Shown here: positions 1 to 39,629 of the stretch, piece by piece | Position numbering within the stretch: position 1 is the first letter of the stretch | Layout of the letters: every line of letters begins with the position of its first letter | Assembly (NCBI GenBank): GCA_035295045.1 | Contig: DATGJU010000429.1 | Coordinates: 1-39,629 of the forward strand | Direction of reading: 5' to 3' | From: Chthonomonadaceae bacterium | Lineage (GTDB): Bacteria > Armatimonadota > Chthonomonadetes > Chthonomonadales > Chthonomonadaceae | DNA: 39,629 nt | Program-made: the position numbers and the translations under genes | The notes under the pieces: model-generated | What the model was told of the DNA's origin: nothing | The model's database searches: none | What the model saw: the letters and a program-made list of their open reading frames with translations, nothing else

Positions 1-979
1 CCACCGCTTCGCCGTAGATGTGACGGTGCAGCTTGCCGCCGCCCTCGCCGGACGAGCCGATCAGCCCGACGGCGATCCGCGGCTCGAACGCCTCCGTCAC
101 GATCGCCGCCTTGCCGTAGCGCGACAGCCCCTCGATGCCAACCTTCTTGGGATCGACCATCGAGCCGTGGTCCGTCTCGAAGTAGTCGATCAGCCGGCTC
201 ACGCCCCACTGCCACGCCCGGAGCGCGCCCCAGTCGTCCGGCTTCCTGGGCTCGCCCCGGTTCGTCAGTCCGATGATGCCGGTCCGCAGCTGGTTGTTGT
301 CGGGCTGGATGCTCGCGGGGATGATCTCGCCATATCCCCAGCCCCTGGAGATTGCGAGCGACTTCCACGCGGGCACGAACGGCGTTCTGCCCGCCCCCGG
401 CCTGCCGAACGCGAATCCGAAGCCAAATTCGATCATGATCGGCACGGGCCGCTTCGCCTGCGCGGGGACCGTGTAGTTCGCGCGGATGTTGACCGTGATC
501 TGCGGGTAGGCGCTGTTGTCGACATGCCCGACCAGCGTCTTCGTGACCGTCGGGATGCCGTTCGCATCCCCCTGGGTCGTCCCCGTCACCTCCCACTTCA
601 CTTTCGGCACGTTGGCCGGAATGCGGCCGTAGACCTCGCGCTCGAAATCCTCCACGATTTCTGCCCGGCGCTTCGGCCACTGCCGGGCCTTCGTCACCTT
701 CGTGCCGTCCTTCATCTTCAGAACGTCCGGCATGCTGTCTTTGTACGGGTTCGCCGTCGCCTCGTCAAAAGTGGACTGGTCGTTCGGATTCGGCCCGCGC
801 CGGATCGCCTTAACGCCGAGCTGCTCCATCATGTTCTGATGGTCGTCATACCCCGCCTGCGCCGCACAGGGACAAACGGCGCCCGCCAGCAGCGCCACCG
901 CCGCCAGGACCGCGCCTGTCGGGCCGCCATGCGCCGCGGCGCCATATTGAATCGATCGTCGTCGCCTCACCTGAACCAT
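1..979 (-). CDS. Secreted alpha/beta hydrolase, glucuronoyl-esterase (CE15)-like; C-terminal end runs off the window
   Basis: Absent from the ORF track because it has no stop inside the window. My reverse-strand translation from ATG 979-977 gives MVQVRRRRSIQYGAAAHGGPTGAVLAAVALLAGAVCPCAAQAGYDD... (signal-peptide-like) ...KKVGIEGLSRYGKAAIVTEAFEPRIAVGLIGSSGEGGGKLHRHIYGEAV. The G-x-S-R-x-G-K nucleophile context and overall layout resemble CE15 esterases. The overlapping + ORF 20..1225 is Arg/Pro-rich antisense noise. Confidence 0.65.
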   Translation of the reverse strand, partial: MVQVRRRRSIQYGAAAHGGPTGAVLAAVALLAGAVCPCAAQAGYDDHQNMMEQLGVKAIRRGPNPNDQSTFDEATANPYKDSMPDVLKMKDGTKVTKARQWPKRRAEIVEDFEREVYGRIPANVPKVKWEVTGTTQGDANGIPTVTKTLVGHVDNSAYPQITVNIRANYTVPAQAKRPVPIMIEFGFGFAFGRPGAGRTPFVPAWKSLAISRGWGYGEIIPASIQPDNNQLRTGIIGLTNRGEPRKPDDWGALRAWQWGVSRLIDYFETDHGSMVDPKKVGIEGLSRYGKAAIVTEAFEPRIAVGLIGSSGEGGGKLHRHIYGEAV

Positions 980-1493
980 TCTATTCTCCTGGTCCCGCGC
1001 GATACCCATCGCACCAAATTCCTCGGCTCGCAACACCCGTATCCCCGGAGTCCGCCCACACTCCCCGGACGCTACAATATGTCCGTGAAGGCCGGGCTTG
1101 CCAACCGCGCTGGCCCGCGCCCACCGGGCAGGCCCCCGACATTGGCCGCCCCCCACGTCCCCGGCCCGGCACATGCAATGCGCGCCTCTCACGGGCCTGG
1201 CTGCGCGACACCAGCTCCCGAATGACTGGCTTGGTTGCGCTTGGCGCCCACAGACTCACCGCCGCGACAGCAGCCCAAATCGAACTGGCCGATCAACCCC
1301 TCGCGCGTTTGCAGCGCGCGACGCCTTCTCGTCCTCTCAATAGCGGGACGCTCGCCAATAAATTCAACATGACCACGTCGAGCTCGCCACAACGCTCGCT
1401 ATTTCGCACGGCGGCGGTCTCGTTCCTGCAAGAGGAGCTGCCGGCCGCCGTCACGAAAGAGACCACGGGATAGATCCTGATTTGGAGCGAGCC

Positions 1494-2264
1494 ATGCAAG
1501 ACGAAGCGGAGCTGACCGACGCGCAATGGGAGCGGTACGACCGAGACGGCTATCTCAGGCTCGGCCGGCTGCTCGATGAGGCGGAGCTGGGCGACCTGCA
1601 GCAGCGGATCGACGACATCATGCTCGGCCGCGCGGACGTCCCGTACGACAGGCTGCTGATGCAGTTGGACAGCACGGACGGAAAGTATGAGAACGCGGGG
1701 CCGCAGAGCAAGGGTTGGAAGGGCGAAACGCTCGCGTACCGCAAAATCCAGGAGCTGGAGCACGACCCACTGTTCCTGGCCTATATGGAGCGCCCGATCT
1801 TCAACGAGGTCTGCGCCCGTATCTACGGACCGGACACGCCGATCGCATCGTTCCGGGCGATGTTCATGAACAAGCCCGCGGGGCAAGGGACACTGCTTCC
1901 CTGGCACCAGGACCGGTGGAACTATCTGGACCGCGATCCGATGGTTACCATGTGGACTGCTCTCGATCCGGCGACCCGCGAGAATGGCTGCGTGCAGGTG
2001 ATTCCCGGCAGCCATAAGTTTGGCCTGATCAATCCGGACCATCCCTCCGGCTTCCTGACTGAGGAGCAGGCCGCCCGCTTCGCCCCGAGCAGCGAGATCG
2101 CCAACCTGGAGCTGCCGGCCGGCGAAGCGGTCCTGCTCCACAACTGGCTCCTGCACCGCTCCGACACGAACACGACGGCGATCCCGCGTCGCGCGTTCAG
2201 CGTTTGCTACATCGACGGGCGTACCCGCGCCTCCTGTGGCGAGACCTACTACGCGCTCTTCTGA
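1494..2264 (+). CDS. Phytanoyl-CoA dioxygenase (PhyH) family Fe(II)/2-oxoglutarate dioxygenase
   Basis: ORF 1482..2264. The ATG at 1494 lies 6 nt after GGAG (1484-1487) and is preferred over the TTG at 1482. PhyH-like motifs: LPWHQDRWNY (H-x-D), VIPGSHKFG, LLHNWLLHRSDTN (distal His), RRAFSVCY. Confidence 0.9.
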   Translation: MQDEAELTDAQWERYDRDGYLRLGRLLDEAELGDLQQRIDDIMLGRADVPYDRLLMQLDSTDGKYENAGPQSKGWKGETLAYRKIQELEHDPLFLAYMERPIFNEVCARIYGPDTPIASFRAMFMNKPAGQGTLLPWHQDRWNYLDRDPMVTMWTALDPATRENGCVQVIPGSHKFGLINPDHPSGFLTEEQAARFAPSSEIANLELPAGEAVLLHNWLLHRSDTNTTAIPRRAFSVCYIDGRTRASCGETYYALF

Positions 2265-2459
2265 GTGACGGTCACCGCGGCAGGCGCGTAGCAATACCAG
2301 CGTGAGGCCGCCCCGAACCGCATCCGCTACAAACACGGAAGGAATGTGAACGCCCGGTGTTGAAGACCGCCCTGGGCATTGAAGACCGTCCCGTGGAACA
2401 TCATGCCCGCGTCGGTTGCACCGGACAGTCCGATGCACCGGACAATAGGAGAACTCGCC

Positions 2460-3554
2460 GTGCGCGTCCGCACACATTCGCTCGCCGTCGTACTGCTCGC
2501 AGTCCTTGCCGGGGCAAACCTCGGCCCTGCGCTCGCGCAGAAAAAACCCAAGACTCAGCCGCCCACAAAGGGGCAAGCGCAGCTCAACGGCCTGAACGCC
2601 CAGTTCGGGACGATCTACACACTGCAGTCCAAGCTCAACTTCGAGATCTTGAATGCGCGCTACACGCTGGACCCCTTCCCCTCCTACGGCCACGTCTCGG
2701 CCCAGCAGGACCAGAAAATTCTGGTCGTCGGTATTGCGATCAAGAATGCGGCGGACACCGACAACTTCCTTAATGAAGAGGGCTTCATGACGGCCGTGGA
2801 CGAGAAGGGCCAGCTCTATAACTTTGGGTCCGGCGCGCTCGCGCTTGCGAGCATGGGCAGAAAGGCCCCGAATACATCTCTGAAACCGGGCCAGGGGCTG
2901 GGCCAGCCAGCGCTCAAGGACCCGCTCGAAATGGGCGTCGCAATTCCTATAAAGGCGCGCATCGTCAAGCTGATACTCAATACCGGCCGCCTCGGATCGT
3001 CCGACAAGGTCATGCGCTACTATATCGCAGGGGCGACTAAGGAGGAGGCTGGCGAGGCGGGCAACCCGGCGAACGTCATCGCGCCGCTGCCGCCCAACGT
3101 ACGCGACCCCGCGGACAAGTCCGGCGCTGTCGGGCTCGCGGAAGGCATCGGTAAGATCGGCGAATACGGGCCGTCCCGCGACTACGGCCTTCGCCTGGAA
3201 AGCGTGGCCGTCTCGACGGACAAGTTCAAGGGCGAAGACGCTCCCGCCGGCAAGAAGTACGTCGTCGCCACCGTGACGGTCAAAATGCTCGTGGACGACA
3301 CTGGCGACATGTTCAGCGTGGAGGGCGCGAACGATTCGCAGTACGGCATCACGGACGCCGATGGCGAGCGCTACCGGCCGGAGGGATTCCTCAAGGCGAG
3401 CTCCGACGAGGAGCCCGACCACAAATTCCAGCTCGGCGATGAGTACAAGTTCCGCATCTTCTTCATCGTCCCGCAAAACGCATCGCTGAAGAAGCTGGTC
3501 ATGGCCACCGCCAGCGGCCCGAAGTGGGCCTACGACGTTTCAAACGTGAAGTGA
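2460..3554 (+). CDS. Secreted protein with two DUF4352-like Ig-fold domains
   Basis: ORF 2379..3554. The in-frame GTG at 2460 follows AGGAGAA (2448-2454) and gives a classical signal peptide, (M)RVRTHSLAVVLLAVLAGANLGPALAQ. Two segments (KILVVGIAIKNAADTDNF...KARIVKLIL and KKYVVATVTVKMLVDD...KFRIFFIVPQNASLKKLVM) look like DUF4352 beta-sandwiches. The start could instead be ATG 2433 or 2403. Confidence 0.8.
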   Translation: MRVRTHSLAVVLLAVLAGANLGPALAQKKPKTQPPTKGQAQLNGLNAQFGTIYTLQSKLNFEILNARYTLDPFPSYGHVSAQQDQKILVVGIAIKNAADTDNFLNEEGFMTAVDEKGQLYNFGSGALALASMGRKAPNTSLKPGQGLGQPALKDPLEMGVAIPIKARIVKLILNTGRLGSSDKVMRYYIAGATKEEAGEAGNPANVIAPLPPNVRDPADKSGAVGLAEGIGKIGEYGPSRDYGLRLESVAVSTDKFKGEDAPAGKKYVVATVTVKMLVDDTGDMFSVEGANDSQYGITDADGERYRPEGFLKASSDEEPDHKFQLGDEYKFRIFFIVPQNASLKKLVMATASGPKWAYDVSNVK

Positions 3555-3742
3555 GGGCGCGAGGACCGGACGCCGTATGTCGGTAGAGTGGGCGGCTCGC
3601 AGCCAGGGAGCGCTCCGAGCCGGGACGCGTCGCCAAACGATAGGCGGTGCGGCGGCGGACGGACGCCATTCACCGACCGCGCCAGCCGGGAGCCGCCGTC
3701 GGTGCGGATGATTGTATCGTGCTGACCGTGGGGCCCGGATTG

Positions 3743-4131
3743 GAGCAGTTGCTCGTATCCCGCCTGCTCGAACTGGCGGTCAGCCGTCAACGCTTCGCGT
3801 ATATTGCGGCGGCCCATCAACACAAAGCTGATCGCATCGCAAAGGGGCCATGACTTGTCTGGGCGCGACCGAAGCAGTTCGACGCCAGCGTCGTGAAGGT
3901 CCGGGACGATCCACGTGAACTGCACTAGCGGATCTCTGGCGAGATCACGGCAGAAATCCAAGATGGCGCCCCGCGGTAGGTTTCATACGTGTGCGAGCGC
4001 AACCATCTACGCGATTACGTAGTCGTGCGCACAACGTAGTTGCCCTGCGCCGAATAGGGTGGCCGCCTCGATTTGCCTGGTATCCCGACGGTCAAGCAGA
4101 CACAAGAGCCCGGAGGTACTGAGTAGCAATG
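3743..4131 (-). pseudogene. Decayed PIN-domain toxin (VapC-like) with two in-frame stops
   Basis: One reverse frame reads ATA-ALLLSTSGLLCLLDRRDTRQIEAATLFGAGQLRCAHDYVIA, TAG (4009-4007), MVALAHV, TGA (3985-3983), NLPRGAILDFCRDLARDPLVQFTWIVPDLHDAGVELLRSRPDKSWPLCDAISFVLMGRRNIREALTADRQFEQAGYEQLL. It is colinear with PIN toxins. Defects: ATA at the expected start, Ser where the first acidic PIN residue is expected (LLSTS versus the usual LLDTS), and a read-on tail to 3530 that overlaps the 3' end of the neighbouring gene. Confidence 0.6.
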
Positions 4132-4404
4132 CTATTCCTCTCCGTGGCCGAAGTATGATGCGACGAGGTCTCGGACGATCTCGGAGTTTTCGCCGGAGTG
4201 TTCCGAGCCGGAGTCGATGCACCCGGCGTACCGCGTCAGATTCGCGACGCCGCCGCTTGCAGGCATGGGCGCCGGACGGTATGGCCGCAATACTTGCGCC
4301 TCAATTCCGCGCTAGACGAGCTCCTCCACCGGACTGCCGATCTCTTCGGAGACGCGGCGCAATTGCACGCTCAGTTTCTCAGAAAGTTCCACTGTGATGG
4401 TCAT
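4132..4404 (-). pseudogene. Decayed type II antitoxin (ribbon-helix-helix-like) with an in-frame TAG
   Basis: ATG 4404-4402 is preceded by GAGGAA. It reads MTITVELSEKLSVQLRRVSEEIGSPVEELV, TAG (4314-4312), RGIEAQVLRPYRPAPMPASGGVANLTRYAGCIDSGSEHSGENSEIVRDLVASYFGHGEE, stop 4134-4132. It sits immediately upstream of and abutting the PIN remnant, the typical antitoxin-toxin order. Confidence 0.55.
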
Positions 4405-4739
4405 CGTATTTTCCTCGCGGCCATTATACCGTGCAAAATGACCGTTGGACGTACGAGCGGCCACTTGTGCGCCAGCCGCGAGCGATATCCGATCGTAGGA
4501 CAATCGCTGCCGCGAGACGAACGGTGATTAGTAGTCCGCTCTTGCGGGTCGCGCCTGGCGACTGAAGTCACGGCTGACAAAACAGTAGTCGCCCTACGGC
4601 GACAGGTCCGCAGGCTTTCTCCGTTGTATTGATCGCGTGATGCCGGCGCTGGTGTCGGCGCAGGCGGACGATCGTTTTGACAGGCGCGAATTCATTCGCC
4701 GGCCGGCCGGCACGGGTATAGCTCAACGAAACACAACCA

Positions 4740-6812
4740 ATGAACACGCACACCCTCTTCATTGCCGCACTGCTCTTCGCCCTCACAATCACAGCCGCCT
4801 CACCGCAGGCCAGGCCCGCTCCGCGGCCGAACATCCTCTTTATCCTCACCGACGATCTGGGCTACGGCGATGTCGGCGTCTTCTGGCAAAACAGCCGCAG
4901 GGCCGCCGGCAAGCGCTCTGAGCCGTGGCACAGCACCCCCAATCTGGACCGGATGGCCGCGGAGGGAATGCGGCTCACGGACCACTACTGCCCGGCATCT
5001 GTCTGCGCGCCCTCCCGCGCTTCGCTGCTCACCGGCGTCCACCAGGGCCACGCGAACGTGCGCGACAACCAGTTCGACAAGGCGCTGGAGGACAACCACA
5101 CGCTCGCGACGGTGCTCAAGGGCGCCGGCTACGCGACCGCCGCAATCGGCAAGTACGGCCTGCAGGGCGAGACCGCCCACGAACCGGACTGGCCGGCGCA
5201 CCCGCTCAAACGTGGCTTCGACAGTTACTACGGCTACATGCGCCACTCGGACGGCCACGAGCACTACCCGAAAGAGGGCCTCTACCGCGGTGCCAAGCAG
5301 GTGTGGGACAACCGCACGGAGGTCTCCGCCGGTCTGGACAAGTGCTACACGGCCGACCTCTGGACCGCGCGCGCCAAGAAATGGATCGTGGACCACCGGG
5401 CCGCGCACCCGGCCCAGCCCTTCTTCATGTACCTGGCCTACGACACGCCGCACGCCGTTCTGGAGCTGCCGACAGGCCCCTACCCGGCGGGCGGCGGGCT
5501 GCACGGCGGCCTGCAGTGGCTCGGCCGGCCGGGCGAAATGATCAACACGGCGCACGGTGCGATCGACTCCTACTACCATACCGACTACGCGAACGCCACC
5601 AGGGACGACGGCCTCAATCCTGCGACGCCCGAAAAGCCGTGGCCGGACGTCTATAAGCGATATGCCACCTGCGTCCGCCGCATCGACGACGGCATCGGCG
5701 ACATCTTCCAGCTCCTGAAGGACCTTAAGATCGACGACAATACGCTTGTCGTATTCACCTCCGACAACGGGCCGAGCATCGAGTCCTACCTGAAGGAGCC
5801 CTACGCGCCCACCTTCTTCGGCAGCTACGGCCCGTTCGACGGCATTAAGCGGGACCTGTGGGAGGGCGGACTGCGCGTGCCGACGATCGTCCGGTGGCCT
5901 GGCCACGTCGCGGCCGGGAAGGTGAGCGCGCTGCCCTCGTCCAGCCCGGACTGGATGCCGACGTTCGCCGAGGCGGCCGGCGTTACACCGCCCGCGCGGA
6001 CGGACGGCGTGTCGCTCTTGCCGGCACTTACGGGCAAGGGCAGGCAGGGCCGCCCGCTAGTCTACATCGAATACTTCGAGCAGGGCCGGACTCCCAAGTT
6101 CGCTCAGTTCGAGCCGGCGCATCGTGGCCGGCTGCGGCGCCAGATGCAGGCGCTGCGGATCGGCGACCATCTGGGCGTTCGCTACGATATCCAACGCCAG
6201 TCGGACGACTTCGAAATCTACGACGTGGTGAAGGACCCGAAGGAGGCTCACGACCTGGCCGGCGATCCGAAGTACGCCGGACTTCAGCGCGAGCTGCACG
6301 AGGTCTCGCTGCAGGTGCGGCGACCGGGCGGCGGAGTCACTCGGCCCTACGACGCCGAGCTTGTGCCGAGCGTGCGTGCGAGCGACTCGGTTGGCGGTCT
6401 CAGCTACAGGCTGGTGGAGGGCAGCTTTCCCTGGGTGCCGCAGATCGATCCCACCGTCACCGGACGGACGGGCAGCGCCAGGACACTGGCTGTTCCCGCC
6501 GAGCCGAAGGGAAGGCCGTTCGCCGTCGAGTTCGCCTGCCTTGTGGAAGCGCCCGCCGATGGCGAGTACACCTTCGCACTGGCGGCCGACACCGGCGCCG
6601 AGCTGCGAATCCACGGCGCGACCGTAATCGACGCAGATTTCGGCTACCGGTCCGGCACGGAGGTGCGCGAAACGATCCGGCTCCAGCGGGGCCTGCATCC
6701 GCTTCGCCTCACGTACGTCCATCGCGGGGCGGGCGAGCCGTCGCTCACGGTGCGCTGGAGCGGCCCCGGCTTCGATCTGCAGCCGATACCGCCGTCGGCG
6801 CTCCGGAACTGA
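4740..6812 (+). CDS. Secreted formylglycine-dependent sulfatase (arylsulfatase A family) with C-terminal PA14 domain
   Basis: Signal peptide MNTHTLFIAALLFALTITAASPQA. Sulfatase signature NILFILTDDLGYGD and CAPSRASLLTG (C-x-P-x-R), plus FTSDNGP. The C-terminal ~140 aa (GEYTFALAADTGAELRIHGATVIDADF...LRLTYVHRGAGEPSLTVRWSGPGF) is PA14-like. Confidence 0.95.
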   Translation: MNTHTLFIAALLFALTITAASPQARPAPRPNILFILTDDLGYGDVGVFWQNSRRAAGKRSEPWHSTPNLDRMAAEGMRLTDHYCPASVCAPSRASLLTGVHQGHANVRDNQFDKALEDNHTLATVLKGAGYATAAIGKYGLQGETAHEPDWPAHPLKRGFDSYYGYMRHSDGHEHYPKEGLYRGAKQVWDNRTEVSAGLDKCYTADLWTARAKKWIVDHRAAHPAQPFFMYLAYDTPHAVLELPTGPYPAGGGLHGGLQWLGRPGEMINTAHGAIDSYYHTDYANATRDDGLNPATPEKPWPDVYKRYATCVRRIDDGIGDIFQLLKDLKIDDNTLVVFTSDNGPSIESYLKEPYAPTFFGSYGPFDGIKRDLWEGGLRVPTIVRWPGHVAAGKVSALPSSSPDWMPTFAEAAGVTPPARTDGVSLLPALTGKGRQGRPLVYIEYFEQGRTPKFAQFEPAHRGRLRRQMQALRIGDHLGVRYDIQRQSDDFEIYDVVKDPKEAHDLAGDPKYAGLQRELHEVSLQVRRPGGGVTRPYDAELVPSVRASDSVGGLSYRLVEGSFPWVPQIDPTVTGRTGSARTLAVPAEPKGRPFAVEFACLVEAPADGEYTFALAADTGAELRIHGATVIDADFGYRSGTEVRETIRLQRGLHPLRLTYVHRGAGEPSLTVRWSGPGFDLQPIPPSALRN

Positions 6813-6856
6813 GTGGCGGAAGAGAAGAACTTGTAGCGCAAGTGGCAGCACACTGA

Positions 6857-8368
6857 ATGGCCTCAAACCTGCTCACCGACAACCAGGTCCGCCAGTTTAT
6901 CGCGCACGGCTATCTCGTGCTGGACTGCGGCCTCCCGCCGGATGTGCACGCCAGGATCTACGATAAGCTCCAATGGATCCTCCACGAGGAGGGCAATCCC
7001 GGCAACAATATCCTGCCGGCCGTGCCGGAAATGCGGCAGGTCTTGGATAGCCCCGTCGTCCGCGGCGCGCTCACCAGCGTCCTCGGCAGAGACTACGTGC
7101 TTCACCCGCACCGGTTCGTCCACAATATCGAGCCGGCCGAGCGCGTGGACGGCGATCTGAAGGTGGGCCAGGGCTCCGCAAGCTTCGTCGGATGGCACCA
7201 GGACAGCCACAGCCCGCTCTCGCGCCCGCGCCACCACCTGCCGCGCTACGCCATGATCCTTTACTACCCGCAGGACACTCCGCCGGAGATGGGACCGACG
7301 CAGCTCATCCCCGCTAGCCAGTATAACGCATCGATCTCAGATGCGGACCGGGCTCGCGGTTTCCAGGCGCCGGGGCCGGCGGGGACATGCGTCCTCGTCC
7401 ACTTCGACATCGCGCACGGGGGCTCCATGAATCTAGGAGACCGGACGCGCCACATGGCCAAATTCGTCTTCGCGCGCGTCGAGGAGCCGGCCGCGCCCTC
7501 CTGGGACTGCCGCGGCGACGAATGGAGCGCCGGCGCCGCATCGCCAGCTGGCGCGGACCATAGCGGCGCGTGGAGCGAGGGCTGGCCGAAGGCAGTCTGG
7601 CGCTATGTCTGGCAATGGATGTGCGGTCGGGCGGAAGCTCCTCTGCGGGAGGATGACGGCCGCGCCCCGGAGGATCTCATCGCCGGGTGGGATGCCGGCT
7701 CCGATGCGCGCCTGGACGCGATCTATCGCCTGGCGGCCATGCGCGGTCGCGCGGCCGTCGCGCTCTGCGCCGATCTGGCGGGGCGCATGGAGAGCCGATG
7801 GGCGGAATCGGCCGTCGTGATGGAGAATGCAGCCTACGCGCTCGCCGCGATGGGCGCGCCTGCCGTCCCGGCGCTCGTCGAGCTGCTGGACGCGCCATCG
7901 GATTGGGTCCAGATCAACGCGCTCTTCGCCCTGGGCGAGATCGGCCGGTCGGAGGCCGCCGCCGTCCCGACGGTCATCCGGAAGCTCCGGAGTCGGTCGC
8001 ACGCGGTCGTCCGGACCGCGCTGGACGCGATCGGGCAGATGCAGGCGGCCCACGAGGCGCTGCCGGAAATCCGCCGGCTCCTGTTCGAGAGCGATCCTGT
8101 CTGGCAGGAGCCGCTCTACCGCCGCTGGACCGGCGAGAACCAGGTCCGTTTCAACGCGATCATGGCGCTACTGCGCGTTCCGGCGCCGTCGTCCGCGGTC
8201 ATCGAAACCGCGATCGCCGCGCTCGACGACCCGTGTGGCTACGTCGGCGGCATCGGAGTCGAAATCCTCCTGCGCCACCGAACGGCCACCGGCATGGACG
8301 CCGCCATCGCGTTCCTGCAGGCGCATCGCTGGGATAACTCGCTAAACCGCGGCATCCGCACGTACTGA
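6857..8368 (+). CDS. PhyH-family dioxygenase fused to C-terminal HEAT/PBS-lyase-like repeats
   Basis: N-terminal half has PhyH-like motifs: FIAHGYLVLD, FVGWHQDSH (H-x-D), PTQLIPASQ, LVHFDIAHGG. C-terminal half has repeated helical HEAT-like units (AAYALAAMGAPAVPALVELLDAPSDWVQINALFALGEIGRSEAAAVPTVIRKLRSRSHAVVRTALDAIGQM...). Confidence 0.9.
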   Translation: MASNLLTDNQVRQFIAHGYLVLDCGLPPDVHARIYDKLQWILHEEGNPGNNILPAVPEMRQVLDSPVVRGALTSVLGRDYVLHPHRFVHNIEPAERVDGDLKVGQGSASFVGWHQDSHSPLSRPRHHLPRYAMILYYPQDTPPEMGPTQLIPASQYNASISDADRARGFQAPGPAGTCVLVHFDIAHGGSMNLGDRTRHMAKFVFARVEEPAAPSWDCRGDEWSAGAASPAGADHSGAWSEGWPKAVWRYVWQWMCGRAEAPLREDDGRAPEDLIAGWDAGSDARLDAIYRLAAMRGRAAVALCADLAGRMESRWAESAVVMENAAYALAAMGAPAVPALVELLDAPSDWVQINALFALGEIGRSEAAAVPTVIRKLRSRSHAVVRTALDAIGQMQAAHEALPEIRRLLFESDPVWQEPLYRRWTGENQVRFNAIMALLRVPAPSSAVIETAIAALDDPCGYVGGIGVEILLRHRTATGMDAAIAFLQAHRWDNSLNRGIRTY

Positions 8369-8606
8369 CCCGCCGCCCCAATGTGCGCCCGTATCCTGGG
8401 GCCGCCCGCATGGCTGGCCCGGCGAGACCGGAGCGAGTGGGCCGACACTTCGCGGAGGCTCCAGGTGTGGCAGCCGCACGCAACGCCGCCCTACCAGCGC
8501 CGGCCGGCAGACATAGTCACGTAGCATAAGTCCCCAGAGTCGGGGCACGGGGCGAAACCAGAATTGGGCTCGGAATTGGCGAACGAACGCAGAGAGGACG
8601 CTCGAA

Positions 8607-10280
8607 ATGCGCATCGAGGCACACAGTTGGCTTGCCCGCTGCCTGGCGATTGCCGCGCTGCTAACTCCTGCCGCTCTGGCCGGTGCGCAGCAGCCGCCCA
8701 CGGAGGTCGCGAAGCTGCCGCAGAAATCCGGCGGATTGAACGGCTACATCTCCTTCAGCCTGTCGAGGCCCCCCGACGCGTACCGCGCGGGCGTCTCATT
8801 CTACGTCGGCATCTGGCCGCTCCTGGACCGGCCGCTCGCCGGTTTCCAGATCGGCCTGCCATCGACCTGGATCATCCCGGACAACGCGGACTTCGACAAG
8901 CCACTCTGCCCGCCGGGCACGGTCGCGCGGGACAACTGGCCGGAGCGCGGACCGTTCTACCGTGACGTGTTCCAGACGATCGAAGGCGGCCTGGGCTACT
9001 GGGCCAGCACGCAGTTCTCCAGCGCCATCCCGAAGTATCGGATCAACGGCACGCCCGACGGGTACAGCCACGAGATTTCGTCGCCGGGATGGGGGTTCGG
9101 GCGCCCGGAGGCACTGGCGCCGGACGTGATGGGCATCGCCCAACTGAGCAACCGGCTCCTCGTCCCGCCGGACGGGCTGACCTTCTGGCGACTCTCGCGC
9201 GGCGGTCTCCTCGGCAACGCCTGGATGGCGCTTCCGATCGCCGAGGCCTACCGGAGGTCCAGTGCGCCGAGCGACGAGGCTCCGACCGGTAACCAGTGCT
9301 GGACGCTGTTCCTGAATGCCGCCAACTTCAAAGGGCCTGTCGCCTACTGGACGCCGGAGTCCTGGAGCCGCCTCTCGAAGGGCTATCGCGTCATCGACGG
9401 GCGCGGCCTCGATGCGCGGCCGGCGCTGATGAACGGCGGCGCGATGGAGTTCAACACCGTGCCCTATTTCGAGACGCGCGACGCGGCGGGCGTGACCTAC
9501 TCGCGCGTGCCACGACTGCTCTTTCCCACCGATCGGGAAGGCCGGCGCGTGCTGATGCAGGACATCACGATGTACTCCACGCAGGCCCTCGGCGACGGCG
9601 TCCGCGCCTGGATCGACGGGGCGAGCGCTCCAGAGCAGCCGTTCGGCAAGAGCGCGTCCTGGGCCGCCAGGGCGACGGCAAATCCGATCTCGTTCCGCCA
9701 GGGGCCGGGAAACGTACCGCTCGCGGGATTCGACACTATTGTAAAGACGGTCGTCGAAGGTTCCGCGCTCTGCCTCGAATGGACCGACCACGCCCAGCAC
9801 GGGGTCTTTCCGGAGTACTACAAGCAGGTCGGCCCGAAGCGGGTGGCGATACCGGCCTCTCAGGCGCCCGCTGGTCTCGCCGCCCAACGGTTCGCCGCGG
9901 CCGGGCCCGGCTCGCCCTACACGTCGCCCGCGCGGAACGTGAAAGGGCCGGACTGCTGGTCCGTTCCGGGGCCGGTTCGCGGCCCATTTTCAGCCGTGCT
10001 GTCCGATGGCTCCATCGTCACCTACGCATGGTATCGCTTCGTCGATCAGCCTTCGCTCCAAGGCCTCGGGCTGAGCGATGCGCAAAAAGCGCGCCTGCAG
10101 GCGTTTGTCGTCCGGCTGCATCGCCAGTGGCCGGCCAATCGCGACTACATTCCCGCTCCATCCAGCGGCGCCCTCGCCGACCTGGACCCTGCTCTGCTGG
10201 TCCGCCCGCCGAAGGGATTGGAAGCCGGCTATGTTCCGATCGTCACCAGCCAGCAGCGCCGCGGCCAGACTGCCAATTGA
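8607..10280 (+). CDS. Secreted hypothetical protein (557 aa), no domain recognised
   Basis: ATG is preceded by GAGAGGA. Signal peptide MRIEAHSWLARCLAIAALLTPAALAGAQQ. Balanced, Trp/Tyr-rich globular composition, unlike the overlapping Arg-rich ORFs. Confidence 0.8.
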   Translation: MRIEAHSWLARCLAIAALLTPAALAGAQQPPTEVAKLPQKSGGLNGYISFSLSRPPDAYRAGVSFYVGIWPLLDRPLAGFQIGLPSTWIIPDNADFDKPLCPPGTVARDNWPERGPFYRDVFQTIEGGLGYWASTQFSSAIPKYRINGTPDGYSHEISSPGWGFGRPEALAPDVMGIAQLSNRLLVPPDGLTFWRLSRGGLLGNAWMALPIAEAYRRSSAPSDEAPTGNQCWTLFLNAANFKGPVAYWTPESWSRLSKGYRVIDGRGLDARPALMNGGAMEFNTVPYFETRDAAGVTYSRVPRLLFPTDREGRRVLMQDITMYSTQALGDGVRAWIDGASAPEQPFGKSASWAARATANPISFRQGPGNVPLAGFDTIVKTVVEGSALCLEWTDHAQHGVFPEYYKQVGPKRVAIPASQAPAGLAAQRFAAAGPGSPYTSPARNVKGPDCWSVPGPVRGPFSAVLSDGSIVTYAWYRFVDQPSLQGLGLSDAQKARLQAFVVRLHRQWPANRDYIPAPSSGALADLDPALLVRPPKGLEAGYVPIVTSQQRRGQTAN

Positions 10281-10355
10281 CGCCGCGGCGTGTGTGAAGG
10301 GCCGTGTCACGCGTAGCAGGCGGCTTTCCGTCCGCAGCTCCTTGATCTGCCGCAA

Positions 10356-10397
10356 GGCCGCTTAGCGGCCCGGTGAGCCTTGCGAAACGGGCAAGGC
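10356..10397. terminator. Two short GC hairpins between convergent genes (possible terminators)
   Basis: GGCCGC-TTA-GCGGCC (10356-10370) and GCCTTGC-GAAACGG-GCAAGGC (10377-10397), between the + gene ending at 10280 and the - gene ending at 10421. No clear U-tract. Confidence 0.3.
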
Positions 10398-10420
10398 GGC
10401 TGAGCGGCGTCGGCAACGGC

Positions 10421-13270
10421 CTATACTTTGCCCAGATCCCGCCGAAGCGCCAGAATCTCCTCTTCCAGCTCCCGCTTCGTATCGTGGTCGTCGCGGCGCG
10501 CGGCGATATTGACCAGCGACTGAAGCGACCTGAGCATTATGGGCTTGTGGCGAATCGCGCGTGCGCGCGTAAGGCTCTCCAGGTACAGCGCTTGCGCGAC
10601 GGCGAGCTCGTTCTGCAGGAGCGCGACATATCCCAATCCCTGATAGGCAAAACAGGATCCCCACCGGTCTCCCTGGTCGAGCCACAGGGTCAGGCACTCC
10701 CGGAACATCGATTCGGCGCCGGCGAGATCGCCATCGTCAGCCGATATGTATCCCAGCCACAATAGCGGCCAGCCGATCTCCCAGCGGTCCCCGATCGCCC
10801 TCCAGAGCGATACGCTCTCCTGAAGAAGAACACTGGCCTCTTCAATAACGCCGGCCGTCCGCCGCAGGCATCCCAGCCAATGGAGCGCGTGCGCGGTAAC
10901 CTTTCGATCACCAAGCGTGCGCGCCAGGCTAAGAGCCGTTTCGACGAGATCGACCGCCCCCTCGACATCCCCCTGATTGAGAGCCAGCACCGAAATCCTG
11001 GAGAGCGCCATTGCGCGCAGGCTCGCCAGCGCGCTATCGTGTATCTCCCAATCCGGAGATCGCTCGCCTGGCGTCGCTCCTTCCAGCGCGTGACCGACGG
11101 CGGCTCTTCGGTCGACCGCGGCGTCGGCGCAGGCGCTCAGGGACAGTACGGAGTCGAGGAGCGCTCGCCCCTCGTCGAAGTACCCGCGGGCGTACCAGAA
11201 TCTCTGCAGCGCGGATAGGAAGCGCAGCGCCGGCTCCGCGGCGCCGGCTTCGATCGACCAGCCCAGCGCCGCGCGGAGATTATCGTGCTCGGTCTCGAGG
11301 CGGTCCAGCCACTCTCTCTGCTGGTGGCCCCTGAGTCCGGCCTCGGCCTCCTCCGCGAACGCCAGCATCCAGTCGCGGTGCCTGTCGCGCGGGGCGGTGA
11401 AGTCGCCGGCCTCGACGAACCGGTCGCGCGCATACTGGCGCACCGTCTCCAGCACGCGGTAGCGCGGCTGTCCGGACTCGTTTCCAAGCACCACCAGGGA
11501 CTTATCGGTCAGGCTCGCGAGCAAGTCCAGCACCTGCCACGATTCGATGCTCCCGTCCGCGCAGGCCGCCTCGGCGGCCTCCAATACCCAGCCTCCCGAG
11601 AAGATCGACAGCCGCTGAAGCACCGTGCGCTCCGACTCGGTCAGCAGATCGTAGCTCCAGTCGATCATGGCGCGTAGCGTCTGGTGGCGAGGCAACGCCG
11701 CCCGGCTTCCGCCCGTGAGAAGCCGAAACCGATCGTCCATGCGCGCGCCGATCTGCTCGGCCGTCAGCATCCTGGCGCGCGCGGCGGCGAGCTCGATCGC
11801 CAGCGGGATGCCGTCGAGCCGCCAGCAAACTGCGGCGATCGCGGCAGCGTTCTGGTCGGTAAAGCGAAAGTCCGGCGCGACAGCCCGCGCTCTCTCCAAG
11901 AAGAGCTGAACGGCCGGGCAGCGCTCCAGCGCCTCGCGCGTCTGCTGCTGGCGCGGATCCGGCACCGGGAGCGACGGCACCCGAAAACAGTGCTCGCCCG
12001 CAATGCCGAGGGGCTCGCGGCTCGTCGCCAGTACGTGGAGCTGCGCACAGGACCGAAGCAGCGCGTCTACCAGGCTTGCCACCGACTCCAGCAGGTGCTC
12101 GCAGTTGTCCAGCACCAGCAGGAGGCGTCTCGAGCGGATTGTGCGGGATAGGGTGGTAGAGATCGACTCGCCCGGATTCTGGCCAATTCCAAGCACGTCG
12201 GCGATGGATTGCGGCGCGAGGGACCCGTCGGACAGGGCGGCGAGCTCCACGAGCCATACGCCGTCATCGTACGACGGCAGGGCTGCGCGCGCGGCGATCT
12301 GCGCGAGCCGCGTCTTGCCGGTTCCCCCGCTGCCCGTGAGCGTGAGGAGGCGCGTCTCCGCGAGCAGCCCGTCGATGGCGGCGAGCTCATCGTCTCGGCC
12401 GATGAAGGACGTCAGCTGTGCGGGCAGATTGGTGCGCGGCTCCGCGGCCGACGTTGTCGCGACGGATGAAGGCGCCGACACGCCGGCCAGCGCCGCCGCC
12501 ATCTGCTCCGCGCTCTCAAATCGGTCGGCCGGGACCTTCGCCAGCGCGCGTGCCAGGATCGGGCGGACCGGTTCCGGTACGGCATCCGAAATAGCGGCAG
12601 GCTCCTCGCCGGTAATCGCGAGTAACAGCGAATAGAGGTCCGCCTGCGGGTAGGGCAGCGACCCCGTGACCATTTCGTGAAGCAGGATCCCTGCAGCCCA
12701 CACGTCGGAGGCGGCCGAGAACTGGCCCTTGAACGATTCGGGGGCCATGTAGGCCGGCGTGCCGGCCATATTCGTCGAGCGAGCGTCGGGCTTGAGGACC
12801 CGGGTCAGTCCGAAGTCGGTAAGGCACGGCGTCCCGCCCTTCATCAGGATGTTTTCCGGCTTCAGGTCGCGATGGATCAGGCTGTTCCGGTGCAGGTGGT
12901 GGAGGCCGTCGAGCACGCCCCGGATAATCGGCAGGACCTCCGCGAGCGTAGGGCGCTGTTCGCGCGGGCCGGCCATCCACTGCGCCAGGGTTCCACCAGC
13001 GACGTACTCGCTCGCGATCACGACCTGTCCATCGTAGACCTCGGCTTCGAGGACGGGCACGACGTTGGTGTGCCCGCTGGCTTGAAGCCAAACCTGTGCC
13101 TCGTGCCGGATTGCGTCGAGGTCGTCGAACGTCTCGCGTGGCAGCTTGAGCGCGACCCGGGTCGTCAGAAGTGAGGTGGCGCGCTCTGCGAGCCAGACCT
13201 CGCCGAAGGCGCCGCTTCCGAGCGAGCGGATAAGCGTATAGGGACCAATGGCGTCGCCTGGGTGGTGCAT
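10421..13270 (-). CDS. Ser/Thr protein kinase fused to STAND (NB-ARC/AAA-like) ATPase and TPR repeats
   Basis: Kinase motifs: GSGAFGEV, VALKLP, HRDLKPENIL, LTDFGL, YMAPES. Then Walker A LTGSGGTGKTRLA and Walker B LLLVLDNCEHL. The C-terminal ~350 aa has TPR-like repeats (ALHWLGCL..., WPLLWLGYI..., AYQGLGYVALLQNELAVAQALYLESL). Confidence 0.95.
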   Translation of the reverse strand: MHHPGDAIGPYTLIRSLGSGAFGEVWLAERATSLLTTRVALKLPRETFDDLDAIRHEAQVWLQASGHTNVVPVLEAEVYDGQVVIASEYVAGGTLAQWMAGPREQRPTLAEVLPIIRGVLDGLHHLHRNSLIHRDLKPENILMKGGTPCLTDFGLTRVLKPDARSTNMAGTPAYMAPESFKGQFSAASDVWAAGILLHEMVTGSLPYPQADLYSLLLAITGEEPAAISDAVPEPVRPILARALAKVPADRFESAEQMAAALAGVSAPSSVATTSAAEPRTNLPAQLTSFIGRDDELAAIDGLLAETRLLTLTGSGGTGKTRLAQIAARAALPSYDDGVWLVELAALSDGSLAPQSIADVLGIGQNPGESISTTLSRTIRSRRLLLVLDNCEHLLESVASLVDALLRSCAQLHVLATSREPLGIAGEHCFRVPSLPVPDPRQQQTREALERCPAVQLFLERARAVAPDFRFTDQNAAAIAAVCWRLDGIPLAIELAAARARMLTAEQIGARMDDRFRLLTGGSRAALPRHQTLRAMIDWSYDLLTESERTVLQRLSIFSGGWVLEAAEAACADGSIESWQVLDLLASLTDKSLVVLGNESGQPRYRVLETVRQYARDRFVEAGDFTAPRDRHRDWMLAFAEEAEAGLRGHQQREWLDRLETEHDNLRAALGWSIEAGAAEPALRFLSALQRFWYARGYFDEGRALLDSVLSLSACADAAVDRRAAVGHALEGATPGERSPDWEIHDSALASLRAMALSRISVLALNQGDVEGAVDLVETALSLARTLGDRKVTAHALHWLGCLRRTAGVIEEASVLLQESVSLWRAIGDRWEIGWPLLWLGYISADDGDLAGAESMFRECLTLWLDQGDRWGSCFAYQGLGYVALLQNELAVAQALYLESLTRARAIRHKPIMLRSLQSLVNIAARRDDHDTKRELEEEILALRRDLGKV

Positions 13271-13490
13271 CCGGATCTCGGGCTGCCTTCTCGCGCCGCG
13301 GCGCGGTACGAGTCATTCAAGCATTGTGAAGCGAACAGTTCAATTGGAAACGGCTGTTCCGTCTTCCGCCGTGCGAGTCCTTCCCGAATACCTATATGCT
13401 GAGGGCGGAATCATCGGAGGAATTCAGCGAGGCAGGCGCGAATCTCCCGTACTTTGGCGGGCAGGCCGCCGGGTTGGGAGAGGCGGCGGA

Positions 13491-14474
13491 ATGCCACAGA
13501 TCGTGGTCGAGAACCTTTGCAAATCGTTCCGGGTTGCGGAGCGCGATCCCGGCTTGTGGGGCGCGGTCCGTGGGCTGGCGCATCGCCGATACCGGACGGT
13601 CGAGGCCGTGCGCGACGTCACCTTCTCGCTCGAAGAGGGCGAACTGGTCGGCTACATCGGCCCGAACGGCGCGGGCAAATCGACGACCGTCAAAATCCTG
13701 TCCGGCATCCTGGTTCCCGACTCCGGCCGGTGCGAGGTGATGGGCGCCGTGCCGTGGCGAGACCGGACTCGCTATGTGGGCAGGATCGGCGTGGTGTTCG
13801 GCCAGCGGACGCAGCTCTGGTGGGACCTGCCCGTCATCGAATCGCTGGAGCTGATTCGCGACATCTACCGCGTGCCCAGCAACGCGTACCGCGAGACGCT
13901 CGATGAGCTGATCGCGCTTCTCGACCTTAAGTCGCTCCTCGACACGCCCGTCCGGCAGCTCAGCCTGGGCCAGCGGATGCGGTGCGATCTCGCCGGGTCC
14001 CTCATCCACCGGCCGCGCATCCTCTTCCTGGACGAGCCCACGATCGGCCTGGACGCCGTCTCCAAGCTGGCGCTGCGCGACTTCGTGCGCCGCCTCAATC
14101 GAGACCAGGGCGTTACCGTCATCCTCACGACGCACGATATGGACGACATCGAGGCGCTCTGCAGCCGCGTCATCGTCATCGGCCGCGGCGAGATCCTGTC
14201 CGACGGCTCGCTCGCGGCGCTCCGGGCCAGGGTGACGAACGAGCGGTGGCTCATCATCGACCTCGAGGACGAGGCGGCGATCGTGGAGGATGAGGACGCA
14301 GAGTCCGCCCGCACGGACACCGGCCGAGTCCGGCTTCGCTTCGACCCCGCGCGCGTCTCCACGGCAGAGCTGATCGGACGCGTCACCTCCCGATACGCGG
14401 TGCGCGACCTGTTTGTCGAGAACCCGCCCATCGAGGAGATCGTCGCCCGGCTCTACCGCGAGGCCTCGCCGTGA
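13491..14474 (+). CDS. ABC transporter ATP-binding protein (ABC-2 type exporter partner)
   Basis: ORF 13248..14474, but the ATG at 13491 after GGGAGAGGCGG gives the canonical N-terminus MPQIVVENLCKSF. Walker A GPNGAGKST, signature LSLGQRMR, Walker B ILFLDEPTIGLD, H-loop TTHD. Confidence 0.95.
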   Translation: MPQIVVENLCKSFRVAERDPGLWGAVRGLAHRRYRTVEAVRDVTFSLEEGELVGYIGPNGAGKSTTVKILSGILVPDSGRCEVMGAVPWRDRTRYVGRIGVVFGQRTQLWWDLPVIESLELIRDIYRVPSNAYRETLDELIALLDLKSLLDTPVRQLSLGQRMRCDLAGSLIHRPRILFLDEPTIGLDAVSKLALRDFVRRLNRDQGVTVILTTHDMDDIEALCSRVIVIGRGEILSDGSLAALRARVTNERWLIIDLEDEAAIVEDEDAESARTDTGRVRLRFDPARVSTAELIGRVTSRYAVRDLFVENPPIEEIVARLYREASP

Positions 14475-15262
14475 CGCCCTACCTTAGCCTCTACGGCGCG
14501 CGCTTCCGCACGCTGCTGCAGTACCGCTTGGCGGCGTTCGCCGGGTTCGGGACGCAGCTTTTCTGGGGAATCATCCGTATGATGATCTTCCAGGCGTTCT
14601 ACGATTCGAGCGCCATCGCGCAGCCGATGAGCCGGGCGCAGGCGGTCACCTACATCTGGCTCGGCCAGGCGATGCTCGGCCTGCTTCCCTGGAATCTCGA
14701 CGCCGACATCCGCGCGCTGATGCGGACCGGCACCGTCGCCTACGAGCTGCTCCGGCCGATGGACCTCTACGCGACCTGGTATGCGCGCGCGGTCGCCCAG
14801 CGGACGGCGCCGACGCTGCTCCGCTGTATCCCGCTGTTCCTGGTCGCGGGCCTGTTCTTTGGACTGCGGCCGCCCGCGTCGCCCGTCGCGTTCGTCGAGT
14901 GGCTTCTTACAACCGCGGGAGCAGTCGCGCTCGGCTGCGCCTTCGGCACGCTGATGAACGTGACGCTGGTCACGACGGTGGCCGGGGAGGGGATATGGCG
15001 GTTCGCCGCGCCGCTGACCTACACGCTTTCCGGCATGCTGATCCCAATTTCGCTTCTGCCGCCCGCGTTCATCCCCATCGTGAACGCGCTGCCGTTCCGC
15101 GGCCTGGTAGACACGCCGTTCCGCGCCTATCTCGGCCTGCTCACTCCGCGCGACCTGGCGTTTGGCCTGCTGCACCAGGCCTGCTGGACCATAGCGCTGG
15201 TAGCCACCGGCCGCATGCTCCTCCGCAGGACCATCGGCCACATGGTGATACAGGGCGGCTAG
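14471..15262 (+). CDS. ABC-2 family transporter permease (first of two)
   Basis: GTG start overlaps the ATPase stop (GTGA at 14471-14474). Six-helix hydrophobic protein (FGTQLFWGIIRMMIF..., LFLVAGLFFGL..., LVTTVAGEGIW...), typical of the uncharacterised ABC-2 permease pairs. Confidence 0.9.
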   Translation: MTPYLSLYGARFRTLLQYRLAAFAGFGTQLFWGIIRMMIFQAFYDSSAIAQPMSRAQAVTYIWLGQAMLGLLPWNLDADIRALMRTGTVAYELLRPMDLYATWYARAVAQRTAPTLLRCIPLFLVAGLFFGLRPPASPVAFVEWLLTTAGAVALGCAFGTLMNVTLVTTVAGEGIWRFAAPLTYTLSGMLIPISLLPPAFIPIVNALPFRGLVDTPFRAYLGLLTPRDLAFGLLHQACWTIALVATGRMLLRRTIGHMVIQGG

Positions 15263-15299
15263 GTTGGACAAGACTCCGTCAACGCAACCCCATAAGAGT

Positions 15300-15456
15300 C
15301 CCCCAGAATTGGGGGGTTGGGGGGCGAATCCAGAATTGCGGAGTCCGGGGCGCCCCCAGAATTGGGGGGGTTGGGAGGCGAATCCAGAATTGTGGAGTCC
15401 GCGGTGAATCCAGAATTGGGGGCTTGGGGCGCGAACCCGGAATTGGAGGCCAGGTG
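15300..15456. repeat. Three tandem copies of a ~53-bp G-rich repeat, each built from two ~26-bp half units sharing CCAGAATTG
   Basis: U1 15300-15352 CCCCCAGAATTGGGGGGTTGGGGGGCGAATCCAGAATTGCGGAGTCCGGGGCG. U2 15353-15406 CCCCCAGAATTGGGGGGGTTGGGAGGCGAATCCAGAATTGTGGAGTCCGCGGTG. U3 15407-15456 AATCCAGAATTGGGGGCTTGGGGCGCGAACCCGGAATTGGAGGCCAGGTG. CCCCC-AGAATT-GGGGG can form a hairpin. Confidence 0.85.
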
Positions 15457-16254
15457 ACCGACAGCGCACGCATGTATCTTAAGTTCGCCGGCGCCTGCCT
15501 GCGGAGCAAAATGCAGTACCGCGCGTCGTTTCTGCTCATGTCGGGCGGGCAGTTATTCTCGCTTGCGCTGGAATACGTCGCGATCTGGGCGCTGTTCGCC
15601 CGGTTCAGCAGCCTGCGCGGCTGGACGCTGCCGGAGATCGGCCTGTTCTACGGCGTCACGCATGGCTCGTTTGCGCTGGCCGAGATCGTCGGCCGCGGGT
15701 TCGACACGTTCCCGGACATGATCAAGAGCGGCGACTTCGACCGGCTGCTCGTGCGGCCGCGAAGCACGACGCTCCAGGTCGCAGGGCGCGAATTCGACGG
15801 TCGATTCGGCCGGCTGCTCCAGGCGGCGATTATCCTTGCATGGAGCCTGCACACGCTGCCCATCCACTGGACCGTCGCCAAAGCGGCAGTGCTCGTCTCG
15901 ATGGCGGCCGGTGCGGGCTGCCTCTTCTACGGACTGTTCGTAATCCAGGCGGCGCTCTCGTTCTGGACGGTTGAGGGGCTGGAGATCATGAATGCCGTCA
16001 CCTACGGCGGCACCGAAACGGGACAGTATCCGCTCACGATCTATCGGCCCTGGTTCCGCAGCATCTTCACCTTTCTCATCCCGCTCGCCTGCATCAACTA
16101 CCTGCCGGCAGGACTGATCTTCGCGCCAGGTCCGCGGGGCCTGTCGGCGGCGCCGCTGCTCGCGCTCTGCCCCGCGGCCGGCCTCCTGTTCCTCGGCGCG
16201 AGCCTCCTCGTCTGGCAGCTAGGCGTCCGTCGCTACTGCTCGACAGGCTCGTGA
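15454..16254 (+). CDS. ABC-2 family transporter permease (second of two)
   Basis: In frame within ORF 14899..16254. The GTG at 15454 lies 4 nt after GGAGG, which is contributed by the last repeat unit. The alternative ATG at 15472 has no RBS. Sequence (V)TDSARMYLKFAGACLRSKMQYRASFLLMSGGQLFSLALEYVAIWALF... is multi-helix and hydrophobic. Confidence 0.88.
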   Translation: MTDSARMYLKFAGACLRSKMQYRASFLLMSGGQLFSLALEYVAIWALFARFSSLRGWTLPEIGLFYGVTHGSFALAEIVGRGFDTFPDMIKSGDFDRLLVRPRSTTLQVAGREFDGRFGRLLQAAIILAWSLHTLPIHWTVAKAAVLVSMAAGAGCLFYGLFVIQAALSFWTVEGLEIMNAVTYGGTETGQYPLTIYRPWFRSIFTFLIPLACINYLPAGLIFAPGPRGLSAAPLLALCPAAGLLFLGASLLVWQLGVRRYCSTGS

Positions 16255-16445
16255 GCCGGGCACACTCTGGTAAAAGCACTGAATGCGCGGCGAAACCCTC
16301 AGTGGAATAATCCTCTTGGTGCGAGAGTAGGGGCGCGCATTTGTACCGACGCCCGGTACACAGGCGTCTCCCGGCCGTTCTATGGAGAGAACGGGGCGGG
16401 GCCCCGGCCGCATAAACGGCGCGCACTCGCAACGAGGAGGATCTA

Positions 16446-16685
16446 ATGCAGCTTGCAGAGGCAAAATCATACATTGGTAAAGTTTGCACGATACGCTTTC
16501 TAGACCGAACCGGTAGCGAACACGAAATCACGTCGCTCATCTACGACGCGACCTACGTGCCGCTCTATGGTGGCTACTTCGTGACCGATATGGACGATAT
16601 CCGGCTGGACCGCGCGATCTCGATCCGCGTGGATGGAGAGCGGACCGAGCCTGGCTTGCTTCGCGCGACCTGCGCGGCCGCCTGA
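16446..16685 (+). CDS. Small hypothetical protein (79 aa)
   Basis: Strong SD GAGGAGGA 5 nt before the ATG. Balanced composition (MQLAEAKSYIGKVCTIRFLDRTGSEHEITSLIYDATYVPLYGGYFVTDMDDIRLDRAISIRVDG...). Locally lower GC. No recognisable family. Confidence 0.6.
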   Translation: MQLAEAKSYIGKVCTIRFLDRTGSEHEITSLIYDATYVPLYGGYFVTDMDDIRLDRAISIRVDGERTEPGLLRATCAAA

Positions 16686-16756
16686 CATTACAGCGGGCCG
16701 GCCGACGGACGCTGACGCCGGCAGGGGCGAATGCTCCGCGACGAAGGACCCAAGGC

Positions 16757-16787
16757 GAGCGCCGGCCGCTCTGCGCGGCCGGCGCTC
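16757..16787. terminator. Perfect 13-bp GC hairpin between convergent genes (bidirectional terminator candidate)
   Basis: GAGCGCCGGCCGC-TCTGC-GCGGCCGGCGCTC, followed by CTGTGTACTGTTG. It lies between the + ORF ending at 16685 and the - receiver gene ending at 16842. Confidence 0.6.
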
Positions 16788-16841
16788 CTGTGTACTGTTG
16801 CGCTCGCGCGGCGGGTTCTCGGCTGAAACTTCTGCCCGCGA

Positions 16842-17294
16842 TCAGTCCGTGGCCGCTCCGCCTCCCGTGCGGCCGGCGAGGGCCAGGCGGTCGAGCGATC
16901 GCATGGTCGCGCGGCGCTGCTGAAGCGCCCGGTCGACCTTCAGCATCAGCAGCTCGAAGACGTCGACTTCGGGGATGTTCTTCTCGACGTAGTCGAAGGC
17001 GCCATGCTGCATGCACTCCACCGCGTTCTTCACGTTGCCGTACGCCGTCAGGACGATCACTTCGGTGAACACGTCCCGTTGCACGGCGGCCTTGAGCATT
17101 TTTAGACCGCTCTCCCCGTCCTCCATGCTCATGTCCGTGATCACGACGTCGTACGAGGCGCCAGGCGCGTTAATGGCCTCGATACCCTCCGCGGCGCTTC
17201 CCGCCGTGGTCACCGTGTGGCCGTCGCGCTCGAGGCGGCGCTTTACGGCCACCCGCACTTCGTCCTCGTCATCGACGCACAGAATCCTGCTCAT
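16842..17294 (-). CDS. Stand-alone response-regulator receiver (CheY-like) with short C-terminal helical tail
   Basis: MSRILCVDDEDEVR..., phospho-acceptor context DVVITDMSMEDGESG, VLTAYG, FDYVEKN. Confidence 0.9.
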   Translation of the reverse strand: MSRILCVDDEDEVRVAVKRRLERDGHTVTTAGSAAEGIEAINAPGASYDVVITDMSMEDGESGLKMLKAAVQRDVFTEVIVLTAYGNVKNAVECMQHGAFDYVEKNIPEVDVFELLMLKVDRALQQRRATMRSLDRLALAGRTGGGAATD

Positions 17295-17411
17295 CCATCG
17301 CTCCCGTCAATAAGTCTGCCGTCAGTATGGCGGCGCGGCCCCTCAAGGTCTGCTGGTGTTCTCAATCCGTGAAGTCGGCGCAATCTGTGGATGGAGTTCC
17401 GAGTCCGCGGC

Positions 17412-19469
17412 TCAATCAGCCAAAACCGGCAGGAAGATCGCGAATCGCGCGCCGGCGCCTTGCTCGCCAACCTCCCGTATTGCGCCCCGGTGTGCGTCAA
17501 TGATACCCTTCACGATTGAGAGACCGAGGCCCATGCCCTTGACTCGCGACGAAAAAAACGGCTGGAAGATCCGCTCCTTGTGCTCCACGGCGACACCCGG
17601 CCCGGTATCCTCCAGCACGATCTCCACGTAGGGATTGAGCCGCGAGAGGCGCGCGATCCGGGGCAGCCGCGCCGCGGCGGCCATGCCCGTGCGGACGGTC
17701 AGCGTGCCGCCCTCCGGCATGAAGCTGATCGCGTTCTCTATCAGCTCGGACAGCGCGCGCTTCAGCTTCTCCCCATCCAAGGGGAGCGCCGGCAGGTTCG
17801 TGCCGTAATCTTCTATCAGCGCGACGCTGGACCTGCGCGGCATCGTCTCGTTGACCGATTCCCGCACCATCTGGTTGACATCCGTCACACGGATTTTGAG
17901 CTGCGTCGCCATTACGAAGTCACGGAATTCGCGCAGGATGTCCTCCAGCTTGAACACGCCGCGCTCGACGCTCTCGACCAGCGACGCGATCTCGACGATG
18001 CGCTTCGATGCCTCCGCGGGATCGGCCTCGGCGGCGCCCTTAAGCAGGTAGCGCAGCTCGTTCAAGTCCCCCTTGATCGCGAAGGTCCGATTGCCGATCA
18101 TGTGGGCGGATTTCGCGGAGAGCTCGCCCCATGCGGCCATCCGTTCGGAGCGGACGAGGCGGCTGAGGCTCCGGGCGTTGTCCACGGCGTTTCCGAGCTG
18201 GCTGGCAATGGTGCGCAGGACGCGTTCGTCGCTCTCGGTGAATCGCGCGCGAAACCATGCTGGCGCACTGCGCGGGCGCGACGCGCGGATGACGCCGAGA
18301 ATGCGCTCGCCGCCGGGAATCGGTACCGCGAGGAAGGCGCTCAGCTCGTCCGGCGAGAACTCGGGGTACCGGCCGCGCCACCGCGGATCGTCGCGCGGAT
18401 CGTCGAGGCGGATGGCTTCGCCGGTCGCTGCCACGCTGCCCGTGAGGCCCTCGCCGAGCCGGTAGGAGGCCACGCCGATCTGGCTGCGCAGCGAGCCGCT
18501 GGACGCCTGAAGGACGAGCGACTCGCCAGGCTCGTCGAGCAGGAAGACGGAACAGGCCTCGCATCGGAGGGCAAGCGCGGTCACGTTCACCACCCGGCGC
18601 GCCAGCGCGTTCACCTCCGTGGTGGCGGAGAGCTCCAGCCCGATCTCCACGAGGAGCTGCTCGCGCTGGCGAAACTCCTCAAAAGCAAGCGATGCCGCGA
18701 TTCCGTTTGCGAACGTGGTCAGCATGGCGACGTCGTTTGCAGAGAACGCGTCGAGAGTATCGCTGTCCACGTTGAGCACGCCCCGTACGCGCCCCTCTGC
18801 GTCGAAGAAGGGCACGGCGATCTCGCTCATCACGTCGTCGAATGAGAGGATGTAGTGCGGATCGGCACGCACGTCCGGGCAGCAGTACGGCTCGCCCGTG
18901 ATGGCCACGTAGCCCGTGATCCCGCGCTCCGTGCGGTTGTGCGGCTTGAGGCGCAGGAGACGCCGCTCGGAGGTCCAGCCGTCTCCCGCCGTTTCGCCCA
19001 CGACCAGCTCTCCCGTTTCCTGCTCGATCCGCGCGAGAAAGGCGCGCTTGCCCCGGGTTGCGCGCAGTGCCTCCTCGAGCGCCTCGTGGATAAAATTGGG
19101 AGAGTGGCGCTGCGTGAGCGCGAGGGTGAGCAGGCGGTTCGCAGTCTCCAGGAATGCACTGCTCGCGTCGCGCGGCCCGCCGGCAAAGCCGGCGCCGCGC
19201 CGCCGGGAGGTCTTGCTCCGGCCGGCCGGACTTGAGCCCGGTGGATCGGGTCGGTGCGTCCGGAGCCCGCTGGCGGCCCGCGGGTACAGGGGCTCGGGCC
19301 GGTCGGGCGGCGCCTCCGGCCCGGCAGCCGCGTCCGCATCGCGCGCTCCCTGGCGCCGCGCTGGCGGCTGCTGCCCGAGCGGGGAGCGAGTACCGCCGCC
19401 GCCATCCTCGTCGCGCACGCCTTTTTCGTGTGACGGGGCCGGCTCGCCTGCGGACGTTCCATCCATCAT
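17412..19469 (-). CDS. Cytoplasmic sensor histidine kinase: disordered N-terminus, two GAF domains, HisKA-like H-box, HATPase_c
   Basis: No TM segment. The first ~110 aa are Pro/Arg/Gly-rich. Two GAF-like blocks: GYVAITGEPYCCPDV...EIAVPFFDAEGRVRGVLNV and ACSVFLLDEPGESLVL...FLAVPIPGGERILGVIRA. H-box ELSAKSAHMIGNRTFAIKG, N-box LSELIENAISF, G-boxes LEDTGPGV and GMGLGLSIV. Confidence 0.9.
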   Translation of the reverse strand: MMDGTSAGEPAPSHEKGVRDEDGGGGTRSPLGQQPPARRQGARDADAAAGPEAPPDRPEPLYPRAASGLRTHRPDPPGSSPAGRSKTSRRRGAGFAGGPRDASSAFLETANRLLTLALTQRHSPNFIHEALEEALRATRGKRAFLARIEQETGELVVGETAGDGWTSERRLLRLKPHNRTERGITGYVAITGEPYCCPDVRADPHYILSFDDVMSEIAVPFFDAEGRVRGVLNVDSDTLDAFSANDVAMLTTFANGIAASLAFEEFRQREQLLVEIGLELSATTEVNALARRVVNVTALALRCEACSVFLLDEPGESLVLQASSGSLRSQIGVASYRLGEGLTGSVAATGEAIRLDDPRDDPRWRGRYPEFSPDELSAFLAVPIPGGERILGVIRASRPRSAPAWFRARFTESDERVLRTIASQLGNAVDNARSLSRLVRSERMAAWGELSAKSAHMIGNRTFAIKGDLNELRYLLKGAAEADPAEASKRIVEIASLVESVERGVFKLEDILREFRDFVMATQLKIRVTDVNQMVRESVNETMPRRSSVALIEDYGTNLPALPLDGEKLKRALSELIENAISFMPEGGTLTVRTGMAAAARLPRIARLSRLNPYVEIVLEDTGPGVAVEHKERIFQPFFSSRVKGMGLGLSIVKGIIDAHRGAIREVGEQGAGARFAIFLPVLAD

Positions 19470-20095
19470 TCGACGTCCTCGGATCCCGCTGCCGCCCTGC
19501 TGTCACACTCCGGCTGCAGATCGAGCCGCATCAGGCGGTGCTCGATGTTCGCGTCCAGGAATACCGGCCCCTCCGCGACGTAGCCCAGCTTTTCGTAGAA
19601 GGGAATGGCGTAGCACTGCGCCTCCAGCACGATCTGCCGGCAGCCCTGCGCGGCGGCCTGGGAGTGGATGTGGCGCATTAGCGCGGCGCCCACCTTGCGG
19701 CCGCGATGCGCCGCCGCGACCGCCACGCGTCCGATCTTGCCGACGCCCGCGCCCTTGTCCACCAGCCGGGCGGTTGCTATCACCTCGCCGGGAGCATCCG
19801 TCCCGACTGGCAGGCAGGCGACAAAGTGGGTCGCGATCACGTCGTAACCGTCCATCTCTTCGTCCGGCGGTACGCGCTGCTCCTCCACGAAGACCGCCAT
19901 TCGCAGTGCGAACGCCGCTTCGAGCTCCTCGTTCGTGGCGGCGATCCGAATTTCGACCGAACTGTCCGTCAAGCTGTTCGTCCCCCGGAAGGCGTCGCTC
20001 TTCGCCGCGCACTCCCGGATGCATTTCGCCGCGCCGGGCTCCGCTTCCTGCCCTGAAGGCCGGCGGGCAATCTCCCGACTAGTATATCGATTCAA
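19466..20095 (-). CDS. GNAT family N-acetyltransferase
   Basis: GNAT core: IRIAATNEELEAAFALRMAVFVEEQ...RVAVAAAHRGRKVGAALMRH...AIPFYEKLGYV. Its stop overlaps the kinase start (ATGA at 19469-19466). The listed start at 20095 is TTG. An in-frame TTG at 19972 after GGGGGA would remove a 41-aa non-GNAT leader. Confidence 0.85.
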   Translation of the reverse strand: MNRYTSREIARRPSGQEAEPGAAKCIRECAAKSDAFRGTNSLTDSSVEIRIAATNEELEAAFALRMAVFVEEQRVPPDEEMDGYDVIATHFVACLPVGTDAPGEVIATARLVDKGAGVGKIGRVAVAAAHRGRKVGAALMRHIHSQAAAQGCRQIVLEAQCYAIPFYEKLGYVAEGPVFLDANIEHRLMRLDLQPECDSRAAAGSEDVE

Positions 20096-20114
20096 GAAGT
20101 TTTTTGGGATGATG

Positions 20115-20144
20115 TAGACATGCGTTCAGTGTAGGTGTTATACT
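20115..20144 (+). promoter_or_regulatory. Sigma70-like promoter candidate
   Basis: TAGACA (20115-20120), 18-nt spacer, TATACT (20139-20144). It lies in an AT-richer gap upstream of the small ORF at 20260. Confidence 0.35.
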
Positions 20145-20259
20145 GCTGACCTGTCACAGATAGTGGACATCATTCCACATTTAGCCCGCGTTGCGGGGAT
20201 TGACGGGACAGCCGGCTGCGACCGGCAGGCGACGAGATACAGGGAGGGAGAGGCGGGAG

Positions 20260-20529
20260 ATGAGCGCGAAGAATCAGCGGAGCAGCATAGGAGACTATTC
20301 TACTAGCCCGACCGGCCAGGGCTGTCTGTGGACTGCGGCGATAGGCGTGATGGCGGTGCTCGGATTCTCCTATCTGAGCGCCTACACGGGAGTTGTCCGC
20401 GACCCGCTCGACCGGGTAGAGAGCGGCATCGCCGGCGTCTCCAAGCCCGGGATCGGCAAGCCGGTCGGCGCTATCCACGCGCATCGTCGCGCCCGGCATC
20501 GCCGCGTCGCGGCGAAGTACGACGAGTAG
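20260..20529 (+). CDS. Small membrane protein (89 aa), hypothetical
   Basis: ATG at 20260 after GGGAGGGAGAGGCGGGAG. One hydrophobic helix (CLWTAAIGVMAVLGFSYLSAY) and a basic tail. No family recognised. Confidence 0.5.
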   Translation: MSAKNQRSSIGDYSTSPTGQGCLWTAAIGVMAVLGFSYLSAYTGVVRDPLDRVESGIAGVSKPGIGKPVGAIHAHRRARHRRVAAKYDE

Positions 20530-20647
20530 TTTTGCCGCGACCCACGCGAGTTTCTTGAAGCGGGCGATCTCGATTGAACCTTTATAGTCAGCCGCGACCC
20601 TAAGCAGTAAATGGGGTCGGTCTGAATGGCGATAGAGGAGGATCGGG

Positions 20648-21289
20648 ATGCGATCGGATATACCGCTGCTGCAAAACGTTCGCGTCGCGTCGCCGTGCCG
20701 GGCATCGTGGGAGGAGATGGACCCGGTCGATGGCGACCGGGTTCGGTTCTGCGCCGGGTGCCGAAAGCGCGTCTACAACCTGTCTGCGCTCTGCCAGGCG
20801 GAGGCCGAGGGTCTCTTGAGGGAGCACGAGGGCCATCTGTGCGTTCGGTACTATCGCCGGCGCGATGGAACGATCCTTACGGCGGACTGCCCCGTTGGCC
20901 TGCGCGCGGCTCGGCGCCTTGTTCTCGCGCGGACGAAGGCCTCGTTCGGCGCCTGCCTGGCGCTTGCCGCCGCCTTCGCGATGTTCTGGGCGAAGCGCCA
21001 GACGGATCGCCCGACAATGGGCGGCGCGCCGGCCGTAGCCGAACCAGCTATGGGCCAGCGAGTGATAAGTGAGCCGCCGCCCGAGGTGATGACCGGCGCT
21101 ATCGCCCTGAAATCGCCGGACAGGTCGGCCGGCGGGAATTGGGAGGAGGGCGGGCCTGCGATCAGCCCTCGAACACGTGAACCGATTCGCGGCGAGGACG
21201 TGATGGGCAAAATCGCGTGTCCGCCGCCGGAGCGTATCGGCTCCGTGGAGGTCGGCGAGATGGGAGCGCCGACTCGCGCCGCAAAATAA
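20648..21289 (+). CDS. Single-pass membrane protein with N-terminal Cys-rich zinc-ribbon-like module
   Basis: SD GAGGAGGA 5 nt before the ATG. N-terminus SPCRASWEEMDPVDGDRVRFCAGCRKRVYNLSALCQAEAEGLL...HLCVRYYRRRDGTILTADC. TM helix FGACLALAAAFAMFWA. This N-terminal module recurs in hypothetical proteins of Planctomycetes and Myxobacteria (from memory). Confidence 0.7.
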   Translation: MRSDIPLLQNVRVASPCRASWEEMDPVDGDRVRFCAGCRKRVYNLSALCQAEAEGLLREHEGHLCVRYYRRRDGTILTADCPVGLRAARRLVLARTKASFGACLALAAAFAMFWAKRQTDRPTMGGAPAVAEPAMGQRVISEPPPEVMTGAIALKSPDRSAGGNWEEGGPAISPRTREPIRGEDVMGKIACPPPERIGSVEVGEMGAPTRAAK

Positions 21290-21661
21290 GTGCGGCCGCT
21301 GGCCGCGCGCCGGGCGCGCGGCGAGGATCGCCCCGAACTGGCTGTTCGCAAGAGCGACCGCCGCCTCATTCGAGAGTCGCTCGCCTTCGGCCGCTGCGGC
21401 GCGCCGCCAGATAGGCGAAGAGGCAACGGTCTTCTGCGGTCGGAACCTTCCCGCCGCGGCGCCCCCCCCCGTCGAACCGGGCGCCCAATCCACCAGGCAG
21501 GCTTGCGTGCCGCGATTCCAACATATCAACTCTTCCAGCAGGTACGGGAGGTGATTGCCGATCCGGAGCGCGCGGTTACTGTGCGAGGCGGGAGTGACAG
21601 GGCGGGACGCATGGAGCGAAGAGTGCGTATGGCGTCGGTGAGGGCCGTGTGGTTGTTCGGT

Positions 21662-23884
21662 CTACCTAGGCTGCACGTCCAGCGGGAACGCGGTAGCCTT
21701 CCACTTCGCGCCGATCGTGCTGGCCGCCGTTGCGTCCCGCGTGGTCGCGTTCGCGAGCAGCCGGCCAAAGGGATCGTTCAGCTCGGAGCCGCCGCGGCTG
21801 CCGGCCGCCGGAAGGCCACGGGACCGGATCGCGGGCACATCGAAGAGCGGTGCGAAATTCGCCTTGTTTTCCGTGGCGATCAAGATGAACGTCTCATGGC
21901 CGATCGGCTCCGTGAACTCGTATACAGCGTAGACGCCCGCGTCCTTCTCCAGAGGTAACCAGCGCTCGTTGACCGGAATCAAGTTGTCGATCGCGGCGGA
22001 CGGTACGGGCCACAGCGGGCCTATCGTGCCGTCCGGTCCGAGGTCGGCAATCGTCACGTACGCCGGCTTTGGTCCCCGGTTTCGGAGCTGCAGCCGAAAG
22101 AGCTGGCCAACTCGGGGCCGCGTTTCGCCGACGGCATCCGGAGCCAGCACGCGTATGTCGCGCTTCCACGCGTAGGTTCCCTTTTCGACTGGGTTTTCCG
22201 TTCCTTCGATCAGCACGATCTGAAGCTCGACGTGAATGTCCTGCCCGGCCTCCCAGCCGGGCCGGCTTGAGATGACCGGCAGATTGGACATGAGGCGGCG
22301 GCGAGTTTCGCGCCGCAGCGTCTCCCCGATGAGGTCCGCAAGCTTTTCATCATTTGGAAGCGACTGGATGAACGTGCCGTCGCCCGCCTCCGCGCTGAGA
22401 AGGCCGCCATCGGCGCGCCGGAACAGGACGAGACTCTCACGGGCCGCCGGGTCCGCGCCGCGGAGCGTCATGGAGCGCGGAGCGCCGGCCGGGTTCTTGA
22501 CGACGATCGTCCAGCCGCCGCCGGCAGCCGCCTGCGGCCGATGGTCCAGCCGGCCGAACGCCTCCGCGGCCGGGCAGATCTGAACGTCCCACGCATCGCC
22601 CACCGCGAGTGCCGCCAGACCGGTCTTGGTTAGCTCTCCGAGCGACTCGGCGATCTCTTTCGCGCGTGGGTGCATGGGGATGCGGCTGGTGTCGACGCGG
22701 ATCGGCTCTTCGCTATATACCATGCGCGTTACCCGCGCCCGTCCGGCGGCCAGATCGGCCAGGTGTTTGCCGGGCGCGTACTGGACGTTCAGCGACGACT
22801 CGAAGGCGCCCGGCGCGCTGACGGTCGCCGTGGCGATCGGCGTCCGGAAAGTCGTGTCTCCACTGGGGTAGATCGAGACTTCGGCGCCCATTCCAATCCC
22901 CACGAGCGTCCCGCCTTCGAGTAAGACGGCCGGCGGGCTCGCGTCGGCGTCGGTTTTGATCTCGAAATACCGCTTGGGCTCCAGGAGTCTGCCTCCCAGC
23001 AGCGAGGCGTCGAGCGGGCCCTCGATCTGCGGCGTCTGGCTCAGGCCCATGGTGCGCATCATCGTGGTGATCTGGTAGAAAAGGTCGCGATACGTGGTCT
23101 CGCTGGTCGCGGGGGCCAGCGCCTGGACCAGCGCATGGCTGAGCGAGCCCATCCGGACGCGTTTCACCTCGGTCTCGAAGTCCGATTCGTCGCTGCGGCA
23201 CGCCGAGATCGCTGTGAAGGGCTGGTCCGCGAGCGCGTTCGCTGGCAGGAATGGGCCTCGCCGCTCAAGCCGCGATTCATAGTCCGGGACGAACACGCGC
23301 TCGAACCCGCGCTTCCTGGGGCCGGGGTCGCGCGTGACCGTACCGGAGTGACAAGAGTCGAACGTCAGCAGAAAGGCAGTGAGCTGCCTGTCCCTGGCCG
23401 ACGCGAGCGTTCTTGCCAGCTCTTTGTCGCGGATGTCGTTGCTGCCGTCCTTTATCGACACGTAGTCGGAAGGCACAAGTGTCTGATCGAAGCCGAGGAT
23501 ATCCGCGTCATCCTTCACCTGCGAGCCATGGCCGGAGTAGTGGAAATAGAGGATATCGTTCGGCCGCGAGCCGGCGATGAACGACGCGAGCGCTCCCAGG
23601 ATCGCGCTCTTCTTCGTCAGCTCCGCGGTATCCAGGACCCGCACCTCGTCGAACTTCAACACGCCCTTCAACAGATCACCGAGCCGCTTGACGTCCTCCA
23701 GCGTATTGAGATCCTGCGCGCTGTCGTCGTCGCCGTTCCGGTAGTAGCCCTGGACGCCGACGATCAGCGCCCGCTTCCTGGGCGCGAGCTGCGCCTGACG
23801 GAATGCGGCGGCAGAGTGCGCGCCGAGCGTCAGCGACGCCGCGGCGCCTGCCACAAACGTTCTGCGAGAGACGGGACGGTTCAT
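21662..23884 (-). CDS. Tat-signal caspase-fold protease (peptidase C14) with C-terminal DUF4384-like domain (paralogue A)
   Basis: ATG 23884-23882 lies 7 nt after GGAG. MNRPVSRRTFVAGAAASLTLGAHSAAA matches the twin-arginine S-R-R-x-F pattern. Catalytic His in FHYSGHGSQ and catalytic Cys in TFDSCHSGT. C-terminal GQLFRLQLRNRGPKPAYVTIADLGPDGTIGPLWP looks like DUF4384. The track start at 24040 is a TTG with a non-signal leader. Confidence 0.93.
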   Translation of the reverse strand: MNRPVSRRTFVAGAAASLTLGAHSAAAFRQAQLAPRKRALIVGVQGYYRNGDDDSAQDLNTLEDVKRLGDLLKGVLKFDEVRVLDTAELTKKSAILGALASFIAGSRPNDILYFHYSGHGSQVKDDADILGFDQTLVPSDYVSIKDGSNDIRDKELARTLASARDRQLTAFLLTFDSCHSGTVTRDPGPRKRGFERVFVPDYESRLERRGPFLPANALADQPFTAISACRSDESDFETEVKRVRMGSLSHALVQALAPATSETTYRDLFYQITTMMRTMGLSQTPQIEGPLDASLLGGRLLEPKRYFEIKTDADASPPAVLLEGGTLVGIGMGAEVSIYPSGDTTFRTPIATATVSAPGAFESSLNVQYAPGKHLADLAAGRARVTRMVYSEEPIRVDTSRIPMHPRAKEIAESLGELTKTGLAALAVGDAWDVQICPAAEAFGRLDHRPQAAAGGGWTIVVKNPAGAPRSMTLRGADPAARESLVLFRRADGGLLSAEAGDGTFIQSLPNDEKLADLIGETLRRETRRRLMSNLPVISSRPGWEAGQDIHVELQIVLIEGTENPVEKGTYAWKRDIRVLAPDAVGETRPRVGQLFRLQLRNRGPKPAYVTIADLGPDGTIGPLWPVPSAAIDNLIPVNERWLPLEKDAGVYAVYEFTEPIGHETFILIATENKANFAPLFDVPAIRSRGLPAAGSRGGSELNDPFGRLLANATTRDATAASTIGAKWKATAFPLDVQPR

Positions 23885-24043
23885 CGCTTTGCTCCACACG
23901 CGTTCGGGAGCCGACGCGCACAGGTTGGCTGAAAGTGTCTTCCGGTAGATGTTCGAGGCACGGTGCTGAGCCATCCGCTCCGTCGGCGTCGCCCTTTCCC
24001 TGCTCATGCGAGTAGATTGGAGGCTGCCGACTGTTAACAAGAC

Positions 24044-24072
24044 ATTCTACCAGCAGAACAGGGAGATGGAAA
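24044..24072 (-). promoter_or_regulatory. Promoter candidate for caspase paralogue A (extended -10)
   Basis: Reverse strand: TTTCCA (24072-24067), 17-nt spacer, TG-g-TAGAAT (TG at 24052-24051, hexamer 24049-24044). Confidence 0.4.
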
Positions 24073-24133
24073 GGTTAAAGGACACTCTGTTGCGGTTGTA
24101 GAAATGCGATGCATACCGCGCATCGTAACCGTG

Positions 24134-24142
24134 TGATAGTAT
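24134..24142 (+). promoter_or_regulatory. Extended -10 candidate for caspase paralogue B operon
   Basis: TG-a-TAGTAT at 24134-24142, 42 nt upstream of ATG 24184. No convincing -35 element. Confidence 0.3.
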
Positions 24143-24183
24143 TGTGGTAGTCATCCTCTTGCACCTGGGAGAAACCGTTGACC

Positions 24184-26442
24184 ATGCAGATAAGTCGCAG
24201 AGCTCTTCTCGCTGTGGGCGCAGGCGCATTACTGGTCCCGGAGGTCGCGGTCGCCCGGCGTGCGCCCGCGGCCGGCGCGCCGGGGCGGAAGCGCGCGCTC
24301 ATTATCGCCATCGACAAGTACGCCCGCGAGAACGACCCGCACTCGGCGCGCGACCTGCACTGCCAGCGGGATGCCATGCTCCTCCAAAAAGTGCTGGAGT
24401 TCCACGGCTTCGCCGTGACCGCCAGGCGTAAACCGGAGGAGACACAAGGGCAGGGGATCAAGGATGCCCTGGCCGGCTTCCTGGCCGATACTCAGCCCAA
24501 CGACGTGCTGTTTGTACACTACTCCGGCCATGGCTCGCAGGTGGAGGATCCCGGCGACCCTCTGGGCTTCGATCAGACCCTGGTTCCCTCCGACTACAAG
24601 TCGACGAACGACGGCGCCAATGACGTTCCGGACAAGGTGCTTGCCGGAATCCTTCGGGCGGGTCTATCGAAAGTCAGGCCGGCCGCCTTCCTCCTCACAT
24701 TCGATTCCTGCCACTCGGGCACCATAACGCGCGACAGCGGCGTCGGGGAGCGGCGCGGGTTCGAGCGGGCCATCGCGAAGGGACTGCGCCGCGCGCTCGA
24801 CATGAAGCCCGGCCTCTACGCATCGGAGGCGATCGCGCAGCAGGGCTTCACCGCAATCTCCGCGTGCCGAAGCGCCGAGTCGGCGGTCGAGATCGACGAC
24901 GACGGCGAGCAGATGGGGGCGCTCAGCTACGCGCTGGTCAAGGCGCTTGGCGCCGCAACCGAGCTGACGACGTACCGCGACCTATTCGAAAACGTCACCT
25001 GCATCATGCGAGCAAAGGGCACGAGCCAGACGCCGCAGATGGAGGGTACGCCCGACCAGAAGCTGTTTTCCGCCGGCACGATCCAGCCGCGATCCTATAT
25101 CAAGATAGAGCGCGTCGACGACAAGGCCGTTCTGAAAGCCGGAAAGCTGATGGGAATCGAGGCCGGGACCAAGCTGGCTGTCTTCGCGCCGGACGCCGAC
25201 CTCAAGACCGGCAAATCGGTCGAAGGGGTGGTGAAGAACCCCGGCCTGACGGTGTCGGAGATCGAGGCGCCCGGCATGACCGTGACGGAGCTGAATGGCT
25301 GCCGCGCGGTCGTCACGGCGCTGGCATACCATGAGACGCCGCTGAAAGTCAGCGTCGCCCGGATCAGGCAGCATCACGGGTATGCGGCCATCGCGAAGAC
25401 GCTCGACGATATGAAGTCGCGCGGGCTGGTCGTGACGACAGAGGCGGACAAGGGCTGGGACATCCAGATTTGCCCCGCGGCCGAGGCGTGCAAAGGCGGA
25501 TTGCAGGGCGCGCAGCGCGGCGCCGGCGAGCGATGGGACGTCGAAGTGGCGCCCGTGCCGGGATCGGGCGTCGCGGAGCCGCGCAAGATGACGCTCGTGG
25601 GCGCGGACCCGTCGCTCAAGGAGAGCGTGATACTGCTTCGGGGTGATTCGTCGCTCCTCGCGTGCCAGGTCCGGCGCGTCACGCCAGACGGTAACAAGAA
25701 GGTCTCGCTCACCTCGCTTGCCGGCGACGATACGCTTCCAAGGAATATCGAGATCGCCCTGACGCGCGAGACGCGCCATCGCCTGATGTCGGGCCTGGTA
25801 GAAAAGCCGGGCGACGCCGACATCCATATCGAGATGCGGCTGTTCGAGTGCAACACGCAGCCCGACCTTGATCATCCGGGCAAAGTGGTGTACGTGTCCG
25901 ACAAGGGCAAGGGACCGCTTGCGTCCAGCCGGGACGCGATGCCGACGCTCAAGCTGGGCTCGCACTTCCGCATCGAGATGCGCAACACCGGCACAGTCAA
26001 GGCGCACGTGGCGCTGGTGGATCTCAATCCGCAGGGCGGAATCGGCCCGATGTGGCCCAATCCCGAAGCCGCGTCGATCGACAACGACTCGAACGTGATC
26101 CTTCCGGCCGAGCAGGGTAAGGAGGCGCCCTGGATCCCGCTCACCATGGGCAAGGGCGAGCCGTACAAACTCTGGACGGTCAGCGAACCGGTGGGGGTCG
26201 AGACGCTCGTCGCCATCGCCACGCGCGAATTTGCGGACTTCGGCCCGCTGTTCGACCTGCCGGCCGTGGATCGCGGCATGAGCGGCAAGCGCGGGCCGGG
26301 TCCGGAGATCAACTCGCCACTCGGCAAGCTCTTTGCGAACTACACGAAGCGCGACGCCGACTCCGACAGCGAGGTACCGAATAACTGGACCGCAAGCGCT
26401 TGCCACGTCGCGTTTGCGGCGCCGGAGCGGCCGGCGCAGTGA
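24184..26442 (+). CDS. Tat-signal caspase-fold protease (peptidase C14) with C-terminal DUF4384-like domain (paralogue B)
   Basis: ATG 24184 after GGGAGA (the track start at 24178 is TTG). MQISRRALLAVGAGALLVPEVAVA. Catalytic His in VHYSGHGSQ and catalytic Cys in TFDSCHSGT. GSHFRIEMRNTGTVKAHVALVDLNPQGGIGPMWP looks like DUF4384. Colinear with paralogue A over its full length. Confidence 0.93.
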   Translation: MQISRRALLAVGAGALLVPEVAVARRAPAAGAPGRKRALIIAIDKYARENDPHSARDLHCQRDAMLLQKVLEFHGFAVTARRKPEETQGQGIKDALAGFLADTQPNDVLFVHYSGHGSQVEDPGDPLGFDQTLVPSDYKSTNDGANDVPDKVLAGILRAGLSKVRPAAFLLTFDSCHSGTITRDSGVGERRGFERAIAKGLRRALDMKPGLYASEAIAQQGFTAISACRSAESAVEIDDDGEQMGALSYALVKALGAATELTTYRDLFENVTCIMRAKGTSQTPQMEGTPDQKLFSAGTIQPRSYIKIERVDDKAVLKAGKLMGIEAGTKLAVFAPDADLKTGKSVEGVVKNPGLTVSEIEAPGMTVTELNGCRAVVTALAYHETPLKVSVARIRQHHGYAAIAKTLDDMKSRGLVVTTEADKGWDIQICPAAEACKGGLQGAQRGAGERWDVEVAPVPGSGVAEPRKMTLVGADPSLKESVILLRGDSSLLACQVRRVTPDGNKKVSLTSLAGDDTLPRNIEIALTRETRHRLMSGLVEKPGDADIHIEMRLFECNTQPDLDHPGKVVYVSDKGKGPLASSRDAMPTLKLGSHFRIEMRNTGTVKAHVALVDLNPQGGIGPMWPNPEAASIDNDSNVILPAEQGKEAPWIPLTMGKGEPYKLWTVSEPVGVETLVAIATREFADFGPLFDLPAVDRGMSGKRGPGPEINSPLGKLFANYTKRDADSDSEVPNNWTASACHVAFAAPERPAQ

Positions 26443-26459
26443 GTTTGGAGCGTCCGCGA

Positions 26460-28169
26460 ATGGAGGATGGGAACGGCAGACCGGAGGCGGGCCACGATAA
26501 GACGGAACGCGGCGAGAGCCACGGCCCGGACGGGCTTGGCCCTGTCTCCGCCGCCGGCGCTGCGGCGCCGGAGAGCGGCACGCCGGCGGTCGGCGACGGC
26601 GCGCCGCCGGCATCCCAGGCCCGCCATGGCGGCGTACATACGCCGCCGCCGCATGCCGCGGAACGCCCGGCGACTCCGGCCGGGTCGGGCGATGCATCGC
26701 CGGCCCCTGCCGCAGATGCCGAGGCGAGCGCGGCCGCACCGTCGCCTGCCGCGGTACAGCCTGACGACCTCGATACCACCGCAATTGCCGGCGAATCGCG
26801 GTCCCGCAGCCGCCGCGCGCACCGGAGCAATCGGCAGCCGGAAACGGTCGCCGAGGCGCGGAGGCGCCGCCTGGACGAGGTGATCGACGATGTCAAGTGG
26901 GCGGTTGTCGTCATCTGCAGCCTTCTCGCCCTCAATTTGCTCCTTGAACAGACTGAGCTTGCGGACCGCCTGAAGGTGCTCGTCTTCAACGCCATGCAGC
27001 GGCGGCTTCCCTCAGGCGCGCGTGCGCCGGTCCCGCTCGTCCAGGTAGTTGACATTTCATCGCTTCCCGGAACGATCGGCCACAACCTGACCGATCGCAG
27101 GACGCTGGCAAGGCTCATCGAGAAGATCGCCTCGCAGCATCCGATCGCGATCGGGCTGGACCTCGACTGCTCGCCGCAACTACCGTCGAACGCGGACGAG
27201 CTGCCGACCATGACCGCCGACGAGGTGCAGTTCCTGGATACTTGCCTCGCTCTGTCGAAGAGCACGCCCGTCTTTCTCGGCGCCGATCGCACCGCGACGG
27301 GAAGCTCGAGCCAATGGCTCTACGATGCGCCGTACACGGACATGGCCGCGGCGCTGCGCACTCCAACGGATGAGCGGTTCACGATGTGGCGGTCGATCCG
27401 CGTCAAAAGCGCCGATCGCGAGCTGCTGTCCATGAGCGGAAAGCTGGCAAGCGCGGTGCCGGCTCCCCTGCGGCCGCCGACATACGCGGTCCCTCGCGCG
27501 CTGAAATGGGCGCTTACGCCGGAGGTGGATCGCGATCTGTCGCCGGCGATCCGGGTCGAGGAGTTTCTGGTCGATTACAGCCAGATCGAGGCGCTGGGTG
27601 AGCGCTCGATAAGCATCGATGACGTCATGGCCGCGCCCGCCGGGGATAGTCGCCTCCGCGACCGGCTGGTGCTCATCGGCAACAGCAGCAGCGAGACCAC
27701 AGACAAGATGGTCGTCCCGGATCGGACGCGCGCATTTCCCGGCGTGCTGGTTCACGCCTCCGCCGCCTACACGATGCTTCAATCGCCGCTCTTTCAGCCG
27801 ACGCTTCCGGGCCGCATCGCCGGCGACCTGCTGCTCGGCCTGCTCGGGATCGCGATCGTCGTCGGGCGGCGCCTGTGGCACATTCATCGTGGGCTCGACG
27901 AGCCGTCCGAGGCGCATATAAACACAATCCACAATGTGACGACCGCGGTCATCTTCGTCTCCGTCATCGTGGCAGGAATCTTTCTCGTCCAGAAGACCCA
28001 CGTTATTTGGGACGACTTTCCGCTCGTCGTAGTCGGGCTCCTGTTCCATCGGCCAGTCGAACGCCTCTTCAAACACTTGTCTGGTAAGATTGTGCGCCAG
28101 GCCTCGCACGGGACCGGCGCGCCAGCGCGGCCGGCGCACGGCGTCGGAAGCGGGAAGGGCGAAACATGA
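26460..28169 (+). CDS. CHASE2-domain membrane protein without any output domain
   Basis: ATG 26460 lies 17 nt after the upstream stop. About 140-aa Ala/Pro/Gly/Arg-rich N-terminus, then TM (WAVVVICSLLALNLLL). CHASE2-like landmarks: LVQVVDISSL...TDRRTLARLIEKIASQHPIAIGLDLDCS, then RLVLIGNSSSETTDKMVVP...FPGVLVHASAAYTML. Three C-terminal TM helices. The protein ends ~40 aa later with no kinase, cyclase or GGDEF domain. Confidence 0.85.
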   Translation: MEDGNGRPEAGHDKTERGESHGPDGLGPVSAAGAAAPESGTPAVGDGAPPASQARHGGVHTPPPHAAERPATPAGSGDASPAPAADAEASAAAPSPAAVQPDDLDTTAIAGESRSRSRRAHRSNRQPETVAEARRRRLDEVIDDVKWAVVVICSLLALNLLLEQTELADRLKVLVFNAMQRRLPSGARAPVPLVQVVDISSLPGTIGHNLTDRRTLARLIEKIASQHPIAIGLDLDCSPQLPSNADELPTMTADEVQFLDTCLALSKSTPVFLGADRTATGSSSQWLYDAPYTDMAAALRTPTDERFTMWRSIRVKSADRELLSMSGKLASAVPAPLRPPTYAVPRALKWALTPEVDRDLSPAIRVEEFLVDYSQIEALGERSISIDDVMAAPAGDSRLRDRLVLIGNSSSETTDKMVVPDRTRAFPGVLVHASAAYTMLQSPLFQPTLPGRIAGDLLLGLLGIAIVVGRRLWHIHRGLDEPSEAHINTIHNVTTAVIFVSVIVAGIFLVQKTHVIWDDFPLVVVGLLFHRPVERLFKHLSGKIVRQASHGTGAPARPAHGVGSGKGET

Positions 28170-29131
28170 GGAACCTGCTTGGCGCTCTCGCGGCCACGAT
28201 CACGGTGGCCCTGGCAAATCCAGCCGGCGCGTCGGCGCAGACCAAAGCGGCGGTCATCGTCGCCACGGTCCACTCCATTGTCGGCAAGGTCTACTGGCGG
28301 CCCACGATGGCCAGGCCGGAAGTGCTGCTCGACCCTGTGAAGGATCGGTCCCGGCCGATCTGCTTCGGGGAGTGGGTCAAAGCATCGCCAGGATGCAAGC
28401 TCAACGTATGGGTGCCGCATGGCAGCACGGCGATTGTCCAGACGATTGCGACTCCAGCGAATGAGACCGCGCAATGGAGGACGTTTGCCCGAAGGCCGAC
28501 CGCGGCGCAGCTCGCCCTCCTGAAAATCATAAGCGAGGCGTCGCTGCTCGGCGGCCGGCCGCGGGACGCCGGGCCGCTCTATGCGCCGGCGGACCGCTCG
28601 GTGCAGCGACTCGACAAGCTTGAGATTCGCTGGACGCCGACGCCGGCCGGCGTAACGACGCGTCTCGCGCTTACGGACGATACGACGGGCGCCTCGATCC
28701 TGGCCCCGCAATCCGTGGACGGCGCGGTTGGACGGGCTCCGTCCGAGCCATTCGTGGCCGCGCTCCGCGCTCTGCCGGAACGGGCGCGGCGGCATCGCTT
28801 GTCACTCTCCATCCGGACGAATGGCCGGGAGTTCGCGGTCCATTTCACCCTGATGGATGCCGTCGCCGAAGCCGCGCTCGCGGCGCAGCTCGCCCAGACG
28901 GACTCGCTGCCGGCAGGTTCGCGGCGACTGGGCCGCGTCGGTGAGCTGGCCGCAGCCGGCCTTCTGAACGAGGTCGCGGCCGAGTGCGAGGCCGCGCTCG
29001 CGGAAGAGCCGGGCAATGAGACGGTCCGCGTGACGGCGATCGTTGCCGACGAGCAGATTGGCTACGCCGAGCGAGCCCTGGAGCTGAGAAAGAGCCTTCC
29101 GCCGGGAACCAGCGTGCCGGACATACCGTGA
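28166..29131 (+). CDS. Secreted protein: FecR-like beta N-domain, middle domain, helical TPR-like C-terminus; hypothetical
   Basis: Its ATG overlaps the CHASE2 stop (ATGA 28166-28169). Signal peptide MRNLLGALAATITVALANPAGASAQ. GKVYWRPTMARPEVLLDPVKDRSRPICFGEWVKASPGCKLNVWVPHGSTAIV resembles FecR-type sensor folds. The C-terminal segment is helical (AAECEAALAEEPGNETVRVTAIVADEQIGYAERALELRK). Confidence 0.8.
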   Translation: MRNLLGALAATITVALANPAGASAQTKAAVIVATVHSIVGKVYWRPTMARPEVLLDPVKDRSRPICFGEWVKASPGCKLNVWVPHGSTAIVQTIATPANETAQWRTFARRPTAAQLALLKIISEASLLGGRPRDAGPLYAPADRSVQRLDKLEIRWTPTPAGVTTRLALTDDTTGASILAPQSVDGAVGRAPSEPFVAALRALPERARRHRLSLSIRTNGREFAVHFTLMDAVAEAALAAQLAQTDSLPAGSRRLGRVGELAAAGLLNEVAAECEAALAEEPGNETVRVTAIVADEQIGYAERALELRKSLPPGTSVPDIP

Positions 29132-29177
29132 CGAAACCGGCAACCCGCAATCGCGCAATCAACACCCTGTCACCGAC

Positions 29178-29204
29178 TGCCGATTGCCGATTGCCGATTG
29201 CCGT
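29178..29204. repeat. Heptanucleotide microsatellite (TGCCGAT)3 plus TGCCGT
   Basis: TGCCGATTGCCGATTGCCGATTGCCGT, in the 90-bp gap between the convergent genes ending at 29131 (+) and 29222 (-). Confidence 0.8.
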
Positions 29205-29221
29205 CCCAGTGCCAGCTATAG

Positions 29222-32200
29222 CTACTTCTTCGCCGGCAGGCGGGCCAATTGAAAGTCGTTCTGCAGGTTCAGCCGGCGCGTGATGGGCCGCTGCCGATGG
29301 TCGGTCCGCGCGTCCACCTCCCGCGCGACGTAGGCATTCAGGCCGGTGACCGTCACGGCGCCGTCGGGGCCTGCCGCCTTGCCGCCGAGGCCGTCCAGCA
29401 GGCACTGCGTGAAGATGCCGTGCGCGCGGTCCTCGGCGGCTGTCTCGATTCCTCGCGAAGCGGCGATCACCGTCGCGCCGCTGCCATGCTCCACCGTGAA
29501 GAACTGCTCCTGCAGAATGTCGAACGCGCTCTCCTTGCCCCTGTCCGAGTTGACGAGCCGGGTGCCGCGCCCGTTCGAGCCGCCTGCCGCCACGGGCTTT
29601 GCCGATCGGTCGACCTCGCCGGCATGGCAGGTATCCATCATCAGCAGCTTCTGCCGCGCGTCTACGCCGTCCAGCAGTCCTTCGATCGCATCGTAGGAGA
29701 GACCCTTGGCGGCTGGCGCTCCGAAGTCCACGTCGTGCGTTGCGAAGTAGTAGTCGAGCTTGCCGTCCAGAAGCCCGTGGCCTGCGATGAAGACCACAAC
29801 GGTGTCGTCCGGCTTCGCAGCCGCCAGGAACTCCCGCGCGGCGACGATGTTGTCGTGTGTCGCCTGGTCGTTGAGCAGCACCTTGCGATGCGGCGGCCCG
29901 GAGTACCCGCCTGCGCGAGAAGAATCGCAGAACAGGTCCGCCACGGAGGTCGCGTCGACGTCCGCCGACTTCAGGCGATAGGCGTCCCCGGCTGCATATT
30001 GCGAGATGCCGACCGAAAGGACATAGAGCTCGCGGTGCGGCTCCGCGGTGCAGCTCACAACCGCTTCACGCGCGAGGCTCTCCGTGCCCTGGTCGTTGAC
30101 CGCGGACACCTGCAGGCGGTTCACGCCGGCGGCCAGCGGCACGACGATCTCGCCGCTCCATCGTCTCGCGCTCTGTGCCGAGATGTCCATGCCGGCCGAG
30201 CCATGGTTTGCTCGCCCCGCTGCCGTAAACGTCGCCGGAACCCCGTTCGCAACGACGCGAATTCGCGAGATAGGGTGGCCGTCGTCGGAGATCGATACCC
30301 GCAGGCGCGCGTCTCGCTCCGGAGTGGATAGCGAGAGCGCCCTGGTATCGAGCGTGAGGTCCGGCACGTCGACCGCGCCGCCGACCTGCTGCTCGGAGAC
30401 GCGCGCCAGCTCCAGCCGCTTTTCGTGCGCGGTCCGATAGGTGGCGAGCAGGCCTGTCTCCGCCACACCCATCGACTCGAGCACGCGATCGGGCCGATTG
30501 TACCGCAAGTCGAACTGCTCCAGCGGATAGGCGCGGCCCGCCAGCCGGAAGGCGACGCCGCCGTAGGCCCCCATCGAGGCCAGATAGTCGCCCGCCGGCG
30601 TGGCCGCCATATACTGGTCGTCGTCCACCCCGATGAGACGGACCATCTCGCGGCCCGTGGCGGCGTCCCATAGGCGGGCCTGGGCGTCCGCGCCCGCCGT
30701 CGCGATACGACGGCCGGAGGGGTCGAACGCGGCGGCAAAGAGGGAGTCGCCGGAGCCGCGGACCGTGCGGACGAGGCTGAAAGTCTCGGCGTCGAAGACC
30801 CGGGCCGCGCCGTCCGAGCACGCCGCGACGAGCTGGCCGCCGTCCGGTCGCCAGGCCACGCGAATCCCGTGCGCATCACCAAGCGGGACGCTGCGGATGC
30901 GCTCACCGGACGGATACTTCCAGACGGTTATCTGGCCGCCGAATATCGACGCGCTCGCCGCGGCGATGCGCGCTCCATCCGGGCTTATTGCGAGCGAGCG
31001 CGTATCCGGCGGCGCTTCCCACTCCGCGACGCGCGCTCCGGTTTCGACGGACCAGACGCGTATCGCGCTCGGCTTCTGCAAGTCCTTGCTGTCAATCGTC
31101 GCCAGCGTCTTCCCATCCGCCCCGAACTCGATCACGTCCGCCGAGTCCTTCGGCAGGTGGAGCGTGCGCACGAAGCCGCCGGTGTCGCTGTCCCAAATCT
31201 CGATGCTGTCGCCCTCGGTCCCGTCGGCGATGAAGCTCTCCAGGTTCCGGTGAGCGGTCGCAATTCGGGAGCCGTCGCGCGACCAGGCCACGGAGTTGAG
31301 TCCGCCGCCCCGGGAATAGCCCTCGACGACCTTGCCGCTCTCGAAGTCGATGCGAAGCAGGCTCCAGGCGTTGCCGACGAGCACCTGCCGGCCGGTCGGG
31401 TCGAAGGCGATCGAGGCGATAGCCTCGAACCGGCCGCCAAGCGGAAGCTGCCGCGTCTTGTTCGTGGCGGCGTCCCAGAGCGTCACGATGCCGCCGCCGC
31501 CGTACGGCGGGCTGGCGACCGCCGCGATCGCCTGGCCGTCCGCGCGCACAGCCAGGTTCTGCGCCGGGATGCTGGCCTGCCGGATCTGCCTGCCGCTCTT
31601 CGGATCCCACCACCGCACGGTCCGGTCCGCGCCGGAGCTGATCACCGAAACGCCGTCCGGCGCGAACGTTACGGCGGCCACGGCGCCGGCATGGCCCTTG
31701 AGCACCGCGACCGGCTGTCGCGTCGCCACGCTCCACAGGCGGACGGTCCCGTCCGTCCCTCCTGCCGCGAGCATCGTGCCGTCACGGTTGAAGGAGACTC
31801 GGTAGACCGCGAACTGGTTCGCGGACGGGAAGTCAAAGCTCGCCGACAGATCTCCCGAGGAGGTGTTCCACACGTCGATGTGGGAGCCGCCGCCGGATGC
31901 CGCGAGCAGGCGACCGTCCGGACTGAACGCCAGTCCGGATCCGAAATAGAAGCTCGATCCCTTGAAGCTGCGGATCGTCGCTCCGGTTGCGGCGCTGTAG
32001 AGCGTCACTTGCTCGCTTTCCGAGAGGGTCGCGATGATGTCGCCGGCCTGTGTGAACGCCACGGCGTCGATGCTGTTGGCCGCCGGCGACCAGACGCGCG
32101 CCTGCTGGCCGGTCGCGACATTCCAGAGCGTCACCGTCGTGCTGGGGGTCTTCGGGTCGATCCGCCCGGTATAGCCGTTGACCATCCACTGCGCGTCCGC

Positions 32201-34198
32201 GCTGAAGGCGGAGGAGTGCGCGCGCTGACGGAGAATCTCCCGCGGCTCGACACCCAGGGTGCGGACCGCCGCGCCCGTCCGCGCGGACCAGATTCGCGTC
32301 AGGCCATATTGTCCCTTGAGCGGTCCTGCGAACCTTTCCCCGGTCGGGTCGAACGCGAGCATGTGTCCGAATCTGCCGGGACTGCCCCCGTTGTCGGCGC
32401 ATTCCGTGACCGTAACGGACGGACGGGCGGTCTGGAGATTCCACAGCCGCACGCTGCCGCCACGGTCTGCGACGGCGAGCGTGTCGCCCTGCGGCGCGAA
32501 AGCCACCGTCGAGCTGACGCGCGCGTGCTGCCCGAGGTCCGCGAGGAGCGTTCCGGATGCCGTATCCCAGGCCTTCAGCTCCGAGATGCCGCCGCCGCCG
32601 CCTCCCGCGATCAGCACGCGTCCTCCCTGCACGAAGGCCAGAGCGTCGACGCTGTGCTCGACACCGTGAAGCTGTCGCTTCCGCCTCGACTTCAGGTCCC
32701 ACAGGTCCAGGCTCTGTTCGGCCTTCGTGATTCCCTCATGCCGCACCGCCAGCGCGGACCCGTCCGGCGAGATCGCGAGGGCGACGGCGGCCCGAGCCCC
32801 GCTTCCGATCTCGGCCGCGGGCCGCATGTCGGCGATCGTCCAGCAGCGGATGTGGCCCGGCTTGTCCTCGAACCGCTTGCCGCACCCGGCGATCAGAGTG
32901 TCGCCGGCCGGCGTGAACACCAGCGCGTTGATCTCATCGCCCTGGCTGGAGAGCTCGCCGGTACGCCTCCTGGCGGCCAGGTCCCACACCTCGATCGCGC
33001 CCTTCGCGCTGGCTACCGCAAGCGTCTTGCCGTCGGCCGTCACGGCGCAGGGCCCCCGATAGACGCCGTCTGCCGCCAGTGCGGCGGTCTGCTGGCCGGT
33101 CGCGATATCCCACAGACGGAGCGACTGTCCGGCCGTAATGAGCATGTCCCGACCCGGCACGACCGCCATGTCGTCGCAGTCGGTATTGATCTGGAACAGA
33201 GGCTGCAGGCTGGCGGTCGACCAGATGCGGATGCTGCTTTCACGCGTCATGAGCCGCGTGCCGTCTTTGCTGTACAGCACCTGCCGCACGCCGCGGGAGA
33301 AGCCGCCCAGCGTCCGGATAGACCGGAGGCTGTGAACGTCCCAGAATACCACCTCGTGCGGCCCCTGGTCCTTGCCGGACGCCACCGCCATTTCGTCGCC
33401 GGAAGGGTGGAGCGCCACGAAGTTGATGCCGTCCGCGTGGCCGGTCTGAGGAACGAGCACGGGTGTGGCCGGGTCCTCGGCAATCGCGCCGCCGGTAAGC
33501 CGCTGGGAATTCGCGCGTGACTTGCCGGCCTCTTGCGCCAGCGCCAGCGCCTGGTCCTTCAGCGTGTTGGCCTCCGCGAACCGGCTCGCGCGCGCCAGCA
33601 CATCGGAGGCGCGCAGGAGCAGCGCGCCCTCGAACCCGGGGTCCCTGTCCTTGGCGCGCGCGGCCGCTGCGCCGCGCTTGAAGGCGTCCACCGCGGCGTC
33701 GACGTAGCCGAGCCGCTCCAGGACTCTCGAGGCGTCCAGGACCACGGATACGCGTATGGGCGCCGTATCGAGCGTCACGGCGAGGGCGATGGCGCGATTG
33801 AGACGCTTCCGCGCATCCTCCTTCGGCGTTGCGGCGTCGGCGGCCCAGAGTATCTGGACCTTGAAGCTCTCGCGCAATAACAGCTCCATGCCCTGCGCAT
33901 CGCGCACCACTTTGAGCTTTCGGTCGGCGAGCTGTGCGGCCTCGTCATACCGCTTATCGTGTAGGTCGAGCTCGATGAGGCCGAACACGGGGGTCGCATC
34001 CTCCGGAACGAGCTCGGAGGCTTGGCTGAGCAGGTCGCGCCCGGCATTGAGGTCCTTCGCCTTCAGGGCGGCGGTCGCCCTCTGGATCAGGTCGGCCTCG
34101 CGCTTGTGCGCGTCGTCCTGCGGTGGTTGAGCCGCCACCGGCGCGGCGATGAGAATGGCGAGCGCCGCGGCTGGGGCTGCGCGGAGGATCGAGATCAT
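29222..34198 (-). CDS. Giant exported protein (1658 aa): signal peptide, TPR-like helical region, ~1000 aa of WD40 repeats, Ig-like segment, C-terminal caspase (peptidase C14) domain
   Basis: Signal peptide MISILRAAPAAALAILIAAPVAAQ. Helical N-region to ~aa 230. Dozens of WD-like blades (e.g. SVRLWNL, TVRLWSV, TVRWWDP, IRVWSV, ARLWDA, IEVWDL). Caspase domain at ~aa 1395-1658 (nt ~29225-30016) with VVFIAGHGL (His) and LLMMDTCHAGE (Cys). Confidence 0.95.
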   Translation of the reverse strand: MISILRAAPAAALAILIAAPVAAQPPQDDAHKREADLIQRATAALKAKDLNAGRDLLSQASELVPEDATPVFGLIELDLHDKRYDEAAQLADRKLKVVRDAQGMELLLRESFKVQILWAADAATPKEDARKRLNRAIALAVTLDTAPIRVSVVLDASRVLERLGYVDAAVDAFKRGAAAARAKDRDPGFEGALLLRASDVLARASRFAEANTLKDQALALAQEAGKSRANSQRLTGGAIAEDPATPVLVPQTGHADGINFVALHPSGDEMAVASGKDQGPHEVVFWDVHSLRSIRTLGGFSRGVRQVLYSKDGTRLMTRESSIRIWSTASLQPLFQINTDCDDMAVVPGRDMLITAGQSLRLWDIATGQQTAALAADGVYRGPCAVTADGKTLAVASAKGAIEVWDLAARRRTGELSSQGDEINALVFTPAGDTLIAGCGKRFEDKPGHIRCWTIADMRPAAEIGSGARAAVALAISPDGSALAVRHEGITKAEQSLDLWDLKSRRKRQLHGVEHSVDALAFVQGGRVLIAGGGGGGISELKAWDTASGTLLADLGQHARVSSTVAFAPQGDTLAVADRGGSVRLWNLQTARPSVTVTECADNGGSPGRFGHMLAFDPTGERFAGPLKGQYGLTRIWSARTGAAVRTLGVEPREILRQRAHSSAFSADAQWMVNGYTGRIDPKTPSTTVTLWNVATGQQARVWSPAANSIDAVAFTQAGDIIATLSESEQVTLYSAATGATIRSFKGSSFYFGSGLAFSPDGRLLAASGGGSHIDVWNTSSGDLSASFDFPSANQFAVYRVSFNRDGTMLAAGGTDGTVRLWSVATRQPVAVLKGHAGAVAAVTFAPDGVSVISSGADRTVRWWDPKSGRQIRQASIPAQNLAVRADGQAIAAVASPPYGGGGIVTLWDAATNKTRQLPLGGRFEAIASIAFDPTGRQVLVGNAWSLLRIDFESGKVVEGYSRGGGLNSVAWSRDGSRIATAHRNLESFIADGTEGDSIEIWDSDTGGFVRTLHLPKDSADVIEFGADGKTLATIDSKDLQKPSAIRVWSVETGARVAEWEAPPDTRSLAISPDGARIAAASASIFGGQITVWKYPSGERIRSVPLGDAHGIRVAWRPDGGQLVAACSDGAARVFDAETFSLVRTVRGSGDSLFAAAFDPSGRRIATAGADAQARLWDAATGREMVRLIGVDDDQYMAATPAGDYLASMGAYGGVAFRLAGRAYPLEQFDLRYNRPDRVLESMGVAETGLLATYRTAHEKRLELARVSEQQVGGAVDVPDLTLDTRALSLSTPERDARLRVSISDDGHPISRIRVVANGVPATFTAAGRANHGSAGMDISAQSARRWSGEIVVPLAAGVNRLQVSAVNDQGTESLAREAVVSCTAEPHRELYVLSVGISQYAAGDAYRLKSADVDATSVADLFCDSSRAGGYSGPPHRKVLLNDQATHDNIVAAREFLAAAKPDDTVVVFIAGHGLLDGKLDYYFATHDVDFGAPAAKGLSYDAIEGLLDGVDARQKLLMMDTCHAGEVDRSAKPVAAGGSNGRGTRLVNSDRGKESAFDILQEQFFTVEHGSGATVIAASRGIETAAEDRAHGIFTQCLLDGLGGKAAGPDGAVTVTGLNAYVAREVDARTDHRQRPITRRLNLQNDFQLARLPAKK

Positions 34199-34262
34199 TT
34201 CGGAAAACCCCGGGCGAAAACGTTGCGCGCCGTTGGGACGGCGCTAAGATGCGCGACCCGCA

Positions 34263-34271
34263 ATTATACCA
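34263..34271 (-). promoter_or_regulatory. Extended -10 promoter candidate for the WD40-caspase gene
   Basis: Reverse strand reads TG-g-TATAAT (TG 34271-34270, TATAAT 34268-34263), ~65 nt upstream of ATG 34198. The -35 element is weak. Confidence 0.4.
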
Positions 34272-34879
34272 CCGCGAGAACTCACCATGCCGGCTCCGGT
34301 GCGCGTCCTGCCGGCCGTCCGGTCCGGCTCGGCGCGGATTCCGGTTTGCGGGGGCGCTGTTTTACGGCGCCGCGGTGGGCGCCAGAACGTCATTTCGGCG
34401 CAATTCAAGCTGCTTCGCTAAACGATCGATCTTTTTTCTGAGCGGCGTCCCGTAAACGTTGCAAACGGACAGGTTATTAGGCTAAAATACGTGGTGCTTT
34501 CACTGGAGATTCGGGCGGCGGCGACCAATCATGAGAATCGGGATGGTGTTCCCATTTCCAATTCCACGCGGCGTCCGTCCAACCAACCTGTCCGGCACGG
34601 TCGACGGTCCGCTAGCAGCATCAGCAAGCGCACGATCGAACGTAACGCCGGATAGGTCAAGTCGCAACGAATCGACAGTTGGAATCACGGGCCGGCAGAG
34701 ACTCGCGACGGCCCTGCCCCTTCAAAACTACGCACCTTCTTTCAGTGCAGCGATATGCGACTGGACATAGCCTGATCGTACACCCGGACGTGCATGATCG
34801 ATGGGTGAACTTCGACGAGCGAAATCACGCGCGTTAGCGCGTTCATTATGCTCGCCTCTTTACGAGTGAGGAAATATCC

Positions 34880-36913
34880 ATGCGCATAGAACGCTGGTTC
34901 TGGCTGCCCATATTCAGCGTCCTCTCGCTCATACTGCATTTCTCGGTGGTATTCGTTACGCGCGGCCTGGGCCTTGGGGGACCGATGCGGACGCCGGAAG
35001 CGCCGAGCATCGAGGTAACGTTCGAGGCGCCGGCGACGCCTCCGCAGCCAAAGCGTATTGAGCCGTCGCCGAAGCCGAAGCGCGAGCCTGTTCACGCTCC
35101 GCGACTCGCGGTCCACACGACTCCGGCGCCCGTGCCCGCGCGCCACGAGATCACACACGCCGTGGTCCACGCGGCGCGAAGCCATCCGGTCGCCGCGGCG
35201 CTGCCTGCGCGCGTGAGTCACGAGTCGCCCGCGCCGAGAGAGGCGCGAGTCGCCCCCGTCCGCCGCGCCTCGGCGCCTGCGGTGGCCGCGAGCGACTCCG
35301 CCAGCCCGTCCCGTCCCGTCACGCGCGCCTCGGAGACTACGCCGGACTCCCCGCGAAATGAGGTGCGCTATCCCGCGGCCGAGAACGTAAGCCTTACCGA
35401 CATTCGCCGGCCGGCTGGCGGCGGCTCCGTAATGCACGACCGCGCCGCGAATCCGCTGGGCGACGGCATGCCGAACGATGCTCCCGAGATGGGCGTTCGC
35501 ACTACCATCGTAACTGCCGCGAGGATCAAGAAGAATAAGCGGGACCTGCGGCTGGCCGCGGGCTCCGCCAGGCAGGAGTCGACGACGCGCGCAAGCGAGA
35601 TTTCCGCGGATAGCCCGAGCAATGACGTGGCATACGCGTCCGGTGGAAGCGGCGGCCCGGCAGCGGATACGGGTCCCCACGACTCGGCGGCCAATGCGTC
35701 GGTGCTCCACGTCACCAGCGATAACCCGCTAGGCGACGCGATCCCGGACGATCGACCGGGCGGCGGGGCCGTGGCCTCGGCCGCGCCCATGGCGGGGATA
35801 CATCGCGGCGGCTCCGGCGGTGGCCCGATCGTCGGCTCCGGCGTCCCCGGGCCATCAAACGTTCGCGGCCGTGCGGGCTTCTACGCGCCGGATTCGCCCG
35901 CCGGCAACGGCGGCTACGGCGGCAGCGGCGGACCGGCCGTCGCGAGCGACGGGCCGGCGCCCGGAGGCGCTGGGCGCGGCAGAGCGTTCCATGGGCCGGG
36001 CAGCAACCCGCTCGGCGACGCCGTTCCCGAAGATAAGCCCGGCGCGGGGCCGGGTTCGGGCGGCGGACTAGGCGGCCCGGGGGCGGGCCAGGCGCTTGCC
36101 GGCCTTCGACGCGGCGGCGCGCCCAGGCTGGGAGCGGCGGCGCCCCACCCGGAGTTGAGAGGGCGCGGCGGCGGCGGCGCGCCGAACCGCGGACCGGACC
36201 GGCCCGGCGTCCAGACTGTAGCCTCCAATGCCCGCGTGCAGGACTCCGGCGACAGCGATCCGCCGCCGACCCATCATACGGCATCGGCTACGAAGATCAA
36301 CAACGTCGGCAGGATACTGCGCGATGCGATTGGAGCGCCGGGGCGGGGCGCCTTGTTCGAGCTGCGGCCCACCAACGGCAGTGACACGCCGGTTCACATC
36401 GTCTACGCGATGGACACGTCGAAGAGCATGGCGGACGGGGCGAAGATCCTGAAGGCGAAGGAGGCGCTGAAGAAGGCGCTTGGGGAGCTTCGGCCGACCG
36501 ATACCTTCAATATCATCACCTTCACGCGCGAGACGGCGCTCTTCCAGGACGACGCCGTACCGGCAACTTCGGACAACATCACCTACGCGCGCAACTACGT
36601 CGACGACATACGCCTCGGCCCAGGTACCAACATCTCCGGCGCCATGGAGCTCGCCCTCCGAATGCGCGGCGTAACGCACATCATGGTTATGTCGGACGGA
36701 GAGCCGAACGGCGGGATCGAGGACTTCGCCAAGCTGCGCAGGTTCATCCGTGAGCACAACACCCACAACGTCAACATCACGACCTTCGCGTTGGGCCTTG
36801 GCGAGAAGTTCCCCGGAATGAAGCTCCTGAAGGCGGTTGCGGACGAGAACGGCGGCACCTACGACTACGTCAACATGAACAAGATATCGAGGCCGCCCGG
36901 CGTGATCCAGTAG
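34880..36913 (+). CDS. Membrane-anchored von Willebrand factor A (vWA) protein with TonB-like N-terminal anchor, Pro-rich spacer and three degenerate internal repeats
   Basis: SD GAGGAAA before the ATG. TM helix WFWLPIFSVLSLILHFSVVFV. Pro/Lys/Glu spacer PATPPQPKRIEPSPKPKREP. Repeats are marked by NPLGD at nt 35450, 35723 and 36005. vWA domain ~nt 36392-36874 with MIDAS motif DTSKSM (36413-36427) and later MSDGEPN. Confidence 0.9.
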   Translation: MRIERWFWLPIFSVLSLILHFSVVFVTRGLGLGGPMRTPEAPSIEVTFEAPATPPQPKRIEPSPKPKREPVHAPRLAVHTTPAPVPARHEITHAVVHAARSHPVAAALPARVSHESPAPREARVAPVRRASAPAVAASDSASPSRPVTRASETTPDSPRNEVRYPAAENVSLTDIRRPAGGGSVMHDRAANPLGDGMPNDAPEMGVRTTIVTAARIKKNKRDLRLAAGSARQESTTRASEISADSPSNDVAYASGGSGGPAADTGPHDSAANASVLHVTSDNPLGDAIPDDRPGGGAVASAAPMAGIHRGGSGGGPIVGSGVPGPSNVRGRAGFYAPDSPAGNGGYGGSGGPAVASDGPAPGGAGRGRAFHGPGSNPLGDAVPEDKPGAGPGSGGGLGGPGAGQALAGLRRGGAPRLGAAAPHPELRGRGGGGAPNRGPDRPGVQTVASNARVQDSGDSDPPPTHHTASATKINNVGRILRDAIGAPGRGALFELRPTNGSDTPVHIVYAMDTSKSMADGAKILKAKEALKKALGELRPTDTFNIITFTRETALFQDDAVPATSDNITYARNYVDDIRLGPGTNISGAMELALRMRGVTHIMVMSDGEPNGGIEDFAKLRRFIREHNTHNVNITTFALGLGEKFPGMKLLKAVADENGGTYDYVNMNKISRPPGVIQ

Positions 36914-36937
36914 GGCGCAAGCGCTTCACAACTGCAA

Positions 36938-36970
36938 TAGGCCGGACGGCATTCGCCGTCCGGCCTATTT
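36938..36970. terminator. Rho-independent terminator candidate shared by the vWA gene and the convergent tRNA
   Basis: TAGGCCGGACGGC-ATTC-GCCGTCCGGCCTA (13-bp perfect stem), followed by TTT on the + strand. Confidence 0.65.
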
Positions 36971-37002
36971 AGCGTCTGCTGTTCGGTTCGAGGGGAATGA
37001 GA

Positions 37003-37075
37003 TGCCGCCTACCGGACTTGAACCAGTGACACGTGGATTTTCAGTCCACTGCTCTACCAACTGAGCTAAGGCGGC
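37003..37075 (-). tRNA. tRNA-Phe (anticodon GAA)
   Basis: The reverse complement GCCGCCTTAGCTCAGTTGGTAGAGCAGTGGACTGAAAATCCACGTGTCACTGGTTCAAGTCCGGTAGGCGGCA folds as a cloverleaf: acceptor GCCGCCT/AGGCGGC, D arm GCTC/GAGC, anticodon stem GTGGA/TCCAC with loop CTGAAAA, T arm ACTGG/CCGGT with loop TTCAAGT. CCA is not encoded. Confidence 0.95.
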
Positions 37076-37113
37076 TTGAAGCGAGGATATTGTACCGGCA
37101 GGACCGTCCTTTG

Positions 37114-37524
37114 TCAAGCAGGCTCGAACGGCCCGGCCAGATACCGCGCCAGGAGTTCGGCGGCGCGCGACCGCGCTTCGCGCTCAGCGGGAATGCGCAG
37201 ATATCCCAGGCGCGCGAAGTCGATCAAATAGCGAACCGGAAACGACAAGGGGCCGCGCCGGAACTGACCCACGTGTACAAGCTCGTGTAGCAGCAGCTCA
37301 ATACTTTCCGGCCGCTGCGGGTCGATCTCGCAGCATCCGCGCTTGAGGTAGACCGTGTTCCAGAGCGTGAGACCCTGCACGTTCCGCAGGAATCCGGGCG
37401 CCCATGTGAACGGCAGCCGATCGCAACACCGGAGACGAACACCGCGCATGCCGCCAAGTTCCGGCATGTTGAAATCGATCCAGTGCGCGAGCCCTGCCGG
37501 CAGAATCACCCCGTTTGCAGCCAT
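37114..37524 (-). CDS. DUF4157-like putative zinc metallopeptidase (HExxH) protein
   Basis: 136 aa with ELLLHELVHVGQFRRG, matching the HEL-x-HV-x-Q signature of DUF4157. No signal peptide. Confidence 0.75.
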   Translation of the reverse strand: MAANGVILPAGLAHWIDFNMPELGGMRGVRLRCCDRLPFTWAPGFLRNVQGLTLWNTVYLKRGCCEIDPQRPESIELLLHELVHVGQFRRGPLSFPVRYLIDFARLGYLRIPAEREARSRAAELLARYLAGPFEPA

Positions 37525-37630
37525 ACAGATAGCCTACGCCGATTCCGCGGAACCGTTCCGCCGGCACGGCCCGCCCCCGACCGCAAGTGTCAGGATCTTG
37601 GCCACGCCGTCATCCCACCTAGATAACATG

Positions 37631-37659
37631 TTGACAGTATAACGTAATCATGTTATAGT
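37631..37659 (+). promoter_or_regulatory. Near-consensus sigma70 promoter
   Basis: TTGACA (37631-37636), 17-nt spacer, TATAGT (37654-37659), in an AT-rich gap ~80 nt upstream of the receiver gene. The -35 is part of an 8-bp inverted repeat, TTGACAGT (37631-37638) / ACTGTCAA (37672-37679). Confidence 0.6.
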
Positions 37660-37737
37660 AATTACAGTGCAACTGTCAATATTGCACCCTGCGAGTCGAG
37701 TGCGGGTGCGCATGGCACCGGAAAGGCGCGCAAAGGC

Positions 37738-38139
37738 ATGGCCAAGACAATTCTGACGGTGGATGACGAGCGGAGTATCGTTCGCCTGGTCCAGGTGAAT
37801 CTGGAGCGGCAGGGGTACAATGTGCTGACGGCATTCGACGGGCGCGACGCGCTGGAAAAGATCGCGAGCAGCCGGCCGGACATGGTGATTTGCGACGTGA
37901 TGATGCCCTACATGGACGGACTCGAAGTGCTTCGCCAGGTGCGTCTGAACGAGGACACGCGCGACCTGCCGGTCATTATGCTGACAGCCAAAGCGATGGA
38001 CCACGACGTGTTCGAGGGCTACGTCCGCGGCGCCACCTGCTACCTCACCAAGCCGTTCAGCCCTCCCGAGCTGATCAGCTTCGTGAAGCGAATCTTCGCT
38101 GCCGAAGAGGAGGGGGATTCGGGTCGCTACGTGCTCTAG
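37738..38139 (+). CDS. Stand-alone response-regulator receiver (CheY-like)
   Basis: MAKTILTVDDERSIVRLV..., acceptor context DMVICDVMMPYMDGLEV, VIMLTAK, YLTKPF. Confidence 0.9.
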   Translation: MAKTILTVDDERSIVRLVQVNLERQGYNVLTAFDGRDALEKIASSRPDMVICDVMMPYMDGLEVLRQVRLNEDTRDLPVIMLTAKAMDHDVFEGYVRGATCYLTKPFSPPELISFVKRIFAAEEEGDSGRYVL

Positions 38140-38196
38140 CGCCGGCCGCAATGTAGGCCGTGCTGCCGGTGGAGCGTCGAGCGGTCCGTGCGAGTT

Positions 38197-38829
38197 ATGG
38201 ACGAAGAGCGATTCTCCATCGGCGAGCTTGCGACTGCCGCCGCAACCACGCCGCGCACCATCCGGTTCTACACGACGGAGGGGCTGCTGCCGCCGCCGCT
38301 GACCGAGGGCCGCAACGCCATCTATTCGCAGGCGCACCGGCGGCGCCTGCGCCTCATCCAGCGCCTGAAGGCCGCCTTCCTGCCGCTCTCCGCCATTAAG
38401 GACCAGATGGCCGGCCTTACCGACAGTCAGGTCGAGGGCCTGCTGGAGCGCGCGGGGCCTCACCGCGTCGAGAACACCGGTCCGCCGCACGTCCCCCGGG
38501 CGGTTCGGCCGCCCGCGGGGCCGGAATCGGACGCGGTGGCATACGTCGCGCAGGTGCTGGCGGTCGCGGAGCAGGCGCCGCCGGTCGCGGATGCGCGCGC
38601 CGAGGCGAAGCGCGTGCTCCTGATCAGTCCCGCGCTCCGCGCCAATGGCGACAGCGACGGTGTCAGCGCCGATCCCGCGCCGCTCATCCGTTCCGACCGC
38701 TGGGAGCGCATCGCCCTGGCGCCCGGCATCGAGCTTCACGTCCGCGAGGACCTGTCGCCGGAGCGGCGCGCCGGCCTTTACCAGCTCGTTCAGCTTGCGC
38801 GCCTCGTCCTGCCGGAGTCGGCCGAGTGA
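38197..38829 (+). CDS. MerR family transcriptional regulator
   Basis: MDEERFSIGELATAAATTPRTIRFYTTEGLLPPP...YSQAHRRRLRLIQRLK is a MerR-type HTH plus coiled coil. The track start GTG 38188 is an alternative. Confidence 0.85.
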   Translation: MDEERFSIGELATAAATTPRTIRFYTTEGLLPPPLTEGRNAIYSQAHRRRLRLIQRLKAAFLPLSAIKDQMAGLTDSQVEGLLERAGPHRVENTGPPHVPRAVRPPAGPESDAVAYVAQVLAVAEQAPPVADARAEAKRVLLISPALRANGDSDGVSADPAPLIRSDRWERIALAPGIELHVREDLSPERRAGLYQLVQLARLVLPESAE

Positions 38830-39560
38830 TCGTTCCGCATCGCCACCCGTGCAGCTTCCGGCTCGTCCGAACGCTCGACCGCGGCTGGGGCGAGCTGGCC
38901 TGCGAGTACGCCTGGGAGATGGCCGCCGCGCAGCCTTGCGCCGCCAGCCGCGCGACGCTCGGCGCGTCAAACGTCGAGCCGGCCCGCTGCGCGATAAGCG
39001 GCCCCTTCATTAACGCGGCTCACCGCGTGCAGCACGGTCAGGGGTGGCACGATTCGAGTGCGCCAGCCTTCTGCTTCCTCTTCGAGCACACCGTCTACGA
39101 CTGCGCCGATTCCGCGATGGACGGCAGCTGGCTCCTGCCGCCCGATCCGCCCTTCCGAGGCTGGCGGCTGCGGAATCCGACCGATGGCCGCACCGGACCA
39201 GTCGGGCTCGAGCGATTCGACGCCGCGATCGGGCACGCCTGGGACCGGCACAAACTGGCCGGTCCGCTCGTCGGGGAGGGCCTGCGCGAGGCAGTCACTA
39301 TCCGCGCTACGCAGCAGTACCGATTCCACTGCGAGATTTGCGGCGCGGACTCGCCCATCGCCGGGCCGGCGGCCGGCCCGCACCAGATCGTCCGAACCCT
39401 GCGGCCCGTCGCCGGCGCGGACGGTCGCTCGCGGTTCGACATCGAGAAGCACGGCGTCACAGCGTGGATCGAATTCGCCGGCGGGCGATACGTCGCGGAC
39501 AGCGTGGGAATTGGATTCGGCCCGGCCTGGTGCGCCGCCGGCCCGGAATCCGATGCGTAA
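38826..39560 (+). CDS. Hypothetical protein (244 aa)
   Basis: GTG start overlaps the MerR stop (GTGA). More protein-like composition (Trp/Phe/His/Cys, e.g. YRFHCEICGADSP, VTAWIEFAGGRYV) than the antisense ORF 38967..39626. No family recognised. Confidence 0.5.
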   Translation: MIVPHRHPCSFRLVRTLDRGWGELACEYAWEMAAAQPCAASRATLGASNVEPARCAISGPFINAAHRVQHGQGWHDSSAPAFCFLFEHTVYDCADSAMDGSWLLPPDPPFRGWRLRNPTDGRTGPVGLERFDAAIGHAWDRHKLAGPLVGEGLREAVTIRATQQYRFHCEICGADSPIAGPAAGPHQIVRTLRPVAGADGRSRFDIEKHGVTAWIEFAGGRYVADSVGIGFGPAWCAAGPESDA

Positions 39561-39629
39561 GCGGGTCGCCGCCGTCGCGCTGATCGGAGTCGTTCCGCTC
39601 ACGCTCTTCGTGCAGTGGAGCGACATGGT
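39553..39629 (+). CDS. Start of a membrane or secreted protein, truncated by the window end
   Basis: ATG 39553 overlaps the upstream stop. MRKRVAAVALIGVVPLTLFVQWSDM... is a basic N-terminus followed by a hydrophobic stretch. Confidence 0.3.
   Translation, partial: MRKRVAAVALIGVVPLTLFVQWSDM

What the first reader, a model, noticed from the sequence alone, without database searches (positions are those of the whole stretch)
21662..36913. Candidate envelope-located caspase module: three exported caspase-fold proteases plus CHASE2, a secreted partner and an anchored vWA protein
Six neighbouring genes form four transcription units: paralogue A (-); paralogue B, CHASE2 and a secreted protein (+; 17-nt gap then a 4-nt overlap); the WD40-caspase (-); and vWA (+). 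Every product carries an export or anchoring signal. These are Tat-like SRRTFVAGAAA and SRRALLAVGAG, Sec-like MISILRAAPAAALAILIAAPVAAQ and MRNLLGALAATITVALANPAGASAQ, and TM helices in the CHASE2 and vWA proteins. All three caspase domains keep the His/Cys dyad (HYSGHGS/FDSCHSG twice, FIAGHG/MDTCHAGE), so they look catalytically competent. The bacterial caspase/CHAT systems I know of are cytoplasmic and paired with an NTPase, gasdermin or CRISPR component: gasdermin-activating proteases, type III-E CRISPR-associated CHAT, and STAND/caspase conflict systems. None of those partners is present here. WD40, vWA and CHASE2 are all ligand- or protein-binding modules. My inference is a periplasmic proteolytic sensing or cascade system for envelope surveillance, kin or phage sensing, or regulated surface remodelling.
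Basis: partly seen in the sequence, partly recalled or inferred. Interest (0 to 1): 0.85.

Follow-up and report, generated by a model that had tools for sequence, protein, structure and literature searches.

The report
Exported caspases with CHASE2 receptor pair
A membrane CHASE2 receptor, its secreted MtxA-like partner and exported caspase-type proteases form a gene set that recurs in many uncultured bacteria, which points to an undescribed protease-linked signalling system working outside the cytoplasm.

Summary
Every product has an N-terminal export or anchor segment by my heuristic scan; SignalP and TatP were not available.

The secreted "orphan" P4 belongs to a large family (167 clusters). 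Its predicted fold (beta domain, basic flexible linker, Ig-like domain, TPR) best matches MtxA of Magnetospirillum, whose gene also sits next to a CHASE2 gene.

- In 17 of 17 related loci with upstream DNA, a CHASE2 gene directly precedes the P4 homologue, and three database proteins fuse the two.
- In 9 of 12 informative loci a caspase-fold protease gene (C14 or CHAT) with an N-terminal signal-like segment lies next to the pair.
- The receptor's cytoplasmic N-terminus varies: none, a disordered tail (this window), TIR, HTH or kinase.
- One divergent relative (L084) keeps caspase-DUF4384, CHASE2, P4 and the vWA gene in the same order.

The core triad is therefore a real conserved module, and vWA is probably linked. 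Paralogue A and the WD40-caspase fit the theme but are not shown to be conserved here.

The mechanism is inferred: an Arg/Lys-specific protease cleaves the partner or receptor in the periplasm. I found no paper describing the triad. Verdict: new variant of known kinds, interest about 0.65.

The parts
24178..26442 (+). Paralogue B. Tat-signal (SRRALL, residues 6-11) metacaspase-type C14 protease with beta-rich middle domains and a DUF4384-like C-terminus. First gene of the operon. The database call starts at the ATG at 24184.
   Evidence: Pfam C14 2e-24. H118, C178, D65 and D176 are invariant in alignment A1. The AF2 model's best PDB matches are metacaspases AtMC9/AtMC4, MALT1 and TbMCA2. L084 holds a 50%-identical homologue in the same position.
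26460..28169 (+). CHASE2 membrane protein. It has a 139-aa Ala/Pro/Gly/Arg-rich cytoplasmic N-terminal tail, TM1, the periplasmic CHASE2 domain, three C-terminal TM segments and no recognisable output domain.
   Evidence: Pfam CHASE2 7e-18. TM scan. N-tail composition. Homologue P0123, 45% identical, in L084.
28166..29131 (+). P4, the MtxA-like secreted partner of CHASE2. Order of parts: signal peptide, N-terminal beta domain (residues 31-96), helix, flexible basic linker GGRPRD (129-134), Ig-like sandwich (138-229), five-helix TPR (232-309).
   Evidence: 167 representative homologues. AF2 pLDDT 88.5. Foldseek top hit 4z29, MtxA, E 3.5e-5. A CHASE2 gene lies directly upstream in 17 of 17 loci. 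CHASE2-P4 fusions P0138, P0142 and P0164.
28550..28567 (+). Codons for the conserved basic linker motif of P4 (GGRPRD; family consensus Y-G-R-x-G-G-R-x-R-G). Candidate cleavage site for an Arg/Lys-specific protease.
   Evidence: The column of R133 is R or K in 60 of 62 family members. It lies in a coil of lower pLDDT (60-77) between two folded parts. MtxA has a trypsin-sensitive flexible linker at about residue 141 (PMC4439547). Cleavage here is an inference.
21662..23884 (-). Paralogue A. Tat-signal (SRRTFV) C14 protease with a DUF4384-like C-terminus, 41% identical to B and divergently transcribed. The ORF runs upstream to a TTG at 24040, but the ATG at 23884 is the likely start.
   Evidence: Pfam C14 8e-21. 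Alignment A1. GGAG lies 8-11 nt upstream of the ATG. A promoter-like site at 24072-24044(-) overlaps the alternative start.
29222..34198 (-). Exported 1658-aa WD40-caspase. Order of parts: Sec-like signal peptide, TPR-like N-region, several WD40 propellers, a conserved middle domain, C-terminal C14 domain (GHG / DTCHAG). Convergent with the operon.
   Evidence: Pfam. NCBIfam caspase_w_EACC1, 84 bits, below the 140-bit cut-off. Homologues of the middle and caspase parts (34-36% identity) in Nitrospiraceae loci L055 and L060. Not present between P4 and vWA in L084.
34880..36913 (+). Membrane-anchored vWA protein. Order of parts: N-terminal TM, Pro-rich spacer, three NPLGD(A/G)xP(D/N/E)D repeats (residues 191, 282, 376), C-terminal vWA domain with a MIDAS DTSKS motif.
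   Evidence: Pfam VWA_3 8e-10. TM scan. Repeats and MIDAS motif. The N-terminal 216 aa are 43% identical to a gene about 500 nt downstream of P4 in L084 (E 1e-36).
23885..24177 (.). Divergent intergenic region between A and B, presumed to hold both promoters.
   Evidence: Promoter-like site on the minus strand at 24072-24044. Consensus match only.

Best explanation
**What it is.** The core of the region is a three-part module that works outside the cytoplasm.
1. A CHASE2 membrane protein with its sensor domain in the periplasm. Its only cytoplasmic parts are an N-terminal segment and a short C-terminal tail.
2. A secreted MtxA-like partner, P4, on the same side of the membrane as the CHASE2 domain.
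3. One or more exported caspase-fold proteases of the Arg/Lys-specific metacaspase/orthocaspase type. Each carries a binding domain (DUF4384-like, WD40, TPR or Sel1).

**Proposed mechanism (inferred).**
- The protease is exported, by Tat for A and B and by Sec for the WD40-caspase.
- It is activated in the periplasm, probably by ligand binding through its non-catalytic domains and by self-cleavage in the disordered basic loop after the catalytic Cys.
- It then cuts the receptor complex. The most likely site is the conserved, exposed GGRxRG linker of the MtxA-like partner.
- This changes the state of the CHASE2 protein. The change reaches the cytoplasm through the receptor's N-terminal segment. 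In this window that segment is a 139-aa disordered tail; in relatives it is a TIR, HTH or Ser/Thr-kinase domain.
- In this genome the module has expanded to two Tat paralogues, a giant WD40-caspase and a membrane-anchored vWA protein. The vWA protein may act as an adaptor or substrate.

**Shown versus inferred.** Shown: the domain identities, the conserved gene linkage and fusions, and the consistent N-terminal signals. Inferred: actual export, which protein is cleaved, the direction of signalling and the biological trigger.
For: **Gene linkage.** A CHASE2 gene lies directly upstream of a P4 homologue in 17 of 17 loci with upstream DNA.

**Fusions.** CHASE2-P4, HTH_3-CHASE2-P4 and TIR_2-CHASE2-P4 exist as single proteins. 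Two of them show three TM segments plus a fifth hydrophobic segment before the P4 domain. The TIR fusion scores two plus that segment, with the conserved third-TM motif below my threshold. Read as three, this places P4 on the CHASE2 side of the membrane.

**Protease adjacency.** A caspase-fold gene is adjacent in 9 of 12 distinct informative loci:
- the window;
- L084;
- L091, L092 and L104/L106 (TPR-CHAT);
- L095 (two C14 genes);
- L096 (Sel1-C14);
- L099 (TIR-CHASE2, P4, C14);
- L102 (C14 with a DUF4384-like C-terminus, then a CHAT gene).

Every adjacent protease whose N-terminus is on the contig starts with a signal-like or anchor segment.

**P4 fold.** The model has pLDDT 88.5, and the top PDB match is MtxA, E 3.5e-5. 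MtxA is a 313-aa periplasmic protein. Its gene neighbours a CHASE2 gene, and it has a trypsin-sensitive flexible linker (PMC4439547).

**P4 linker.** The R133 column is R or K in 60 of 62 members and sits in a low-confidence coil.

**Protease type.** The dyad and both S1 Asp residues are invariant. The corresponding Asp95 and Asp211 of TbMC2 accommodate basic P1 residues (PMC6426788). The closest structures are metacaspases and MALT1.

**Protease loop.** A disordered loop (residues 180-220) with invariant R185 and R193 follows the catalytic Cys.

**Relative.** L084 keeps B, CHASE2, P4 and vWA in order at 38-50% identity.
Against: - No experiment or dedicated predictor confirms export of any of the proteins.
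- No cleavage has been shown, and the GGRxRG linker could be conserved for other reasons.
- The known caspase-CHASE2 fusions put the caspase in the cytoplasm (PMC3501461, PMC8195603).
- Two CHASE2-P4 loci (L090, L101) have no caspase-fold gene in 5 kb and 17.6 kb of sequence, so the protease is not obligatory.
- The closest full-length homologues of B (L081-L083) and 80 more distant caspase loci have no CHASE2, P4 or vWA within 10 kb. Most members of this caspase family therefore work without the pair.
- The sample is small: 18 metagenome loci, many on short contigs.
- In L084 the B homologue is cut off exactly at the catalytic Cys. This is either a pseudogene or an assembly artefact.
- The window's CHASE2 protein has no recognisable output domain.
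Confidence: 0.5

Rival explanations
1. The protease is the output rather than the input. The CHASE2 protein and its MtxA-like partner sense a periplasmic or external cue. They then release, tether or activate the exported caspases. The caspases degrade or remodel envelope proteins, giving surface remodelling, growth arrest or suicide. The vWA protein would be a substrate or scaffold.
For: The gene linkage is the same as for the best explanation. Most CHASE2 partners, including the window's, have no cytoplasmic output domain, so a periplasmic output is plausible. The multiple proteases with different binding domains (A, B, WD40-caspase) look like effectors with different targets. TPR, Ig-like and vWA modules are typical protein-protein scaffolds.
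Against: Relatives carry TIR, HTH or kinase domains on the cytoplasmic N-terminus of the CHASE2 protein. That argues for information flowing into the cell. The conserved basic linker in P4 suits a substrate role for P4 itself.
Confidence: 0.25
2. This is a surface-protein maturation or anchoring system. The exported clan-CD proteases would process or transpeptidate envelope proteins such as the vWA protein, as gingipain-family PorU does in type IX secretion and as legumain-type ligases do. The CHASE2 protein and P4 would be accessory membrane factors.
For: The vWA protein is membrane-anchored, carries three conserved NPLGD...P.D repeats and is conserved beside the operon in L084. Its vWA domain resembles that of a sortase-target family, TIGR03788, at 72 bits, far below the cut-off. 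From general knowledge, not tested here: caspase-fold enzymes outside the cytoplasm are known to act in protein sorting.
Against: The vWA gene appears in only one of the related loci. TIR, HTH and kinase fusions to the CHASE2 protein have no obvious place in a sorting machine. No secretion-system genes lie in the window.
Confidence: 0.1
3. The caspases act in the cytoplasm or at the inner face of the membrane. On this reading the N-terminal hydrophobic segments are not cleaved export signals. The proteases would dock on the cytoplasmic N-terminal tail of the CHASE2 protein. This matches the known metacaspase-CHASE2 fusion proteins, where the receptor senses outside and the caspase acts inside.
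For: The Trichodesmium metacaspase-CHASE2 fusion and the EACC2-caspase-CHASE2 proteins place the caspase on the cytoplasmic side (PMC3501461; PMC8195603). In P4-linked receptors the effector position (TIR, HTH, kinase) is also the cytoplasmic N-terminus. Export was tested only with a crude script.
Against: Every adjacent protease with a complete N-terminus, of five different architectures, has an N-terminal signal-like segment, as do 18 of 19 members of the A/B family. The four closest sequences share a twin-arginine motif in one alignment column. According to PMC6426788, DUF4384 often co-occurs with N-terminal kinase domains; my recollection that it lies on the extracytoplasmic side of such kinases was not tested here. 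None of the proteases has a further TM segment to hold it at the membrane.
Confidence: 0.08
4. Only the operon is a unit. Paralogue A, the WD40-caspase and the vWA gene would be independent genes that happen to lie nearby in a genome rich in caspase homologues.
For: The WD40-caspase is absent from the equivalent position in L084. Relatives of B often sit among other caspase or CHAT genes without CHASE2 (L082, L083). Caspase genes therefore cluster for reasons unrelated to CHASE2. No conserved partner for A was found.
Against: The vWA gene is retained next to the operon at 43% identity in L084. Several loci have two caspase-fold genes beside the CHASE2-P4 pair (L095, L102). L089 has a signal-bearing WD40 protein divergent from the pair. 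All six products share the extracytoplasmic signal pattern.
Confidence: 0.3

Closest known systems
MtxA (MGR_0208) and its neighbouring CHASE2/adenylate-cyclase-like gene in Magnetospirillum (PDB 4z29; PMC4439547)
   Same: Both are secreted proteins of about 313-321 aa with a signal peptide. Both have an N-terminal domain joined by a flexible, protease-sensitive linker to an Ig-like sandwich plus a short TPR. Both genes are adjacent to a CHASE2 membrane protein gene. MtxA is the best structural match (Foldseek E 3.5e-5, target TM-score 0.66).
   Different: No sequence similarity is detectable, even with a 62-sequence profile. The gene order is reversed: mtxA precedes the CHASE2 gene. The MTB receptor is reported to have an adenylate-cyclase-type output. 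No caspase partner is reported, and the MtxA paper states that no homologues were known.
Periplasmic FecR/LysM protein plus CHASE2 histidine kinase operons ('BiofilmReg', Burkholderia; PMC5192318)
   Same: A signal-peptide-bearing periplasmic accessory protein is encoded next to a CHASE2 receptor with the 1+3 TM topology.
   Different: That receptor has a C-terminal PAS-HisKA-HATPase output and a response regulator. Its accessory protein belongs to Pfam FecR/LysM, and P4 matches neither family. No protease is involved.
Metacaspase-CHASE2 fusion proteins (Trichodesmium metacaspase-CHASE2, PMC3501461; EACC2-caspase-CHASE2, PMC8195603)
   Same: They link a caspase-fold protease and a CHASE2 sensor in one system.
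   Different: In the fusions the caspase is N-terminal to TM1 and so is predicted to be cytoplasmic. Here the proteases are separate and carry export signals, and a third conserved component (P4) is present.
Orthocaspases and type I metacaspases (MaOC1, TbMCA2), and Tat-signal pseudo-orthocaspases of cyanobacteria (PMC6426788)
   Same: All share the C14B-type p20 fold, the His/Cys dyad and the two acidic S1 residues that predict Arg/Lys specificity. DUF4384 and WD40 accessory domains are already catalogued for this group, and a twin-arginine N-terminus has precedent.
   Different: The Tat-bearing cyanobacterial forms lack the catalytic dyad, whereas A and B keep it. No link to a CHASE2/MtxA-like pair has been described for them.
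Extracellular protease cascade acting on a receptor with a cytoplasmic TIR domain (Toll/Spaetzle), and site-1 cleavage of periplasmic anti-sigma domains (DegS/RseA, FecR). These are analogies of mechanism only.
   Same: A protease outside the cytoplasm acts on a receptor-bound protein and so switches a membrane protein whose effector is inside the cell. Some relatives carry a TIR domain there (L099, P0164).
   Different: There is no homology of the proteases, ligands or receptors. The direction of signalling here is unproven.

Membership tests
Peptidase C14 (metacaspase/orthocaspase type, C14B) | Match to the Peptidase_C14 profile above the curated cut-off | tested here: met
   A 75.2 bits, B 87.0 bits, WD40-caspase C-terminus 46.4 bits, against a cut-off of 21.4.
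Peptidase C14 (metacaspase/orthocaspase type, C14B) | Catalytic His and Cys at the aligned dyad positions | tested here: met
   H118 (SGHG) and C178 (DSCHSG) of B are invariant in 19 family members. The same motifs occur in A, and GHG / DTCHAG in the WD40-caspase.
Peptidase C14 (metacaspase/orthocaspase type, C14B) | Acidic S1 pocket (equivalents of TbMC2 Asp95 and Asp211) that predicts cleavage after Arg/Lys | tested here: met
   D65 (in C-x-x-D) and D176 (two residues before the Cys) are invariant in A1. The roles of Asp95 and Asp211 are taken from PMC6426788. For the WD40-caspase only the Asp two residues before the Cys was checked.
Peptidase C14 (metacaspase/orthocaspase type, C14B) | Caspase-hemoglobinase fold | tested here: met
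   The AF2 model of B (pLDDT 73) best matches AtMC9, AtMC4, MALT1, GSU0716 and TbMCA2, with E 3.5e-11 to 3e-7.
Peptidase C14 (metacaspase/orthocaspase type, C14B) | Proteolytic activity and autoprocessing | not testable with these tools
   The only hint is a disordered loop (residues 180-220) with invariant R185 and R193.
DUF4384 (PF14326) | Profile match above the gathering score | tested here: inconclusive
   A scores 23.5 bits and B 19.8 bits against a cut-off of 27. Many full-length homologues carry a precomputed PF14326 hit.
CHASE2 receptors (PF05226) | CHASE2 profile match, with one TM segment before and three after the domain | tested here: met
   65.5 bits against a cut-off of 26.3. 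Hydrophobic segments lie at about residues 141-157, 453-469 and 493-509, with a weaker one at 513-528. The flanks follow the positive-inside rule (heuristic scan).
CHASE2 receptors (PF05226) | Cytoplasmic output domain C-terminal to the last TM segment (cyclase, kinase or GGDEF in classical members) | tested here: not met
   Only about 40 residues follow the last TM segment and they match no Pfam domain. In this subfamily any effector domain is N-terminal: TIR, HTH or Pkinase.
MtxA-like periplasmic proteins | Ig-like sandwich followed by a short TPR, preceded by a separate N-terminal domain and a signal peptide | tested here: met
   AF2 pLDDT 88.5. Foldseek top hits are 4z29_A and 4z29_B (E 3.5e-5, probability 1.0, target TM-score 0.66). 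The architecture of MtxA is taken from PMC4439547.
MtxA-like periplasmic proteins | Detectable sequence homology to MtxA | tested here: not met
   A profile of 62 P4-family members finds only generic TPR chains in PDB sequences at E up to 10 and does not find 4z29. Common ancestry therefore rests on fold, architecture and gene context.
MtxA-like periplasmic proteins | Gene adjacent to a CHASE2 gene | tested here: met
   17 of 17 loci with upstream DNA, plus three fusion proteins. For MtxA itself the adjacency is stated in PMC4439547.
Tat-exported proteins | Twin-arginine motif (S/T-R-R-x-F-L-K-like), a moderately hydrophobic h-region and an AxA site at the N-terminus | tested here: inconclusive
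   SRRTFV in A and SRRALL in B at residues 6-11, each followed by a hydrophobic stretch. The RR is shared by the closest homologues P0002 and P0003 in the same column. TatP and SignalP were not available, and more distant relatives have Sec-type N-termini.
von Willebrand A domain proteins | vWA profile match and a MIDAS DxSxS motif | tested here: met
   VWA_3 39.5 bits against a cut-off of 27. DTSKS at residue 512, with downstream Thr and Asp positions present.
Known caspase-containing defence systems (gasdermin systems, type III-E CRISPR Csx29, STAND/EACC systems, PADLOC models) | Presence of the partner gene (gasdermin, Cas7-11, STAND NTPase or EACC component) or a system-level model hit | tested here: not met
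   PADLOC returns only a generic 'caspase' model for the three proteases and nothing for CHASE2, P4 or vWA. NCBIfam caspase_w_EACC1 is far below its cut-off, 84 bits or less against 140. No such partners lie among the immediate neighbours. A kinase-AAA_16-TPR gene lies 8 kb away.

The most novel reading that the evidence does not exclude
This would be a bacterial counterpart of a protease-gated receptor pathway working outside the cytoplasm.
- Exported caspase-fold proteases, possibly acting in series (A, B, WD40-caspase), sense a foreign or self-derived cue in the periplasm.
- They cleave the MtxA-like protein at its GGRxRG linker.
- The cleaved partner gates a CHASE2 receptor whose cytoplasmic N-terminus carries a TIR, kinase or HTH effector, or in this window a disordered tail.

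The result would be an envelope-level danger- or kin-sensing system. It would be analogous in logic, not ancestry, to the Toll/Spaetzle cascade.
Probability: 0.15. Interest if true: 0.9.

Novelty: new variant of a known kind. Interest (0 to 1): 0.65.

Why it matters
- CHASE2 is among the most widespread bacterial sensor domains for which no ligand is known, and MtxA has been treated as an orphan of magnetotactic bacteria. If MtxA-like proteins are general partners of a CHASE2 subfamily, with exported caspase-fold proteases as a third component, both problems gain a concrete hypothesis that can be tested: proteolytic gating of the receptor.
- It would also place catalytically intact bacterial caspase homologues in the periplasm. 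They would be coupled across the membrane to effectors such as TIR domains. That extends the 'bacterial apoptosis/immunity' repertoire from cytoplasmic NTPase-driven systems to the cell envelope.
- The module occurs in poorly studied soil and peat lineages (relatives in Armatimonadota, Acidobacteriota, Gemmatimonadota and Nitrospirota). No function can be borrowed from model organisms.

Tried and rejected
1. **Caspase-side neighbourhood test.** I fetched 80 genome loci around relatives of B and searched them by tblastn for CHASE2, P4 and vWA. There were no hits. The three closest full-length homologues (L081-L083) have caspase, CHAT, TPR or S8 neighbours but no CHASE2. The link is visible from the P4 side, not from the caspase side.
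2. **Word-index homologue search for P4.** It returned only P4 itself. The exhaustive HMMER search was needed. One of its hits, P0179 (a 1096-aa fn3 repeat protein with seven short stretches), looks spurious and I ignored it.
3. **Family libraries for P4.** Pfam (E up to 10), NCBIfam and PADLOC gave nothing for P4 itself. Scanning 48 family members gave only weak TPR hits and a single DUF928 hit at E 0.18. The FecR-like look of the N-terminal beta domain is only my impression.
4. **Sequence link to MtxA.** A profile search against PDB sequences did not find it.
5. **First metagenome scan.** I repeated the scan with an 11-sequence subset.
6. **Genomic-island idea.** A tRNA-Phe gene lies just after the vWA gene, but its 3' end is not duplicated anywhere in the window and there is no GC shift.
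7. **Rfam.** Only the tRNA was found.
8. **Promoter and terminator scans.** Terminator-like hits were no more frequent than in shuffled sequence; promoter-like hits exceeded the shuffles (8 against a mean of 1.9), but most lie outside the module and none is decisive.
9. **Taxonomy.** I could not settle it. The only named close relative is a Chthonomonadaceae (Armatimonadota) protein.

Full report
**1. The observation**

Each has the high third-position GC (0.79-0.86) typical of genes in this 67% GC sequence.

Pfam confirms the domain calls:

| Gene | Coordinates | Pfam result |
|---|---|---|
| Paralogue A | 21662-23884 (-) | Peptidase_C14 8e-21; DUF4384 23.5 bits (cut-off 27) |
| Paralogue B | 24178-26442 (+) | Peptidase_C14 2e-24; DUF4384 19.8 bits (cut-off 27) |
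| CHASE2 protein | 26460-28169 (+) | CHASE2 7e-18 |
| P4 | 28166-29131 (+) | none |
| WD40-caspase | 29222-34198 (-) | many WD40 propellers; C-terminal C14 5e-12 |
| vWA protein | 34880-36913 (+) | VWA_3 8e-10 |

The vWA protein has an intact MIDAS motif (DTSKS). The 17-nt gap between B and CHASE2 and the 4-nt overlap between CHASE2 and P4 are exact. The long ORF of A most likely starts at the ATG at 23884. That start is preceded by GGAG, and a promoter-like -10 element overlaps the upstream TTG.

No signal-peptide predictor was available, so I used a hydrophobicity and motif script.
- A and B have SRRTFV and SRRALL at residues 6-11, each followed by a hydrophobic stretch.
- P4 and the WD40-caspase have Sec-like N-termini.
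- CHASE2 shows two clear C-terminal hydrophobic segments plus a weaker third, read as a 1+3 TM pattern.
- vWA has one N-terminal TM segment.
- Seven of eight cytoplasmic control proteins from the same window have nothing comparable; the ABC ATPase ORF scores 1.77 at its uncertain start.

**2. The caspase paralogues**

B has about 40 full-length homologues at 26-43% identity. They are annotated in Pyrinomonadaceae, Blastocatellia and Chthonomonadaceae, and appear in Armatimonadota, Gemmatimonadota and Myxococcota MAGs.

In a 19-sequence alignment, H118, C178, D65 and D176 of B are invariant. D65 and D176 correspond to Asp95 and Asp211 of T. brucei metacaspase 2, which accommodate basic P1 residues (PMC6426788). 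These enzymes should therefore cut after Arg or Lys.

The AF2 model of B (pLDDT 73) best matches plant metacaspases 9 and 4, MALT1, GSU0716 and TbMCA2. It has a disordered loop (residues 180-220) right after the catalytic Cys. That loop holds the invariant R185 and R193 and is a plausible self-processing site; this is an inference.

18 of 19 family members have an N-terminal hydrophobic segment. The four closest sequences share the twin arginines in one alignment column.

**3. The secreted protein P4 is the key**

The word-index search found no relatives. The exhaustive HMMER search found 167 representative clusters, nearly all about 310 aa long. Three are fusions: CHASE2-P4, HTH_3-CHASE2-P4 and TIR_2-CHASE2-P4. 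In two of the fusions three TM segments and a fifth hydrophobic segment, the former signal peptide, separate the CHASE2 domain from the P4 domain. In the TIR fusion my scan scored only two TM segments plus that segment, although the conserved third-TM motif (IIWDDF...) is present. Read that way, both domains lie on the same, outer side of the membrane.

A 62-sequence alignment gave a confident AF2 model (pLDDT 88.5) with this order of parts:
- a signal helix;
- a beta domain (residues 31-96);
- a helix;
- a coil of lower confidence (127-137);
- an Ig-like sandwich (138-229);
- a five-helix TPR (232-309).

The only significant PDB match is 4z29, the C-terminal Ig-like plus TPR part of Magnetospirillum MtxA (E 3.5e-5).

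The MtxA paper describes a 313-aa protein with a signal peptide. It has two parts joined by a flexible, trypsin-sensitive linker near residue 141. Its gene is followed by a conserved CHASE2/adenylate-cyclase-like gene, and 'no homology' was known (PMC4439547). Sequence profiles do not connect P4 to MtxA, so I call P4 MtxA-like on fold, architecture and gene context.

The P4 coil carries the family's most distinctive motif, Y-G-R-x-G-G-R-x-R-G. The column of R133 is Arg or Lys in 60 of 62 sequences.

**4. Gene neighbourhoods**

Starting from the caspase side there is no link.
- 80 genome loci around relatives of B contain no CHASE2, P4 or vWA homologue within 10 kb.
- The three closest homologues sit among other caspase, CHAT, TPR or subtilase genes.

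Starting from the P4 side the picture is different.
- A metagenome scan recovered 18 loci.
- The only close homologue of the window's CHASE2 protein led to locus L084.
- With locally built HMMs, a CHASE2 gene lies immediately upstream of the P4 homologue in all 17 loci that have upstream DNA.

Twelve distinct loci, counting the window, show at least one complete or identifiable neighbour. Nine of them have a caspase-fold gene directly adjacent:

| Locus | Adjacent caspase-fold gene(s) |
|---|---|
| Window | C14-DUF4384 (B, with A and the WD40-caspase nearby) |
| L084 | C14-DUF4384 |
| L091 | TPR-CHAT |
| L092 | TPR-CHAT |
| L104/L106 | TPR-CHAT; the receptor here is Pkinase-CHASE2 |
| L095 | two C14 genes; same metagenome as the window but a different contig |
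| L096 | Sel1-C14 |
| L099 | C14; the receptor here is TIR_2-CHASE2 |
| L102 | C14 with a DUF4384-like C-terminus, followed by a CHAT gene |

L089 has a signal-bearing WD40 protein cut by the contig end, so it is ambiguous. L090 and L101 have no caspase-fold gene. Every adjacent protease with a complete N-terminus begins with a signal-like or anchor segment.

L084 is especially informative. It keeps a B homologue (50% identity), CHASE2 (45%) and P4 (38%) in the same order. About 500 nt further on lies a homologue of the vWA protein (43% over the first 216 residues). That homologue keeps the TM segment and the first NPLGD repeat. There is no WD40-caspase between them.

**5. What it most likely is and how it works**

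Shown:
- a conserved triad of a CHASE2 membrane protein, an MtxA-like secreted partner and an exported caspase-fold protease;
- a variable cytoplasmic N-terminus on the receptor: none, a disordered tail, TIR, HTH or kinase.

Inferred:
- The proteases are exported, by Tat for A and B and by Sec for the WD40-caspase.
- They are activated in the periplasm and cut the receptor complex, most plausibly at the exposed basic linker of the partner.
- This switches the CHASE2 protein, and its N-terminal segment carries the signal into the cell.

The window's receptor has only a 139-aa Ala/Pro/Gly/Arg-rich tail, so its downstream output is unknown. I put about 0.75 on the triad being a functional envelope unit and about 0.3 on the specific cleavage step. 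The combined statement is scored 0.5.

The main rival, at 0.25, reverses the order: the receptor and partner control the proteases, which then act on envelope targets. Lesser rivals are:
- a surface-protein maturation role centred on the vWA protein;
- cytoplasmic caspases docking on the receptor tail, as in the known fusion proteins;
- independence of A, the WD40-caspase and vWA from the operon.

**6. Comparison with what is known**

The parts are known kinds.
- C14B proteases with DUF4384 or WD40 domains, metacaspases with N-terminal TM segments or signal peptides, and one metacaspase-CHASE2 fusion were catalogued in 2012 (PMC3501461).
- EACC2-caspase-CHASE2 fusions were described in 2021 (PMC8195603).
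- Tat-like N-termini were proposed for catalytically dead cyanobacterial pseudo-orthocaspases (PMC6426788).
- CHASE2 receptors with a secreted accessory protein are known from the FecR/LysM 'BiofilmReg' operon (PMC5192318) and from mtxA.

In four full-text searches (CHASE2 paired with CHAT domain, caspase, FecR and CHAT) I found no paper that describes three things:
- the MtxA-like family as a general CHASE2 partner;
- its systematic adjacency to exported caspase-fold proteases;
- TIR, HTH or kinase domains at the N-terminus of this receptor subfamily.

PADLOC models do not cover it. I therefore class it as a new variant of known kinds, not a categorically new system.

**7. Limits**
- Export is not verified by a dedicated predictor or by experiment.
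- The B homologue in L084 is truncated exactly at the catalytic Cys, with ftsZ upstream. This is either a pseudogene or a chimeric assembly.
- The source organism is unknown. The contig recurs in three soil- or peat-type metagenome assemblies, and relatives suggest Armatimonadota.

Noticed in passing
window 37003-37075 (-): A tRNA-Phe (GAA) gene lies 90 nt after the vWA stop codon, beyond a GC-rich hairpin at about 36940-36971. I looked for a duplicated tRNA 3' end that would mark a genomic island. None was found, and there is no GC shift.
   Followed up: yes
window 10421-13270 (-): This gene encodes a Ser/Thr kinase, a STAND-like AAA_16 NTPase and TPR repeats (949 aa). It lies about 8 kb upstream of paralogue A, separated by an ABC transporter, a response regulator, a GAF histidine kinase and a GNAT gene. 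Its PADLOC hits are to generic kinase models (mad6, PD-T4-6). No link to the caspase cluster was tested.
   Followed up: partly
window 15300-15460: Three tandem copies of a 54-nt G-rich unit (CCCCCAGAATTGGGGGGTTGGGG...), 67-100% identical. They lie inside or next to the ABC-2 permease ORF region.
   Followed up: no
window 29173-29203: A 7-nt tandem repeat (CCGATTG, 4.4 copies) lies in the 90-nt convergent spacer between the P4 and WD40-caspase stop codons.
   Followed up: no
window 34880-36913 (residues 191, 282, 376 of the vWA protein): Three copies of a peptide repeat, (S/A)(V/F)(M/L)H...NPLGD(G/A)xP(N/D/E)D(A/R/K)P, sit in the Gly/Pro/Ala-rich spacer between the TM anchor and the vWA domain. 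The first copy is conserved in the L084 homologue. The N-terminal TM plus Pro-rich spacer looks TonB-like, but Pfam gave no match.
   Followed up: partly
L084 1-300: The homologue of B is cut off exactly at the catalytic Cys: the frame reads ...LI*CHSGTITRD. An ftsZ start lies on the opposite strand just upstream. This is either a 5'-truncated pseudogene or a chimeric metagenome assembly.
   Followed up: partly
L099 832-4375: One operon holds TIR_2-CHASE2 (560 aa), a P4 homologue and an exported C14 caspase. This is the clearest case of a cytoplasmic TIR domain coupled to the periplasmic triad.
   Followed up: partly
L095 (Ga0209168_10000373) 2604-10798: A second CHASE2-P4 locus comes from the same JGI metagenome as the window's contig (Ga0209168). 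It has two signal-bearing C14 genes and an unannotated 526-aa gene between them, on a different contig and with divergent sequences.
   Followed up: partly
L055 and L060 (Nitrospiraceae MAGs), about 1460-5450: Homologues of the WD40-caspase lie within 5-9 kb of another caspase of the A/B-related family. They match its middle domain and caspase domain at 34-36% identity and also have WD40 repeats. Exported caspases therefore also cluster without CHASE2.
   Followed up: no
window 1-10280: The left part of the window encodes a glucuronyl-esterase-like protein, two PhyH dioxygenases (one fused to HEAT repeats), a signal-bearing sulfatase with a PA14 domain and two unannotated secreted proteins. 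This looks like a polysaccharide-degradation neighbourhood unrelated to the finding.
   Followed up: no

Follow-up and report, generated by a model that had tools for sequence, protein, structure and literature searches.

Which kind of protein is encoded by a reading frame that opens like that of an exported protein and closes with a caspase domain, and where would such a protease act? The question is raised by a window of 39,629 nucleotides (the whole stretch of DNA analysed here) from contig DATGJU010000429.1 of a Chthonomonadaceae bacterium. Our results indicate that positions 29222-34198 encode a triple-propeller WD40 protein, probably exported, that ends in an intact caspase-like protease and is called the WD40-caspase below. 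The domains run in the order signal peptide, helical region, propellers, linker, Ig-like module and caspase domain (Table 1).

The earlier note, made from the letters of the DNA, had proposed a 1658-aa reading frame at this place, and it proved to be a real gene. ORF 29222..34198 on the minus strand has exactly these coordinates with an ATG start, and we judge it to be coding because of its strong protein-level homology and its G+C content by codon position (0.69/0.52/0.86), which is the pattern expected in DNA of 68% G+C. An ORF of 883 aa on the opposite strand was rejected as a gene, its codon-position G+C being that of an antisense shadow. The ATG is the first in-frame start after the upstream stop, although it is preceded by a weak Shine-Dalgarno sequence, and an independent fragment (P0298) has the same start call. 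GTG at codon 21 is a possible alternative start, with which the signal peptide would be lost.

Table 1 Parts of the WD40-caspase and the genes around it, in window coordinates.
Feature	Position	Strand	Basis or context
Second caspase-DUF4384 paralogue, Tat motif SRRTFV	21662..24040	-	domain and Tat motif
Tat-signal (SRRALL) caspase-DUF4384 protein, 754 aa	24178..26442	+	homologue beside a WD40-caspase in L081
CHASE2 membrane protein without recognisable output domain	26400..28169	+	PF05226, E 7.5e-18
321-aa signal-peptide protein of unknown family	28166..29131	+	start overlaps CHASE2 stop; convergent with the WD40-caspase
C14 caspase-fold domain, aa 1384-1658	29225..30049	-	PF00656, Foldseek, invariant dyad
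Disordered Arg/Lys-containing loop after Cys1524, aa 1529-1569	29492..29614	-	pLDDT <50, fragment residues 343-383
Catalytic Cys1524	29627-29629	-	MDTCHAG context
Catalytic His1474	29777-29779	-	FIAGHG context
Ig/FN3-like beta-sandwich, aa ~1280-1383	30050..30361	-	AlphaFold2, Foldseek
Family-specific linker, aa 1190-1279	30362..30631	-	kept in 25 homologues
Motif AFRLAGRAYPLEQFDLRYNRPDRV, aa 1216-1239, single copy	30482..30553	-	conserved across homologues
Propeller 3, aa 878-1189; blades from 879, 927, 967, 1020, 1066, 1111, 1153	30632..31567	-	self-built HMM, AlphaFold2
Propeller 2, aa 561-877; blades from 564, 611, 660, 710, 754, 798, 840	31568..32518	-	self-built HMM, AlphaFold2, Pfam WD40/beta-propeller
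Propeller 1, aa 246-560; blades from 258, 310, 343, 384, 423, 471, 517	32519..33463	-	self-built HMM
Orphan helical, weakly TPR-like region, aa 24-245	33464..34129	-	sub-threshold Pfam TPR matches
Sec-type signal peptide, aa 1-23	34130..34198	-	hydropathy scan, -3/-1 rule
VWA protein, 677 aa	34880..36913	+	VWA_3, E 7.8e-10; divergent from the WD40-caspase

Most of the protein consists of WD40 repeats. A self-built blade HMM places 21 blades between aa 258 and 1189, consistent with three 7-bladed propellers, and the AlphaFold2 model agrees. PF00400 reaches 162.5 bits against a cut-off of 27, several propeller-level models are also above their cut-offs, and the Foldseek matches are tandem 7-bladed propeller proteins. 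The roughly 1000 aa of WD-like blades that had been read from the letters, enough for several propellers, are thus borne out. Propeller 3 is modelled with a pLDDT mostly above 85 and propeller 2 confidently from about aa 660, while the model of propeller 1 is patchy and of low confidence, and its closure is not confidently modelled. The first propeller starts with PVLVPQTGH (aa 246-254), a family hallmark common to the homologues; in most related loci this start motif, P-x-[LIV]-V-x-Q-x-G-H, comes directly after the signal peptide.

In the WD40-caspase, on the other hand, 222 extra residues lie between the signal peptide and the start motif, and a region of this type is absent from most family members, in which the mature N-terminus starts directly at the propeller. 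The earlier note had described about 200 aa of helical, TPR-type repeats here. The region is putatively helical, and the TPR label is doubtful because all TPR matches are below the gathering thresholds (TPR_19 20.2 vs 25, TPR_16 19.4 vs 32.7 and TPR_12 14.9 vs 30.1 bits). A search of 5.8 billion proteins with aa 24-245 returned no homologues except the protein's own fragment P0298. This 277-aa product is identical to the query over about 156 aa and then diverges into low complexity; it was rejected as a homologue and is read as a mis-assembled or fold-back contig.

Between the last blade and the protease lie two further modules. The linker comprises a post-propeller strand segment, a conserved motif and three helices (fragment residues 40-87 of the AlphaFold2 model); it matches no Pfam family at E<=1 and is, for want of a Pfam model, a candidate for a new domain definition. 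Its motif, AFRLAGRAYPLEQFDLRYNRPDRV, had been taken to recur within the protein, where it is found only once; it is conserved between homologues instead, with the family consensus YPFEQFDLRLNRPDxVLE, and a regular expression detects this EQFDL motif in 120 of the 148 best representatives. The suspected Ig-like stretch is confidently modelled as a beta-sandwich, with strands at fragment residues 94-197 and pLDDT values of 85-96, and Foldseek relates it to FN3-like modules (3pdd).

The domain at the extreme C-terminus is, as had been claimed, an intact C14 domain. PF00656 covers aa 1394-1649 and scores 47.4 bits (E 2.6e-12), above its cut-off of 21.4. His1474 and Cys1524 are invariant in family alignments of 26 and 8 sequences; the GHG and DTCHAGE motifs around them are likewise unchanged in the aligned family. 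The AlphaFold2 model of the C-terminal module (pLDDT 80.8, pTM 0.80) has a caspase fold, and its top Foldseek matches, all with a probability of 1.00, are MALT1, TbMCA2, AtMC4, AtMC9 and caspase-9. A search of PDB sequences with the caspase domain alone gave no matches.

We then considered the specificity of this domain. Asp1415 and Asp1522, predicted to line the S1 pocket, are invariant in the aligned family and align with the 'CxND' and 'DSCHSG' stretches of AtMC4 and Yca1 in profile matches that are weak (E 0.002-0.03). An acidic pocket of this metacaspase type predicts Arg or Lys at P1, not Asp, and the WD40-caspase should cut after these residues, as orthocaspases, metacaspases and paracaspases do. 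In MALT1, an acidic S1 pocket with a D-x-C arrangement gives specificity for Arg. The loop that follows Cys1524 varies in length across the family, with a recurring R...RG, and is a candidate autoprocessing site or inter-subunit linker; after it, about 90 ordered residues in helices and strands (fragment residues 369-467) complete the fold in the model.

The layout of the protein had been presented as an unusual one, with the implication that it is rare. A search with the full-length protein is swamped by generic WD40 proteins of 22-32% identity, and the family is revealed only when the C-terminal 472 aa are searched separately. This module aligns over about 98% of its length with homologues of 33-46% identity. 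The matching proteins come from at least 80 species genomes and form at least 150 clusters at 50% identity. All 150 of the best cluster representatives contain it, and in 146 it lies at the extreme C-terminus or close to it; the distance from the catalytic Cys to the C-terminus has a family median of 147 aa (134 aa in the WD40-caspase). A genome scan for the caspase region gave at least 598 confirmed relatives, of which the best 80 match the module in full (query residues 2-465); their loci encode proteins of 1000-1700 aa in which the signal peptide is followed directly by WD40 blades. Nearly all members of both lists are 1000-2200 aa long, with the signal peptide and WD40 repeats first and the caspase last, and family members carry two to four propellers. 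The carriers (at least 80 genomes) are mostly Bacteroidota, including the cultured Leeuwenhoekiella, Winogradskyella and Chryseosolibacter (cultivable carriers are L. nanhaiensis, W. thalassocola DSM 15363 and C. histidini), and also Ignavibacteria, Isosphaeraceae, Pyrinomonadaceae, Armatimonadetes, Chthoniobacterales and a deltaproteobacterial MAG. The threshold count obtained with the A1 profile (23,242 at 1e-30) is unusable as a family size because about 110 of the profile columns are WD40, and for the same reason this profile matched only WD40 proteins in the PDB. A metagenome scan contained no close orthologue of the WD40-caspase, the best match being L081 with 30% identity; the sequence itself comes from a soil metagenome and was located in a single DNA run.

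Judged by sequence, the WD40-caspase is therefore a member of a large, cross-phylum and unnamed family, and its layout is common rather than unique. Common does not mean characterised here: we found no experimental characterisation of the signal peptide-WD40-C-terminal caspase family in the literature. The contrast that the earlier note drew with orthocaspases is sound, since in those characterised or catalogued the extra domains are usually C-terminal to p20 (PMC5756287). The cyanobacterial WD40 orthocaspases (such as Trichodesmium TeMC9 and the Gloeobacter paralogues) and MaOC1 resemble the WD40-caspase in having a C14 fold, a His/Cys dyad and a predicted or shown Arg/Lys specificity, and fusion to WD40 repeats is common to the cyanobacterial orthocaspases and our protein. 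However, they have the p20 domain at the N-terminus with the accessory domains after it and are treated as cytoplasmic; the WD40-caspase reverses this order and adds a signal peptide, as well as a dedicated linker and Ig module before the protease. In the model its protease domain also has a C-terminal half that may be p10-like, whereas an orthocaspase in the strict sense consists of p20 with no p10.

The location of the protease depends on its N-terminus, which had been read as a Sec signal peptide. MISILR is followed by a core of 16 residues (Ala/Leu/Ile) and then, at positions 21-23/24, by VAA|Q. A hydrophobicity heuristic, which together with the family pattern forms the basis of the call, finds Arg6 in the n-region, a core at aa 7-22 and small residues at -3/-1 (V-A-A|Q); beyond the N-terminus the hydropathy scan shows a borderline window at aa 136 as the sole hydrophobic segment. 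Among the best representatives listed, signal peptide-like N-termini occur in 113 of 136 family representatives, compared to 2 of 148 internal control segments. These observations agree with the Sec signal peptide and make the proposed export likely; the WD40-caspase is most likely periplasmic or envelope-located. N-terminal helices have likewise been read as signal peptides in prokaryotic metacaspases (PMC3501461). In the window, both neighbouring caspases carry Tat motifs and the 321-aa neighbour has a signal peptide.

The same hydrophobic segment may be read as an uncleaved signal anchor, which would make the protein an inner-membrane-tethered periplasmic protease or sensor alongside the CHASE2 protein. 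Its core is long (about 16-17 residues, mean hydropathy about 2), Asplund-Samuelsson et al. could not separate transmembrane helices from signal peptides in prokaryotic metacaspases (PMC3501461), and a lipobox-like LGGC in one homologue (L062) indicates that membrane tethering does occur within the family. We regard an anchor as unlikely, because the core leads into a favourable cleavage site, VAA|Q, whose -3 and -1 residues are small, the region +1..+6 is acidic and polar, and most homologues have short classical signal peptides whose AQ, SQ or AQQ end lies just before the first blade.

Certain neighbours recur beside family members. Of the best 80 loci, 16, from Bacteroidota and Ignavibacteria, have a CHASE2 protein adjoining the family member, and 8 have a VWA protein directly upstream of it. 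The VWA neighbour in the window begins with a hydrophobic segment, continues with a long region rich in Pro, Gly and Ala, and ends in a VWA domain. In metagenome locus L081, a WD40-caspase has as its neighbour a full-length homologue (29% identity, E 2e-59) of the 754-aa caspase-DUF4384 protein. In the window, the tie between the CHASE2 protein and the WD40-caspase is indirect, since the CHASE2 gene is operonic with the Tat-caspase gene and convergent with that of the WD40-caspase. None of the CHASE2, VWA and 321-aa proteins of the window was picked up by HMMs built from the neighbour clusters of Bacteroidota, and profile-profile comparisons with the Bacteroidota neighbours were not significant for the CHASE2 protein (P 0.023-0.026) or the 321-aa protein (P 0.24). 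With these direct homology searches negative, the correspondence of CHASE2 and VWA proteins across loci rests on shared Pfam families. The 321-aa protein is placed like the c1 protein in related loci, with a similarity that is not significant (P 0.24), and has no similarity to the 329-aa protein in the same position in L081. The window also encodes an exported sulfatase-PA14 protein and, elsewhere, a STAND kinase.

A comparable gene cluster has been described in Psychroflexus torquis ATCC 700755, where genomic island 15 holds signal-peptide WD40-metacaspases clustered with a CHASE2 gene (PMC3914696). By its description, to which the likeness is confined, this cluster shares the pairing of a WD40-metacaspase with CHASE2 with the window and with 16 of the best 80 related loci. 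It differs in being a Bacteroidota genomic island with four paralogues, described in silico, as opposed to the high-G+C soil organism of the window; a third propeller and the additional helical region at the N-terminus also set the WD40-caspase apart. A caspase-CHASE2 fusion is known from Trichodesmium (PMC3501461).

The reading that we prefer brings these observations together: the WD40-caspase would be an exported, propeller-tethered caspase that cuts after Arg/Lys and serves regulated proteolysis in the envelope, probably with CHASE2, VWA and caspase-DUF4384 partners. We give this joint explanation a probability of roughly 0.6. The propellers and the N-terminal helical region would form a platform for the recognition of partners or substrates, and the linker and Ig module would hold the protease beside it. 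Autoprocessing or activation would most likely take place in the flexible loop with Arg residues (aa 1529-1569); in the orthocaspase MaOC1 the activation step is autoprocessing (PMC5756287). The outcome would be a limited, regulated cleavage of envelope proteins and not their bulk digestion, in which the CHASE2 membrane protein that has no output domain, the VWA protein and the caspase-DUF4384 proteins would probably take part. The ligand- or oligomerisation-gated proteolysis outside the cytoplasm that had been suggested for this protein is plausible as a putative mode of action, the recurrent pairing with an output-less CHASE2 sensor being its one indirect support. A more specific version is a long shot: the CHASE2 sensor would be without a cytoplasmic transmitter because its output is periplasmic proteolysis, and it would recruit or activate the propeller-tethered caspase, which in turn would process the co-encoded Tat caspase-DUF4384 paralogues or the VWA protein; if true, the processing of the Tat-exported paralogues would constitute a protease cascade.

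Some features of the protein have parallels in known systems. Structurally, the protease domain matches MALT1 best (Foldseek E 3e-9, at 15-18% identity), and in both proteins the caspase domain is directly preceded by an Ig-like domain. MALT1, however, is a signalling protease of the eukaryotic cytoplasm that carries a death domain and, at its C-terminus, Ig3, and is activated by CARMA-BCL10 filaments; unlike the WD40-caspase it is without propellers and is not exported. In the Apaf-1/caspase-9 apoptosome, tandem WD40 propellers act as a ligand sensor coupled to caspase activation, and Apaf-1 is among the structural matches to our propeller region. The caspase recruited by Apaf-1, a cytoplasmic protein containing an NB-ARC ATPase and a CARD, is a separate protein, whereas the WD40-caspase has no NTPase, carries its protease covalently fused and is predicted to be exported. 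Control of substrate access by a propeller N-terminal to, or packed on, a catalytic domain is seen in prolyl oligopeptidase/DPP-IV and tricorn, and some propeller-gated peptidases are periplasmic or extracellular. These enzymes, however, are serine peptidases, their fold is unrelated, and only one propeller does the gating.

Bacterial caspase homologues have mostly been discussed as cytoplasmic cell-death or defence proteases, and few have been assayed; a very large, cross-phylum set of them appears to be built for the cell envelope. Should the extracytoplasmic caspase module exist, apoptosome or paracaspase signalling would have a counterpart in the periplasm. Likewise, a real partnership with the neighbours would amount to a proteolytic signalling route outside the cytoplasm, testable in cultured Bacteroidota. 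For the window itself the value lies mainly in correct annotation.

An exported protease need not stay in the envelope, and release to the surface or the medium as an offensive or nutritional enzyme, in place of an envelope regulator, has to be weighed. Gingipains, which are clan CD proteases, are secreted effectors. An action outside the cell, on neighbouring cells, has been proposed for prokaryotic metacaspases (PMC3501461), as has algal interaction for the P. torquis cluster (PMC3914696), and the sulfatase-PA14 protein encoded in the same window is exported. We consider release improbable, since no secretion-system gene or sorting domain was detected and, with the caspase at the extreme C-terminus, the Bacteroidota members are without a T9SS C-terminal domain. 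A propeller region of about 930 aa would also be an unusual load for a digestive enzyme, and the neighbours are membrane or periplasmic proteins of sensor type.

The combination of WD40 propellers and caspases is a hallmark of apoptosome-like and conflict systems, which suggests a cytoplasmic apoptosis-like or anti-phage effector of the Apaf-1/STAND-caspase type, with the signal peptide as an artefact of the start codon. The GTG at codon 21 and the STAND kinase elsewhere in the window would fit such an effector, and the best named caspase model is NCBIfam NF047832, 'caspase, EACC1-associated type'. This model, however, stays below its cut-off (84.4 bits vs 140), domain searches detected no NTPase, death-fold or EACC1 region in the WD40-caspase, and no EACC1-type component was recognised among the neighbours in the window. 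PADLOC gave only generic, domain-level matches, and the window therefore received no defence-system assignment. Signal peptides are conserved across the family and the neighbouring caspases have Tat signals, so that a cytoplasmic role is very unlikely.

Finally, a non-catalytic caspase domain serving as a scaffold in a pure binding platform is hardly credible: pseudo-orthocaspases with substituted His/Cys are reported to be common in bacteria (PMC6426788), but in the aligned family of the WD40-caspase the catalytic His1474 and Cys1524, the GHG/DTCHAGE motifs and the pocket Asp residues are all invariant.

Our analysis shows WD40-caspase to be a three-propeller protein with a predicted export signal and, at its C-terminus, a catalytically complete caspase fold, belonging to a large conserved family. 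Long spurious ORFs commonly arise in high-G+C DNA, and an 883-aa ORF (30869..33520, plus strand) lies antisense to the WD40-caspase ORF (29222..34198, minus strand, ATG start, 1658 aa); we therefore examined the coding character of both. The codon-position G+C of the minus-strand ORF is 0.69/0.52/0.86, and the WD40-caspase gene is real. The antisense ORF presents the mirrored values (0.86/0.55/0.65) and was rejected as a shadow of this gene. The ATG is the earliest possible start downstream of the preceding stop codon and follows a weak Shine-Dalgarno sequence. The same start was chosen by an independent gene call in P0298, a 277-aa database fragment. P0298 is identical to aa 1-156 of WD40-caspase, then diverges into Ser/Ala/Arg-rich sequence, and resembles an assembly artefact (fold-back or chimera) of the same soil sample.

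The C-terminal 472 aa (hereafter the module) were modelled from a 26-sequence alignment with a pLDDT of 80.8 and a pTM of 0.80. From N- to C-terminus the model runs through the final strands of the propeller, a linker made of helices, a beta-sandwich of 7-8 strands and a complete caspase fold. Foldseek matches the sandwich to FN3-like modules, bearing out an Ig-like stretch proposed from the sequence. The linker/Ig part (aa 1187-1400, nt ~29999-30640) matches nothing in Pfam, even at E<=1, though it is conserved across phyla, and could be the basis of a newly defined domain. The segment AFRLAGRAYPLEQFDLRYNRPDRV, previously described as a recurring motif, was found once within WD40-caspase (aa 1216-1239); it is conserved between homologues instead. 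The EQFDL motif of this segment and its spacing to the catalytic Cys are conserved in the family.

Pfam places Peptidase_C14 at aa 1394-1649 (47.4 bits; cut-off 21.4). The best Foldseek match of the protease is the MALT1 paracaspase (E 3e-9), followed by the metacaspases TbMCA2, AtMC4 and AtMC9, and then caspase-9. His1474 (FIAGHG) and Cys1524 (MDTCHAG) are invariant throughout the family alignments and, with the Pfam score and the modelled fold, confirm the claim of an intact C-terminal C14 domain. The best named model, NCBIfam 'caspase, EACC1-associated type', reaches 84 bits where 140 are required, and membership of that subfamily was rejected on this score. A caspase-only profile aligns weakly with Arabidopsis metacaspase 4 and yeast Yca1 (E 0.002-0.03); in this weak alignment the invariant Asp1415 of 'KDA' falls on the Asp of metacaspase 'ND', and Asp1522 of D-x-C on that of 'DSCHSG'. 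Structural work on metacaspases and MALT1 has established that these two acidic positions line the Arg/Lys-selecting S1 pocket, and on this basis the P1 specificity of WD40-caspase is predicted to be basic (Arg/Lys) rather than Asp. The model also shows a disordered loop (aa 1529-1569) just past the catalytic Cys.

Upstream of the module, Pfam WD40 and beta-propeller models score far over threshold across ~aa 260-1210, in a region that begins with PVLVPQTGH at aa 246. Using the 12 best-modelled blades we built an HMM, refined it by iteration on WD40-caspase itself and located 21 blades from aa 258 to aa 1189, a number that fits three 7-bladed propellers. The AlphaFold2 model of aa 236-1215 has a mean pLDDT of 72.8, being confident from ~aa 660 and patchy in the first propeller, and Foldseek matched this region to tandem 7-bladed propeller proteins (2YMU, Aip1, Apaf-1 and Utp proteins). 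These results agree with the WD-like blades and several propellers of the earlier note, whose reading of a further ~200 aa as helical TPR repeats is weakly supported: in the helical region at aa 24-245 all Pfam TPR matches are below threshold. A search of 5.8 billion proteins found no homologue of this region, barring the fragment P0298.

Used as a query, the module retrieved 28 proteins (27-45% identity); most align with it over 90-99% of its length, and several bear WD40 repeats upstream. Scanning one genome per GTDB species, we confirmed at least 598 relatives of the caspase region. The best 80 of these all cover query residues ~2-465 and come mainly from Bacteroidota, with others from Ignavibacteria, Isosphaeraceae, Pyrinomonadaceae, Armatimonadetes, Chthoniobacterales and a deltaproteobacterial MAG. 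Genes at these 80 loci pass from a short signal peptide directly into '...VVQTGHS...' blades and end ~145 aa past the catalytic Cys. The 5' end is intact in 73 of them, most of which code for 1007-1250 aa and a few for ~1370-1716 aa; by a rough test, 67 of these 73 have a hydrophobic N-terminus. When 1.84 billion cluster representatives were searched exhaustively with an HMM, at least 150 matched, and the matches listed all exceed 700 bits and are 584-2230 aa long. Among them, the module lies at or near the extreme C-terminus in 146 of 150, and a signal-peptide-like N-terminus occurs in 113 of 136 Met-starting representatives compared to 2 of 148 internal control segments. The genome-scan, HMM-search and locus counts indicate that the predicted layout of signal peptide, WD40 propellers and C-terminal caspase is that of a large family. 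The reversed domain order proposed earlier stands; its implied rarity does not. The opposite order also occurs in exported proteins, as in the database protein P0025 (signal peptide, caspase, then WD40).

Most family members have space for two propellers, as opposed to the three propellers and orphan N-terminal helical region of WD40-caspase, which are lineage-specific elaborations. Versions of ~1715 aa in Leeuwenhoekiella and Winogradskyella have space for about four. In some Bacteroidota genomes four to five family ORFs stand in tandem (loci L039, L046, L047, L048 and L074), which suggests lineage-specific expansion.

Orthocaspase accessory domains are usually C-terminal to the p20 (reviews; PMC5756287), and the WD40-bearing TeMC9 and Gloeobacter paralogues keep this order (PMC5756287), whereas the protease of WD40-caspase is C-terminal. 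Among the prokaryotic caspase homologues catalogued in 2012, WD40 was the most frequent partner (10.9% of sequences); the authors took many N-terminal helices to be signal peptides, suggested roles outside the cell and reported a Trichodesmium protein in which a caspase is fused to CHASE2 (PMC3501461). The genome paper on Psychroflexus torquis depicts a 35-kb island in which a CHASE2 gene accompanies four large WD40-metacaspases, with signal peptides marked by asterisks (PMC3914696). Our literature search found no enzymology, structure or genetics for the signal peptide/WD40/C-terminal-caspase architecture. It is common and previously noticed in silico, but not characterised, and WD40-caspase adds a member to the family.

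The N-terminus of WD40-caspase (MISILR, a 16-residue Ala/Leu/Ile core, VAA then Q at positions 21-23/24, followed by acidic/polar residues) fits a Sec/SPase I signal and, together with the similar N-termini across the family, upholds export as a prediction. Beyond the N-terminal core a single hydrophobicity window, at aa 136, barely exceeds threshold. We propose that the propellers and the extra helical region would form a recognition platform, with the linker and Ig module as a fixed spacer. Cleavage would occur after Arg/Lys, and by analogy with MaOC1 and metacaspases we infer that the Arg-containing loop past the catalytic Cys may be the autoprocessing site. In the envelope it would carry out limited and regulated proteolysis, to which the neighbouring CHASE2 protein may be coupled. 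Rival readings are that the protein is membrane-anchored or that it is truly secreted and serves in attack or digestion. Poorly supported are two further rivals: a pseudo-protease, and an effector of cytoplasmic conflict whose start was mis-called (the GTG at codon 21 is the sole alternative removing the signal peptide). The interpretation in the earlier note is partly supported. What gives the finding its value is the family as a whole, with the CHASE2, VWA and caspase partners that recur beside it, rather than WD40-caspase alone.

The window is a caspase-rich, export-rich locus, with three putatively exported caspase homologues, counting WD40-caspase, within 13 kb.

Genes surrounding WD40-caspase in the window
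Feature	Position	Strand	Description
Sulfatase	4740-6812	+	C-terminal PA14 domain
PhyH-like dioxygenase	6857-8368	+	HEAT repeats
Ser/Thr protein kinase	10421-13270	-	949 aa; fused to STAND-type AAA ATPase and TPR repeats
Histidine kinase	17412-19469	-	double GAF
Caspase-DUF4384 paralogue	21662-24040	-	792 aa; Tat-type SRRTFV; N-terminal C14 caspase, weak C-terminal DUF4384
Caspase-DUF4384 paralogue	24178-26442	+	754 aa; Tat-type SRRALL; N-terminal C14 caspase, weak C-terminal DUF4384
CHASE2 membrane protein	26400-28169	+	no recognisable output domain; listed start overlaps end of preceding caspase gene
321-aa signal-peptide protein	28166-29131	+	no recognised family; start overlaps CHASE2 stop (ATGA)
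VWA protein	34880-36913	+	other side of WD40-caspase gene, divergent; N-terminal hydrophobic segment, C-terminal VWA domain

The two caspase-DUF4384 paralogues are divergently transcribed. Given the start/stop overlaps, the plus-strand caspase, CHASE2 and 321-aa genes are probably one operon; the 321-aa gene is convergent with the WD40-caspase gene and ends 90 nt from its stop. Translation from the listed TTG would give the CHASE2 protein a long Ala/Pro-rich N-terminus, and its true start may therefore lie further downstream. The VWA protein contains, ahead of its VWA domain, a ~450-aa Pro/Gly/Ala-rich region with a thrice-repeated motif (NPLGDGMPNDAPE / NPLGDAIPDDRPG / NPLGDAVPEDKPG). The kinase-STAND-TPR protein has a conflict- or signalling-type architecture and is positionally unrelated to the caspase cluster. 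By its genes the window resembles DNA of a soil bacterium with a large genome.

We clustered the ORFs of the 80 best related loci. In 16 of the 80, from Cyclobacteriaceae, Reichenbachiella, Ekhidna, other Bacteroidota and two Ignavibacteria, the WD40-caspase family member adjoins a gene pair coding a ~265-aa signal-peptide protein and a ~390-aa membrane protein, the latter matching Pfam CHASE2 in 8 of 14 members (best E 4.4e-10). A VWA protein lies immediately upstream in 8/80 loci. Also recurring at these loci are a PQQ propeller protein of BamB-like type (by Pfam), small outer-membrane beta-barrel-like proteins, tandem arrays of up to five WD40-caspase-family ORFs and, as judged from sequence alone, a TPR-CHAT protein and a TPR histidine kinase accompanied by a response regulator. 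Direct homology was not detected between the CHASE2, VWA and 321-aa proteins of the window and the Bacteroidota neighbours; the CHASE2 and VWA correspondence is at the level of shared Pfam family, and that of the 321-aa protein is positional only. In the metagenome locus L081, a signal peptide-WD40-caspase is paired with a protein homologous over its full length to the 754-aa caspase-DUF4384 paralogue of the window (29% identity, E 2e-59). Cyclobacteriaceae-type loci (L008, L024, L025, L045, L055 and similar) share a conserved order of histidine kinase (with an N-terminus that is TPR-like by sequence), response regulator, BamB-like PQQ propeller protein, WD40-caspase family member, 265-aa signal-peptide protein and CHASE2 membrane protein, which looks like one regulated envelope module.
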